Below are positions 1 through 64,000 of a stretch of 64,000 bases of DNA, piece after piece. The notes beneath the pieces were generated by a model. The model saw only the letters and a list, made by a program, of their open reading frames with translations, was not told where the DNA came from and did not search any database. This DNA comes from Isurus oxyrinchus. Lineage: Eukaryota. The stretch's first letter is position 1; each line of letters begins with the position of its first letter. The DNA is taken from positions 96,100,001-96,164,000 of the forward strand of contig JANJGN010000017.1 in NCBI GenBank assembly GCA_026770705.1, read 5' to 3'. The position numbers and the translations under genes are program-made.

Positions 1-560
1 AGAGTGGGGGAGGTGAAGACATGGAAAGGGTGGTGATGAAGAGAGAAGAGATGAAGAGATAGTGGAGATGAAGAGAGAATGGAGTTGAAGACATAATGTA
101 GATGAAGAGAGAGTGGAAATGAAGAGACAGCAGAGATGAAAAGAGGGTGGAGATGAGAGAGGGTGGAGATGAAGGGAGGGTGGAGATAAAGAGAGGGTAG
201 AGGTGAAGAGAGGGTGGAGATAATGTGAGGGTGGAGATGAAAAGAAGATGGAAATGAAGAGAGGGTGGAGATGAAGAGAAGGTGGAGATGAAGAGAGGGG
301 GGAGATGAAGAAAGGATGGAGATGAAGAGAGGGTAGAGGTGAAGAGAGGGTGGAGATGAAGAGGGGGGGAGATGAAGAGAGGGTGGAAATAATGGGAGGG
401 TGGAGATGAAGAGAAGGTGGAGATGAAGAGAGGGTGGAAATGAAGAGAGGGTGGAGATGAAGAGAGGGTAGAGATGAAGAGAGGGTGGAGATGAAGAGAG
501 GGTGGAAATGAAGAGAGGGTTGAGAAGAAGAGAGGGTGGAAATGAAGAGTGGTGGAGTTG
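1..560 (+). repeat. Purine-rich 17-bp minisatellite (GAGAGGGTGGAGATGAA)n in intron 3
   Basis: Directly visible degenerate tandem 17-mers. Confidence 0.9.
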
Positions 561-804
561 CAGAGTACTTTTTGATCTGCTTTTCTTGTCAGGTCACATG
601 GGAGGTCAGTTTTCTGCTGCTGTCTCTCTCTAATTGGCTACACAGGAAATGCTGGGGAGATTTGGGGTAACAAGGAATTTGTCCAAAGGCTGTTCATCAC
701 TCTTTGGGAGAAAATTGTGAAATTGTTCAGTGAAAACAGTACAGTACAAATTTAACCCTTACCCTTGGGATCATTCTGATGCTTTACTCACCTGTGTTTT
801 CCAG

Positions 805-931
805 GTATAGCAGACCAACTGGCTACCCAGATGATTGTATCGCAGTTTTTGACCATGAGAATTGTCAATATCGGGTCCACAAGAAGAATGATACTTCTGT
901 TGAATGTCCAGTGTATGCCAGTGTTGGGTAA
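805..931 (+). CDS. MSMB: Beta-microseminoprotein-like gene, copy 0: terminal coding exon only (upstream exons lie outside the window)
   Basis: Acceptor ttttccag|G, then YSRPTGYPDDCIAVFDHENCQYRVHKKNDTSVECPVYASVG*. This matches the PxGY..C..(8)..C.Y.V..K.D....C pattern of the MSMB last exon. AATAAA follows at 936-941. Confidence 0.85.
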
Positions 932-1099
932 TCAGAATAAAAGCATTTAATTTCCAATATAAAACCATCAGCTTCATTCTCGATGCAAGTACCATGGGAG
1001 AATGGGAGCCTTGCTTCCTCCATGAAACATCAATATTACAATAAAGATATTTCACAGTGGTTTCATTCTCAAACTTGATCTATTATTTCAACAAGACAT

Positions 1100-1108
1100 A
1101 TGAGTGCG

Positions 1109-1151
<43 letters not shown>
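1100..1151 (+). repeat. (TG)n microsatellite downstream of the gene
   Basis: Directly visible. Confidence 0.95.
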
Positions 1152-1152
<1 letters not shown>

Positions 1153-1520
1153 ACGGGGAGGGAAAAAGTGTCCAGAGTAGACAGTGTGAGTGCAAAAGAG
1201 AATATACAAGAGTGTATAAGACAGAGAGTGTGAGAGAGAGTAGGCCAGAGAGAGAGAGTGCACCAACAGGAGTATGTGTGGGAGAGCGTGTGTATACGAG
1301 GAAGTACATGTGGATATGAGACACCATGGCTGTTGTAAGCTACAATGCTCAATGGGTTACATATGAAGAATAATTAGCCGGATTAAGTGGGTCTTTCCTG
1401 AACCAATCACAAAGGATGTGAAGAGGGAAAGAAATCCAAGCCAGAAAGGTCTTTAAAGAAGTTGCTGACACCCATTCACATTGTATCTGGGCACATTGTC
1501 TCTTCATGTTCCTTTCTTCA

Positions 1521-1856
1521 GGAGGTCTTGTGGCTCAGTGGGTAGTGACCCTGCCTCTGAGCCCGAAGCTTCAAGGTCAATTCTTAGCCAGGACTTGACG
1601 GCCAAGGAAGGTGCAACAATGAAGGAGCCAAACAGGTAAATCCTACAACCGGTAAATCCTTCTAACCAGTGTATGGCAGGTGGAAAGAGTGGGAGAGTCT
1701 CCTGGGCAGCCATGTTTGGCATAGAGTGATGCCCCTCGAGGTATAACCTCTAGATTCAGGGTGGTGACCTGTTCCAGGAAAAATAAGCAGCGGGAACAAA
1801 CGTAAGCGTGTGCTTTGTCTGCCTCCTGTGTCTCCAGGTGTAGGGAGAGAGTATGA
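1521..1856 (+). mobile_element. tRNA-derived SINE
   Basis: Pol III A box TGGCTCAGTGG at 1531 and a degenerate B box GGTCAATTC near 1575. It is flanked by a 13-bp target-site duplication (TSD), GTTCCTTTCTTCA, at 1508-1520 and 1857-1869. Confidence 0.75.
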
Positions 1857-2149
1857 GTTCCTTTCTTCACAAAACACAGGGGATCAAAAACAAACCCATC
1901 AACATTGACTGGCGGCTGAGAGCTAAGCATAGAAAAGTTTCAGTTTTCTCATTGATTACACTGAGTAGTTTAGTTATATGCAGTAATCAATAACCAAAAG
2001 CATATAAACCCAAAATAATATTATGCTGAATTGTCCCTGTTGTCTCAGTAGAAAGTCATAAAACAAAACAAAATGACAAGATAAGCTAAATTTAGAGGGA
2101 TGGATCATCCAGAAATTGACACCTTAGCGGGCCAATCAGGAGACAACAG

Positions 2150-2950
2150 GAAATCGTATCAGTAGATGACCAACGCCATGAAGAAACCAGTCAGGAACTG
2201 ATCAAGCACCTCTCAACTAATCAGGGCCTGGTCACGCACCACATGGACCAATCAGGGACAAGTGACATGACTGATCATGCACATGCTTCGTGGTTTGCAA
2301 AGAGTTAAACAGCACCAGATTTGAACTGCTTTGACCTTCCCAGTGACCTTCTCCCAAACTGGCATGGTGAGGTTGGTGGACCTGCTGCTACCATCACTGG
2401 GATAGAGGAAATCCCTCTGCTCCTGGGCTGCCTGGAGGAGTTTCTGAAGGGAGCTGTCGCTGAACTTTGCAGCCAATTGTTTGGATCTCCTCAGGGTCCT
2501 CACTCACCACAACAAGTCCTGGGCCGCACACAGTGACGGTGTGTATGGGTCTCATTTCAAAATGGCACAGGACATTCAACCCCATGAGGTAAAAGGTAAC
2601 CCCAGCCCACCCCGACAACACATTCAATGAGCTGATGAATGAGCTGAAGAGCAGACGATCTGGTGAGAACCGACATCCAGTGGGAATCACACCCACTATC
2701 CAGCCACCACAGCACTTAGCCTCCAGAACAGAAAATTCCACCACAGACTTGAGCACACAGTGGAGGCCCATTGTTCCCAGTGCAGTTACACATAGCCAAT
2801 CCATGTTCCCCAATTTATACCAGTGATGCTGAGGTCAATTAATTCCGACCCAACATCAGCCAGGCTCATATTTGCCCAGATTGGACGTTATTGTCTGGGT
2901 GTGTTAGCCAGTGCTAAGGGTGTACTGCATTATCACACAAAATGTTGAAC
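2150..2950 (-). mobile_element. Decayed PIF/Harbinger-like fragment with a Myb/SANT-like ORF remnant (also near 23880-24700, 37470-38290 and 51065-51885)
   Basis: ORF 2252..2503(-) contains AAKFSDSSLQKLLQAAQEQRDFLYPSDG...WEKVTGKV, resembling the FS..L..L...LF....W..V Myb/SANT-like motif of Harbinger accessory proteins. Boundaries are approximate. Confidence 0.45.
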
Positions 2951-3004
2951 TGAGATCCTGCTGACATTCACTGCTTCATGTAAGAGATCCCATGGCTCAA
3001 GGGG

Positions 3005-4123
3005 TGGGGTGAGAGTGATTGCCCTTGACATCAAGGCTGCATTTGACCAAGTGTGGCATCAGGGAGCCCCAGCAAAACTGGACTCAATGGGAGTCAGGGG
3101 GCAAACTCTCTGCTGGTTGGAGTCATACCTAGCACAAAGGAAGATGGTTGTGGTTGTTGAAGGTCAATCATCTCAGTCCCAGGACATCACTGCAGGAGTT
3201 GCTCAGGGTAGTGTCCTAGGCCCAACCATCTTCAGCTGCTTCATCAATGACCTTCCTTCCATCACAAGGTCAGAAGTGAGGATGTTCGCTGATGATTGCA
3301 CAATGTTCAGCACCATTCGCAACTCCTCAGATAGTGAAGCAGTCCATGTCCAAATGCAGCAAGACCTGGACAATATTCAGGCTTGGGCTGACAAGTGGCA
3401 GGGAACGTTCGCACCACACAAGTGTCAGGCAATGACTATCTCCAACAAGAGAGAACACAACCATCACCCCTTGACATTTAAGGCATTGCCATCACTGAAT
3501 TTCCCACTATCAACATCCTGAGGGTTACAATTTCCAGAAACGGAACTGGAATAGCCATATAAATACTGTGGCTACAAGAGCAGGTCAGAGGCTAAGAGTC
3601 CTGTGATGGGTAATTCACCTCCTGGCTCCCCAAATTCTGCCCACCATCTACAAGGCACAAGTCAGGAGTGTGATGGAATACACCCCACATGCCTGGATGA
3701 GTGCAGCTCCCAAAACAGTCCAGAACCTCAATACCATCTGGGACAAAGCAGCCTGCTTGATTGGCACCACATCTACCAACGAACCACAATAGCAGCAGTG
3801 TGTACCATTTAGAAGGTGCACTGCAGGAACCCACCAAGCCTCCTTAAACAGCATCTTCCAAACCCATGACTACGACCATCTAGGAGGACAAGGGCAACAG
3901 ATAGATGGGAACACCACCAACAGAAGGATCCCCTCCAATTCAATCACCATCCTGACTTCGAAATATCTCGCAGTTCCTTCACTGTCACTGGATCAAAATC
4001 CTGGAACTCCCTCCCTAACAGCGCTGTGGGTGTCCCAACACCACATGGACTACAGCGGTTCAAGAAGGCAGCTCACCACAACCATCTCAAGGGCAATTAG
4101 AGATGTGCAATAACAATGCTGGC
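3005..4123 (+). mobile_element. 5'-truncated CR1-clade LINE (RT C-terminus and 3' UTR); tail resumes at 5298-5338 after the LTR element
   Basis: ORF 3009..3521 has the non-LTR RT motifs LDIKAAFDQV, GVAQGSVLGPTIFSCFINDL and FADD, followed by a frameshifted C-terminus. The 3' UTR ends ..gatgcccatg..gaataaaaaaaa. Confidence 0.9.
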
Positions 4124-5292
4124 TGCAGTAATTGAAGGTATAGTCTTTCCGACCAATGAGGCCTAAGCGTGGATAATCTAGGGGGTGTGGTTTTCTTGTT
4201 GAGGATATGGTTCAAGCATGTAGCTTCTGAAAAGCTCTCTGTAATAAACTCAGTAAGAAGGATCATGTGGACTCGAAACGTTAACTCTGTTTCTCTCTCC
4301 ACAGATGCTGTTAGACCTCCTGAGTTTCTTCAGTATTTGCTATATTTGTTTCACATTTTCAGCATCCACAGTATTTTGCTTTTATCTGTAATAAAGTTAT
4401 CTGTTTGAAGTAGAAACCTGTCCAGTACGTCAAGTCATTACGTTTAATGATGAGGGTGAGATAGCTCCGACGCTGCACCTCGCCTTGTGAATGTGAATAC
4501 GTCAGATCTTAAGAAAAAAAGAAAAGTATACTCACCAGTCATGCCACTCTTCAGCAGAATCGATCCTTATGACGCGACGATGGGAGACTGGAGCCAGTAT
4601 GTAGAGCATCTTGGTTTTTATTTCATGGCGAACAAAATTACCATGGAGGAGAAGCAGAAAGCAACCCTTCTGAGTGTATGTGGTAGCAAGACACACAATC
4701 TCATCCACGGTCTGATGGCCCTGAATGTGCCCAATTCTAAGCACTTTAACATGTTTGTGGACCTTGTGAAAACACATTCTCAGCTGAAGCCATCGATAAT
4801 AATGCAGAGGATTAACTCCAGAGTAAGGGCCCAAGAAGAGTCCATTACAACCTACATAGCCAAGTTGAAGCAGTTGACTGAGCACTGTGACTATGGAGAC
4901 AAACTCAATGATATGTTGCGGGACTGATTAGTTGGTGGCGTTCACAACAACCCCATTCAGTGCAGTTTAATCGCAGAGGTCAACATCGATATGATGAGCG
5001 TCATGGAAATAGCACTAGCTGTGGAAAGTGCTGCGAAAGACTCTCAGGCTTTACAGCACATACAACATGGCGCTGTTCTTCATGTGGGGTGAGAAACTCC
5101 GAAAACCAGAGACACAGCAGCAAAGCGAGAGGCAATCTCTGCTGCTAGTAAAATGAAAAGACCTAGTGGAAGCATTTTAGCAGCAGCTCCAACGTTAATC
5201 TGTTATACATGTGGGGGTAACTTCTGAAAAGCTCGCTGTAATAAAGCTTTCTGTTTCAAGAGAAAACCTGTCCCGTACGTCAAGTCATTACA
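4124..5292 (+). mobile_element. Ty3/Gypsy LTR retrotransposon, internally deleted (5' LTR and gag fused to a partial 3' LTR)
   Basis: TG...CA ends with TSD CTGGC on both sides and gag-like ORF 4487..4927. The junction near 5220 removes all of pol. Confidence 0.85.
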
Positions 5293-5339
5293 CTGGCACA
5301 GCCAGTGATGCCCATGTTCATTGAAAGAATAAAAAAAAC

Positions 5340-5611
5340 TATTTTGAAGAAGAGAGGAGGTGTCCTTTGTATTGTGGTCTTTACTCACTGACTGACATTT
5401 CCACAGTCATTGCCCTCAGAATCAGGGTGAATATCCTCGCCGGTGAGTGGACTTGAGTTCCAGCCAATGGTTGCTGCTGACGTGGCCATTGCTGGGCACC
5501 ATGAGGATTTGAACTTTGTAACCTTGAAGCTGATGAATAATAATCTACACCAGCCAAACAGGACAGAAATTCCTCTCTTGGTGACTGTAAAGGTGTCTCG
5601 TTGGGCTGAGT
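5340..5611 (+). promoter_or_regulatory. Putative proximal promoter and 5' UTR of copy A (homologues precede every copy)
   Basis: Non-TE segment conserved in all units directly upstream of the exon 1 ATG. It has CCAAT near 5464 and an AT-rich TATA-like element (gaataataat here, gaataaaaat in copies B-E) about 75 bp before the ATG. Confidence 0.45.
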
Positions 5612-6284
5612 ATGGTATGTTTGAGTGTGACTCAGATTGTGTTTGTACTTGTGAGGGATTATTTCATCTGGGAACATGTTGCTGGTGAACCTATTTGCAT
5701 TGATACTTGTATTTGTTACAGGATGTTCTCCTGCATTGATAAGAATGTATATTTTTTGGGACTAAGCAGTCACTTTACAGCAGGGGTGAGGAACCCTCGA
5801 CCCGGAGGCTGGATCCAGCCCCTTGTACTTTTTCATCCGGCCCGCTGAGTTTTTCAAAGCGCGGTCTCACCAACCTACCCGCTACTCCCTCGAGTACCTG
5901 ATGCGCTCTGAGCCAGCTGCCGCCATCTCCTGCTGCCTCAGCCTTGGCCACAGTCTGCAGAAGCCCAGGCTCTGTGGAGAGTGTCAGGGGCAAGATCTAG
6001 GAGCAGGAGGGCAGGGACAGGAAGCTGCCGGCTGCTGATCGGGTGGTGAAGTGTGAGTTAGCCGGGACAGGGGAGAAAGGGAGCAGCTCACCCAGCACCA
6101 TCGGCGGCTCACCCCCCCCCCCCTTATCCTTCCAACTCCATTGGTGTCGCAGGACAGGGTTTCAGCTCCTGCAGAGTGAGGGAGAGGCCCAGGCTCCTGG
6201 CCCAGGTGTAGCCTCTGACTGGGAGTTGGCCAGATGGTTGGACTGTTGAGTCACTGCACTGGTTTGGGGGTGACACAGAATAGG

Positions 6285-6320
<36 letters not shown>

Positions 6321-9300
6321 CAGAGTGGGAAAGGAGAGGGAGAGAGAGAGAGATAGTGGGAAATGAGAGGGAAAGAGAGAGAGGCAGAGTGGGAAAGGAG
6401 AGAGAAAGACAGTGGGAAAGGAGAGGGTGAGGGAGATGAGAGATGGGAAAGGAGTGAGAGAGCAAGGGAGAGAGATTGGGAAAAGAGAGGGTGAGGGAGA
6501 GAGAGAGAGTGGGAAAGGACAGAGAGAGAGAGAGCGAGAGAGAGAGTGGGAAAGGAAAGCAAGCAAAACGTTGAGCTGAATCTCAGCAGTACTGTGATTG
6601 AGACAGAGAAACTGCTTCTCATGAAGGGAAAGCAAACACAGGCATCGCATTCAAGCAGTGGGTGGGTTGAACGTTTCTATATTCTCTCTTAAAAAGATAA
6701 ATGAAGTTGCTTATTATGTGTGTGGGCCCCCGACTGATTTGGTCTATGTGTGAATAGCCCTGAATAAGAAAAGGTTTTCCCATCCTTGCTTTAGAGGTTG
6801 GTCATTAGACACTTTCAGCAGCAAGAGCAGGGAGGTGTGAGGCATCGCTGGAAGACACAATAATTGAATTCGTGTCTCCGAGGTGCCCACAGGCCTGTTC
6901 TGGAGTAAAGAATCTGTAAAGGAAGCAGTCTGGCGTGGGAAGCACATTCCACCGGCCAGCCGAAATGGGAGAACAGGATACCGAAATGGCCATGGAGCTG
7001 AACCAGTTAACAGTGAGCAATAAGTAACCAGCTCGTTTAAAGCATTCAGCACCAGCGAACAAATCCATGTGGAGAAGGGCATCTAACACGTGGGAACACC
7101 ATCTTCAGGTCACACACCATCCTGACTTGGAGTTTGTTGTTCCTTCACTGTCACTTGGTCCAAATCCTGGAACTCGCTCCCTCACAACACACATTGGTTT
7201 AGATGCAACACAGGGACTGCAGCAGTTCAAGGAGGTGGCTCAACATCACCTTCTCAAGGCAATAAGGAATGGGCAATAAATGCTGGCCCAGCCAGGATGA
7301 TTTTTTCAATCAGAAATGTCAGACTGGCTCAGGAGGCCTTCTGGTTCTGGACTCATGAATTGAGACAAATGTTTAGGTAGAACAAAGGAAACTTTGTTCT
7401 GAACCAGACCACACTGTCACTGAATGGGAGCACTGGGTACAGACAGCGGTTGTCGCTGAACAAGGTAATGACCCTTCCCCAGAATTGACATCCATCAGCT
7501 TGAACAGTAAGCTCCAAATGTTTCAGAAAATGGGAATGAGAAACTTGATTGTGAACTCAGTTTCATATCCTGTGAAAAGTGTGTGAGGAGGAAATGTAAA
7601 TCTGAGATGTCCTGAATGTGAATCATGTTTCCCTGGGATTTGAGCTCCTACTTTGTTTGGACACATTTCTGGATGTTGTATCATGTCTTTCAGTCTCCAC
7701 ACCCGACTCTTGGTGTGAGTTATGTTTCTCTCTCAGACACATCCACTTGAAAAAGCAATAGACCTCGGTTGTACTATTTGTGGACAGCCTTTGTTATCCA
7801 GTTTTCAGCAGGAACGCATTAAATATTCAAGAATAAGAATAGAAAATCCTGTTATTTCCTGGGTTATCTTCTGGGTTCCAGAAATCTATTCCTGGAGTCT
7901 CCATACCAACACTGGAGGATTGGGAACCCCTCCCAGTAATGCTTAAGTCTCATACAGATGTCAAGTCCCATATACAATTCTGTTAAGGTTTTGTATCACC
8001 TTGTGCATCCCCAAGGTAAACAAGTGATGTGTGAGGATGGATATGTTTTTGTAGCTTCAGGGTCAAGAAATGAAGCCCCCTGTTCCGCTCCCTTTTTAAG
8101 AGAATGTCTGAACTACCTGTTTATCAGCTAATCCCTCAATCCACTCCACAAACAATCCCAGTTGTTTTTGGACGACTCCCGGTACTTTATTGACCATCAC
8201 TCTGATTGATAACTTCTATCTGATTGGGAATTAGTCTAATCTAAGTGACATGACCAAGTTCCTCAACATGTTCCCTCTTTATTCCCTCCCCCACCCGGAC
8301 CCCACACCAACCCCATAGAAACTCATCTTGTGCCTTACTCTGCTGCTCCTGGCTGTTGAACATGGAGAATCTTACTGTTTCGCCAAACCTCGCAAACGTA
8401 AGTACCAAACCTTTGCCAACTTTCCATTTAGATCTGGGGTGAAAATGAGCTAAACATAAGAACTGAGGCTGAATGTAACCTCCACCCAATTGATGAATGT
8501 TGTCAATGGCTATGGAACCCAAATCCAGCATGAGAGAGGGATAGTCCCAGCCTCACATAACTGCTCCAGGCCACATGAATCCTCAGGGATTGCCTTACAC
8601 AGTCCCCCTCCCCAAGGGTCCAAGAGGGAATAGGCCAGTATCCTGCCTTGTCAAATTCACCAGCTCCTGCTCCATGGGCCAAATCAGACGCCAGCAAGTA
8701 TCCAGCCCATTCCTGTCCACCAACCCACCCCCATCCAGAAGGAGTTGGACAGGGGTCACTGGATGGATACAACCCCCTTTGCCACTGGCAGTCATCGTGT
8801 TCCGAGGTTCATGGCTGTGAAACTCTCAGGCCCAGGTCTTCTTGGATATGGAACTTGGCTCTTCCCAAGTCCACAGAGCTCACCGATGATTCAGCCGACC
8901 AGGCAGTTCTTCAAACTCCCAAATGTCAATACAAGCCCATGGTACCTCTGCAGTCTTTGATGAGGCATTGACAGACCAATCTCAATGTCTTTCTCTCTCT
9001 CTCTCACTCTCGCTTCTGGAATTCCAGACTCACCAAACTGCAGGGATGATGTTGATGGCACCTGGCATGAACCTGGTGAAAGCTGGATAAACTCTGACTG
9101 CATGAGATGTTCGTGCTTGAGTGAATCGATAAACTGCTGTTCAACGTAAGTGATTCTCTGCCGTTGTAGCTCAAATAGCCCTTTTGTGTTATTCTGCACT
9201 GATCTTTCTTATTGAAGCACAAAGTGGATTTGGGATGAGCAGCCAGACAAGGAGTCGTTTCCGTCATCTTGTTATAATGATAAAAAGAAGCAATCACTCA

Positions 9301-11431
9301 CAAAGGATTGGGTAACCACGTTGTGGCTTTATTTTGTGAGGCTAGACATCTGGGTACATTTATACTAAGGTAAAAAGTTTGAAAATATCAGAGCTGTGCT
9401 GTTCTCTAATCATAGGCAAAAGTGAAACTAAGACCAGATCACATGACATTCTTCCCTTCCAGTGATGTCATGTTGCTACCTCTTAAAGAGATATTACCAC
9501 AAATTCAAAGGTAGTTTACAGATTGGGAAACACTGCAGGATTGGTGGTTTCTGGTTAGCGGAATGAACAGAACACATGACTTCCTCCTTCTCATTTCCAG
9601 ACATGTTAGCACCTGAGGTATCACCCAAGCCCCGTGCACAGCACCAAATTTTGGGATACAAGCAGTCGATAAAATGGTGGCAGGGCTCAGACTGCGATGG
9701 GGAGGGAGAGTGAGGAGTGGGAGAACATTCCAATGTGGAGATGCCCCACTGTAAAAGAGCGTGTAGATGAGGAGAGGGCGGAGCTGACGAGTGAGAGGAG
9801 ATGAAGAGAGAGCAGAGAACAAGAGAGAGCGGAGACTAAGAGAGAGCGGCGTCGAAGACAGACTGGAGACGGAGAGTGGAGACAGGGAGAGAGTAGAGAT
9901 GGAGATAGAGTTTGGATGAGAGAGGGTGCGGAGGGAGAAAGTGGAGATGAAGATAGAGTGCTGTTGAAGAGAGTGCAGATAGAGTACTGTAGAGAGAGTG
10001 GAGATGCAGAAAGGACGGAGAAGAAGAGGCGAGGGGAGGGTGCAGATAAAGGGAGAGTGTAGATTTAAAGAGGGTGGGATGAAGAGATTGGGGATGAGGA
10101 GATAATTTAGATGAGAGAATCTGCAAATGAAGAGAGAGATATGTTGAAGAGAGGTTGGAGAGGAAGAGAGGTAGGAGATGAAGAGAGAATGGAGAAGAAG
10201 AGAGAATTGAGATGCAGAGAGAGTGGACATGAAGAGAGAGCAGAAATAAAGAGAGGGTGGAGATGAAGAGAGATTGGAGATAAAGAGAGGGTGACAAAGG
10301 TAATAATGTAAATGAGAGAGTGTGGAAATGAAGACAGAAAGGAGATGAAGAGAGAATGCAGTTGAAGAGAGTGCAGATTGAGAGCTTTAGAGAGAGTGGA
10401 AATGAAGAAAGGGTGGAGATGAAGAGAGGGTGGAGATGAAGAGAGAGCAAAAATTAAGAGAGGGTGAAGATAAAGAGAGGTTGCAGATAAAGAGAAGGCG
10501 GACATACAGAGAGTGCGGCTCAGGTAATAATGTAGATGAGAGAGTGTGGAAATGAAGAGAGAAAGGAGATGAAGAGAGAATGCAGTTGAAGAGAGTGCAG
10601 ATAGGGAGCTTTAGGGAGGGTGGAGATGCAGAGAGGGTGGAGATGAAGAGGCGAGGAGAGAGTGAAGATGAAGAGAGAGAGGAAATGAAGTAAGGGTGGA
10701 GATGAAGAGAGGGAGGAGATAAAGGGAGGGAGGAGATTAAGAAAGGGTGGAGCTGAAGAGAGAGTGGAGATGAAGAGAGGCTGGAGATGAAGAGAGAGTG
10801 GAGATGAAGAGAGGCTGGAGATGAAGAGAGAGTGGAGATGAAGAGAAGGTGGAGATGAAGAGAGGGTGGGGTTAAAGGGAGGGTGGAGATGAAGAGAGAG
10901 TGCAGATGAAGAGAAGTTGGAGATGAAGAGAGGGTGGAGATAAAGTGAGGATGGAGAAGAGAGGGTGGAATTGAAGGGAGAGTGTAGATGAAGAGAAGGT
11001 GGAGATGAAGAGACGGTGGAGATGAAGAGAGGGTGGAAATGAAGAGAGGGTGGAGTTGCAGAGATACTTTTTGATCTGCTTCTCTTGTCAGCCCACATGG
11101 GAGGTCAGTTTTCTGCTGCTGCCTCTCTCCAATTGGCTACTCAGGAACTGCTGGGAAGATATGGGGGAAACAAGGAATTTATCCAAAGGCTGTCCACCAC
11201 CCTTTGGGAGAAAATTATGAAATTGTTCAGTGAAAACAATACAGTGCAAATTTAACCCTTACTCTTGGGATCATTCTGATGCTTTACTCACCTGTATTTT
11301 CCAGGTATTTCAGACCAACTGGCTACCCAGATGATTGTATCGCAGTTTTTGACCGTGCGAATTGTCAATATCGGGTCCACAAGAAGAACGATGCTTCTGT
11401 TGAATGTCAATCGTCTGGCAGTGTTGGGTAA
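5612..11431 (+). CDS. MSMB: Beta-microseminoprotein (PSP94)-like gene, copy A, intact, 4 exons, 108 aa
   Basis: Exons: 5612-5614 (ATG|gtatgt), 8319-8397 (atag|..|gtaagt), 9028-9145 (ttccag|..|gtaagt) and 11305-11431 (ttccag|..TAA, then AATAAA). Phases 0/1/2 join in frame to give MKLILCLTLLLLAVEHGES-YCFAKPRKHSPNCRDDVDGTWHEPGESWINSDCMRCSCLSESINCCSTYFRPTGYPDDCIAVFDRANCQYRVHKKNDASVECQSSGSVG. It has a signal peptide, 10 mature Cys including CxxCxC and CC, and an ATG-only first coding exon as in mammalian MSMB. The exon 1 call is the least certain part. Confidence 0.9.
5781..6788. mobile_element. Non-autonomous hAT (Charlie-like) DNA transposon in intron 1
   Basis: Ends CAGGGGTGAGGAACC and GGTTTTCCCATCCTTG form imperfect terminal inverted repeats. 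The 8-bp TSD is CTTTACAG/CTTTAGAG. It contains an internal GA-rich tract. Confidence 0.7.
7090..7300 (+). mobile_element. CR1-type 3'-tail fragment in intron 1 (progressively deleted in units B-E)
   Basis: Similar to 3905-4120 (ccatcctgactt..ttccttcactgtc..aaatcctggaactc..gggcaataaatgctggcc). Confidence 0.65.
9760..11060 (+). repeat. Purine-rich 17-bp minisatellite in intron 3 of copy A
   Basis: Degenerate GAGAGGGTGGAGATGAA units. They generate the S/L/H/P-rich spurious minus-strand ORFs. Confidence 0.9.
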
Positions 11432-11435
11432 TCAG

Positions 11436-11441
11436 AATAAA
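11436..11441 (+). terminator. Polyadenylation signal of copy A (same position in all copies)
   Basis: AATAAA begins 5 nt after the stop codon (TAAtcagAATAAA) in all six copies. Confidence 0.6.
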
Positions 11442-11597
11442 AGCATTTAATTTCCAATATAAAACCATCAGCTTCATTCTTGATGCAAGTACCATGGGAG
11501 AATGGGAGCCTTGCTTCCTCCATGAAACATCAATATCACAATGAAGATATTTCACAGTGATTTCATTCTGAAACCTTATCTATTATTTCAACAAGTC

Positions 11598-11599
<2 letters not shown>

Positions 11600-11684
<85 letters not shown>
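11600..11684 (+). repeat. (TG)n microsatellite, about 42 units (shorter versions near 22860, 36473, 50066 and 63655)
   Basis: Directly visible. Confidence 0.95.
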
Positions 11685-11686
<2 letters not shown>

Positions 11687-12055
11687 ATGGTGGGGAGGGA
11701 GAAAGCGCGCAGAGTAGACAGTGTGAGTGTAAAAGAGAATATACAAGAGTGTGCAAGAGAGAGAGTGTGAGAGAGAGTATGCCAGCGAGAGAGTGCGCCA
11801 GCAGGAGTATGTGTGGGAGAGCGTGTGTATACGAGGAAGTACATGTGGATTTGAAACACCATGGCTGTTGTAAGCTACAAGGCCCAATGAGTTACATTTA
11901 AAAAATATTTAGCCGGATTAAGTGGGTCTTTCCTGAACCAATCACAAAGGACGTGAAGAGGGAAAGAAATCCAAGCCAGAAAGGTCTTTAAAGAAGTTGC
12001 TGACACCCATTCACATTGTATCTGGGCACATTGTCTCTTCATGTTCCTTTCTTCA

Positions 12056-12391
12056 GGAGGTCTTGTGGCTCAGTGGGTAGTGACCCTGCCTCTGAGCCCG
12101 AAGCTCCCAGGTCAATTCTTAGCCAGGACTTGACGGCCAAGAAAGGTGTGGTGATAAAGGAGCCAAACAGGTCAATCCTACGACCGGTAAATCCTTCTAA
12201 CCAGTGTATGGCAGGTGGCAAGAGTGGGAGAGTCTCCTGGGCAGCCATGTTGGGCCTAGAGTGATGCCCCTCGAGCTATAACCTCTGGATTCAGGCTGGT
12301 GACCTGTTCCAGGAAAAATAAGCAGCGGAAACAGACGTAAGCATGTGCTTTGTCTGCCTCCTGTGTCTCCAGGTGCAGGGAGACAGTATGA
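12056..12391 (+). mobile_element. tRNA-derived SINE (co-duplicated copy)
   Basis: Homologous to 1521-1856 with the same flanks. Confidence 0.7.
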
Positions 12392-12419
12392 GTTTCTTTC
12401 TTCACCAAACGCAGGGAAT

Positions 12420-12775
12420 CACATCCACCAATGACTCACAATAGCAGCAGTGTGTACCATCTACAAGGTGCACTGCAGGAACTCACCAAGGCTCCTTAAA
12501 CAGCATCTTCCAAACCCGTGACCACGACCATCTAGGAGGACAAGGGCAACAGACAGATGGGAACATCACCAACTGAAGGATCCCCTCCAAGTCAATCACC
12601 ATACTGACTTCGAAATATATCACCGTTCCTACACTGTCACTGGGTCAAAATCCTGAAACTCCCTCTCTAACAGCGCTGTGGGTGTCCCTAAACCACTTGG
12701 ACTACGGCGGTTCAAGAAGGCAGCTCACCTCCACCTTCTCAAGCGCAATTAGAGATGGGCAATAACAATGCTGGC
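12420..12775 (+). mobile_element. CR1 LINE 3' remnant (RT removed by a unit-specific deletion of about 1.9 kb)
   Basis: Homologous to 3768-4123 and joined directly to sequence homologous to about 1888. Confidence 0.8.
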
Positions 12776-15700
12776 AGCAGTAATTGAAGGTATAGCCTTT
12801 CCTGCTGTCCATCAGGGGTCACATGCTTTCTTGGCGACTCTGACCAATGAGCCCTAAGCGTGGGTAATCCAGGGCGTGTGGTTCTCTAGTTGAGGATCTG
12901 GTTCAAGCATGTAGCTTCTGAAAAGCTCTCTGTAATAAAGTCACAAAAAAGGAAAATGCTGGTAAAACTCAGGAGGTCTGACAGCACCTCTGGAGAGAAA
13001 GTTAGAGTTAACGTTTCGAGTCCGTATGAATCAGTAAGAAGGGTCATATGGACTCAGAACGTTAACTCTGTTTCAATCTCCACAGATGCTGTTAGACCTG
13101 CTGAGTTTCTTCAGCATTTGCTGTATTTGTTTCAGATTTCCAGCATCCACAGTATTTTGCTTTTATCTGTAATAAAGTTATCTGTTTGAAGTAGAAACCT
13201 GTCCAGTACGTCAAGTCATTACATTTGGTGATGAGGGTGAGATAGCTCCGACGCTGCACCTCGCCTTGTGAATGTGAATACATCAGATCTTAAGAAAAAA
13301 AGAAAAGTATACTCACCAGTCATGCCACTCTTCAGCAGAATCGATCCTTATGACGCGACGATGGGAGACTGGAGCCAGTATGTAGAGCATCTTGGCTTTT
13401 ATATCATGGCGAACAAAATTACCATGGAGGAGAAGCAGAAAGCAACCCTTCTGAGTGTATGTGGTGGCAAGACACACAATCTCATCCACGGTCTGATGGC
13501 CCCGAATGTGCCCAATTCTAAGCCCTTTAACGTGTTTGTGGACCTTGTGGACATTCTCAGCCGAAACCATCGGTAATAATGCAGAGATTTAACTCCAGAG
13601 TAAGGGCCCAGAGAAAGTCCATCACAACCTACATAGTGAAGTTGAAGCAGTTGACTGAGCACTGTGACTACGGAGACAAACTCAATGATATGTTGCGGGA
13701 CCGATTAGTTTGTGGAGTTCACAACAACCCCATTCAGTGCCCATTAATCGCAGAGGTCAACGTCAATATGAAGAGCGCTATGGAAATAGCACTAGCTGTG
13801 GAAAGTGCTGCGAGAGACTCACAGGCTTTACAGCACACACAACATGGCGCTGTTCTTCATGTGGGGCAGGAAACTCCGAAAACCAGAGACACAGCAGCAA
13901 AGCGAGAGGCAATCTCTGCTGCTAGAAAAATGAAAAGACCTAGTGGAAGAATTTCACCAATCCCTCCAAGGTTAATCTGTTATACATGTGGCGGTAACCA
14001 CATACCGGACACCTGCACATTCAAGGCGGCAGAGTGCTGTTACTGTCATAAGAAAGGACGCGTAATAAAGAAATGCAGTGTGAAATCGAGACATCCCATA
14101 AGGCAGCAAACCAAAATGATTGAAGTGAATAATAGAACAGAACCTGAGGTTGCCATTACTGACATCAAATCCCTGTAAAATTTCACAGCTGTATAAACTG
14201 AACGTATTACCATCACAATCCAAGTGAATGGGAAGCCACGAATAATGGAGGGAGATAGAGGAGCCTCACCACAGTGGTTGGACAGCACACATTAAAATAC
14301 CTAAATGAAGGTAACTGGCCACTGAATCCAGAGAGAACCACGGCTCAATTGAAGACATACAGTGGAGAATCCATATAGGTAAAGGGCATCACCACAGTAC
14401 CTGTGCCCTATTCAGCAAACAGACAGACCAGCTTCCAGTGATCATTGTGAGAGGTGAAGGACCTAGTCTTCTGGGCCGAGACTGGCTGCAAAATATTACG
14501 CTCAACTGCTCTGAAATATTTCACTTGAGAACAGGAGGAGTTCCTCAACTGTTAAGCAAACACGGCAGTGTATTTCATGATAAATTGGGAGATATAAACA
14601 CTTGCAAGCAAAAATGTATGTAGATTCTCAGGCAACAGCCCATTCTTTAAGGCCAGACCTGTGCCTTATTCCCTAAAGGGGAAGGTGGATGCAGAACTGT
14701 GCTGGTTAGAAAAACTAGGCATTACCCAATCAGTCCAATTTTCAGAATGAGCAGCACCCCTATCGCCAGTGGCGAAACATGACCAAACTATACGCATTTG
14801 CGGGGACTATAGATTGACCGTGAACAACGCAGGCAAACTAGATAAATAACATATCCCGAGGATAGGGGACATGTACACACAGCTAGCTGGAGACAAATTT
14901 TACACCAAACTGGACATGAGCCATGAATTCTAACAGCTAGAGCTGGATAGCACATCTAGATGTGTAATCATCAACACACTCAAGATAAAAACAAAGAAAA
15001 CTGCGGATGCTGGAAATCCAAAACAAAAACAGAATTACCTGGAAAAACTCAGCCGGTCTGGCAGCATCGGCGGAGAATAAAAGAGTTGACGTTTCGAGTC
15101 CTCATGACCCTTCGACAGAACTTGATTTCGAGTCCAAGAAAGAGTTGAAATATAAGCTGGTTTAAGGTGTGTGTGTGGGGGGGCGGAGAGAGAGAGAGAG
15201 ACAGAGGTGCTTGTGTAGACAAACAAGCAGTGATAGAAGCAGATCATCAAAAGATGTCAGTGACAATGGTACAAAAGAACACATAGGTGTTAAAGTTAAC
15301 ACACTCAAGGGCTTATATCAATATATGCACCTACACTTTGGAGTATCGTCTCCATGTGCAATCTTCCAAAGGACAATAGAGAGTCTTTTGCAAGGACTTC
15401 CCCAAGTAATAGCACACCTAGGTGATGTTCTGATCACACGGTCAACTGAAGCAAATATTTGGCCAAACTGGAAGAGATGTTAAGAACATTCTTGGAAGCT
15501 GGTATACAATTAAAGAAAGAGAAATGTACATTCCAAGCACCAGGAGATACTTACCTGGGTCACTGGGAGGATGCCATGGGGTTGTATCCAGAAGAAGAGA
15601 AAGTTGGTGCAATCAAATAGGCATCCTCTCCGCCCAGTGTAACTGAACTCAAGTCTTTTCTGGGCAGGATCAATTATTACAGCCGTTTCTTATCAAACTT

Positions 15701-17895
15701 GTCAACAGTGTTAGCACCATTACGCTTGTTGTTTAAAAAGAACCATCGTTGGTCATGGAATTTGCAACACAAAGAAGCCTTTGTGAAAGTTAAGAGGCTA
15801 TTACAGTCATCATGTTTATTGGTACATTCTGACCCATCAAAAGAATTAACAGTGAACTGTGATGCGTCTCCTTACGCTGTGGGAGCTGTGTTGTCACACA
15901 GGATGGAAGATGGATCAGAAAGACCAATTGGCAACGTCTCCAGAACCCTCTCTGCAGCCGAGAATTAATGTTCCAAATGAGAAAAGGACGGTTTATTGGC
16001 GGTATTCAGAGTGAAGAAATTCCACCAGTACCTGAGTGGACAACATTTCACCATTGAGTTGGACCGTAAACCATTAATGGGTTTATTCGGTAAGGATAAA
16101 GCCATTCTGCCAATAGCCTCAGCAAGAATTCAACTTTGGGCTTTGATATTATCTGTGTATGATTATATCTTTATACATCATCCTGGCTTTCAAATTGCAA
16201 ATACCGACACACTGAGTCATCTCCTGTTACCAGATAGCATTCTACATTCCCCAGTGCCACAAGAAGTTGTGCTTGTACTGAATTTCTTGGATTCTTCACC
16301 TGTGAGCGAAGCAAATTAGGAATTTGGATGAACAGAGATTCAATTTTGTCAAAGGTCTGAGACCTGTTTTTCAAGGGTGGTTGAATTGACCAGTGTCTTA
16401 AGAGATGAGACCATTCCATGCCTGAAAAATAGAGTTAAGTTGTCAACATGGAATCCTGTTGTGGGGATCAAGAGTCCCTTTGCGAGGAGGAGAACCACTC
16501 TTGACAGAGCTTCTCAATGCACATCCAGGTGTATCGAAGATGAAAATACTTGGGCGAAGATGTGTCTGGTGGCCAGGCATAGACAGTGACATTGAAAGCA
16601 TGGTCAAGCACTGGCTCCAGTTTCAGCAACAGAAATTGTCTGTTTCAGCTCCACTGCATCCTTGGGAGTCGGCTGGTCGACCTTGGATTCGGCTACATAT
16701 TGATTATTGGGTACCATATTTTTATTAATCATACATGCAGATTCTAAATGGAAGGATGTGTATGAAGTCAGATCACCAGCGTTGAGTACAACTATTGAAA
16801 AGCTGCGTTAATGTTTTAGTATACATGGCCTACTGCAAGTCATTGTTTCAGATAACGGTACACTCTTTACCAACACAGAGTTTCTGAGATTCATGAGTAT
16901 AAATAGAATCAGACATATTAAACAGCACCATATCATCCCTCATCGAATGAGTTCGCTGAAAGAGCTGTGAAAACGTTCAAATCAGAAATAAAGAGGTTAT
17001 CCAAAGTTACCCTAGCAACTCGAATTTCTTATTTTCTTCTCAATTATTGAACAATGCCTCATTCAACTCTGGGTTCAACACTGTCTGAATTATTGATGAA
17101 ACCCCGCCTAAGTACAAGGTTAAATCTGGTGTTTCCAAACTTAGAGGGGAAGGTAGAGAAGAATCAGAGTAATCAAAAACTGAATCACGACATTCATAGC
17201 AAAGCTCAAAGATTTACTGTAGGTGATACAGTTTTTGTGCAGGATTTTGGAAATGGACCTTGACTGATTCCTGGTACAATTGTCTCAGAAACTGGTCCCT
17301 TGTCCTTCTAGGTGCAAGTGAAAGATCGAGTTGTTTGAAAACATGTGGATCATCATGGAAGGAGAGAGGCATTCCAACAACCAGCTATTCCACCTGTGAC
17401 TAACATCGAACCATTAATCACTGAAGTGTCAGACTGGCTGAAACAGACATAGCCAATGTCTCTGTAGAGTTACCAAACCCTCAACTGCCACTTTCTAATG
17501 GTGGACCTGACACTGCAGTTCCTGATCATGTCGATCCAGTGAAAGAACCTCAAGTGGTAGGTTTACACCGCTCTAATCGAATAAGGAAACCACTTTAGAG
17601 ATGGAATCTTTAGCACCTGACTTATATGAATGTTTATGTTGTGGGATATTCAAACGTTCTCTGTAAATAGGAAGTGTAAAAATCTAAAAGGGGGAGTAAT
17701 ATTGTAACTGAAGTATCATCTTTGCTACTGCCTGTCAGGGGTTACATGATTGCTCTTGGAGATTCCAACCAATGAGCCCTAAGCGCGGATTATCTGGGGT
17801 GCGTCGTTTTCCAGTTGAGGACCTGGTTCAAACATGTAGCTTCTGAAAAGCTCTCTGTGATAAAGTTATCTGTTTCAAGTGAAAATCTGTTCCGT
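12776..17895 (+). mobile_element. Ty3/Gypsy LTR retrotransposon, degenerate, near full length
   Basis: Gag with zinc knuckles (CYTCGGNH, CCYCHKKGR), protease end (LLGRDWL), RT, RNase H (CDASPYAVGAVL), integrase (HPG..KMK, HPWE) and a polypurine tract (AAAAGGGGGAG) near 17686. It has many stops and frameshifts, and the last ~20 bp of the 3' LTR are deleted. Confidence 0.92.
14985..15297 (-). mobile_element. Penelope-like fragment inserted in the Gypsy RT, unit B only
   Basis: A 313-bp insert flanked by the 12-bp TSD AACACACTCAAG (14973-14984 and 15298-15309). The site is empty in units C-E. It is related in sequence to the LTR insert. Confidence 0.75.
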
Positions 17896-18210
17896 GGGCC
17901 AGTGATGCCCATATCCCATGAAAGAATAAAAAAACTATTTGGAAGAAGAGGAGAGGAGGTGTCCTTTGTATTGTGGTCTTTACTCACTGACTGACATTTC
18001 CACAGTCATTGCCCTCAGTATCAGGGTGAACATCCTCGCCGGTGAGTGGACTTGAGTTCCAGCCAATGGTTGCTGCTGACGTGGCCATCGCTGGGCACCA
18101 TGAGGATTTGAACTTTGTAACCTTGAAGCTGAAGAATAAAAATCTACACCAGCCAAACAGGACAGAAATTCCTCTCTTGGTGACTGTAAAGGTGTCTCGT
18201 TGGGCTGAGT

Positions 18211-21200
18211 ATGGTATGTTTGAGTGTGACTCAGATTGTGTTTGTACTTGTGAGGGATTATTTCATCTGGGAACATGTTGCTGGTGAACCTATCTGCATT
18301 GATACTTGTATTTGTTACAGGATGTTCTCCTGCATTGATAAGAATGTATATTTTTTGGGGCTAAGCAGTCACTTTACAGCAGGGGTGAGGAACCCTCGAC
18401 CCGGAGGCTGGATTCAGCCCCTTGTACTTTTTCATCCGGCCTGCTGAGTTATTTCAAAGCGCGGCCTCACCAACCTCCCCGCTATCCCCACGAGTGCCTG
18501 ATGTGCTCTGAGCCAGCCGCCGCCATCTCCTGCTGCCTCAGCCTCGGCCACAGTCTGCAGAAGCCCAGGCTGTGTGGACAGAGTCAGGGCCAAGTTCCAG
18601 GAGCAGGAGCACAGGGACAGGAAGCTGCCAGCTGCTGATCAGGTGGTGAAGTGTGAGTTACCCGGGACTGGGGAGAAAGGGAGCAGGACATCCAGCTCCT
18701 TTGGCGGATCACCCCCCCTTATCCTTCCGACTCCATTGGTGTCGCAGGACAGGGTTTCAGCTCCTGCAGAATGAGGGAGAGGCCCAGAATCCTGGCCCAG
18801 GTGCAGCCTCTGACTGGGAGTTGGCCAGAGGGTTGGACTGTTGAGTCACTGCCCTGGTTTGGGTGTGAGTCAGAGTGGGAAAGGAGAAGGAGAGAGAGAG
18901 GGAGAGAGGCAGAGTGGGCAGGAGAAGGAGAGAGAGAGAGGGAGGCAGAGTGGGAAGGGAGAGCGAGAGAGAGAGAGAGGAATAGTAGGAAAAGGAGAGT
19001 GAGATTGAGTGGGAAAGGAATACAAGAGAGAGAGAGAGAGTGGGGAAGGAGAGGGTGAGAAAGAGAGAGAGACAGAGTGGGTTGGGAGAGAGAGAGAGAT
19101 TGGGAAAGGAAAGCAAGCAAAACGTTGAGCTGAATCTCAGCAGTACTGTGATTTAGACAGAGAAACTGTGCTACTCATGAAGGGAAAGCAAACACAGGCA
19201 TCGTATTAAAGCAGATGGGTTGAACGTTTCTGTATTCTCTCTTAAAAAGATAAATGAAGTTGCTTATTATGTGTGTGTGGCCCGTGACTGATTTGGTCTA
19301 TGTGTGAATAGCCCTGGATAAGAAAGGATTTTTCTATCCCTGCTTTGGAGGTTGGTCATTGGACACTTTCAGCAGCAAGAGCAGGGAGGTGTGAGGCATC
19401 GCTGGAAGACACAATATTTGAATTTGTGTCTCCGAGGTGCCCACAGGCCTGTTCCGGAGTAAAGAATCTGTAAAGGAAGCAGTCTGGAGTGGGAAGCACA
19501 TTCTACTGCCTAGCAGAAATGGGAAAACAGGAGACAGAAATGGCCCATGAGCTGAACCAGCTAACAGTGACCTCACAACACACATTTGTTTACCTACAAC
19601 ACAGGGGCTGCAGCAGTTCAAGGAGGTGGCTCAACATCACCTTCCCAAGGGCAATAAGGAATGGGCAATAAATGCTGGCCCAGCCAGCGATGCACACACC
19701 CTAAGAATGATTTTTTTCAACCAGAAATGTCAGACTGGCACAGGAGGCCTTCTTGTTCTGGACTCATGAATTGAGACAAACAGGTTAGGTAGAACAAAGG
19801 GAACTTTGTTCTGTACCTGACCACACTGTCACTGAAATGGGAGCACTGGGTGCAGACAGCGGTTGTCGCTGTACAAGGTAAAGACCCTTCCCCAGAATTG
19901 ACATCCATCAGCTTGTACAGTAAGCTCCAAATCGTTCAGAAAATGGGAATGAGAAACTTGATTGTGAACTCAATTTCACATCCTGTGAAAAGTGTGTGAG
20001 GAGGAAATGTAAATCTGAGATGTCCTGAATGTGGAACATGCCTCCTGAGGATTCCAGCTCCTAATTTGTTTGGACACATTTCTGGGTGTTGTATCATGTC
20101 TTTCAGTCTCCACACCCCACTCTCGGTGTGAGTTATGTTTATCTCTCAGCCACATCCACTTGAAAAAGCAATAGACCTCAGTTGTACCATTTGGGGACAG
20201 CCTTTGTTATCGAGTTTTCAGCAGGAACGCATTAGGTATTCAAGAATAAGGATAGAAAATCCCGTTATTTCCTGGATTATCTTCTGGGTTCCATAAATCC
20301 ATTCCTGAAGTCTCCATCGCAACACTGAAGGATTGGGAATCCTTCCCAGTAATGCTTAAGTCTCATACAAATGCCAAGTCCCACATACAATTCTGTAAAT
20401 GTTTTGAGCTGAGGTATCACCTTGTGCATCCCCAAGGTGAACAAGTGAATCGATATGAGTTTGTAGCTTCAGGGTCAAGAAATGGAGCCCCCTGTTCCAC
20501 GCCCTTTATAAGAGACCATCTGAATTCACCTGTTTGTCAGCTTATCCCTCAATCCACTCCACAAAACAATCCCAGTTGTCTTTGGATGTCTTCCGATGCT
20601 TTATTGACCATCACTCTGAGTGAAAACTTCTATCTGATTGGGAATTAGTATAATCTAAGTGACATGACCAAGTTCCTCAACATGTTCCTTCTTTATTCCC
20701 TCCCCCACCCGCACTCCACACCAACCCCATAGAAACTCATCTTGTGCCTTACTCTGCTGCTCCTGGCTGTTGAACATGGCGAATCTTACTGCCACAACAA
20801 ATTTCACCCAAGTAAGTACAGCGCCATTGCCAACTTTCCATTTAGATCTGGGGTGAAAATGAGCTAAACATAAGAACTGAGGCTGAATGCAACCTCCACC
20901 CAATTGATGAATATTGTCAGTGGCTATGGAACCCAATTCCTGCATGATAAAGTGATAGTCCCATCCTGACATAACTGCTCCAGGCCACATGAAACCTTCC
21001 CTCAGGGATTCCCTTACACAGTCCCCCTCCGCTAAGGGTCCATGAAGGAATAGGCCTTGTCAAATTAGCCAGCTCCTGCTCCATGGGTCAAAGCTTGGCT
21101 GTTGTGTGCAAATGAAGTCCCGGCCAACAAACTGGCTGAGGCCTCATTGTGGTAAGCACCGAAACAATCCTCCAGCACACTGCCTAAATTCAGACCCCAG

Positions 21201-22690
21201 CAAGTATCCAGCCCATTTCTGACCACCAACCCATCCCCATCCAGAAGGATGGAGACAACCCCCTTTCTCAATGGCAGTCAATGTGTTCCGAGGTTCATGG
21301 CTGTGAAACTCTCAGGCCCAGGTCCTCTTGGATATGGAACTTGGCTCTTCCCAGGTCCAAAGATCTCAGTGATGATGCAGCTGACCAGGCAATTCTTCAA
21401 ACTTCCAAATATAATTGCAAGCCCATGGTACCTCTTCAGTCTTTGATGAGACATTGACAGACCAATCTCAGTCTCTTTCTCTTTCTCTCACTCTCTCTTT
21501 GATTCCCACCTGGAATTCCAGACTCACCGAACTGCAGGGATGAAGTTGATGGCACCTGGCATGAACCTGGCAAAAGCTGGATAAACTCTGACTGCATGAG
21601 ATGTTCGTGCTCGGTTGAATCGATGCGCTGCTGTACAACGTAAGTGATTCTCTGCCGTTGCAGCTCAAATAGCCCTTTTGTGTCATTCTGCACTGATCTT
21701 TCTTATTGAAGCACAAAGTGGATTTGGGATGAGCAGCCAGACATGGAAGTCATTTCTGTCATCTTGTTTTAATGATAAAAAGAAGCAATCACTCACAACG
21801 GATTGGATAACCACACTGTGGATTTATTTCGTGAGGCTAGACATCTGGGTACATTTGTACTAAGGTAAAAATCTTGACGATATCAGAGCTGTGCTCTTCT
21901 CTAATCACAGGCAAAAGTGAAACTAAGACCGGATCATATGACACACATCCCTTCCAGTGATGTCATGTTGCTACATCTTAAAGAGATATTCCAACAAATT
22001 CAAAGGTAGTTTACAGATTGGGAAACATTGCAGGATTGGTGGTCTCAGGTCAGCGGAATGAACGGAACACATGACTTCCTTCCTCTCTTTTCCAGACTTG
22101 TTATCACCTTAAGTATCTCCCAAGCCCCGTGCAGAGAGGGTGGAGATGAAGAGAGGGTGGAGTTGAAGAGAGAGTGGAGTTGAAGAGAGAGTGGAGTTGA
22201 AGAGAGAGTGGAGATGAAGCGAGGGTGGAGATAAAGGGAGGGTAGAAATGAAGAGAGAGTGAAGATGAAGAGAAGGTGGAGATGAAGAGAGAATGGAGAT
22301 GAAGAGAGGGTGGAGTTGCAGAGATACTTCTTGATCTGTTTCTCTTGGCAGGCCATATGGGAGGTCAGTTTTCTGCTGCTGCCTCTCTCCAATTGGATAC
22401 TCAGAATCTGCTGGCGACATTGGGGGAAACAAAAAATTTATCCAAAGGCTGTCCATCACCCTTTGGGAGAAAATGGTGAAATTGTTCAGTGAAAGCACTA
22501 CAGTACAAATTTAACCCTTACCCTTGGGATCATTCTAATGCTTTATTCATCTGTGATTTGCAGGTATGGCAGACCAACTGGCTACCCAGATGATTGTATC
22601 GCAGTTTTTGACCGTGAGAATTGTCAATATCGGGTCCACAAGAAGAACGATGCTTCTGTTGAATGTCAATTTACTGGCAGGGTTGGGTAA
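18211..22690 (+). CDS. MSMB: Beta-microseminoprotein (PSP94)-like gene, copy B, intact, 4 exons, 108 aa
   Basis: Exons 18211-18213, 20733-20811, 21522-21639 and 22564-22690, all with GT-AG introns. Protein: MKLILCLTLLLLAVEHGES-YCHNKFHPNSPNCRDEVDGTWHEPGKSWINSDCMRCSCSVESMRCCTTYGRPTGYPDDCIAVFDRENCQYRVHKKNDASVECQFTGRVG. All 10 Cys are retained and AATAAA follows the stop. Confidence 0.9.
18380..19342. mobile_element. hAT-like non-autonomous element (co-duplicated copy)
   Basis: Same termini; TSD CTTTACAG/CTTTGGAG. Confidence 0.65.
22133..22320 (+). repeat. Shortened 17-bp minisatellite in intron 3 of copy B
   Basis: Same unit; the 5' part has been deleted together with flanking intron sequence. 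Confidence 0.85.
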
Positions 22691-22856
22691 TCAGAATAAA
22701 AGCATTTAATTTCCAATATAAAACCATCAGATTCATTCTCGATGCAAGTACCATGGGAGAATGGGAGCCTTGCTTCCTACATGAAACATCAATATTACAA
22801 TAAAGATATTTCACAGTGGTTTCATTCTCAAACCTTATCTACTATTTCAACAAGTC

Positions 22857-22912
<56 letters not shown>

Positions 22913-23288
22913 GTGTGTGATGGTGGGGAGGGAGAAAGTGTCCAGAGTAGGCAGTGTGAGTGTAAAAGAGAACATACAAGAGTGTGCAAGAGAGAGAATG
23001 TGAGAGAGAGTAGGCCGGAGAGAGAGTGCGCCCACAGGAGTATGTGTGGGAGAGCGTGTGTATACGAGGAAGTACATGTGGATATGAAACACCATGGCTG
23101 TTGTAAGCTACAATGCTCAATGGGTTACATATAACGAATAATTAGCCAGATTAAGAGGGGCTTTCCTGAACCAATCACAAAGGACGTGAAGAGGGAAAGA
23201 AATCCAAGCCAGAAAGGTCTTTAAAGAAGTTGCTGACACCCATTCACATTGTATCTGGGCACATTGTCTCTTCATGTTCCTTTCTTCA

Positions 23289-23605
23289 GGAGGTCTTGTG
23301 GCTCAGTGGGTAGTGACCCTGCCTCTGAGCCCGAAGCTCCCAGGTCAATTCTTAGCCCAGGACTTGACGGCCAAGAAAGGCCTGGCGATAAAGGAGCCAA
23401 ACAGGTTGAGTGACGACCGGTAAATTGTTCTAACCAGTATATGGCAGCTGGCAAGAGTGCAGCCATATTGGATGTAGAATGATGCCCCTCGAGCTATAAC
23501 CTCTGGATTCAGGGTGGTGACCTGTTCCAGGAATAATGAGCACCGGGAACAAACGTAAGCATGTGCTTTGTCTCCTGTGTCTCCAGGTGCAGGGAGAGAG
23601 TATGA
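23289..23605 (+). mobile_element. tRNA-derived SINE (co-duplicated copy)
   Basis: Homologous to 1521-1856 with the same TSD. Confidence 0.7.
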
Positions 23606-24712
23606 GTTCCTTTCTTCACAAAACGAACCCATCAACATTGACTGGCGGGTGAGAGACAAGTGTAGAAACGTTGCAGATTTCTCATTGTTTACACTGAGTA
23701 GATTAGTTACCTGCAGTAATCAATAACCAAAAGTATATTAACCTAAAATAATATTATGCTGAATTGTCCCTGTTGTCTCAGTAGAAAGACATAAATCTAA
23801 ACAAAATGACAAGAAAAGCTCTAATGAGAGGGACGGACCATCCAGGAATTAACATCTTAGAGGGCCAGTCAGGAGACAACAGGAAATGATATCAATAGAT
23901 GTCCAGCGCCATAAAGAAACCTGTCAGGAACTGATCATGCACTTCTCAACTAATCAGGTCCTGGTCACGCACCACAGCAACCAATCGGGGATCAGTGACA
24001 TGATTGACCATGCACATGCTTCGTGGTTGAACTGCTTTGACCTCCCCAGTGACCTCCTCCCAAACTGGCATTGTGAGGTTGGTGGACCTGTTGCTACCAT
24101 CTCTGGGATAGAGGAACTCCCTCTGCTCCTGGGCTGCCTGGAGGAGTGTCTGAAGGGAGCTGTCGCTGAACTTTTCAGCAAATGGTCTGGATCTCCTCAG
24201 GGTCCTCACTCACTACAGCAGGTCCTGGGCCGCACACAGTGACGGCGTGTATGGGTCTCATTTCAAAATGACGCAGGACATTCAACCCCATGAGGTAAAA
24301 GGTAACCCCAGCCCGCCCAGACAACACATTCAATGAGCTGATGGAAGAGCTGAAGAGGGGACAATCTGGTGTGAGAACCGACGTCCAGTGGGAATCACAC
24401 CCACTATCCAGCCACCACAGCACTTAGCCTCCAGAACAGAAAATTCCACCACAGACTTGAGCACACAGTGGAGGCCCATTGTTCCCAGTGCAGTTACACA
24501 TGGCCAATCCATGTTCCCCAATTTATACCAGTGATGCTGAGCTCAGTTAACGCCGACCCAACATCAGCCAGGCTCATATTTGCCCAGATTGGACATTATT
24601 GTCTGGGTGTGTTAGCCAGTGCTAAGGGTGTACTGCATTATCATGCAAAATGTTGAACTGAAGTTCTGCTGACATTCACTGCTTCATGTAAGAGATCCAA
24701 TGGCTCAAGGGG

Positions 24713-25827
24713 TGGGGTGAGAGTGATTGCCCTTGACATCAAGGCTGCATTTGACCAAGTGTGGCATCAGGGAGCCCCAGCAAAACTGGACTCAATGGGA
24801 ATCAGGGGGCAAACTCTCTGCTGGTTGGAGTCATACCTCGCACAAAGGAAAATGGTTGTGCTTGTTGGAGGTCAATCATCTCAGTCCCAGGACATCACTG
24901 CAGGAGTTGCTCAGGGTAGTGTCCTAGGCCCAACCATCTTCAGCTGCTTCATCAATCACCTTCCTTCCATCACAAGATCAGAAGTAGGGATGTTCGTTGA
25001 TGATTGCACAATGTTCAGTACCATTCGCAACTCCTCAGATAGTGAAGCAGTCCATGTCCAAATGCAAAAAGACCTGGACAAAATCCAGGCTTGGACTGAC
25101 AAGTGGCAGGGAACGTTCGCACCACACAAGTGTCAGGCAATGACTATCTCCAACAAGAGAGAATCCAACCATCACCACTTGACATTTAAGGCATTGCAAT
25201 CACTGAATCCCTTACTATCAACATCCTGAGGGTTACCATTTCCAGAAACGGAACTGGACTAGCCATATAAATACTGTGACTACAAGAGCAGGTCAGAGGC
25301 TGAGAGTCCTGCGATGGGTAACTCACCTCCTGACTCCCCAAAGTCTGCCAACCATCTACAAGACACAAGTCAGGAGTGAGATGGAATACGCCCCACTTGC
25401 CTGGATGAGGGCAGCTCCCAAAACAGTCCAGAACCTCAATATCATCTGGGACAAAGCAGCCTGCTTGATTGGCACCACATCCACCAACGACGCACATTAG
25501 CAGCAGTGTGTACCATCTACAAGGTGCATTGCAGGAACTCACCAAGGTTCCTTAAACAGCATCTTCCAAACCCATGACCACGTCCATCTAGGAGGACAAG
25601 GGCAACAGATAGATGGGAACACCACCAACTGAAGGATCCCCTCCAATTCAATCACCATCCTGACTTCGAAAGATATCTCCGTTCCTTCACTGTCACTGGG
25701 TCAAAAACCTGGAACTCCCTCCCTAACAGCACTGTGGGTGTCCCTACACCACATGGACTGCAGCGGTTCAAGAAGGCAGCTCCCCCTTCTCAAGGGGCAA
25801 TTAGGGATGGGCAATAACAATGATGGC
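24713..25827 (+). mobile_element. 5'-truncated CR1-clade LINE
   Basis: ORF 24717..25229 has RT motifs (QGSVLGP, FVDD) and is followed by the 3' UTR. Confidence 0.9.
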
Positions 25828-28800
25828 TGCAGTAACTGAAGGTATAGCCTTTCCTGCTGTATAACGGGGTCACATGTTTGTTCTTGGCGACTCCGACCAA
25901 TGAGCCCTAAGTGTGGGTAATCCAGGGGGTGTGGTTTTCTAGTTGAGGATCTGGTTCAAGCATGTAGCTTCTGAAAAGCTCTCTGTAATAAAGTCACAAA
26001 AACAGAAAATGCTGGAAAAACTCTGGAGGTCTGACAGCACCTCTGGTGAGAAAAATAAAGTTAACCTTTCGCGTTCTTATGACTCAGTAAGAAGGGTCAT
26101 ATGGACTCGAAACGTTAAATCTGTTTCTCTCTCCACAGATCCTGTTAGACCTGCTGAGTTTCTTCAGCATTTGCTGTATTTGTTTCAGATTTCCAGCATC
26201 CACAGTATTTTCCTTTTATCTGTAATAAAGTTATCTGTTTGAAGTAGAAACCTGTCCAGTACGTCAAGTCATTACGTTTGATGATGAGGGTGAGATAGCT
26301 CCGACGCTGCACCTCGCCTTGTGAGTACATCAGATCTTAAGAAAAAAAGAAAAGTATACTCACCATCCATGCCGCTCTTCAGCAGAATCGATCCTTATGA
26401 CGGTAGACTGGAGCCAGTATGTAGAGCATCTTGGCTTTTATATCACGGCGAACAAAATTACCACAGAGGAGAAGGAGAAAGCAACCCTTCTGAGTGTATG
26501 TGGTACCAAGACACACAATCTCATGGTCTGATGGTCCTGAATGTGCCCAATTCTAAGCCCTCTAACATGTTTGTGGACCTTGTGGAAACACACTCTCAGC
26601 TGAAGCCATCGGTAATAATGCAGAGATTTAACTCCAGAGTAAGGGCCCAGAGAGAGTCAATCACAACCTACATAGCGAAGATGAAGCAGTTGACTGAGCA
26701 CTGTGACTACGGAGACAAACTCAATGATATGTTGCAGGACCGATTAATTGGTGACTTTCCCAACAACTCCGTTCAGTGCAGTTTAATCGCAGAGGTCAAC
26801 ATCGATATAAAGAGCGCCATGGAAATAGCACTAGCTGTGGAAAGTGCTGCGAGAGACTCACAGGCTTTACAGCACATACAACATGGCGCTGTTCTTCATG
26901 TGGGGCAGGAAACTCCGAAAACCAGAGACACAGCAGCAAAGCGAGAGGCAATCTTTGCTGCTAGAAAAACGAAAAGACCTAGTGGAAGCATTTCAGCAGC
27001 GGCTCCAAGGTTAATCTGTTAAACATGTGGGGGTAACCACATACCGGACACCTGCAGATTCAAGGAGGCAGAGTGCTGTTACTGTCATAAGAAAGGACGC
27101 ATAATAAAGAAATGCAGTGTGAAATCGAGACAGCCCATAAGGCCGCAAACCAAAATGATTGAAGTGAATAATAGAACTGAACTTGAAGCTGCCAATCCCG
27201 ACATCACAGCAGTAAAAACTGAATGTATTACCATCACAATCTGAATGGGAAGCAATGAATAATGGAGGGAGATACAGGAGTCTCACCACAGTGGTGGGAC
27301 AGTACACATTTAAATACCTAAAAGAAGTGCCTGGCCACTGAATTTAGAGAGAACCACAGCTCAATTGAAGACATACAGTGGAGAATCCATACAGGTAAAG
27401 GGCATCACCACAGTACCTGTGTCCTATTCAGCAAACAGACAGACCAGCTTCCAGTGATCGTCATGAGAGGTGAAGGACCTAGTCTTCTGGGCCGTGACTG
27501 GTTGCAAAAAATTAAGTTCAACTACACTGAAATATTTCACATGAGAACAGGAGGAGTTCCTCAACTGTTAAAGAAACACGGCAGTATATTGCATGATAAA
27601 TTAGGAAATTTAAAATCTTGTAAGCAAAAGTGTATGTTGATTCTCAGGCAACACCCCATTTCTTTAAGGTCAGAACTGTGCCTTATTCCCTAAAGGAGAA
27701 GGTGGATGCAGAACTGTGCTGGTTAGAAAAGCTACGCATTACCCAATCAGTCCAATTTTCAGAATGGGCAGCACCCATAATCCCAGTGGCGAAATCTGAC
27801 CAAACTATACACATTGGCGGGGACTATAAATTGACCGTGAACAAAGCAGCCAAACTAGATAAATATGCTATCTCGAGGATAGAGGACATTTACGCACAGC
27901 TAGTTGGAGGAAAATTCTACACCAAACTGGACATAAGCCATGCATCCTAACAGCTAGAGCTGGATAGCACATCTAGAGGGTATGTAATCATCAACACGCA
28001 CAAGGGCTTATACCAATATACGCACCTACACGTTGGAGTATCCTCTACATGTTCAATATTCCAATGGACAATAGAGAGTCTTTTGCAAGGACTTCCCCAA
28101 GTAATAGTAAACCTAGGTGATGTTCTGATCACACGGTCAACTGAACTGAATATTTGGCCAACCTTGAAGAGATGTTAGGAATATATTTGGAAGCTGGTGT
28201 ACGATTAAAGAGGGAGAAATGTACATTCCAAGCATCAGGAGTTACTTACCTGGGTCACTGGGTGGATGCCATGGGGTTGTATCCAGAAGAAGAGGAAGTT
28301 GGAGCAATCAAATAGGCATCCTCTCCACCCAGTGTAACTGAACTCAAGTCTTTTCTGGGCAGGATCAATTATTACAGCCGTTTCTTATCAAACTTGTCAA
28401 CAGTGTTAGCACCAATACACTTGTTGTTTAAAAAGAACCATCGTTGGTCATGGAATATGCAACAAGAAGAAGCTTTTGTGAAAGTTAAGATGCTATTACA
28501 GTCATCATGTTTATTGGTACATTCTGACCCATCAAAAGAATTAATAGTGAACTGTGATGTGTCTCCGTACGGTGTGGGAGCTGTGTTATCTCACAGGATG
28601 GAAGATGGATCAGAAAGGACAAGTGGCTACATCTCCAGAACCCTCGCTGCAGCCGAGAAGTAATGTTCCAAATGAGAAAAGGAAGGTTTATTGGTGGTAT
28701 TCGGAGTGAAGAGATTTCACCAGTACCTGAATAGACAACATTTCACCATTGTGTTGGACCGTAAACCATTAATGGGTTTATTCGGTAAGGATAAAGCCAT

Positions 28801-30605
28801 TCTGCCAATAGCCTCAGCAAGAATTCAACATTGGGCTTTGATATTATCTGTATATGATTATATCTTTATGCACCATTCTGGCTTTCACATTACAAATGCG
28901 GACACACTGAGTCATCTCCGTTACCAGATAGCATTTTACATACTCCTGTGCCACAAGAAGTTGTGCTTGTACTGAATTTCTTGGATTCTTTGCCTGTGTG
29001 AAAAGCGAATTAGGAATCTGGATAAACAGACATCCAATTTTGTCAAAGGTCTGAGACCAGTTTTTCAAGGGTGTCGAATTCACCAGTGTCTTAAGAGATG
29101 AGACCAGTACATGCCTGAAAAAAAGAGTTAAGTTGTTAAGATGGAATCTTGCTGAGGGGATCAAGAGTCCCTTTGCGAGGAGGAGAACCACTCTTGACAG
29201 AGCTTCTCAATGCACATCCAGGTGTATCGAAGATGAAAATACTGCGTGAAGCTGTGTCTGGTGGCTAGGCATAGACAGTGACATTGAAAGCATGGTCAAG
29301 CACTGGCTCCAGTTTCAGCAACAGAAATTGTCTGTTTTAGCTCCACTGCATTCTTGGGAGTCGGCTGGTCAAGCTTGGATTCGGCTACATATTGATTATT
29401 GGGTACCAAGTTTTATTGATCATACATGCACATTCTAAATGGAAGGATGTGTATGAAGTCAGATCACCAGCATTGAGTACAACTATTGAAAGGCTGCGTT
29501 AATGTTTTAGTATACATGGTACTCCTGCAAGTCATTGTTTCAGATAATGGTACACTCTTTACCAACACAGAGTTTCTGAGATTCATATGTATAACTGGAA
29601 TCAGACATATTAAACAGCACCATATCATCCCTCATTGGATGAGTTCGCGGAAAGAGCTGTGAAAATGTTCAAATCAGAAATAAAGAGGTTACCTGAAGTT
29701 ATGCTAGCAAGCCGACTTTCCTGTTTTCTTCTCAATTTTTGTACAACGCCTCATTCCACTCCAGGTTCAACACTGTCTGAATTATTGATGAAACCCCGCC
29801 TAAGTACAAGGTTAAGTCTGGTGTTTCCAAACTTAGATGGGAAGGTAGAGAAGAATCAGAGTAATCAAAAACTGAATCACGATATTCATAGCAAAGCTCA
29901 AAGATTTACTGTAGGTGATACAGTTTTTGTGCAGGATTTTGGAAATGGACTTTGACTGATTCCTGGTACAATTGTCTCAGAAACTGGTCCCTTGTCCTTG
30001 CAGGTGCAAGTGAAACATCGAGTTGTTCAAAAACATGTGGATCATCATGGAAGGAGAGAGGCACTCCAACAAACAGCTATTCCACCTGTGACTAACATCG
30101 AACCATTAATCTCTGCAGTGACATGACTGGCCGCAACAGACATAGCCAATGTCTCTGTAGAGTTGCCAAACCCTCAAGTGCCACTATCTAATAGTGGACC
30201 TGATGCTGCAAATCCTGATCATGTCGATCCAGTGAAATAACCTCAAGTGCTAGGTTTACAGCGCTCTAATCGAATAAGGAAACCAGTTGAGAGACGTAGT
30301 CTTTAGTCACTGGACTTATATGAATGTTTATGTTGTGGGATATTCAAACGTTCTTTGTAAATAGGAAGTGTAAAATACTAAAAGGCGGAATAATATCGTA
30401 ACTGAAGGTATCATCTTTCCTACTGCCTGTCAGGGGTTACGTGATTGCTCTTGGAGATTCTAAACAATGAGCCCTACGCGCGTCTTCTCTGGGGCAGGCG
30501 TTTTCCAGTTGAGGATCTGGTTCAAGCACGTAGCTTCTGAAAAGCTCTCTGTGATAAAGTTATCTGTTTCAAATGAAAACCTGTCCCGTACGTCAAGTCA
30601 TTACA
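25828..30605 (+). mobile_element. Ty3/Gypsy LTR retrotransposon, degenerate, full length
   Basis: 5' LTR 25828-26276 (212 bp plus insert) and 3' LTR 30394-30605. Gag-PR-RT-RH-IN fragments occur in Gypsy order. TSD is ATGGC/CTGGC. Confidence 0.93.
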
Positions 30606-30982
30606 CTGGCACAGCCAGTGATGCCCATGTCCCATGGAAGAATAAAAAAAACTATTTTGAAGAAGAGAGGAGGTGTCCTTTGTATTGTGGTCTTTACTCA
30701 CTGGCTGATATTTCCACAGTCATTGCCCTCAGTATCAGGGTGAACATCCTCGCCGGTGAGTGGACTTGAGTTCCAGCCAATGGTTGCTGCTGACGTGGCC
30801 ATCGCTGGGCACCATGAGGATTTGAACTTTGTAACCTTGAAGCTGAAGAATAAAAATCTACACCAGCCAAACAGGACAGAAATTCCTCTCTTGGTGACTG
30901 TAAAAGTGTTTCGTTGGGCTGAGTATGATCTCCTGCATTGATAAGAATGTATATTTTTTGGGACTAAGCAGTCACTTTACAG

Positions 30983-31997
30983 CAGGGGTGAGGAACCCTC
31001 GACCCGGAGGCTGGATTCAGCCCCTTGTACTTTTTCATCCGGCCCGCTGAATTATTTCAAAGCGCGGCCTCACCAACCTACCCGCTACCCCCTCGAGTAC
31101 CTGATGCGCTCTGAGCCAGGCACCGCCATCTCCTGCTGCCTCAGCCTCGGCCACAGTCTGCAGAAGCCCAGGCTGTGTGGACAGAGTCAGGGCCAAGATC
31201 CAGGAGCAGGAGGGCAGGGACAGGAAGCTGACGGCTGCTGATGGGGTGGTGAAGTGTGAGTTAGCCGTGACAGGGGAGAAAGGGAGCAGCTCACCCAGCA
31301 CCATCGGCGGCTCACCCCCTTATCCTCCTAAATCCATTGGTGTCGCAGGACAGGGGCTCAGCACCTGCAGAGTGAGGGAGAGGCCCAGGCTCCTGGCCCA
31401 GGTGTAGCCTCTGACTGGGAGTTGGCTAGAGGGTTGGACTGTTGAGTCACTGCCCTGGTTTGGGTGTGAGTCAGAGTGGGATAGAGAAGGAGAGAGAGAG
31501 ATAGAGAGGCAGAGTGGGAAAGGAGACGGAGAGAGAGAGAGGGANNNNNNNNNNNNNNNNNNNNNNNNNNNNNNNNNNNNNNNNNNNNNNNNNNNNNNNN
31601 NNNNNNNNNNNNNNNNNNNNNNNNNNNNNNNNNNNNNNNNNNNNNNNNNNNNNNNNNNNNNNNNNNNNNNNNNNGAGAGAGTGAAAGAGAGAATGGGGAA
31701 GGAAAAGGTGAGAGAGAGAGAGAGAGTGGGAAAGGAGAGAGAGAGAGATAGAGATTGGGAAAGGAAAGCAAGCAAAACGTTGAGCTGAATCTCAGCAGTA
31801 CTGTGATTTAGACAGAGAAACTGTGCTACTAATGAAGGAAAAGCAAACACAGGCATCGTATTAAAGCAGATGGGTTGAACGTTTCTGTATTCTCTCTTAA
31901 AATGATAAATGAAGTTGCTTATTATGTGTGTGTGGCCCATGGCTGATTTGGTCTATGTGTGAATAGCCCTGGATAAGAAAGGATTTTTCCATCCCTG
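30983..31997. mobile_element. hAT-like non-autonomous element (co-duplicated copy, spans an N gap)
   Basis: Same termini and TSD as the other copies. Confidence 0.65.
31545..31674. other. Assembly gap (130 N)
   Basis: N run within a GA-rich tract. Confidence 0.99.
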
Positions 31998-34894
31998 CTT
32001 TGGAGGTTGGTCATTAGACACTTTCAGCAGCAAGAGCAGGGAGGTGTGAGGCATCGCTGGAAGACACAATATTTGAATTTGTGTCTCCGAGGTGCCCACA
32101 GGCCTGTTCTGGAGTAAAGAATCTGTAAAGGAAGCAGTCTGGAGTGGGAAGCACATTCCACTGCCTAGCAGAAATGGGAGAACAGGATACAGAAATGGCT
32201 CATGAGCTGAACCAGCTAACAGTGACCTCACAACACACATTGGATTACCTACCAAGGAATGGGCAATAAATGCTGGCCCAGCCAGCGATGCACACACCAC
32301 GATGATGATTTTTTCAAACAGAAATGTCAGACTGGCACAGGAGGGCTTCTGGTTCTGGACTCATGAATTGAGACAAACAGGTTAGGTAGAACAAAGGGAG
32401 TTTTGTTCTGTACTGGACCACACTGTCACTGAAATAGCAGCACTGGGTGCAGACAGCGGTTGTCGCTGTACAAGGTAACGACCCTTCTCCAGAATTGACA
32501 TTCATCAGCTTGTACAGTAAGCTCCAAATCTTTCAGAAAATGGGAATGAGAAACTTGATTGTGAACTCAATTTCACATCCTATGAAAAGTGTGTGAGGAG
32601 GAAATGTGCATCTGAGATGTCCTGAATGTGGATCATGTTTCCCAAGGATTCCAGCTCCTAATTTGGTTGGACACATTTCTGGGTGTTGAATCATGTCTTT
32701 CAGTCTCCACACCCCACTCTTGGTGTGAGTTATGTTTATCTCTCAGCCACATCCACTTGAAAAAGCAATAGACCTCGGTTGTACTATTTGTGGACAGCCT
32801 TTGTTATCGAGTTTTCAGCAGGAACACATTAGATATTCACGAATAAGGATTGAAAATCCCGTTATTTCCTGGATTATCTTCTGGGTTCCATAAATCCATT
32901 CCTGGAGTCTCCATCGCAACACTGAAGGATTGGGAATCCTTCTCATTAATGCTTAAGTCCCATACAAATGCCAAGTCCCACATACAATTCTGTAAATGTT
33001 TTGAGCTGAGGTATCACCTTGTGCATCCCCAAGGTGAACAAGTGAATGGATATGAGTTTGTAGCTTCAGGGTCAATAAATCGAGCCCCCTGTTCAGCTCA
33101 CTTTATAACAGACCATCTGAATTCACCTGTTTGTCAGCTTATCCCTCAATCCACTCCACAAAACAATCCCAGTTGTCTTTGGATGTCTTCCAGTGCTTTA
33201 TTGACCATCACTCTGAGTGAAAACTTCTATCTGATTGGGAATTAGTCTAATCTAAGTGACATGACAAAGTTCCTCAACATGTTCCCTCTTTATTCCCTCC
33301 CCCACCCGCACTCCACACCAACCCAACAGAAACTCATCTTGTGCCTTACTCTGCTGCTCCTGGCTGTTGAACATGGAGAATCTTACTGCCACAGCAAATT
33401 TCACCCAAGTAAGTACCAAACCTTTGCCAACTTTCCATTTAGATCTGGGGTGAAAATGAGCTAAACATAAGAACTGAGGCTGAATGTAACCTCCACCCAA
33501 TTGATGAATGTTGTCAATGGCTATGGAACCCAACTCCTGCATGATAAAGTGATAGTCCCAGCCTCACATAACTGCTCCAGGCCACATGAAACCTTCCCTC
33601 AGGGATTCCCTTACACAGTCCCCCTCCGCTAAGGGTCCATGAAGGAATAGGCCTTGTCAAATTAGCCAGCTCCTGCTCCATGGGTCAAAGCTTGGCTGTT
33701 GTGTGCAAATGAAGTCCCGGACAACAAACTGGCTGAGGCCTCATTGTGGTAAGCACGGAAACAATCCTCCAGCACACTGCCTAAATTCAGACCCCAGCAA
33801 GTATCCAGCCCATTCCAGACCACCAACCCACCCCCATCCAGAAGGAGTTGGGCAGGGGTCACTGGATGGAGACAACCCCCTTTCTCAATGGCAGTCAATG
33901 TGTTCCGAGGTTCATGGCTGTGAAACTCTCAGGCCCAGGTCCTCTTGGATATGGAACTTGGCTCTTCCCAGGTCCAAAGATCTCAGTGATGATGCAGCTG
34001 ACCAGGCAATTCTTCAAACTTCCAAATATAATTGCAGCCCATGGTACCTCTTCAGTCTTTGATGAGACATTGACAGACCAATCTCAGTCTCTTTCTCTTT
34101 CTCTCACTCTCTCTTTGATTCCCACCTGGAATTCCAGACTCACCGAACTGCAGGGATGAAGTTGATGGCACCTGGCATGAACCTGGCAAAAGCTGGATAA
34201 ACTCTGACTGCCTGGCAAAAGCTGGATAAACTCTGACTGCATGAGATGTTCGTGCTCGGTTGAATTGATGAGCTGCTGTACAACGTAAGTGATTCTCTGA
34301 CGTTGCAGCTCAAATAGCCCTTTTGTGTCATTCTGCACTGATCTTTCTTATTGAAGCACAAAGTGGATTTGGGATGAGCAGCCAGACAAGGAGTCGTTTC
34401 CGTCATCTTGTTATAATGATAAAAAGAAGCAATCACTCAAAACATTGGATAACCACATTGTGGCTTTATTTCGTGAGGCTAGACACCTGGGTACGTTTGT
34501 ACTAAGGTAAAAATCTTGAAGATATCAGAGCTGTGCTCTTCTCTAATCACAGGCAAAAGTGAAACTAAGACCGGATCATATGACACACGTCCCTTCCAGT
34601 GATGTCATGTTGCTACATCTTAAAGAGATATTACAACAAATTCAAAGGTGTTTACAGATTGGGAAACATTGCAGGATTGGTGGTCTCAGGTCAGCGGAAT
34701 GAACGGAACACATGACTTCCTTCCTCTCTTTTCCAGACTTGTTACCACCTGAAGTATCTCCCAAGCCCTGTGCATAGTACCAAATTTTGGGATACAGGCA
34801 TCGATAAAATGGTGGCACGGCTCAGAGGGTGATGGGAAGGGAGAGTGAGAAGTGGGAGAACATTCCAATGTGGAGATGCCCCACTGTAAAAGAG

Positions 34895-35930
34895 CATGTA
34901 GATGAGGAGAGAGTAGAAAAAAGGAGAGGGCCGAAATGAGGAGAGAGCAGAGACAAAGAGAGAGCGGAGACTAAGAGAGAGCAGAGACTAAGACAGAGCA
35001 GCGATGAAGACAGACTGGAGACGGAGAGAGAGTGGAGATGGAGAGAGAGTGTGGACGAGACAGGGTGGGGAGGGAGAAAGTGGAGATGAAGAGTGAGTGC
35101 AGTTGAAGAGAGGAGATAGAGTGCTGTAGAGAGGGTGAAGCTGCAAAGAGGATAGAGATGAAGAGAGTGGGGATGAGGAGCTAATTTAGATGAGAGAATG
35201 TTTAAATGAAGAGAGAGATATCTTGAATAGAGGGTGTAGATGAAGACAGGTAGGAGATGAAGAGCGAATGGAGAGGAAGAGAGAATGGAGAAGAAGATAG
35301 AGTGGACATGAAGAGAGAGCGGAAATAAAGAGAGGGCGGAGATGAAGAGAGGTTGGAGATAAAGAGAAGGCAGAGATAAAGAGAGTGTGGCTAAGGTAAT
35401 AATGTAGATGAGAGAGTATGGAAATGAAGAGAGAAAGGAGATGAAGAGAGAATGCAATTTAAGTGAGTGCAGATAGAGAGCTTTAGGGAGGGTGGAGATG
35501 CAGAGAGGGTGGAGATGAAGAGGTGAGGAAAGAGTAGAGATGAAGAGAGAGTGGAAATGAAGAGAGGGTGGAGATAAAGAGAGGGTGGAGATGAAGAGAG
35601 ATTGGAGATAAAGAGAGGTTGGAGATGAGGAGAGATTGGATATGAAGAGAAGGTATAAATGAAGAGATTGGGGATGAGGTAATAATGTCGATGAGAGAGC
35701 ATGGAAATGAAGGGAGAAAGGAGGTGAAGTGAGAATGCAGTTGAAGAGAAGGTGGAGATGAAGAGAGGGTGGAGATGAAGAGAGGGTGGAGTTGAAGAGA
35801 GAGTGGAGTTGAAGAGAGAGTGGAGATGAAGCGAGGGTGGAGATAAAGGGAGGGTAGAAATGAAGAGAGAGTGAAGATGAAGAGAAGGTGGAGATGAAGA
35901 GAGAATGGAGATGAAGAGAGGGTGGAGTTG
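34895..35930 (+). repeat. 17-bp purine-rich minisatellite, copy C (also near 48490-49523 and 62080-63112)
   Basis: Same unit as the other intron 3 tracts. Confidence 0.88.
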
Positions 35931-36882
35931 CAGAGATACTTCTTGATCTGTTTCTCTTGTCAGGCCACATGGGAGGTCAGTTTTCTGCTGCTGCCTCTCT
36001 CCAATTGGATACTCAGAATCTGCTGGCGACATTGGGGGAAACAAAAAATTTATCCAAAGGCTGTCCATCACCCTTTGGGAGAAACTGGTGAAATTGTTCA
36101 GTGAAAGCACTACAGTACAAATTTAACCCTTACCCTTGGGATCATTCTAATGCTTTATTCATCTGTGATTTGCAGGTATGGCAGACCAACTGCTACCCAG
36201 ATGATTGTATCGCAGTTTTTGACCGTGAGAATTGTCAATATTGGATCCAAAAGAAGAACGATGCTTCTGTTGAATATCAATTTACTGGCAGAGTTGGGTA
36301 ATCAGAATAAAAGCATTTAATTTCCAATATAAAACCATCAGCTTCATTCTCGATGCAAGTACCATGGGAGAATGGGAGCCTTGCTTCCTACATGAAACAT
36401 CAATATTACAATAAAGATATTTCACAGTGGTTTCATTCTCAAACCTTATCTATTATTTCAACAAGTCATAAGTGTGTGTGCATGTGTGTGTGTGTGTGTG
36501 ATGGTGGGGAGGGAGAAAGTGTCCAGAGTAGGCAGTGTGAGTGTAAAGAGAACATACAAGAGTGTGCAAGAGAGAGAGTGTGCAAGAGAGAGAGTGTGAG
36601 AGAGAGTATGCCAGCGAGAGTGCGCCCACAGGAGTATGTGTGGGAGAGCGTGTGTATACGAGGAAGTACATGTGGATATGAAACACCATGGCTGTTGAAA
36701 GCTACAATGCTCAATGGGTTACATATAACGAATAATTAGTCAGATTAAGAGGGGCTTTCCTGAACCAATCACAAAGGACGTGAAGAGGGAAAGAAATCCA
36801 AGCCAGAAAGGTCTTTAAAGAAGTTGCTGACACCCATTCACATTGTATCTGGGCACATTGTCTCTTCATGTTCCTTTCTTCA

Positions 36883-37198
36883 GGAGGTCTTGTGGCTCAG
36901 TGGGTAGTGACCCTGCCTCTGAGCCCTAAGCTCCCAGGTCAATTCTTAGCCAGGACTTGACGGCCAAGGAAGGTGTGGTGATAAAGGAGCCAAACAGGTT
37001 GAGTGACGACCGGTAAATTGTTCTAACCAGTATATGGCAGCTGGCAAGAGTGCAGCCATATTGGATGTAGAATGATGCCCCTCGAGCTCTAACCTCTGGA
37101 TTCAGGGTGGTGACCTGTTCCAGGAATAATGAGCACCGGGAACAAACGTAAGCATGTGCTTTGTCTCCTGTGTCTCCAGGTGCAGGGAGAGAGTATGA
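36883..37198 (+). mobile_element. tRNA-derived SINE (co-duplicated copy)
   Basis: Homologous to 1521-1856 with the same TSD. Confidence 0.7.
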
Positions 37199-38305
37199 GT
37201 TCCTTTCTTCACAAAACGAACCCATCAACATTGACTGGCGGGTGAGAGACAAGTGTAGAAACGTTGCAGATTTCTCATTGTTTACACTGAGTAGATTAGT
37301 TACCTGCAGTAATCAATAACCAAAAGTATATTAACCTAAAATAATATTATGCTGAATTGTCCCTGTTGTCTCAGTAGAAAGACATAAATCTAAACAAAAT
37401 GACAAGAAAAGCTCTAATGAGGGGGACGGACCATCCAGGAATTAACATCTTAGAGGGCCAGTCAGGAGACAACAGGAAATGATATCAATAGATGTCCAGT
37501 GCCATAAAGAAACCTGTCAGGAACTGATCATGCACTTCTCAACTAATCAGGTCCTGGTCACGCTCCACAGCAACCAAACGGGGATCAGTGACATGATTGA
37601 CCATGCACATGCTTCGTGGTTGAACTGCTTTGACCTCCCCAGTGACCTCCTCCCAAACTGGCGTTGTGAGGTTGGTGGACCTGTTGCTACCATCTCTGGG
37701 ATAGAGGAACTCCCTCTGCTCCTTGGCTGCCTGGAGGAGTGTCTGAAGGGAGCTGTCGCTGAACTTTGCAGCAAATGGTCTGGATCTCCTCAGGGTCCTC
37801 TCTCACTACAGCAGGTCCTGGGCCGCACACAGTGACGGCGTGTATGGGTCTCATTTCAAAATGACGCAGGACATTCAACCCCATGAGGTAAAAGGTAACC
37901 CCAGCCCGCCCAGACAACACATTCAATGAGCTGATGGAAGAGCTGAAGAGGGGACAATCTGGTGTGAGAACCGACGTCTAGTGGGAATCACACCCACTAT
38001 CCAGCCACCACAGCACTTAGCCTCCAGAACAGAAAATTCCACCACAGACTTGAGCACACAGTGGAGGCCCATTGTTCCCAGTGCAGTTACACATGGCCAA
38101 TCCATGTTCCCCAATTTATACCAGTGATGCTGAGCTCAGTTAACTCCGACCCAACATCAGCCAGGCTCATATTTGCCCAGATTGGACATTATTGTCTGGG
38201 TGTGTTAGCCAGTGCTAAGGGTGTACTGCATTATCATGCAAAATGTTGAACTGAAGTTCTGCTGACATTCACTGCTTCATGTAAGAGATCCAATGGCTCA
38301 AGGGG

Positions 38306-39420
38306 TGGGGTGAGAGTGACTGCCCTTGACATCAAGGCTGCATTTGACCAAGTGTGGCATCAGGGAGCCCCAGCAAAACTGGACTCAATGGGAATCAGGG
38401 GGCAAACTCTCTGCTGGTTGGAGTCATACCTCGCACAAAGGAAAATGGTTGTGCTTGTTGGAGGTCAATCATCTCAGTCCCAGGACATCACTGCAGGAGT
38501 TGCTCAGGGTAGTGTCCTAGGCCCAACCATCTTCAGCTGCTTCATCAATCACCTTCCTTCCATCACAAGATCAGAAGTAGGGATGTTCGTTGATGATTGC
38601 ACAATGTTCAGCACCATTCGCAATTCCTCAGATAGTGAAGCAGTCCATGTCCAAATGCAAAAAGACCTGGACAATATCCAGGCTTGGACTGACAAGTGGC
38701 AGGGAACGTTCGCACCACACAAGTGTCAGGCAATGACTATCTCCAACAAGAGAGAATCCAACCATCACCACTTGACATTTAAGGCATTGCAATCACTGAA
38801 TCCCTTACTATCAACATCCTGAGGGTTACCATTTCCAGAAACGGAACTGGACTAGCCATATAAATACTGTGGCTACAAGAGCAGGTCAGAGGCTGAGAGT
38901 CCTGCGATGGGTAACTCACCTCCTGACTCCCCAAAGTCTGCCAACCATCTACAAGACACAAGTCAGGAGTGAGATGGAATACGCCCCACTTGCCTGGATG
39001 AGGGCAGCTCCCAAAACAGTCCAGAACCTCAATATCATCTGGGACAAAGCAGCCTGCTTGATTGGCACCACATCCACCAACGACGCACATTAGCAGCAGT
39101 GTGTACCATCTACAAGGTGCATTGCAGGAACTCACCAAGGTTCCTTAAACAGCATCTTCCAAACCCATGACCACGTCCATCTAGGAGGACAAGGGCAACA
39201 GATAGATGGGAACACCACCAACTGAAGGATCCCCTCCAATTCAATCACCATCCTGACTTCGAAAGATATCTCCGTTCCTTCACTGTCACTGGGTCAAAAA
39301 CCTGGAACTCCCTCCCTAACAGCACTGTGGGTGTCCCTACACCACATGGACTGCAGCGGTTCAAGAAGGCAGCTCCCCCTTCTCAAGGGGCAATTAGGGA
39401 TGGGCAATAACAATGCTGGC
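38306..39420 (+). mobile_element. 5'-truncated CR1-clade LINE
   Basis: ORF 38310..38822 has RT motifs and is followed by the 3' UTR. Confidence 0.9.
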
Positions 39421-42400
39421 TGCAGTAACTGAAGGTATAGCCTTTCCTGCTGTATAACGGGGTCACATGTTTGTTCTTGGCGACTCCGACCAATGAGCCC
39501 TAAGTGTGGGTAATCCAGGGCGTGTGGTTCTCTAGTTGAGGATCTGGTTCAAGCATGTAGCTTCTGAAAAGCTCTCTGTAATAAAGTCACAAAAACAGAA
39601 AATGCTGGAAAAACTCAGGAGGTCTGACAGCACCTCTGGTGAGAAAAATAAAGTTAACGTTTCGCGTTCTTATGACTCAGTAAGAAGGGTCATATGGACT
39701 CGAAATGTTAAATCTGTTTCTCTCTCCACAGATGCTGTTAGACCTGCTGAGTTTCTTCAGCATTTGCTGTATTTGTTTCAGATTTCCAGCATCCACAGTA
39801 TTTTCCTTTTATCTGTAATAAAGTTATCTGTTTGAAGTAGAAACCTGTCCAGTACGTCAAGTCATTACGTTTGGTGATGAGGGTGAGATAGCTCCGACGC
39901 TGCACCTCGCCTTGTGAGTACATCAGATCTTAAGAAAAAAAGAAAAGTATACTCACCATCCATGCCGCTCTTCAGCAGAATCGATCCTTATGACGGTAGA
40001 CTGGAGCCAGTATGTAGAGCATCTTGGCTTTTATATCACGGCGAACAAAATTACCACAGAGGAGAAGGAGAAAGCAACCCTTCTGAGTGTATGTGGTACC
40101 AAGACACACAATCTCATGGTCTGATGGTCCTGAATGTGCCCAATTCTAAGCCCTCTAACGTGTTTGTGGACCTTGTGGAAACACATTCTCAGCTGTAGCC
40201 ATCGGTAATAATGCAGAGGTTTAACTCCAGAGTAAGGGCCCAGAGAGAGTCAATCACAACCTACATAGCGAAGATGAAGCAGTTGACTGAGCACTGTGAC
40301 TACGGAGACAAACTCAATGATATGTTGCAGGACCGATTAATTGGTGACTTTCCCAACAACTCCGTTCAGTGCAGTTTAATCGCAGAGGTCAACATCGATA
40401 TAAAGAGCGCCATGGAAATAGCACTAGCTGTGGAAAGTGCTGCGAGAGACTCACAGGCTTTACAGCACATACAACATGGCGCTGTTCTTCATGTGGGGCA
40501 GGAAACTCCGAAAACCAGAGACACAGCAGCAAAGCGAGAGGCAATCTTTGCTGCTAGAAAAACGAAAAGACCTAGTGGAAGCATTTCAGCAGCGGCTCCA
40601 AGGTTAATCTGTTAAACATGTGGGGGTAACCACATACCGGACACCTGCAGATTCAAGGAGGCAGAGTGCTGTTACTGTCATAAGAAAGGACGCATAATAA
40701 AGAAATGCAGTGTGAAATCGAGACAGCCCATAAGGCCGCAAACCAAAATGATTGAAGTGAATAATAGAACTGAACTTGAAGCTGCCAATCCCGACATCAC
40801 AGCAGTAAAAACTGAATGTATTACCATCACAATCTGAATGGGAAGCCATGAATAATGGAGGGAGATACAGGAGTCTCACCACAGTGGTGGGACAGCACAC
40901 ATTTAAATACCTAAAAGAAGTGCCTGGCCACTGAATTTAGAGAGAACCACAGCTCAATTGAAGACATACAGTGGAGAATCCATACAGGTAAAGGGCATCA
41001 CCACAGTACCTGTGTCCTATTCAGCAAACAGACAGACCAGCTTCCAGTGATCGTCATGAGAGGTGAAGGACCTAGTCTTCTGGGCCGTGACTGGTTGCAA
41101 AAAATTAAGTTCAACTACACTGAAATATTTCACATGAGAACAGGAGGAGTTCCTCAACTGTTAAAGAAACACGGCAGTATATTGCATGATAAATTAGGAA
41201 ATTTAAAATCTTGTAAGCAAAAGTGTATGTTGATTCTCAGGCAACACCCCATTTCTTTAAGGTCAGAACTGTGCCTTATTCCCTAAAGGAGAAGGTGGAT
41301 GCAGAACTGTGCTGGTTAGAAAAGCTACGCATTACCCAATCAGTCCAATTTTCAGAATGGGCAGCACCCATAATCCCAGTGGCGAAATCTGACCAAACTA
41401 TACACATTGGCGGGGACTATACATTGACCGTGAACAAAGCAGCCAAACTAGATAAATATGCTATCTCGAGGATAGAGGACATTTACGCACAGCTAGTTGG
41501 AGGAAAATTCTACACCAAACTGGACATAAGCCATGCATCCTAACAGCTAGAGCTGGATAGCACATCTAGAGGGTATGTAATCATCAACACGCACAAGGGC
41601 TTATACCAATATACGCACCTACACGTTGGAGTATCCTCTACATGTTCAATATTCCAATGGACAATAGAGAGTCTTTTGCAAGGACTTCCCCAAGTAATAG
41701 TAAACCTAGGTGATGTTCTGATCACACGGTCAACTGAACTGAATATTTGGCCAACCTTGAAGAGATGTTAGGAATATATTTGGAAGCTGGTGTACGATTA
41801 AAGAGGGAGAAATGTACATTCCAAGCATCAGGAGTTACTTACCTGGGTCACTGGGTGGATGCCATGGGGTTGTATCCAGAAGAAGAGGAAGTTGGAGCAA
41901 TCAAATAGGCATCCTCTCCACCCAGTGTAACTGAACTCAAGTCTTTTCTGGGCAGGATCAATTATTACAGCCGTTTCTTATCAAACTTGTCAACAGTGTT
42001 AGCACCAATACACTTGTTGTTTAAAAAGAACCATCGTTGGTCATGGAATATGCAACAAGAAGAAGCTTTTGTGAAAGTTAAGATGCTATTACAGTCATCA
42101 TGTTTATTGGTACATTCTGACCCATCAAAAGAATTAATAGTGAACTGTGATGTGTCTCCGTACGGTGTGGGAGCTGTGTTATCTCACAGGATGGAAGATG
42201 GATCAGAAAGGACAAGTGGCTACATCTCCAGAACCCTCGCTGCAGCCGAGAAGTAATGTTCCAAATGAGAAAAGGAAGGTTTATTGGTGGTATTCGGAGT
42301 GAAGAGATTTCACCAGTACCTGAATAGACAACATTTCACCATTGTGTTGGACCGTAAACCATTAATGGGTTTATTCGGTAAGGATAAAGCCATTCTGCCA

Positions 42401-44199
42401 ATAGCCTCAGCAAGAATTCAACATTGGGCTTTGATATTATCTGTATATGATTATATCTTTATGCACCATTCTGGCTTTCACATTACAAATGCGGACACAC
42501 TGAGTCATCTCCGTTACCAGATAGCATTTTACATACTCCTGTGCCACAAGAAGTTGTGCTTGTACTGAATTTCTTGGATTCTTTGCCTGTGTGAAAAGCG
42601 AATTAGGAATCTGGATAAACAGACATCCAATTTTGTCAAAGGTCTGAGACCAGTTTTTCAAGGGTGTCGAATTCACCAGTGTCTTAAGAGATGAGACCAG
42701 TACATGCCTGAAAAAAAGAGTTAAGTTGTTAAGATGGAATCTTGCTGAGGGGATCAAGAGTCCCTTTGCGAGGAGGAGAACCACTCTTGACAGAGCTTCT
42801 CAATGCACATCCAGGTGTATCGAAGATGAAAATACTTGCGTGAAGCTGTGTCTGGTGGCCAGGCATAGACAGTGACATTGAAAGCATGGTCAAGCACTGG
42901 CTCCAGTTTCAGCAACAGAAATTGTCTGTTTTAGCTCCACTGCATTCTTGGGAGTCGGCTGGTCAAGCTTGGATTCGGCTACATATTGATTATTGGGTAC
43001 CAAGTTTTATTGATCATACATGCACATTCTAAATGGAAGGATGTGTATGAAGTCAGATCACCAGCATTGAGTACAACTATTGAAAGGCTGCGTTAATGTT
43101 TTAGTATACATGGTACTCCTGCAAGTCATTGTTTCAGATAATGGTACACTCTTTACCAACACAGAGTTTCTGAGATTCATGAGTTTAACTGGAATCAGAC
43201 ATATTAAACAGCACCATATCATCCCTCATTGGATGAGTTCGCGGAAAGAGCTGTGAAAATGTTCAAATCAGAAATAAAGAGGTTACCTGAAGTTATGCTA
43301 GCAAGCCGACTTTCCTGTTTTCTTCTCAATTTTTGTACAACGCCTCATTCCACTCCAGGTTCAACACTGTCTGAATTATTGATGAAACCCCGCCTAAGTA
43401 CAAGGTTAAGTCTGGTGTTTCCAAACTTAGATGGGAAGGTAGAGAAGAATCAGAGTAATCAAAAACTGAATCACGATATTCATAGCAAAGCTCAAAGATT
43501 TACTGTAGGTGATACAGTTTTTGTGCAGGATTTTGGAAATGGACTTTGACTGATTCCTGGTACAATTGTCTCAGAAACTGGTCCCTTGTCCTTGCAGGTG
43601 CAAGTGAAACATCGAGTTGTTCAAAAACATGTGGATCATCATGGAAGGAGAGAGGCACTCCAACAAACAGCTATTCCACCTGTGACTAACATCGAACCAT
43701 TAATCTCTGCAGTGACATGACTGGCCGCAACAGACATAGCCAATGTCTCTGTAGAGTTGCCAAACCCTCAAGTGCCACTATCTAATAGTGGACCTGATGC
43801 TGCAAATCCTGATCATGTCGATCCAGTGAAATAACCTCAAGTGCTAGGTTTACAGCGCTCTAATCGAATAAGGAAACCAGTTGAGAGACGTAGTCTTTAG
43901 TCACTGGACTTATATGAATGTTTATGTTGTGGGATATTCAAACGTTCTCTGTAAATAGGAAGTGTAAAATACTAAAAGGCGGAATAATATCGTAACTGAA
44001 GGTATCATCTTTCCTACTGCCTGTCAGGGGTTACGTGATTGCTCTTGGAGATTCTAAACAATGAGCCCTACGCGCGGCTTCTCTGGGGCAGGCGTTTTCC
44101 AGTTGAGGATCTGGTTCAAGCACGTAGCTTCTGAAAAGCTCTCTGTGATAAAGTTATCTGTTTCAAATGAAAACCTGTCCCGTACGTCAAGTCATTACA
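39421..44199 (+). mobile_element. Ty3/Gypsy LTR retrotransposon, degenerate, full length
   Basis: Same structure as 25828-30605, with a perfect TSD CTGGC at 39416-39420 and 44200-44204. Confidence 0.93.
39588..39811. mobile_element. Penelope-like inverted-repeat insertion inside the Gypsy 5' LTR (also 4249-4384 partial, 12942-13165, 25995-26218 and 53181-53404)
   Basis: A 224-bp insert absent from the 3' LTR and flanked by a 13-bp direct repeat, TCTGTAATAAAGT. Its arms are inverted (aatgctg..aaactcag..gttaacgtttcg / cgaaa.gtta..ctgagttt..cagcatt). Confidence 0.7.
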
Positions 44200-44576
44200 C
44201 TGGCACAGCCAGTGATGCCCATGTCCCATGGAAGAATAAAAAAAACTATTTTGAAGAAGAGAGGAGGTGTCCTTTGTATTGTGGTCTTTACTCACTGGCT
44301 GATATTTCCACAGTCATTGCCCTCAGTATCAGGGTGAACATCCTCGCCGGTCAGTGGACTTGAGTTCCAGCCAATGGTTGCTGCTGACGTGGCCATCGCT
44401 GGGCACCATGAGGATTTGAACTTTGTAACCTTGAAGCTGAAGAATAAAAATCTACACCAGCCAAACAGGACAGAAATTCCTCTCTTGGTGACTGTAAAAG
44501 TGTTTCGTTGGGCTGAGTATGATCTCCTGCATTGATAAGAATGTATATTTTTTGGGACTAAGCAGTCACTTTACAG

Positions 44577-45590
44577 CAGGGGTGAGGAACCCTCGACCCG
44601 GAGGCTGGATTCAGCCCCTTGTACTTTTTCATCCGGCCCGCTGAGTTTTTCAAAGCGCAGCCTCACCAACCTCCCCGCTACCCCCTCGAGTACCTGATGC
44701 GCTCTGAGCCAGGCACCGCCATCTCCTGCTGCCTCAGCCTCGGCCACAGTCTGCAGAAGCCCAGGCTGTGTGGACAGAGTCAGGGCCAAGATCCAGGAGC
44801 AGGAGGGCAGGGACAGGAAGCTGACGGCTGCTGATGGGGTGGTGAAGTGTGAGTTAGCCGTGACAGGGGAAAAAGGGAGCAGCTCACCCAGCTCCATCGG
44901 CGGCTCACCCCCTTATCCTCCTAAATCCATTGGTGTCGCAGGACAGGGGCTCAGCACCTGCAGAGTGAGGGAGAGGCCCAGGCTCCTGGCCCAGGTGTAG
45001 CCTCTGACTGGGAGTTGGCTAGAGGGTTGGACTGTTGAGTCACTGCCCTGGTTTGGGTGTGAGTCAGAGTGGGATAGAGAAGGAGAGAGAGAGATAGAGA
45101 GGCAGAGTGGGAAAGGAGACGGAGAGAGAGAGAGGGANNNNNNNNNNNNNNNNNNNNNNNNNNNNNNNNNNNNNNNNNNNNNNNNNNNNNNNNNNNNNNN
45201 NNNNNNNNNNNNNNNNNNNNNNNNNNNNNNNNNNNNNNNNNNNNNNNNNNNNNNNNNNNNNNNNNNNGAGAGAGTGAAAGAGAGAATGGGGAAGGAAAAG
45301 GTGAGAGAGAGAGAGAGAGTGGGAAAGGAGAGAGAGAGAGATAGAGATTGGGAAAGGAAAGCAAGCAAAACGTTGAGCTGAATCTCAGCAGTACTGTGAT
45401 TTAGACAGAGAAACTGTGCTACTAATGAAGGAAAAGCAAACACAGGCATCGTATTAAAGCAGATGGGTTGAACGTTTCTGTATTCTCTCTTAAAATGATA
45501 AATGAAGTTGCTTATTATGTGTGTGTGGCCCATGGCTGATTTGGTCTATGTGTGAATAGCCCTGGATAAGAAAGGATTTTTCCATCCCTG
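44577..45590. mobile_element. hAT-like non-autonomous element (co-duplicated copy, spans an N gap)
   Basis: Same termini and TSD as the other copies. Confidence 0.65.
45138..45267. other. Assembly gap (130 N)
   Basis: N run at the same unit position as the first gap. Confidence 0.99.
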
Positions 45591-48500
45591 CTTTGGAGGT
45601 TGGTCATTAGACACTTTCAGCAGCAAGAGCAGGGAGGTGTGAGGCATCGCTGGAAGACACAATATTTGAATTTGTGTCTCCGAGGTGCCCACAGGCCTGT
45701 TCTGGAGTAAAGAATCTGTAAAGGAAGCAGTCTGGAGTGGGAAGCACATTCCACTGCCTAGCAGAAATGGGAGAACAGGATACAGAAATGGCTCATGAGC
45801 TGAACCAGCTAACAGTGACCTCACAACACACATTGGATTACCTACCAAGGAATGGGCAATAAATGCTGGCCCAGCCAGCGATGCACACACCACGATGATG
45901 ATTTTTTCAAACAGAAATGTCAGACTGGCACAGGAGGGCTTCTGGTTCTGGACTCATGAATTGAGACAAACAGGTTAGGTAGAACAAAGGGAGTTTTGTT
46001 CTGTACTGGACCACACTGTCACTGAAATAGCAGCACTGGGTGCAGACAGCGGTTGTCGCTGTACAAGGTAACGACCCTTCTCCAGAATTGACATTCATCA
46101 GCTTGTACAGTAAGCTCCAAATCTTTCAGAAAATGGGAATGAGAAACTTGATTGTGAACTCAATTTCACATCCTATGAAAAGTGTGTGAGGAGGAAATGT
46201 GCATCTGAGATGTCCTGAATGTGGATCATGTTTCCCAAGGATTCCAGCTCCTAATTTGGTTGGACACATTTCTGGGTGTTGAATCATGTCTTTCAGTCTC
46301 CACACCCCACTCTTGGTGTGAGTTATGTTTATCTCTCAGCCACATCCACTTGAAAAAGCAATAGACCTCGGTTGTACTATTTGTGGACAGCCTTTGTTAT
46401 CGAGTTTTCAGCAGGAACACATTAGATATTCACGAATAAGGATTGAAAATCCCGTTATTTCCTGGATTATCTTCTGGGTTCCATAAATCCATTCCTGGAG
46501 TCTCCATCGCAACACTGAAGGATTGGGAATCCTTCTCATTAATGCTTAAGTCCCATACAAATGCCAAGTCCCACATACAATTCTGTAAATGTTTTGAGCT
46601 GAGGTATCACCTTGTGCATCCCCAAGGTGAACAAGTGAATGGATATGAGTTTGTAGCTTCAGGGTCAATAAATCGAGCCCCCTGTTCAGCTCACTTTATA
46701 ACAGACCATCTGAATTCACCTGTTTGTCAGCTTATCCCTCAATCCACTCCACAAAACAATCCCAGTTGTCTTTGGATGTCTTCCAGTGCTTTATTGACCA
46801 TCACTCTGAGTGAAAACTTCTATCTGATTGGGAATTAGTCTAATCTAAGTGACATGACAAAGTTCCTCAACATGTTCCCTCTTTATTCCCTCCCCCACCC
46901 GCACTCCACACCAACCCAACAGAAACTCATCTTGTGCCTTACTCTGCTGCTCCTGGCTGTTGAACATGGAGAATCTTACTGCCACAGCAAATTTCACCCA
47001 AGTAAGTACCAAACCTTTGCCAACTTTCCATTTAGATCTGGGGTGAAAATGAGCTAAACATAAGAACTGAGGCTGAATGTAACCTCCACCCAATTGATGA
47101 ATGTTGTCAATGGCTATGGAACCCAACTCCTGCATGATAAAGTGATAGTCCCAGCCTCACATAACTGCTCCAGGCCACATGAAACCTTCCCTCAGGGATT
47201 CCCTTACACAGTCCCCCTCCGCTAAGGGTCCATGAAGGAATAGGCCTTGTCAAATTAGCCAGCTCCTGCTCCATGGGTCAAAGCTTGGCTGTTGTGTGCA
47301 AATGAAGTCCCGGACAACAAACTGGCTGAGGCCTCATTGTGGTAAGCACGGAAACAATCCTCCAGCACACTGCCTAAATTCAGACCCCAGCAAGTATCCA
47401 GCCCATTCCAGACCACCAACCCACCCCCATCCAGAAGGAGTTGGGCAGGGGTCACTGGATGGAGACAACCCCCTTTCTCAATGGCAGTCAATGTGTTCCG
47501 AGGTTCATGGCTGTGAAACTCTCAGGCCCAGGTCCTCTTGGATATGGAACTTGGCTCTTCCCAGGTCCAAAGATCTCAGTGATGATGCAGCTGACCAGGC
47601 AATTCTTCAAACTTCCAAATATAATTGCAGCCCATGGTACCTCTTCAGTCTTTGATGAGACATTGACAGACCAATCTCAGTCTCTTTCTCTTTCTCTCAC
47701 TCTCTCTTTGATTCCCACCTGGAATTCCAGACTCACCGAACTGCAGGGATGAAGTTGATGGCACCTGGCATGAACCTGGCAAAAGCTGGATAAACTCTGA
47801 CTGCCTGGCAAAAGCTGGATAAACTCTGACTGCATGAGATGTTCGTGCTCGGTTGAATTGATGAGCTGCTGTACAACGTAAGTGATTCTCTGACGTTGCA
47901 GCTCAAATAGCCCTTTTGTGTCATTCTGCACTGATCTTTCTTATTGAAGCACAAAGTGGATTTGGGATGAGCAGCCAGACAAGGAGTCGTTTCCGTCATC
48001 TTGTTATAATGATAAAAAGAAGCAATCACTCAAAACATTGGATAACCACATTGTGGCTTTATTTCGTGAGGCTAGACACCTGGGTACGTTTGTACTAAGG
48101 TAAAAATCTTGAAGATATCAGAGCTGTGCTCTTCTCTAATCACAGGCAAAAGTGAAACTAAGACCGGATCATATGACACACGTCCCTTCCAGTGATGTCA
48201 TGTTGCTACATCTTAAAGAGATATTACAACAAATTCAAAGGTGTTTACAGATTGGGAAACATTGCAGGATTGGTGGTCTCAGGTCAGCGGAATGAACGGA
48301 ACACATGACTTCCTTCCTCTCTTTTCCAGACTTGTTACCACCTGAAGTATCTCCCAAGCCCTGTGCATAGTACCAAATTTTGGGATACAGGCATCGATAA
48401 AATGGTGGCACGGCTCAGAGGGTGATGGGAAGGGAGAGTGAGAAGTGGGAGAACATTCCAATGTGGAGATGCCCCACTGTAAAAGAGCATGTAGATGAGG

Positions 48501-50475
48501 AGAGAGTAGAAAAAAGGAGAGGGCCGAAATGAGGAGAGAGCAGAGACAAAGAGAGAGCGGAGACTAAGAGAGAGCAGAGACTAAGACAGAGCAGCGATGA
48601 AGACAGACTGGAGACGGAGAGAGAGTGGAGATGGAGAGAGAGTGTGGACGAGACAGGGTGGGGAGGGAGAAAGTGGAGATGAAGAGTGAGTGCAGTTGAA
48701 GAGAGGAGATAGAGTGCTGTAGAGAGGGTGAAGCTGCAAAGAGGATAGAGATGAAGAGAGTGGGGATGAGGAGCTAATTTAGATGAGAGAATGTTTAAAT
48801 GAAGAGAGAGATATCTTGAATAGAGGGTGTAGATGAAGACAGGTAGGAGATGAAGAGCGAATGGAGAGGAAGAGAGAATGGAGAAGAAGATAGAGTGGAC
48901 ATGAAGAGAGAGCGGAAATAAAGAGAGGGCGGAGATGAAGAGAGGTTGGAGATAAAGAGAAGGCAGAGATAAAGAGAGTGTGGCTAAGGTAATAATGTAG
49001 ATGAGAGAGTATGGAAATGAAGAGAGAAAGGAGATGAAGAGAGAATGCAATTTAAGTGAGTGCAGATAGAGAGCTTTAGGGAGGGTGGAGATGCAGAGAG
49101 GGTGGAGATGAAGAGGTGAGGAAAGAGTAGAGATGAAGAGAGAGTGGAAATGAAGAGAGGGTGGAGATAAAGAGAGGGTGGAGATGAAGAGAGATTGGAG
49201 ATAAAGAGAGGTTGGAGATGAGGAGAGATTGGATATGAAGAGAAGGTATAAATGAAGAGATTGGGGATGAGGTAATAATGTCGATGAGAGAGCATGGAAA
49301 TGAAGGGAGAAAGGAGGTGAAGTGAGAATGCAGTTGAAGAGAAGGTGGAGATGAAGAGAGGGTGGAGATGAAGAGAGGGTGGAGTTGAAGAGAGAGTGGA
49401 GTTGAAGAGAGAGTGGAGATGAAGCGAGGGTGGAGATAAAGGGAGGGTAGAAATGAAGAGAGAGTGAAGATGAAGAGAAGGTGGAGATGAAGAGAGAATG
49501 GAGATGAAGAGAGGGTGGAGTTGCAGAGATACTTCTTGATCTGTTTCTCTTGTCAGGCCACATGGGAGGTCAGTTTTCTGCTGCTGCCTCTCTCCAATTG
49601 GATACTCAGAATCTGCTGGCGACATTGGGGGAAACAAAAAATTTATCCAAAGGCTGTCCATCACCCTTTGGGAGAAACTGGTGAAATTGTTCAGTGAAAG
49701 CACTACAGTACAAATTTAACCCTTACCCTTGGGATCATTCTAATGCTTTATTCATCTGTGATTTGCAGGTATGGCAGACCAACTGCTACCCAGATGATTG
49801 TATCGCAGTTTTTGACCGTGAGAATTGTCAATATTGGATCCAAAAGAAGAACGATGCTTCTGTTGAATATCAATTTACTGGCAGAGTTGGGTAATCAGAA
49901 TAAAAGCATTTAATTTCCAATATAAAACCATCAGCTTCATTCTCGATGCAAGTACCATGGGAGAATGGGAGCCTTGCTTCCTACATGAAACATCAATATT
50001 ACAATAAAGATATTTCACAGTGGTTTCATTCTCAAACCTTATCTATTATTTCAACAAGTCATAAGTGTGTGTGCATGTGTGTGTGTGTGTGTGATGGTGG
50101 GGAGGGAGAAAGTGTCCAGAGTAGGCAGTGTGAGTGTAAAGAGAACATACAAGAGTGTGCAAGAGAGAGAGTGTGCAAGAGAGAGAGTGTGAGAGAGAGT
50201 ATGCCAGCGAGAGTGCGCCCACAGGAGTATGTGTGGGAGAGCGTGTGTATACGAGGAAGTACATGTGGATATGAAACACCATGGCTGTTGAAAGCTACAA
50301 TGCTCAATGGGTTACATATAACGAATAATTAGTCAGATTAAGAGGGGCTTTCCTGAACCAATCACAAAGGACGTGAAGAGGGAAAGAAATCCAAGCCAGA
50401 AAGGTCTTTAAAGAAGTTGCTGACACCCATTCACATTGTATCTGGGCACATTGTCTCTTCATGTTCCTTTCTTCA

Positions 50476-50791
50476 GGAGGTCTTGTGGCTCAGTGGGTAG
50501 TGACCCTGCCTCTGAGCCCTAAGCTCCCAGGTCAATTCTTAGCCAGGACTTGACGGCCAAGGAAGGTGTGGTGATAAAGGAGCCAAACAGGTTGAGTGAC
50601 GACCGGTAAATTGTTCTAACCAGTATATGGCAGCTGGCAAGAGTGCAGCCATATTGGATGTAGAATGATGCCCCTCGAGCTCTAACCTCTGGATTCAGGG
50701 TGGTGACCTGTTCCAGGAATAATGAGCACCGGGAACAAACGTAAGCATGTGCTTTGTCTCCTGTGTCTCCAGGTGCAGGGAGAGAGTATGA
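50476..50791 (+). mobile_element. tRNA-derived SINE (co-duplicated copy)
   Basis: Homologous to 1521-1856 with the same TSD. Confidence 0.7.
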
Positions 50792-51898
50792 GTTCCTTTC
50801 TTCACAAAACGAACCCATCAACATTGACTGGCGGGTGAGAGACAAGTGTAGAAACGTTGCAGATTTCTCATTGTTTACACTGAGTAGATTAGTTACCTGC
50901 AGTAATCAATAACCAAAAGTATATTAACCTAAAATAATATTATGCTGAATTGTCCCTGTTGTCTCAGTAGAAAGACATAAATCTAAACAAAATGACAAGA
51001 AAAGCTCTAATGAGGGGGACGGACCATCCAGGAATTAACATCTTAGAGGGCCAGTCAGGAGACAACAGGAAATGATATCAATAGATGTCCAGTGCCATAA
51101 AGAAACCTGTCAGGAACTGATCATGCACTTCTCAACTAATCAGGTCCTGGTCACGCTCCACAGCAACCAAACGGGGATCAGTGACATGATTGACCATGCA
51201 CATGCTTCGTGGTTGAACTGCTTTGACCTCCCCAGTGACCTCCTCCCAAACTGGCGTTGTGAGGTTGGTGGACCTGTTGCTACCATCTCTGGGATAGAGG
51301 AACTCCCTCTGCTCCTTGGCTGCCTGGAGGAGTGTCTGAAGGGAGCTGTCGCTGAACTTTGCAGCAAATGGTCTGGATCTCCTCAGGGTCCTCTCTCACT
51401 ACAGCAGGTCCTGGGCCGCACACAGTGACGGCGTGTATGGGTCTCATTTCAAAATGACGCAGGACATTCAACCCCATGAGGTAAAAGGTAACCCCAGCCC
51501 GCCCAGACAACACATTCAATGAGCTGATGGAAGAGCTGAAGAGGGGACAATCTGGTGTGAGAACCGACGTCTAGTGGGAATCACACCCACTATCCAGCCA
51601 CCACAGCACTTAGCCTCCAGAACAGAAAATTCCACCACAGACTTGAGCACACAGTGGAGGCCCATTGTTCCCAGTGCAGTTACACATGGCCAATCCATGT
51701 TCCCCAATTTATACCAGTGATGCTGAGCTCAGTTAACTCCGACCCAACATCAGCCAGGCTCATATTTGCCCAGATTGGACATTATTGTCTGGGTGTGTTA
51801 GCCAGTGCTAAGGGTGTACTGCATTATCATGCAAAATGTTGAACTGAAGTTCTGCTGACATTCACTGCTTCATGTAAGAGATCCAATGGCTCAAGGGG

Positions 51899-53013
51899 TG
51901 GGGTGAGAGTGACTGCCCTTGACATCAAGGCTGCATTTGACCAAGTGTGGCATCAGGGAGCCCCAGCAAAACTGGACTCAATGGGAATCAGGGGGCAAAC
52001 TCTCTGCTGGTTGGAGTCATACCTCGCACAAAGGAAAATGGTTGTGCTTGTTGGAGGTCAATCATCTCAGTCCCAGGACATCACTGCAGGAGTTGCTCAG
52101 GGTAGTGTCCTAGGCCCAACCATCTTCAGCTGCTTCATCAATCACCTTCCTTCCATCACAAGATCAGAAGTAGGGATGTTCGTTGATGATTGCACAATGT
52201 TCAGCACCATTCGCAATTCCTCAGATAGTGAAGCAGTCCATGTCCAAATGCAAAAAGACCTGGACAATATCCAGGCTTGGACTGACAAGTGGCAGGGAAC
52301 GTTCGCACCACACAAGTGTCAGGCAATGACTATCTCCAACAAGAGAGAATCCAACCATCACCACTTGACATTTAAGGCATTGCAATCACTGAATCCCTTA
52401 CTATCAACATCCTGAGGGTTACCATTTCCAGAAACGGAACTGGACTAGCCATATAAATACTGTGGCTACAAGAGCAGGTCAGAGGCTGAGAGTCCTGCGA
52501 TGGGTAACTCACCTCCTGACTCCCCAAAGTCTGCCAACCATCTACAAGACACAAGTCAGGAGTGAGATGGAATACGCCCCACTTGCCTGGATGAGGGCAG
52601 CTCCCAAAACAGTCCAGAACCTCAATATCATCTGGGACAAAGCAGCCTGCTTGATTGGCACCACATCCACCAACGACGCACATTAGCAGCAGTGTGTACC
52701 ATCTACAAGGTGCATTGCAGGAACTCACCAAGGTTCCTTAAACAGCATCTTCCAAACCCATGACCACGTCCATCTAGGAGGACAAGGGCAACAGATAGAT
52801 GGGAACACCACCAACTGAAGGATCCCCTCCAATTCAATCACCATCCTGACTTCGAAAGATATCTCCGTTCCTTCACTGTCACTGGGTCAAAAACCTGGAA
52901 CTCCCTCCCTAACAGCACTGTGGGTGTCCCTACACCACATGGACTGCAGCGGTTCAAGAAGGCAGCTCCCCCTTCTCAAGGGGCAATTAGGGATGGGCAA
53001 TAACAATGCTGGC
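51899..53013 (+). mobile_element. 5'-truncated CR1-clade LINE
   Basis: ORF 51903..52415 has RT motifs and is followed by the 3' UTR. Confidence 0.9.
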
Positions 53014-56000
53014 TGCAGTAACTGAAGGTATAGCCTTTCCTGCTGTATAACGGGGTCACATGTTTGTTCTTGGCGACTCCGACCAATGAGCCCTAAGTGT
53101 GGGTAATCCAGGGCGTGTGGTTCTCTAGTTGAGGATCTGGTTCAAGCATGTAGCTTCTGAAAAGCTCTCTGTAATAAAGTCACAAAAACAGAAAATGCTG
53201 GAAAAACTCAGGAGGTCTGACAGCACCTCTGGTGAGAAAAATAAAGTTAACGTTTCGCGTTCTTATGACTCAGTAAGAAGGGTCATATGGACTCGAAATG
53301 TTAAATCTGTTTCTCTCTCCACAGATGCTGTTAGACCTGCTGAGTTTCTTCAGCATTTGCTGTATTTGTTTCAGATTTCCAGCATCCACAGTATTTTCCT
53401 TTTATCTGTAATAAAGTTATCTGTTTGAAGTAGAAACCTGTCCAGTACGTCAAGTCATTACGTTTGGTGATGAGGGTGAGATAGCTCCGACGCTGCACCT
53501 CGCCTTGTGAGTACATCAGATCTTAAGAAAAAAAGAAAAGTATACTCACCATCCATGCCGCTCTTCAGCAGAATCGATCCTTATGACGGTAGACTGGAGC
53601 CAGTATGTAGAGCATCTTGGCTTTTATATCACGGCGAACAAAATTACCACAGAGGAGAAGGAGAAAGCAACCCTTCTGAGTGTATGTGGTACCAAGACAC
53701 ACAATCTCATGGTCTGATGGTCCTGAATGTGCCCAATTCTAAGCCCTCTAACGTGTTTGTGGACCTTGTGGAAACACATTCTCAGCTGTAGCCATCGGTA
53801 ATAATGCAGAGGTTTAACTCCAGAGTAAGGGCCCAGAGAGAGTCAATCACAACCTACATAGCGAAGATGAAGCAGTTGACTGAGCACTGTGACTACGGAG
53901 ACAAACTCAATGATATGTTGCAGGACCGATTAATTGGTGACTTTCCCAACAACTCCGTTCAGTGCAGTTTAATCGCAGAGGTCAACATCGATATAAAGAG
54001 CGCCATGGAAATAGCACTAGCTGTGGAAAGTGCTGCGAGAGACTCACAGGCTTTACAGCACATACAACATGGCGCTGTTCTTCATGTGGGGCAGGAAACT
54101 CCGAAAACCAGAGACACAGCAGCAAAGCGAGAGGCAATCTTTGCTGCTAGAAAAACGAAAAGACCTAGTGGAAGCATTTCAGCAGCGGCTCCAAGGTTAA
54201 TCTGTTAAACATGTGGGGGTAACCACATACCGGACACCTGCAGATTCAAGGAGGCAGAGTGCTGTTACTGTCATAAGAAAGGACGCATAATAAAGAAATG
54301 CAGTGTGAAATCGAGACAGCCCATAAGGCCGCAAACCAAAATGATTGAAGTGAATAATAGAACTGAACTTGAAGCTGCCAATCCCGACATCACAGCAGTA
54401 AAAACTGAATGTATTACCATCACAATCTGAATGGGAAGCCATGAATAATGGAGGGAGATACAGGAGTCTCACCACAGTGGTGGGACAGCACACATTTAAA
54501 TACCTAAAAGAAGTGCCTGGCCACTGAATTTAGAGAGAACCACAGCTCAATTGAAGACATACAGTGGAGAATCCATACAGGTAAAGGGCATCACCACAGT
54601 ACCTGTGTCCTATTCAGCAAACAGACAGACCAGCTTCCAGTGATCGTCATGAGAGGTGAAGGACCTAGTCTTCTGGGCCGTGACTGGTTGCAAAAAATTA
54701 AGTTCAACTACACTGAAATATTTCACATGAGAACAGGAGGAGTTCCTCAACTGTTAAAGAAACACGGCAGTATATTGCATGATAAATTAGGAAATTTAAA
54801 ATCTTGTAAGCAAAAGTGTATGTTGATTCTCAGGCAACACCCCATTTCTTTAAGGTCAGAACTGTGCCTTATTCCCTAAAGGAGAAGGTGGATGCAGAAC
54901 TGTGCTGGTTAGAAAAGCTACGCATTACCCAATCAGTCCAATTTTCAGAATGGGCAGCACCCATAATCCCAGTGGCGAAATCTGACCAAACTATACACAT
55001 TGGCGGGGACTATACATTGACCGTGAACAAAGCAGCCAAACTAGATAAATATGCTATCTCGAGGATAGAGGACATTTACGCACAGCTAGTTGGAGGAAAA
55101 TTCTACACCAAACTGGACATAAGCCATGCATCCTAACAGCTAGAGCTGGATAGCACATCTAGAGGGTATGTAATCATCAACACGCACAAGGGCTTATACC
55201 AATATACGCACCTACACGTTGGAGTATCCTCTACATGTTCAATATTCCAATGGACAATAGAGAGTCTTTTGCAAGGACTTCCCCAAGTAATAGTAAACCT
55301 AGGTGATGTTCTGATCACACGGTCAACTGAACTGAATATTTGGCCAACCTTGAAGAGATGTTAGGAATATATTTGGAAGCTGGTGTACGATTAAAGAGGG
55401 AGAAATGTACATTCCAAGCATCAGGAGTTACTTACCTGGGTCACTGGGTGGATGCCATGGGGTTGTATCCAGAAGAAGAGGAAGTTGGAGCAATCAAATA
55501 GGCATCCTCTCCACCCAGTGTAACTGAACTCAAGTCTTTTCTGGGCAGGATCAATTATTACAGCCGTTTCTTATCAAACTTGTCAACAGTGTTAGCACCA
55601 ATACACTTGTTGTTTAAAAAGAACCATCGTTGGTCATGGAATATGCAACAAGAAGAAGCTTTTGTGAAAGTTAAGATGCTATTACAGTCATCATGTTTAT
55701 TGGTACATTCTGACCCATCAAAAGAATTAATAGTGAACTGTGATGTGTCTCCGTACGGTGTGGGAGCTGTGTTATCTCACAGGATGGAAGATGGATCAGA
55801 AAGGACAAGTGGCTACATCTCCAGAACCCTCGCTGCAGCCGAGAAGTAATGTTCCAAATGAGAAAAGGAAGGTTTATTGGTGGTATTCGGAGTGAAGAGA
55901 TTTCACCAGTACCTGAATAGACAACATTTCACCATTGTGTTGGACCGTAAACCATTAATGGGTTTATTCGGTAAGGATAAAGCCATTCTGCCAATAGCCT

Positions 56001-57792
56001 CAGCAAGAATTCAACATTGGGCTTTGATATTATCTGTATATGATTATATCTTTATGCACCATTCTGGCTTTCACATTACAAATGCGGACACACTGAGTCA
56101 TCTCCGTTACCAGATAGCATTTTACATACTCCTGTGCCACAAGAAGTTGTGCTTGTACTGAATTTCTTGGATTCTTTGCCTGTGTGAAAAGCGAATTAGG
56201 AATCTGGATAAACAGACATCCAATTTTGTCAAAGGTCTGAGACCAGTTTTTCAAGGGTGTCGAATTCACCAGTGTCTTAAGAGATGAGACCAGTACATGC
56301 CTGAAAAAAAGAGTTAAGTTGTTAAGATGGAATCTTGCTGAGGGGATCAAGAGTCCCTTTGCGAGGAGGAGAACCACTCTTGACAGAGCTTCTCAATGCA
56401 CATCCAGGTGTATCGAAGATGAAAATACTTGCGTGAAGCTGTGTCTGGTGGCCAGGCATAGACAGTGACATTGAAAGCATGGTCAAGCACTGGCTCCAGT
56501 TTCAGCAACAGAAATTGTCTGTTTTAGCTCCACTGCATTCTTGGGAGTCGGCTGGTCAAGCTTGGATTCGGCTACATATTGATTATTGGGTACCAAGTTT
56601 TATTGATCATACATGCACATTCTAAATGGAAGGATGTGTATGAAGTCAGATCACCAGCATTGAGTACAACTATTGAAAGGCTGCGTTAATGTTTTAGTAT
56701 ACATGGTACTCCTGCAAGTCATTGTTTCAGATAATGGTACACTCTTTACCAACACAGAGTTTCTGAGATTCATGAGTTTAACTGGAATCAGACATATTAA
56801 ACAGCACCATATCATCCCTCATTGGATGAGTTCGCGGAAAGAGCTGTGAAAATGTTCAAATCAGAAATAAAGAGGTTACCTGAAGTTATGCTAGCAAGCC
56901 GACTTTCCTGTTTTCTTCTCAATTTTTGTACAACGCCTCATTCCACTCCAGGTTCAACACTGTCTGAATTATTGATGAAACCCCGCCTAAGTACAAGGTT
57001 AAGTCTGGTGTTTCCAAACTTAGATGGGAAGGTAGAGAAGAATCAGAGTAATCAAAAACTGAATCACGATATTCATAGCAAAGCTCAAAGATTTACTGTA
57101 GGTGATACAGTTTTTGTGCAGGATTTTGGAAATGGACTTTGACTGATTCCTGGTACAATTGTCTCAGAAACTGGTCCCTTGTCCTTGCAGGTGCAAGTGA
57201 AACATCGAGTTGTTCAAAAACATGTGGATCATCATGGAAGGAGAGAGGCACTCCAACAAACAGCTATTCCACCTGTGACTAACATCGAACCATTAATCTC
57301 TGCAGTGACATGACTGGCCGCAACAGACATAGCCAATGTCTCTGTAGAGTTGCCAAACCCTCAAGTGCCACTATCTAATAGTGGACCTGATGCTGCAAAT
57401 CCTGATCATGTCGATCCAGTGAAATAACCTCAAGTGCTAGGTTTACAGCGCTCTAATCGAATAAGGAAACCAGTTGAGAGACGTAGTCTTTAGTCACTGG
57501 ACTTATATGAATGTTTATGTTGTGGGATATTCAAACGTTCTCTGTAAATAGGAAGTGTAAAATACTAAAAGGCGGAATAATATCGTAACTGAAGGTATCA
57601 TCTTTCCTACTGCCTGTCAGGGGTTACGTGATTGCTCTTGGAGATTCTAAACAATGAGCCCTACGCGCGGCTTCTCTGGGGCAGGCGTTTTCCAGTTGAG
57701 GATCTGGTTCAAGCACGTAGCTTCTGAAAAGCTCTCTGTGATAAAGTTATCTGTTTCAAATGAAAACCTGTCCCGTACGTCAAGTCATTACA
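53014..57792 (+). mobile_element. Ty3/Gypsy LTR retrotransposon, degenerate, full length
   Basis: Copy of 39421-44199 at +13593, with TSD CTGGC. Confidence 0.93.
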
Positions 57793-58111
57793 CTGGCACA
57801 GCCAGTGATGCCCATGTCCCATGGAAGAATAAAAAAAACTATTTTGAAGAAGAGAGGAGGTGTCCTTTGTATTGTGGTCTTTACTCACTGGCTGATATTT
57901 CCACAGTCATTGCCCTCAGTATCAGGGTGAACATCCTCGCCGGTCAGTGGACTTGAGTTCCAGCCAATGGTTGCTGCTGACGTGGCCATCGCTGGGCACC
58001 ATGAGGATTTGAACTTTGTAACCTTGAAGCTGAAGAATAAAAATCTACACCAGCCAAACAGGACAGAAATTCCTCTCTTGGTGACTGTAAAAGTGTTTCG
58101 TTGGGCTGAGT

Positions 58112-61100
58112 ATGATCTCCTGCATTGATAAGAATGTATATTTTTTGGGACTAAGCAGTCACTTTACAGCAGGGGTGAGGAACCCTCGACCCGGAGGCTG
58201 GATTCAGCCCCTTGTACTTTTTCATCCGGCCCGCTGAGTTTTTCAAAGCGCAGCCTCACCAACCTCCCCGCTACCCCCTCGAGTACCTGATGCGCTCTGA
58301 GCCAGGCACCGCCATCTCCTGCTGCCTCAGCCTCGGCCACAGTCTGCAGAAGCCCAGGCTGTGTGGACAGAGTCAGGGCCAAGATCCAGGAGCAGGAGGG
58401 CAGGGACAGGAAGCTGACGGCTGCTGATGGGGTGGTGAAGTGTGAGTTAGCCGTGACAGGGGAAAAAGGGAGCAGCTCACCCAGCTCCATTGGCGGCTCA
58501 CCCCCTTATCCTCCTAAATCCATTGGTGTCGCAGGACAGGGGCTCAGCACCTGCAGAGTGAGGGAGAGGCCCAGGCTCCTGGCCCAGGTGTAGCCTCTGA
58601 CTGGGAGTTGGCTAGAGGGTTGGACTGTTGAGTCACTGCCCTGGTTTGGGTGTGAGTCAGAGTGGGATAGAGAAGGAGAGAGAGAGATAGAGAGGCAGAG
58701 TGGGAAAGGAGACGGAGAGAGAGAGAGGGAGGCAGAGTGGGAAAGGAGAGGGAGAGAGAGAGAGGGAGGCAGAGTGGGAAAGGAGAGCGAGAGAGAGAGA
58801 GAGAGAGAGAGGAATAGTAGGAAAGGAGAGAGAGATTGAGTGGGAAAAGAATACGAGAGAGAGTGAAAGAGAGAATGGGGAAGGAAAAGGTGAGAGAGAG
58901 AGAGAGAGTGGGAAAGGAGAGAGAGAGAGATAGAGATTGGGAAAGGAAAGCAAGCAAAACGTTGAGCTGAATCTCAGCAGTACTGTGATTTAGACAGAGA
59001 AACTGTGCTACTAATGAAGGAAAAGCAAACACAGGCATCGTATTAAAGCAGATGGGTTGAACGTTTCTGTATTCTCTCTTAAAATGATAAATGAAGTTGC
59101 TTATTATGTGTGTGTGGCCCATGGCTGATTTGGTCTATGTGTGAATAGCCCTGGATAAGAAAGGATTTTTCCATCCCTGCTTTGGAGGTTGGTCATTAGA
59201 CACTTTCAGCAGCAAGAGCAGGGAGGTGTGAGGCATCGCTGGAAGACACAATATTTGAATTTGTGTCTCCGAGGTGCCCACAGGCCTGTTCTGGAGTAAA
59301 GAATCTGTAAAGGAAGCAGTCTGGAGTGGGAAGCACATTCCACTGCCTAGCAGAAATGGGAGAACAGGATACAGAAATGGCTCATGAGCTGAACCAGCTA
59401 ACAGTGACCTCACAACACACATTGGATTACCTACCAAGGAATGGGCAATAAATGCTGGCCCAGCCAGCGATGCACACACCACGATGATGATTTTTTCAAA
59501 CAGAAATGTCAGACTGGCACAGGAGGGCTTCTGGTTCTGGACTCATGAATTGAGACAAACAGGTTAGGTAGAACAAAGGGAGTTTTGTTCTGTACTGGAC
59601 CACACTGTCACTGAAATAGCAGCACTGGGTGCAGACAGCGGTTGTCGCTGTACAAGGTAACGACCCTTCTCCAGAATTGACATTCATCAGCTTGTACAGT
59701 AAGCTCCAAATCTTTCAGAAAATGGGAATGAGAAACTTGATTGTGAACTCAATTTCACATCCTATGAAAAGTGTGTGAGGAGGAAATGTGCATCTGAGAT
59801 GTCCTGAATGTGGATCATGTTTCCCAAGGATTCCAGCTCCTAATTTGGTTGGACACATTTCTGGGTGTTGAATCATGTCTTTCAGTCTCCACACCCCACT
59901 CTTGGTGTGAGTTATGTTTATCTCTCAGCCACATCCACTTGAAAAAGCAATAGACCTCGGTTGTACTATTTGTGGACAGCCTTTGTTATCGAGTTTTCAG
60001 CAGGAACACATTAGATATTCACGAATAAGGATTGAAAATCCCGTTATTTCCTGGATTATCTTCTGGGTTCCATAAATCCATTCCTGGAGTCTCCATCGCA
60101 ACACTGAAGGATTGGGAATCCTTCTCATTAATGCTTAAGTCCCATACAAATGCCAAGTCCCACATACAATTCTGTAAATGTTTTGAGCTGAGGTATCACC
60201 TTGTGCATCCCCAAGGTGAACAAGTGAATGGATATGAGTTTGTAGCTTCAGGGTCAATAAATCGAGCCCCCTGTTCAGCTCACTTTATAACAGACCATCT
60301 GAATTCACCTGTTTGTCAGCTTATCCCTCAATCCACTCCACAAAACAATCCCAGTTGTCTTTGGATGTCTTCCAGTGCTTTATTGACCATCACTCTGAGT
60401 GAAAACTTCTATCTGATTGGGAATTAGTCTAATCTAAGTGACATGACAAAGTTCCTCAACATGTTCCCTCTTTATTCCCTCCCCCACCCGCACTCCACAC
60501 CAACCCAACAGAAACTCATCTTGTGCCTTACTCTGCTGCTCCTGGCTGTTGAACATGGAGAATCTTACTGCCACAGCAAATTTCACCCAAGTAAGTACCA
60601 AACCTTTGCCAACTTTCCATTTAGATCTGGGGTGAAAATGAGCTAAACATAAGAACTGAGGCTGAATGTAACCTCCACCCAATTGATGAATGTTGTCAAT
60701 GGCTATGGAACCCAACTCCTGCATGATAAAGTGATAGTCCCAGCCTCACATAACTGCTCCAGGCCACATGAAACCTTCCCTCAGGGATTCCCTTACACAG
60801 TCCCCCTCCGCTAAGGGTCCATGAAGGAATAGGCCTTGTCAAATTAGCCAGCTCCTGCTCCATGGGTCAAAGCTTGGCTGTTGTGTGCAAATGAAGTCCC
60901 GGACAACAAACTGGCTGAGGCCTCATTGTGGTAAGCACGGAAACAATCCTCCAGCACACTGCCTAAATTCAGACCCCAGCAAGTATCCAGCCCATTCCAG
61001 ACCACCAACCCACCCCCATCCAGAAGGAGTTGGGCAGGGGTCACTGGATGGAGACAACCCCCTTTCTCAATGGCAGTCAATGTGTTCCGAGGTTCATGGC

Positions 61101-63483
61101 TGTGAAACTCTCAGGCCCAGGTCCTCTTGGATATGGAACTTGGCTCTTCCCAGGTCCAAAGATCTCAGTGATGATGCAGCTGACCAGGCAATTCTTCAAA
61201 CTTCCAAATATAATTGCAGCCCATGGTACCTCTTCAGTCTTTGATGAGACATTGACAGACCAATCTCAGTCTCTTTCTCTTTCTCTCACTCTCTCTTTGA
61301 TTCCCACCTGGAATTCCAGACTCACCGAACTGCAGGGATGAAGTTGATGGCACCTGGCATGAACCTGGCAAAAGCTGGATAAACTCTGACTGCCTGGCAA
61401 AAGCTGGATAAACTCTGACTGCATGAGATGTTCGTGCTCGGTTGAATTGATGAGCTGCTGTACAACGTAAGTGATTCTCTGACGTTGCAGCTCAAATAGC
61501 CCTTTTGTGTCATTCTGCACTGATCTTTCTTATTGAAGCACAAAGTGGATTTGGGATGAGCAGCCAGACAAGGAGTCGTTTCCGTCATCTTGTTATAATG
61601 ATAAAAAGAAGCAATCACTCAAAACATTGGATAACCACATTGTGGCTTTATTTCGTGAGGCTAGACACCTGGGTACGTTTGTACTAAGGTAAAAATCTTG
61701 AAGATATCAGAGCTGTGCTCTTCTCTAATCACAGGCAAAAGTGAAACTAAGACCGGATCATATGACACACGTCCCTTCCAGTGATGTCATGTTGCTACAT
61801 CTTAAAGAGATATTACAACAAATTCAAAGGTGTTTACAGATTGGGAAACATTGCAGGATTGGTGGTCTCAGGTCAGCGGAATGAACGGAACACATGACTT
61901 CCTTCCTCTCTTTTCCAGACTTGTTACCACCTGAAGTATCTCCCAAGCCCTGTGCATAGTACCAAATTTTGGGATACAGGCATCGATAAAATGGTGGCAC
62001 GGCTCAGAGGGTGATGGGAAGGGAGAGTGAGAAGTGGGAGAACATTCCAATGTGGAGATGCCCCACTGTAAAAGAGCATGTAGATGAGGAGAGAGTAGAA
62101 AAAAGGAGAGGGCCGAAATGAGGAGAGAGCAGAGACAAAGAGAGAGCGGAGACTAAGAGAGAGCAGAGACTAAGACAGAGCAGCGATGAAGACAGACTGG
62201 AGACGGAGAGAGAGTGGAGATGGAGAGAGAGTGTGGACGAGACAGGGTGGGGAGGGAGAAAGTGGAGATGAAGAGTGAGTGCAGTTGAAGAGAGGAGATA
62301 GAGTGCTGTAGAGAGGGTGAAGCTGCAAAGAGGATAGAGATGAAGAGAGTGGGGATGAGGAGCTAATTTAGATGAGAGAATGTTTAAATGAAGAGAGAGA
62401 TATCTTGAATAGAGGGTGTAGATGAAGACAGGTAGGAGATGAAGAGCGAATGGAGAGGAAGAGAGAATGGAGAAGAAGATAGAGTGGACATGAAGAGAGA
62501 GCGGAAATAAAGAGAGGGCGGAGATGAAGAGAGGTTGGAGATAAAGAGAAGGCAGAGATAAAGAGAGTGTGGCTAAGGTAATAATGTAGATGAGAGAGTA
62601 TGGAAATGAAGAGAGAAAGGAGATGAAGAGAGAATGCAATTTAAGTGAGTGCAGATAGAGAGCTTTAGGGAGGGTGGAGATGCAGAGAGGGTGGAGATGA
62701 AGAGGTGAGGAAAGAGTAGAGATGAAGAGAGAGTGGAAATGAAGAGAGGGTGGAGATAAAGAGAGGGTGGAGATGAAGAGAGATTGGAGATAAAGAGAGG
62801 TTGGAGATGAGGAGAGATTGGATATGAAGAGAAGGTATAAATGAAGAGATTGGGGATGAGGTAATAATGTCGATGAGAGAGCATGGAAATGAAGGGAGAA
62901 AGGAGGTGAAGTGAGAATGCAGTTGAAGAGAAGGTGGAGATGAAGAGAGGGTGGAGATGAAGAGAGGGTGGAGTTGAAGAGAGAGTGGAGTTGAAGAGAG
63001 AGTGGAGATGAAGCGAGGGTGGAGATAAAGGGAGGGTAGAAATGAAGAGAGAGTGAAGATGAAGAGAAGGTGGAGATGAAGAGAGAATGGAGATGAAGAG
63101 AGGGTGGAGTTGCAGAGATACTTCTTGATCTGTTTCTCTTGTCAGGCCACATGGGAGGTCAGTTTTCTGCTGCTGCCTCTCTCCAATTGGATACTCAGAA
63201 TCTGCTGGCGACATTGGGGGAAACAAAAAATTTATCCAAAGGCTGTCCATCACCCTTTGGGAGAAACTGGTGAAATTGTTCAGTGAAAGCACTACAGTAC
63301 AAATTTAACCCTTACCCTTGGGATCATTCTAATGCTTTATTCATCTGTGATTTGCAGGTATGGCAGACCAACTGCTACCCAGATGATTGTATCGCAGTTT
63401 TTGACCGTGAGAATTGTCAATATTGGATCCAAAAGAAGAACGATGCTTCTGTTGAATATCAATTTACTGGCAGAGTTGGGTAA
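58112..63483 (+). pseudogene. MSMB: MSMB-like pseudogene, copy E
   Basis: ATG at 58112 with no donor; exons 60512-60590, 61320-61466 and 63358-63483. It has the same four lesions as copies C and D. Confidence 0.88.
58170..59179. mobile_element. hAT-like non-autonomous element (co-duplicated copy)
   Basis: Same termini and TSD as the other copies; this copy has no gap. Confidence 0.65.
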
Positions 63484-64000
63484 TCAGAATAAAAGCATTT
63501 AATTTCCAATATAAAACCATCAGCTTCATTCTCGATGCAAGTACCATGGGAGAATGGGAGCCTTGCTTCCTACATGAAACATCAATATTACAATAAAGAT
63601 ATTTCACAGTGGTTTCATTCTCAAACCTTATCTATTATTTCAACAAGTCATAAGTGTGTGTGCATGTGTGTGTGTGTGTGTGATGGTGGGGAGGGAGAAA
63701 GTGTCCAGAGTAGGCAGTGTGAGTGTAAAGAGAACATACAAGAGTGTGCAAGAGAGAGAGTGTGCAAGAGAGAGAGTGTGAGAGAGAGTATGCCAGCGAG
63801 AGTGCGCCCACAGGAGTATGTGTGGGAGAGCGTGTGTATACGAGGAAGTACATGTGGATATGAAACACCATGGCTGTTGAAAGCTACAATGCTCAATGGG
63901 TTACATATAACGAATAATTAGTCAGATTAAGAGGGGCTTTCCTGAACCAATCACAAAGGACGTGAAGAGGGAAAGAAATCCAAGCCAGAAAGGTCTTTAA

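Follow-up and report, generated by a model that had tools for sequence, protein, structure and literature searches.

Isurus oxyrinchus carries a tandem array of PSP94-family (beta-microseminoprotein) genes, made up of 14 units over ~196 kb of contig C17 (96.1-96.3 Mb). The units are Z1, Z0, A, B, C1-C6, D, E, F, and G, and most are broken. The window, which is the whole 64,000-nucleotide stretch of DNA that was analyzed, holds six of them, and further units lie beyond either end, as the first-pass annotation had predicted. Downstream of the window, C3 is followed by C4-C6, then D, E, F, and the divergent G. Broken or damaged units number 10 of the 14 (Z1, Z0, C1-C6, D, and E). The working repertoire is small: A and B are plainly intact, F is apparently rescued by a cryptic splice site, and G is divergent and of uncertain status. 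Recent duplicates, pseudogenes, and old retained paralogues stand side by side, as in a birth-and-death cluster. Such turnover with fast protein change, proposed from the window, is confirmed by the broken units, the mosaics, and an excess of amino-acid change. The diversified repertoire proposed with it is overstated: few of the 14 units are working genes, and six are a single amplified pseudogene. A chance origin is excluded because the family matches are collinear exon by exon and the transcripts are spliced. The cluster is probably a RASSF2-linked (most likely USM/USMH-type) shark locus whose units would turn over by unequal crossing-over and whose intact genes would encode CAP/CRISP-binding decoys or inhibitors.

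Copy A, on the + strand, has coding exons of 3, 79, 118, and 127 nt, all with GT/AG borders, that join into 327 nt (108 aa and a stop). The coding part of exon 1 (5612..5614) is the start codon, followed by a GT donor, and the exon-1 end is joined to exon 2 in X1 and X4 contigs. Exon 2 (8319..8397) encodes the signal peptide, the first mature Cys, and the hypervariable N-terminal strand. Exon 3 (9028..9145) encodes six Cys and the Greek-key domain at the N-terminal end; it matches PF05825 positions 17-51 (E 2.7e-4), and its best PDB matches are beta-microseminoproteins and SSP-2. Exon 4 (11305..11441, coding to 11431) supplies three Cys and then a poly(A) signal, matches PF05825 positions 55-89, and takes part in an A-type exon 3/4 joint in X5. 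The four-exon GT-AG layout read from the sequence is thus correct for A, and it is repeated in B, also on the + strand. Copy B consists of a start codon and donor (18211..18213), exon 2 (20733..20811), exon 3 (21522..21639, with a profile match), and exon 4 with its 3' UTR (22564..22818, coding to 22690). The joint 20811/21522 is seen as GT..AG in X1 and X4 and the joint 21639/22564 as GT..AG in X1. Poly(A) signals lie near 22695 and 22799, and a tail follows 22818 in X4. The product had been described as a ten-Cys protein of 108 aa; the mature protein does have ten, but the precursor has 11, the extra one being in the signal peptide.

Spliced, polyadenylated transcripts of A, B, and F are present in public sequencing runs. 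This evidence comes from splice joints in runs, none of which is catalogued as RNA. Of the 20 runs listed, 9 contain almost none of the words of this stretch, which says nothing about tissue. GT..AG joints are observed in X1, X4, and X5, as the annotation's call for spliced transcripts of copies A or B had asked, and none in the DNA-like run X6. A single 505-nt contig runs through exons 1-2-3-4 to the poly(A). Copy F has lost its usual exon-3 acceptor, yet it is spliced, probably by means of a cryptic site 30 nt upstream of the usual one. The lesions of the C type are not among the listed variants of the four runs compared, in which contigs drop rare variants.

Assignment to the PSP94 family, the central claim of the first-pass annotation, is upheld by exon, protein, and structure matches. 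All five window exons tested have PF05825 as their best match (15.8-21.9 bits), on successive parts of the profile. The scan was made exon by exon, and each single exon scores just under the whole-protein cut-off of 22 bits. Full-length relatives pass this cut-off in 8/8 cases (30-51 bits), and a profile of the relatives searched against structures returns only MSMB and SSP-2 (6/6). Mature Cys occupy positions 2, 13, 33, 36, 38, 45, 46, 59, 68, and 82 in A, B, D, and F. The order is the same in chicken MSMB3, with Cys at 2, 12, 30, 33, 35, 42, 43, 57, 66, and 80 (PMC8167871). The start codon is the last 3 nt of exon 1 and there are four coding exons, the arrangement that PMC3268785 gives as a trait of USM/MSMB and not of MSMP. 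The N-terminus is hydrophobic over 19 residues and aligns with relatives; on that basis, the intact products are predicted to be secreted.

A word-indexed protein search with exon 4 gave no candidate, and an exhaustive search gave 33 matches. The best five of the 33 are elasmobranch, in keeping with the shark or ray origin guessed from the DNA. The closest named sequences are those of basking shark (XP_078421558.1, the top match), sevengill shark (XP_067857635.1), cloudy catshark (XP_072341724.1), and zebra shark (XP_048378697.1), with 78%, 66%, 66%, and 67% over exon 4, respectively. Elephant shark XP_042200490.1 and AFM90459.1 are likewise "beta-microseminoprotein-like" (NCBI/UniRef). These cartilaginous-fish entries are database labels, not studies. 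Unit Z1 resembles the gene of zebra shark, with 68% over exon 3. A search for exons 1-2 of units G and Z1 did not find them. A protein tree is without any well-supported branch. In the alignment, two upstream segments of Z0 are misaligned, and the placement of Z0 was therefore disregarded.

The broken units of the window are Z0 and three units of the C type, all on the + strand. Only exon 4 of Z0 (805..931) is in the window, as its listing as a partial copy implied, but the copy is also broken. Its first three exons are found 5.8-10.3 kb upstream of the window. Z0 is a pseudogene in this assembly because it lacks 1 nt of exon 3 and has lost the first mature Cys. In pseudogene C1 (30925..36301), the intron-1 donor is deleted, 29 nt of exon 3 are duplicated in tandem (34182-34240), exon 4 lacks 1 nt, and the last Cys is missing. 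C2 (44519..49894) carries the C1 lesions and has five substitutions relative to C1 in 13,463 compared bases; C3 (58112..63483) carries them as well and has one substitution relative to C2. Three dead copies had been counted here. All are dead, but they do not record three deaths: the lesions are identical, and this is one pseudogene in six near-identical units, three of them beyond the window.

C is a chimera of two neighbors, with a D-like 5' end and B-like sequence from intron 1 onward, and it was amplified six-fold after its death. Informative sites place the D-to-B switch ~0.5-0.9 kb into intron 1, within or beside a GA-rich simple repeat. It is unlikely that misassembly accounts for some of the six units and that the real number of copies is smaller. 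Such an artefact would fit the closeness of the units, since C1-C5 differ pairwise by 1-8 substitutions in ~13.5 kb, and C4/C5 as well as C2/C3 are one difference apart. Variant sharing among the units is unlike random error, however: C4 and C5 share variants at two sites, and C3 and C6 share one substitution and a 4-nt length difference. An artefact would alter the count only and not the finding of an amplified dead chimera.

Repeats and mobile-element remains recur in the array. The GA-rich repeat of intron 1 lies at 6289..6556 (+) in copy A and also at 18890-19099, about 31545-31765, and 58654-58936. A 17-bp purine-rich minisatellite in intron 3 (9765..11064, +) is found in every unit at variable length, elsewhere in the window at 27-565, 22133-22324, 34900-35936, 48493-49529, and 62082-63118. 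The spacers hold reverse-transcriptase fragments, one at 2949..3518 (+; PF00078, E 1.6e-22) and others, from the ORF listing, at 24657-25226, 38250-38819, and 51843-52412.

Protein change is fast in the mature region. For A, B, D, and F, the mature regions give an omega of 2.46, tested against 1 (2 x delta lnL 6.9, 1 df); this test uses four mosaic sequences. Pairwise tests are significant in 2/10 cases, both with the damaged copy E, and the pooled count gives p 0.115 without transition bias. The first ten mature codons have 16 nonsynonymous and one synonymous change, and the signal peptide has three and four. The amino-acid excess is concentrated at the N-terminal strand, which is CRISP-binding in relatives. 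The second residue past the first Cys is different in each of the five open copies. It aligns with human F24, a residue singled out for its importance in CRISP2 binding (PMC8857485). Phe is absent from every copy at this position. Open copies A, B, D, and F keep all ten mature Cys, and E is without two and gains one.

Neutral drift seems an improbable account of the whole. In this reading, one functional gene would suffice, recombination would have left the other copies as debris, and relaxed constraint together with gene conversion would account for the excess of amino-acid changes. It agrees with the 10 broken or damaged units, with the mosaic copies, and with the fact that the most amplified unit is dead. 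Because of that last fact, copy number itself is regarded as largely a neutral by-product of recombination. Relaxation alone is not expected to give omega above 1, however, and three copies are transcribed and spliced. The ten Cys are kept in the four copies named, and in A, B, and F the signal peptide is unchanged, against differences at roughly one in five to one in four mature residues.

By analogy with relatives, the intact genes would encode secreted, 89-residue, two-domain proteins with five disulfides. The products would be tight-binding decoys or inhibitors of extracellular proteins. CAP/CRISP-family proteins would be the likeliest targets, bound through the N-terminal beta-strand, and changes in this strand may give the paralogues differing partner preferences.

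Direct membrane-acting antimicrobial proteins of mucosa or skin are a rather doubtful alternative. Human PSP94 acts against fungi at low pH and breaks up liposomes rich in ergosterol (PMC8857485), chicken MSMB3 is described as antibacterial (PMC8167871), and fast evolution suits host defense. The mature shark proteins are acidic, however (pI 5.2-6.4, net charge -1.6 to -4.6), unlike typical cationic killers, and change clusters at the protein-binding strand and not across a charged face.

A reproductive-tract secretion, abundant in seminal fluid, oviduct, egg-case, or uterine fluid and driven by sexual or mother-offspring selection, is a real but lesser possibility, and it is compatible with CRISP binding. 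Exon depth is thousands of times greater than intron depth in one sample, a ratio that fits a gland product. Chicken MSMB3 is found specifically in reproductive tissue of the hen (PMC8167871). Marsupial USM belongs to the egg coat, and most zebrafish usmh ESTs come from the reproductive tract (PMC3268785); in the marmoset, the copies are fast-evolving and a single transcript dominates (PMC2746217). PMC3268785 also notes USMH expression outside the reproductive tract.

A bolder version of the decoy reading is speculative and quite unlikely as a whole. Here, sharks would have evolved a panel of highly abundant secreted inhibitors separately from snakes, starting from the same ancestral locus. 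Their binding strand would be engaged in an arms race against CAP/CRISP-type or other secreted proteins of foreign origin (parasites, venomous prey), and the dominant transcript may be that of the cryptic-site copy, with ten residues added beside the strand.

The array is flanked by RASSF2 and an SLC23 transporter gene. MSMB proper is linked to WASHC2 (FAM21C), ZFAND4, NPY4R, or NCOA4, and the first-pass annotation had suggested a check of synteny with NCOA4. That linkage is not found: WASHC2, NCOA4, and a RASSF paralogue are on contig C27, with PF15255 and PF12489 matches at 8.0 and 9.3 Mb. ANTXR-family exons occur both on C17 (97.07 Mb, 0.8 Mb from the array) and on C27 (11.78 Mb). NCAPH, which presumably neighbors ARID5A, is on C17, 6 Mb from the array. 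With RASSF2 by the array and its paralogue on C27, the locus is in a block paralogous to the MSMB block, most likely corresponding to the USM/USMH branch. C17 is not purely one paralogous block because CNNM-family genes lie at both its ends. ARID5A was not located: of 12 ARID matches in the genome, 11 were inspected, and none looked ARID5-like. ELP3, the neighbor of marsupial USM, is on contig C6. A PF20408 match considered as KANSL3 was rejected and belongs instead to a TEX30-like gene. In PMC3268785, USMH is defined by adjacency to ARID5A.

A second family locus was also sought. No PSP94-family exon was detected by profile scan in the 150 kb 3' of WASHC2 on C27 (best E 0.23), a stretch that is mostly satellite and stops short of NPY4R. 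Searches with five other proteins gave only weak matches outside the array (7/26 at E 0.17-3.1, 0/11, 2/19 at E 0.7-0.9, 1/6 at E 1.8, and none with the two G exons as queries). Sensitivity was limited, since MSMP, which is expected to exist, was missed too. The PF05825 profile search of the genome (0/57 candidates) missed the array itself and is therefore uninformative on absence elsewhere.

Genes of this family are already known from the literature to expand in tandem, with familiar arrays in opossum, marmoset, lizard, and snakes. According to PMC3268785, the USM/USMH branch (lizard USMH1-7, zebrafish usmh1-3, marsupial USM) resembles the shark array in having four exons, of which the first has 3 coding nt, ten Cys and an exon 4 that is complete, copies in tandem that are biased by lineage, and a place in the MSMB-paralogous block. 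USMH is next to ARID5A, whereas the direct neighbors of the shark array are RASSF2 and the SLC23 gene. Exons 2 and 3 are 79 and 118 nt in the shark versus 94 and 127-130 in lizard USMH. Snake SSP-1 to -6 (PMC7150969, PMC6609765; PDB 6IMF chain B) are also tandem four-exon genes with ten Cys, transposon-laden introns, pseudogenes, and KA/KS > 1 between recent copies. Intron divergence is near 5-6% in snake SSPs and 6-9% between shark copies. The snake proteins differ in having known venom targets. The two expansions are independent, and by similarity the snake SSPs belong with the USM/USMH branch. MSMB proper (human PSP94, opossum MSMB1-14, chicken MSMB1-3, marmoset MSMB1-4) has the fold family, the order of Cys, and the exon phases in common with the shark array, as well as repeated expansion in tandem and rapid change; it differs in its WASHC2/NCOA4-type linkage, and shark C27 has no detected family member.

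A family gene is apparently on the contig of RASSF2 in 7/7 comparable cartilaginous-fish species. The tandem expansion is real, but it is less lineage-specific than proposed, as several paralogues at the locus are common to other cartilaginous fishes. Among the papers listed in searches for microseminoprotein, MSMB, and USMH, none is on a shark cluster, and the array is apparently new to the literature, though the family name is already in NCBI shark annotation. Features belonging to this assembly are the pseudogene present six times, its chimeric make-up, and the cryptic acceptor.

The array extends the known pattern of PSP94-family expansion and fast evolution to cartilaginous fishes, a result that is useful to specialists and unsurprising. 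It suggests that the locus kept and expanded by sharks is the USM/USMH-side paralogue and not the mammalian MSMB locus. This helps to date the split of the two branches and gives snake SSPs and marsupial USM an outgroup. In addition, the array illustrates on a small scale how copy number can grow without function, with a dead chimera present six times beside working copies under positive selection.

The window (G000:C17:96,100,001-96,164,000, within a 4.98-Gb genome) covers part of a larger PSP94-family tandem array on contig C17. Exon 4 used as a genome query gives 13 matches (14 candidates), all on C17 inside 160 kb. The unit count rests on a reading of 464 kb around the window, which places 14 units, all on the + strand, from ~15.8 kb upstream of the window to window-relative 180.2 kb. 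Their order is Z1, Z0, A, B, C1-C6, D, E, F, G. Copies A and B are intact and share one build, with four exons and GT/AG ends. The first-pass annotation gave the exon lengths and splice ends of copy A correctly, and its product has 108 residues. Its content for the window also holds: two copies are intact, three are broken, and a further one is represented by exon 4. The ten cysteines that it counted apply to the mature part; the precursor has 11.

The remaining units vary in condition. Z1 (L017:4225-7700) is divergent and has a stop in exon 3. Z0, whose exon 4 was the partial copy seen earlier, has a 1-nt deletion in exon 3, and C1-C6 carry identical lesions. D has an open frame and ten cysteines, with its intron-1 donor deleted. 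E is open, with two cysteines lost and one gained. F is open with ten cysteines; its usual exon-3 acceptor is changed, and an alternative in-frame AG lies 30 nt upstream. G is divergent, with exons 3 and 4 open and nine cysteines; its exons 1-2 were looked for and not found. The 14 units comprise two that are clearly intact (A and B), one rescued (F), one of uncertain status (G), and ten with breaks or other damage. Z1, dead in this array, represents an old paralogue whose exon 3 is 68% identical to that of an open zebra-shark gene. Decayed retroelement fragments, which we take to be gag-like, occur at window 13531-14175 and at equivalent places in other spacers, where they were duplicated along with the units; they match no Pfam profile. 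Reverse-transcriptase fragments were likewise copied with the units.

Copy C is a chimera of D and B. Its informative sites are D-like over the 1.5 kb before the start and as far as ~0.5 kb into intron 1, then B-like after ~0.9 kb of that intron, and the switch falls in or beside a GA-rich repeat. The donor deletion of D is common to C. From start codon to start codon, C1-C5 differ by 1-8 substitutions per ~13.5 kb. Since C1-C6 share their lesions and C1-C5 are nearly identical, a single loss was followed by very recent amplification, or the pattern is partly an assembly effect. The latter would mean that the C units are over-counted; real duplication is favored because variants are common to non-adjacent units. 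A, B, D, E, and F differ by 6-9% in non-coding sequence. We infer that the units arose by unequal crossing-over.

Membership in the PSP94 family, as first proposed, is correct at the family level. PF05825 is the best profile for all five window exons tested. Exon 3 aligns to its positions 17-51 and exon 4 to 55-91; taken singly, each scores slightly below the cut-off. Both exons of G also match. An exhaustive protein search with exon 4 returned 33 proteins; 16 of the 20 examined are named, 14 of them as microseminoprotein or small serum protein. All of the top five matches come from elasmobranchs, with basking shark first at 78%; this favors a shark as the source, probably a lamniform one. A profile built from 13 relatives matched six PDB sequences, each of them a beta-microseminoprotein or SSP-2. 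By cysteine order against chicken MSMB3 (PMC8167871), the predicted disulfides are 2-46, 13-38, 33-68, 36-45, and 59-82.

RASSF2, identified by named best matches, lies upstream of the array, with a GDA1/CD39-domain gene and an SRCR-domain gene beyond it; an SLC23-family gene lies downstream. These last three are presumably ENTPD4, LOXL2, and SLC23A2. ELP3 sits elsewhere. Synteny with NCOA4, suggested as a check, fails, as the NCOA4 and WASHC2-like matches are on contig C27, along with an ANTXR-family exon and a RASSF paralogue, and the array is on C17. A second ANTXR-family exon is on C17, at a distance of 0.8 Mb from the array, as is NCAPH, at 6 Mb. An MSMB-like protein and RASSF2 are on equally long contigs in all seven species with both shown, which shows a shared chromosome, not adjacency; the MSMB-like contig equals that of RASSF4 in none of five species. 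Two paralogous blocks with ANTXR1/ANTXRL pairs are described in PMC3268785, one with MSMB by FAM21C and ANUBL1 and one with USM/USMH by ARID5A. We infer that the array belongs to the second, USM/USMH block. ARID5A was looked for in the genome and not located. An ARID-domain exon scores identically at G000:C28:21,370,227 and on a small unplaced contig (C3467:39,405), a possible sign of a second haplotype retained in the assembly. All four CNNM-family matches are on C17, two near each end (9.9-12.0 Mb and 110.6 Mb), a hint that C17 joins two paralogous segments. Complex satellite of ~90 kb (G000:C27:7,900,000-7,987,000) adjoins the WASHC2-like gene on the side searched for canonical MSMB. In vertebrates from fish to human, the prion gene is a neighbor of RASSF2 and SLC23A2 (PMC3203146). 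A low-sensitivity search gave no prion-family match at G000:C17:96,030,000-96,050,000; its only hit in the genome, on C21, is weak and contains stops.

Tandem arrays of this family are published for opossum (14), tammar, lizard (7), zebrafish, Xenopus, and chicken (PMC3268785), snakes (PMC7150969, PMC6609765), and marmoset (PMC2746217). The array is real, but it is an expansion of the expected kind for the PSP94 family. In NCBI annotation, the family name has already been given to shark genes; searches of an open-access library turned up no paper on a PSP94-family cluster in sharks. The microseminoprotein family is absent from the available parts of PMC3203146 and bioRxiv 10.1101/287870 and from the main text of PMC3466250. 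Two basking-shark "isoforms" of one gene, P0001 and P0034, differ in exon 4 as Z0 does from D, suggesting that this shark shares part of the array and that automated annotation fused tandem copies. Exon 1 contains an upstream open frame (window 5468-5615) that is not in frame with the start codon; it matches basking-shark model XP_078421558.1 at the N-terminal end. This model lacks a signal peptide because exon 2 is skipped, probably an annotation artefact and possibly a leaderless isoform.

The array is expressed. The evidence comes from two samples in two studies, among 20 runs listed for the copy B region, none recorded as RNA, of which four were compared in detail. In X4 (organism B), a 505-nt contig joins the end of exon 1 to exons 2, 3, and 4 and has a poly(A) tail that follows 22818. 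The runs X1 and X5, from one sample of organism A, have GT..AG joints 20811/21522 and 21639/22564. These joints are absent from X6, which has even intron coverage. X1 also holds several intron pieces of 190-340 nt with 0-1 differences from B; its summed depth, a poor measure of expression, is 1-4 x 10^5 in exon bins vs. 0-230 in purely intronic bins. Variant letters indicate A-type, B-type, and F-type transcripts, with B-type at ~7% of depth at B-only base 20780 and F-type at ~65% at F-only bases 22725 and 22728. F-type transcripts look commonest in X1 despite the lost acceptor at window-relative 144680-144709 (G000:C17:96,244,680-96,244,709). F-type contigs spliced at exon 3/4 contain bases from upstream of that acceptor, which fits use of a cryptic site. 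Intron retention would also explain these bases, and the F-type letters stop short of the exon 2/3 join, leaving room for it.

The working copies are probably under positive selection. Omega for the mature region of A, B, D, and F is 2.46, and lnL drops from -646.96 to -650.41 when omega is held at 1 (chi-square p ~0.009), a suggestive result, not a firm one, given just four sequences, all mosaic. All ten pairwise ratios among A, B, D, E, and F are at least 1.0, two significantly so, both with E. Pooled changes are 49 nonsynonymous and 8 synonymous (p 0.115, 0.047, and 0.018 at transition bias 1, 2, and 4); relaxed drift is a rival explanation. The ratio is 16:1 in the first ten mature codons and 3:4 in the signal peptide. 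The most variable site, two residues after the first cysteine, aligns with human F24. For PSP94 and SSP-2, PMC8857485 and PMC7150914 implicate this residue and the N-terminal strand in the binding of CRISP proteins.

The intact genes would encode secreted binding proteins with five disulfides, acting on extracellular CAP/CRISP-type partners via the diversifying N-terminal strand, and copy number would shift through recombination regardless of function. We hold secreted CAP/CRISP-binding proteins in a recombination-driven cluster to be the most likely reading, with somewhat better than even confidence. A reproductive-tract role is compatible with such binding; direct antimicrobial action is a rival, and the acidic nature of the proteins speaks against it. 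Splicing of F at its in-frame AG would lengthen the protein by ten residues, placed after the N-terminal strand that varies among the copies.

Follow-up and report, generated by a model that had tools for sequence, protein, structure and literature searches.

Excess change, likely positively selected, at a predicted partner-binding strand in a tandem array of shark beta-microseminoprotein genes

Fast evolution of beta-microseminoprotein (MSMB/PSP94) is already known from primates, marsupials and snakes, as is tandem expansion within the family. Tandem copies are lineage specific, with 14 in opossum and 3 in chicken, and members carry a ten-cysteine pattern (PMC3268785). In primates, site models applied to MSMB (Clark and Swanson 2005) and to its New World monkey paralogs give dN/dS above 1, and exons are less conserved than introns (PMC1201370, PMC3268785). 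Among snakes, SSP-1 to SSP-6 of Protobothrops flavoviridis, assigned by similarity to the USMH branch of the family (PMC3268785), have a variable N-terminal domain thought to determine target choice, and some copies are accelerated by both KA/KS and intron comparisons; the available text of the SSP paper does not contain the term “gene conversion” (PMC7150969). PSP94 contacts CRISP3 via its N-terminal beta-1 strand, with F24 required (PMC8857485), and this strand and the C-terminal strand form a single binding edge (PMC7150914). Our literature search found no published shark array and no patch shuffling for this family.

The locus described here, in the shark Isurus oxyrinchus, is a 12-unit tandem array of MSMB genes with a unit length of ~13.6 kb, part of which falls in the 64,000-nucleotide stretch analyzed (the window). 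A genome search for the array gene gave 12 matches; most units are pseudogenes, and only copies A, B, and H look functional. All features located in the window are on the forward strand. Besides A and B, it holds exon 4 of copy Z (805..931; its remaining exons lie upstream of the window), a pseudogene with a 1-base deletion in exon 3, and copy C1 (33330..36301), a pseudogene and sister of B with a deleted exon 1 donor, a 29-base duplication in exon 3, and a 1-base deletion in exon 4. Copies C2 (46923..49894) and C3 (60512..63483) are each identical to C1 across 3601 compared bases, and C4 to C6 follow downstream of C3, past the window end. Self-BLAST located a decayed LTR retrotransposon, copied along with the unit, at 12780..17866; its LTRs (12780-12941 and 17704-17866) are 81% alike, its end is ~350 bases upstream of the copy B ATG, and it has RT_RNaseH and Integrase_H2C2 matches in three of six scanned frames. 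Copies A, B, C, F, G, and H all have the element, complete or partial, in their units. Unequal crossing-over would have created the units, most of which were then presumably lost to decay, as in birth-and-death evolution.

Exon 1 of copy A ends with the start ATG (5612..5614), followed by a GT donor, and spliced contigs (runs X2 and X5) join 5614 to 8319. Exon 2 (8319..8397), with AG/GT ends and an open frame, encodes the leader and the first mature residues, exon 3 (9028..9145) the core of the N-terminal domain with its W-x-N-x-x-C motif, and exon 4 the remaining coding part to the stop (11305..11431), with AATAAA at 11436; the joint from 9145 to 11305 carries A-specific letters in spliced contigs of runs X1 and X2. 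Copy B begins with an ATG at 18211..18213, followed by a GT donor in a region matching that of A exon 1 at 98%, and continues through exon 2 (20733..20811), exon 3 (21522..21639), and the coding part of exon 4 to the stop (22564..22690), with AATAAA at 22695. Exons 2 to 4 have AG/GT ends throughout in both copies. Copies A and H were seen spliced in RNA-like runs, the RNA nature of X1, X2, and X5 being read from the GT..AG joints and not from run records. Including the exon 1 Met, the leader is hydrophobic and 19 amino acids long; its putative cleavage site is placed by analogy.

This plan of four exons, the first of which ends in the start codon, is that of the MSMB/USM branch and not of MSMP, which has three coding exons (PMC3268785). 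The array further resembles the MSMB family in its 19-residue leader, its ten cysteines, and a fast-changing mature chain behind a conserved leader and conserved cysteines (PMC3268785), and it shares family, exon plan, tandem arrangement, and leader length with the snake SSPs (PMC7150969). All ten mature-chain cysteines are present in A, B, F, and H, and nine in G. When copy A exon 3 was compared with the PDB, the five best of six matches were beta-microseminoprotein or SSP-2 (best E, 0.007); in the genome profile search this exon alone scored 20 bits against PF05825, below the cut-off of 22. Of two candidates from a search with exon 3, one was a homologue, the basking shark protein XP_078421558.1, named beta-microseminoprotein-like and carrying PF05825, which matched six of six family structures (E, 5e-11 to 2e-7). 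It is 74% identical to copy A exon 3 and aligns at 77 to 85% with A and B in the exon 1 region and in exons 3 and 4, but its model is without exon 2 and hence offers no leader or patch for comparison. A homologue search with exon 4 found no homologue.

A first-pass annotation of this stretch had contrasted near-invariant leaders in A and B with accelerated replacement change in the mature chain, and its counts are exact: replacements occur in 18 of 89 mature codons against 3 purely silent changes, exon 4 has 5 replacements and no purely silent codon, and the 10 cysteines and W-x-N-x-x-C are retained in both copies; exon coordinates confirm that the 19-residue leaders are identical, with 1 silent change. 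The selective reading of these counts from pairwise dN/dS did not hold up. Maximum-likelihood omega is 2.4 to 2.6 (LRT p, 0.13 and 0.088) and NG86 omega 2.10 (Fisher p, 0.175); 3.5 silent changes were observed among 29 base differences, where neutrality gives 6.3 to 7.3 (p, 0.045 to 0.22, depending on model and rounding), and the lack of silent change in exon 4 is nonsignificant (p, 0.11 to 0.15). The A/B pair alone is thus no demonstration of selection, and the nonsignificant pairwise tests were dropped as proof of it. As for the expectation that exons would be more divergent than introns, it was borne out between A and B at codons 21 to 27 and failed for exons 3 and 4. Mature exons differ at 29 of 267 bases and introns at 198 of 2303 (p, 0.21); without codons 21 to 27 the exon count is 19 of 246 (0.077; p, 0.72 versus introns), with omega 1.25 to 1.42, and exon 4 divergence (0.055) is below the intron level.

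Within A/B, only codons 21 to 27 exceed chance. This hypervariable patch, at mature residues 3 to 9, occupies 8379..8397 in copy A (exon 3 completes codon 27) and 20793-20811 in copy B; that of A is of an F-x-K-P-R-K type common to copy H, outside the window, and that of B of an H-x-K-F-H-P type common to C and G. Ten of its 21 bases differ between A and B, distributed 5, 5, and 0 over the three codon positions. The patch was chosen post hoc, after inspection; its p value against introns is 4e-6, or 1e-4 to 7e-4 after scan correction, and the codon-position split has a p value of 0.003, or 0.03 with codons 19 and 20 added. Because the patch is nearly without silent sites, the case for it rests on the intron yardstick, its own dN/dS in the A/B pair being nonsignificant (p, 0.07 to 0.08).

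We extended the comparison to six copies (A, B, C, F, G, and H, of which C, F, and G are broken or doubtful), excluding Z, whose intron 1 end is unalignable. Mean pairwise difference in the patch is 0.277, versus a maximum of 0.210 in 2578 overlapping 27-base intron windows. Overall the patch changes at ~5 to 6 times the intron rate, an excess that survives CpG removal, and its non-CpG nondegenerate sites change at 6.2 times that rate (CI, 3.5 to 9.2). Intron columns up to 3 from a gap were removed (2605 kept), so these ratios may be ~7% high; the intron mean is 0.0742 after this filter and 0.0795 with pairwise deletion, on partly different columns. The ratios are tree-free and pairwise; a codon model anchored to introns, with the intron tree fixed, gave 7.5, 1.6, and 1.9 times the intron level for patch, exon 3, and exon 4 and was set aside because it overcounts where conversion alters the local tree. 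A bounded fit on the patch tree gave a nonsignificant omega of 5.8 (LRT, 3.2), replacing an unbounded patch-only fit that broke down at a tree length of 873.

Site tests over paralogs, run as M1a/M2a, put the statistic above all intron pseudo-codon controls: the LRT is 60.6 for the mature chain, 29.7 for exons 3 and 4, and 29.3 when only A, B, and H are used, and the control maximum is 14.0 in 50 fits. The null was drawn from these controls (10 blocks in 4 to 5 frames, not independent of one another), the nominal chi-square p values being inflated, as 28% of 50 neutral controls exceed 5.99. In the mature chain, replacement divergence exceeds that of introns by a factor of 1.82 (CI, 1.32 to 2.37). 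With more paralogs, then, dN/dS does not fall to 1 or below, nor exon divergence to the intron level or below, and the claim of positive selection is supported in this form, though not from the A/B pair, whose omega is nonsignificant, and not as a signal spread over the whole mature chain.

Selection over the entire mature surface, of which the patch would be only the most visible part, is an alternative that we regard as unlikely. It is in keeping with the whole-surface selection reported for primate MSMB, with a replacement divergence in exons 3 and 4 of 1.50 times introns (CI, 1.07 to 1.99; a level reached by 0.8% of 360 overlapping control blocks), with an M0 omega of 2.5 there (LRT, 7.2 to 8.5), and with variation at non-CpG codons, among them 58, 65, 72, 96, 101, and 105. 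Yet exons 3 and 4 of A and B are at the intron level, the ratio for A, B, and H only is 1.39 (CI, 0.84 to 2.02), and non-CpG replacement sites outside the patch reach only 1.11 times the intron rate (CI, 0.69 to 1.61). With CpG codons dropped, the LRT outside the patch exceeds its controls narrowly (14.3, where the highest of 40 control fits reached 12.2).

The CpG effect also bears on the proposal, in our judgment quite improbable, that there was no positive selection and that redundant copies drifted under relaxed constraint, CpG-rich exons and few silent sites mimicking dN/dS above 1. CpG-touched sites, which change ~4 times faster, make up 14% of mature exon bases versus 5% of intron bases, and the 23 four-fold non-CpG sites show 0 differences, which by itself raises dN/dS. 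The small number of functional-looking units and the nonsignificant pairwise tests fit such drift as well. Relaxation is, however, capped at the neutral rate, which the patch exceeds 6-fold at non-CpG sites, and leader and cysteines are fully retained in A, B, and H. As a caution, the pairwise dN/dS of ~2 between these tandem paralogs is largely due to a single converted patch, a scarcity of silent sites, and the decay of CpG.

Conversion is likely: a short gene conversion would have moved the patch between copies, so that A shares its type with the distant copy H. The patches of A and H differ at 2 of 22 bases; every one of the 8 informative sites in the patch places A with H or with F and H, against 10 of 145 in introns, and the intron data reject the tree obtained from the patch (AU p, 0.0008). 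The tract is delimited on one side by A/B-specific sites at -5 and -3 and on the other by H-specific sites at +71 and +78, and a conversion of ~150 bases or less could have given A and H one strand type. Six of the 18 A/B replacements fall in the patch that A has in common with H and therefore did not simply accumulate after the A/B split.

Such exchange could also mean that the patch is old or burst-mutated without selection, through conversion from a paralog that is distant, lost, or missing from the assembly, or through multi-base mutation at a hot spot close to the donor of exon 2. Of the six patch codons that changed, five are altered at neighboring bases or the exon end (four of these twice), and copy B has 6 private changes in intron 2 within 15 bases of its start. 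Changes in introns are clustered too, some pairs showing up to 9 to 10 differences in a gap-free 22-base window, with one such cluster adjoining an indel-rich repeat. An old or random tract should, by contrast, vary at third positions, where 0 of 7 do; the patch of F stands between the two types as a step-like intermediate, that of Z is a further type, and the 12 genome matches include no closer donor. We consider this the least probable of the three alternatives.

Taken together, the patch was likely diversified under positive selection, and we give a probability of roughly 0.55 to the full reading: A and B are intact genes in a 12-unit array whose excess change at mature residues 3 to 9 was positively selected, was converted between copies, and falls in a predicted partner-binding strand. 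Selection would have favored new N-terminal strands. By analogy, the protein is predicted to be a secreted two-domain, five-disulfide binder that uses this strand to dock edge to edge with a target, either microbial or of the CAP/CRISP type, and A and B would then prefer different partners. Residues 57 to 68 and 101 to 105 give a weaker signal and may belong to the remainder of that edge. By alignment, the patch is predicted to form the counterpart of the human PSP94 beta-1 strand that binds CRISP proteins; codon 22 is at the F24-equivalent position as judged by conserved cysteines and has 5 residues among 7 copy types. A Crisp domain search had 0 matches and was uninformative, its control also being without a match.

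Micro-conversion in MHC class I paralogs copies short binding-site tracts between neighboring genes. The array is similar in that a short tract with predicted binding residues was likely copied between neighboring paralogs, the comparison covering 7 copy types in one assembly. We tentatively raise the possibility of an MHC-like diversity generator in sharks, in which the ~20-base exon 2 tail would be a selected partner-binding-strand cassette swapped by micro-conversion, the pseudogenes a strand reservoir, and H a variant adding a 10-residue spacer behind the strand via a shifted splice acceptor.

The finding mostly carries the known MSMB pattern over to sharks. The array differs from other MSMB genes in that the excess is focused on residues 3 to 9, against the unit tree; selected sites in primate MSMB are dispersed on the surface (PMC1201370), whereas here the robust signal lies in one short strand. 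SSPs neutralize the snake's own venom proteins, and nothing in the shark array points to venom. The array offers a natural experiment, with near-identical scaffolds differing mainly in the strand by which PSP94 binds CRISP proteins; the partners of A, B, and H, once compared, could show whether the strand sets partner choice and could hint at what this protein, with its main function still unsettled, did ancestrally.

Branch membership can be judged by synteny, with FAM21C, ANUBL1, ARID5B, and ANTXRL on the side of MSMB proper and ARID5A and ANTXR1 on that of USMH/SSP. None of 18 ARID matches in the genome is on the array contig (C17) or on a second contig, C27. Three of the other PF05825 candidates were translated and rejected, one as noncoding and two that we take to be von Willebrand C-type repeats. 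An ANTXR gene 0.8 Mb downstream of the array is 83 to 100% identical to shark proteins named “ANTXR1-like,” and a second ANTXR copy, on C27, is nearer to a ray protein named ANTXR1 (83% versus 69%). By sequence similarity, the ANTXR comparison leans toward MSMB proper over the USMH/SSP branch, but the NCOA4-type match and one zf-AN1 match are on C27.

The tandem units in the window are ~12.4-13.6 kb long and each carries one four-exon gene. In the two intact paralogs, A (exons 2 to 4 at 8319-11431) and B (20733-22690), these exons have AG/GT ends and an open frame to the stop. Contigs from public sequencing runs join 5614 to 8319 across a GT..AG intron, which adds an exon 1, with the ATG as its final three bases, to a gene model that initially began without it. 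The joint 9145-11305 occurs in the same runs and bears letters specific to A, indicating that A is spliced; the analysis covered four of the eight public runs listed, none recorded as RNA. The exon 1 region (5467-5637) is read in another frame by two basking shark gene models (XP_078421558.1 and P0026), both without exon 2; this probably reflects a gene-modelling error or a form that skips the exon.

Searching exon 3 against the PDB gave six matches, of which the best five are beta-microseminoprotein or snake SSP-2. The only homologue returned was a basking shark beta-microseminoprotein-like model (PF05825, 74% identity), which matches six family structures, and the plan of ten cysteines with an ATG closing exon 1 agrees with PMC3268785. 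The array belongs to the beta-microseminoprotein family, as either MSMB proper or the USMH branch, which includes the snake SSPs. An exon of a gene neighboring the array has matches of up to 97-100% among shark proteins, making a shark the likely host.

Three DNA searches returned 12 matches each, all inside one 155-kb stretch: Z, A, B, six C units, F, G, and H. A frameshift disrupts copy Z. One and the same deletion has removed the exon 1 donor of C and F, and C additionally carries two frameshifts; G has an intact frame but has lost two conserved Cys. In H, the usual exon 3 acceptor is lost by mutation, and splicing shifts to an AG lying 30 bases upstream of it (locus L010, C17:96244680-96244709, C17 being the contig holding the array). 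As a contig of run X1 contains exactly these 30 bases, H is spliced with 10 extra in-frame residues directly after codons 21 to 27, here called the patch (mature residues 3 to 9; codons are counted from exon 2, and the mature residue is the codon minus 18). Only A and B are fully canonical, and splicing was seen for A and H. The six pseudogene C units, spaced 13,589-13,593 bases apart (window 33330-64000 and C17:96174-96204 kb), differ by 0 to 1 base per 3601, reflecting either very recent amplification or assembly duplication. On either side of the array lies a more distant member of the family. One, Y (L004, C17:96084236 and 96087565), carries a stop codon in exon 3; the other, X (L023, C17:96278553 and ~96280100), has open exons 3 and 4, with exon 2 not found.

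The first-pass annotation had read fast, non-synonymous A/B divergence as positive selection. Every one of its hand counts proved correct on recount, whereas the interpretation stood only in part, failing for the pair alone (NG86 omega 2.10, p = 0.175; ML omega 2.37-2.62, p = 0.13-0.088) and gaining support with more paralogs. The A/B counts do not establish selection for the pair. Compared with introns (198/2303 differences, 0.086), neither exon 3 (11/118) nor exon 4 (7/127) stands out, and the exon excess is confined to the patch, where 10 of 21 bases differ, five at first, five at second, and none at third codon positions. This cluster is significant in a scan across the coding sequence (p = 1e-4 to 7e-4), as is its codon-position bias (p = 0.003; p = 0.03 with codons 19 and 20 added). 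Without the patch, A/B omega is 1.25-1.42 and base divergence is 19/246.

With codon models purpose-written for this analysis (not codeml), the M1a/M2a likelihood-ratio statistic (LRT) across seven copy types was 34 in exons 3-4 and 52-69 when all codons were used. Because conversion and uneven mutation inflate site tests, intron blocks treated as codons were used as a control; 14 of 50 fits exceeded the nominal 5% level, the largest LRT being 14.0. The real coding sequences surpassed this maximum, at 29.7 for exons 3-4, 60.6 for the mature chain, and 29.3 for A, B, and H alone. Across six copies, the ratio of replacement to intron divergence, measured without a tree, was 0.61 in the leader, 4.6 in codons 19-27, 1.50 (CI 1.07-1.99) in exons 3-4, and 1.82 (CI 1.32-2.37) in the mature chain; the silent/intron ratio was 0.66 (CI 0.26-1.19).

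Other results argue against acceleration along the whole chain. CpG-touched sites account for 14% of bases in the mature exons versus 5% in introns, and with these removed, non-degenerate sites of exons 3-4 diverge at 1.11 times the intron rate (CI 0.69-1.61), while the patch remains at 6.2 times (CI 3.5-9.2). With CpG codons removed, the LRT for exons 3-4 is 14.3 versus a control maximum of 12.2 (40 fits). Further, none of 23 four-fold degenerate non-CpG sites in exons 3-4 differ among six copies, which is below the intron rate and raises dN/dS. Introns also hold clusters of up to 9-10 differences per 22 bases, and patch dN/dS on its own tree (5.8) is not significant.

The history of the patch conflicts with that of the introns, whose tree is (A,(B,C)),(F,(G,H)) with supports of 88, 100, and 92. 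Within the patch, A differs from H at 2/22 positions versus 11/22 from B, the patch of G is identical to that of C, and that of F is of an intermediate type. A groups with H or F+H at all eight informative patch sites versus 10 of 145 in introns, and the patch topology is rejected when tested on the introns (AU p = 0.0008; both alternatives entered in that test have one and the same unrooted shape). The simplest reading of this conflict is short gene conversion, with a common A/H tract of at most ~150 bases, as limited by flanking sites. In a DNA-type run of another organism, the five patch positions listed carry B-type letters, suggesting that the B type is older than the A type. At window 8389, most contig depth of run X2 has T alongside the A-type base at 8392. 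This pairing, absent from the seven assembled copy types, is possibly a patch allele in another individual. B also has six private changes clustered in an eight-base span near the beginning of intron 2 (20819-20826), a possible multi-base mutation adjoining the patch.

Elsewhere, F and H differ by 0.031 in exon 4 (C17:96217865-96217991 and C17:96247818-96247944) and 0.048 at the intron 3 end, versus 0.06-0.09 in other parts, likely a further conversion tract. The exon 1 donor deletion is common to C (window 30927) and F (C17:96212308), yet introns do not make them sisters; another conversion or crossover is likely.

We placed the patch, a predicted beta-1 strand at the end of exon 2, by the human numbering of the first mature Cys. 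In the family, beta-1 and the C-terminal strand build one binding edge, and SSP-2 contacts triflin through beta-1 (PMC7150914); counted from the first mature Cys, the Y-F positions of chicken MSMB3 correspond to the patch start here (PMC8167871). Codon 22 has five residues among seven copy types. From this variability, the patch position, and the beta-1 edge analogy, we infer that selection likely acts on a predicted partner-binding strand, which would change under selection and be copied between units by conversion. Family roles include reproduction, mucosal defence, and toxin neutralisation (PMC8167871, PMC7150969).

The array follows a pattern known for the family, including rapid replacement-rich evolution of primate MSMB with conserved leader and Cys (PMC1201370), lineage-specific arrays in marsupials and lizards (PMC3268785, whose supplement includes one skate sequence), and accelerated change in snake SSPs (PMC7150969). 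In the literature searched, with subscription journals mostly outside coverage, we found no shark study of such an array and no treatment of such gene conversion for the family. The N-terminal patch, likely selected and converted, is the feature worth following, and the MHC offers a comparison for patch conversion between paralogs.

A decayed LTR retrotransposon lies at window 12780-17866. Its LTRs are 81% alike, versus 89-94% for unit copies of the element, indicating insertion before unit duplication; the 3' LTR, ~350 bases upstream of the next ATG, could bear on the promoter.
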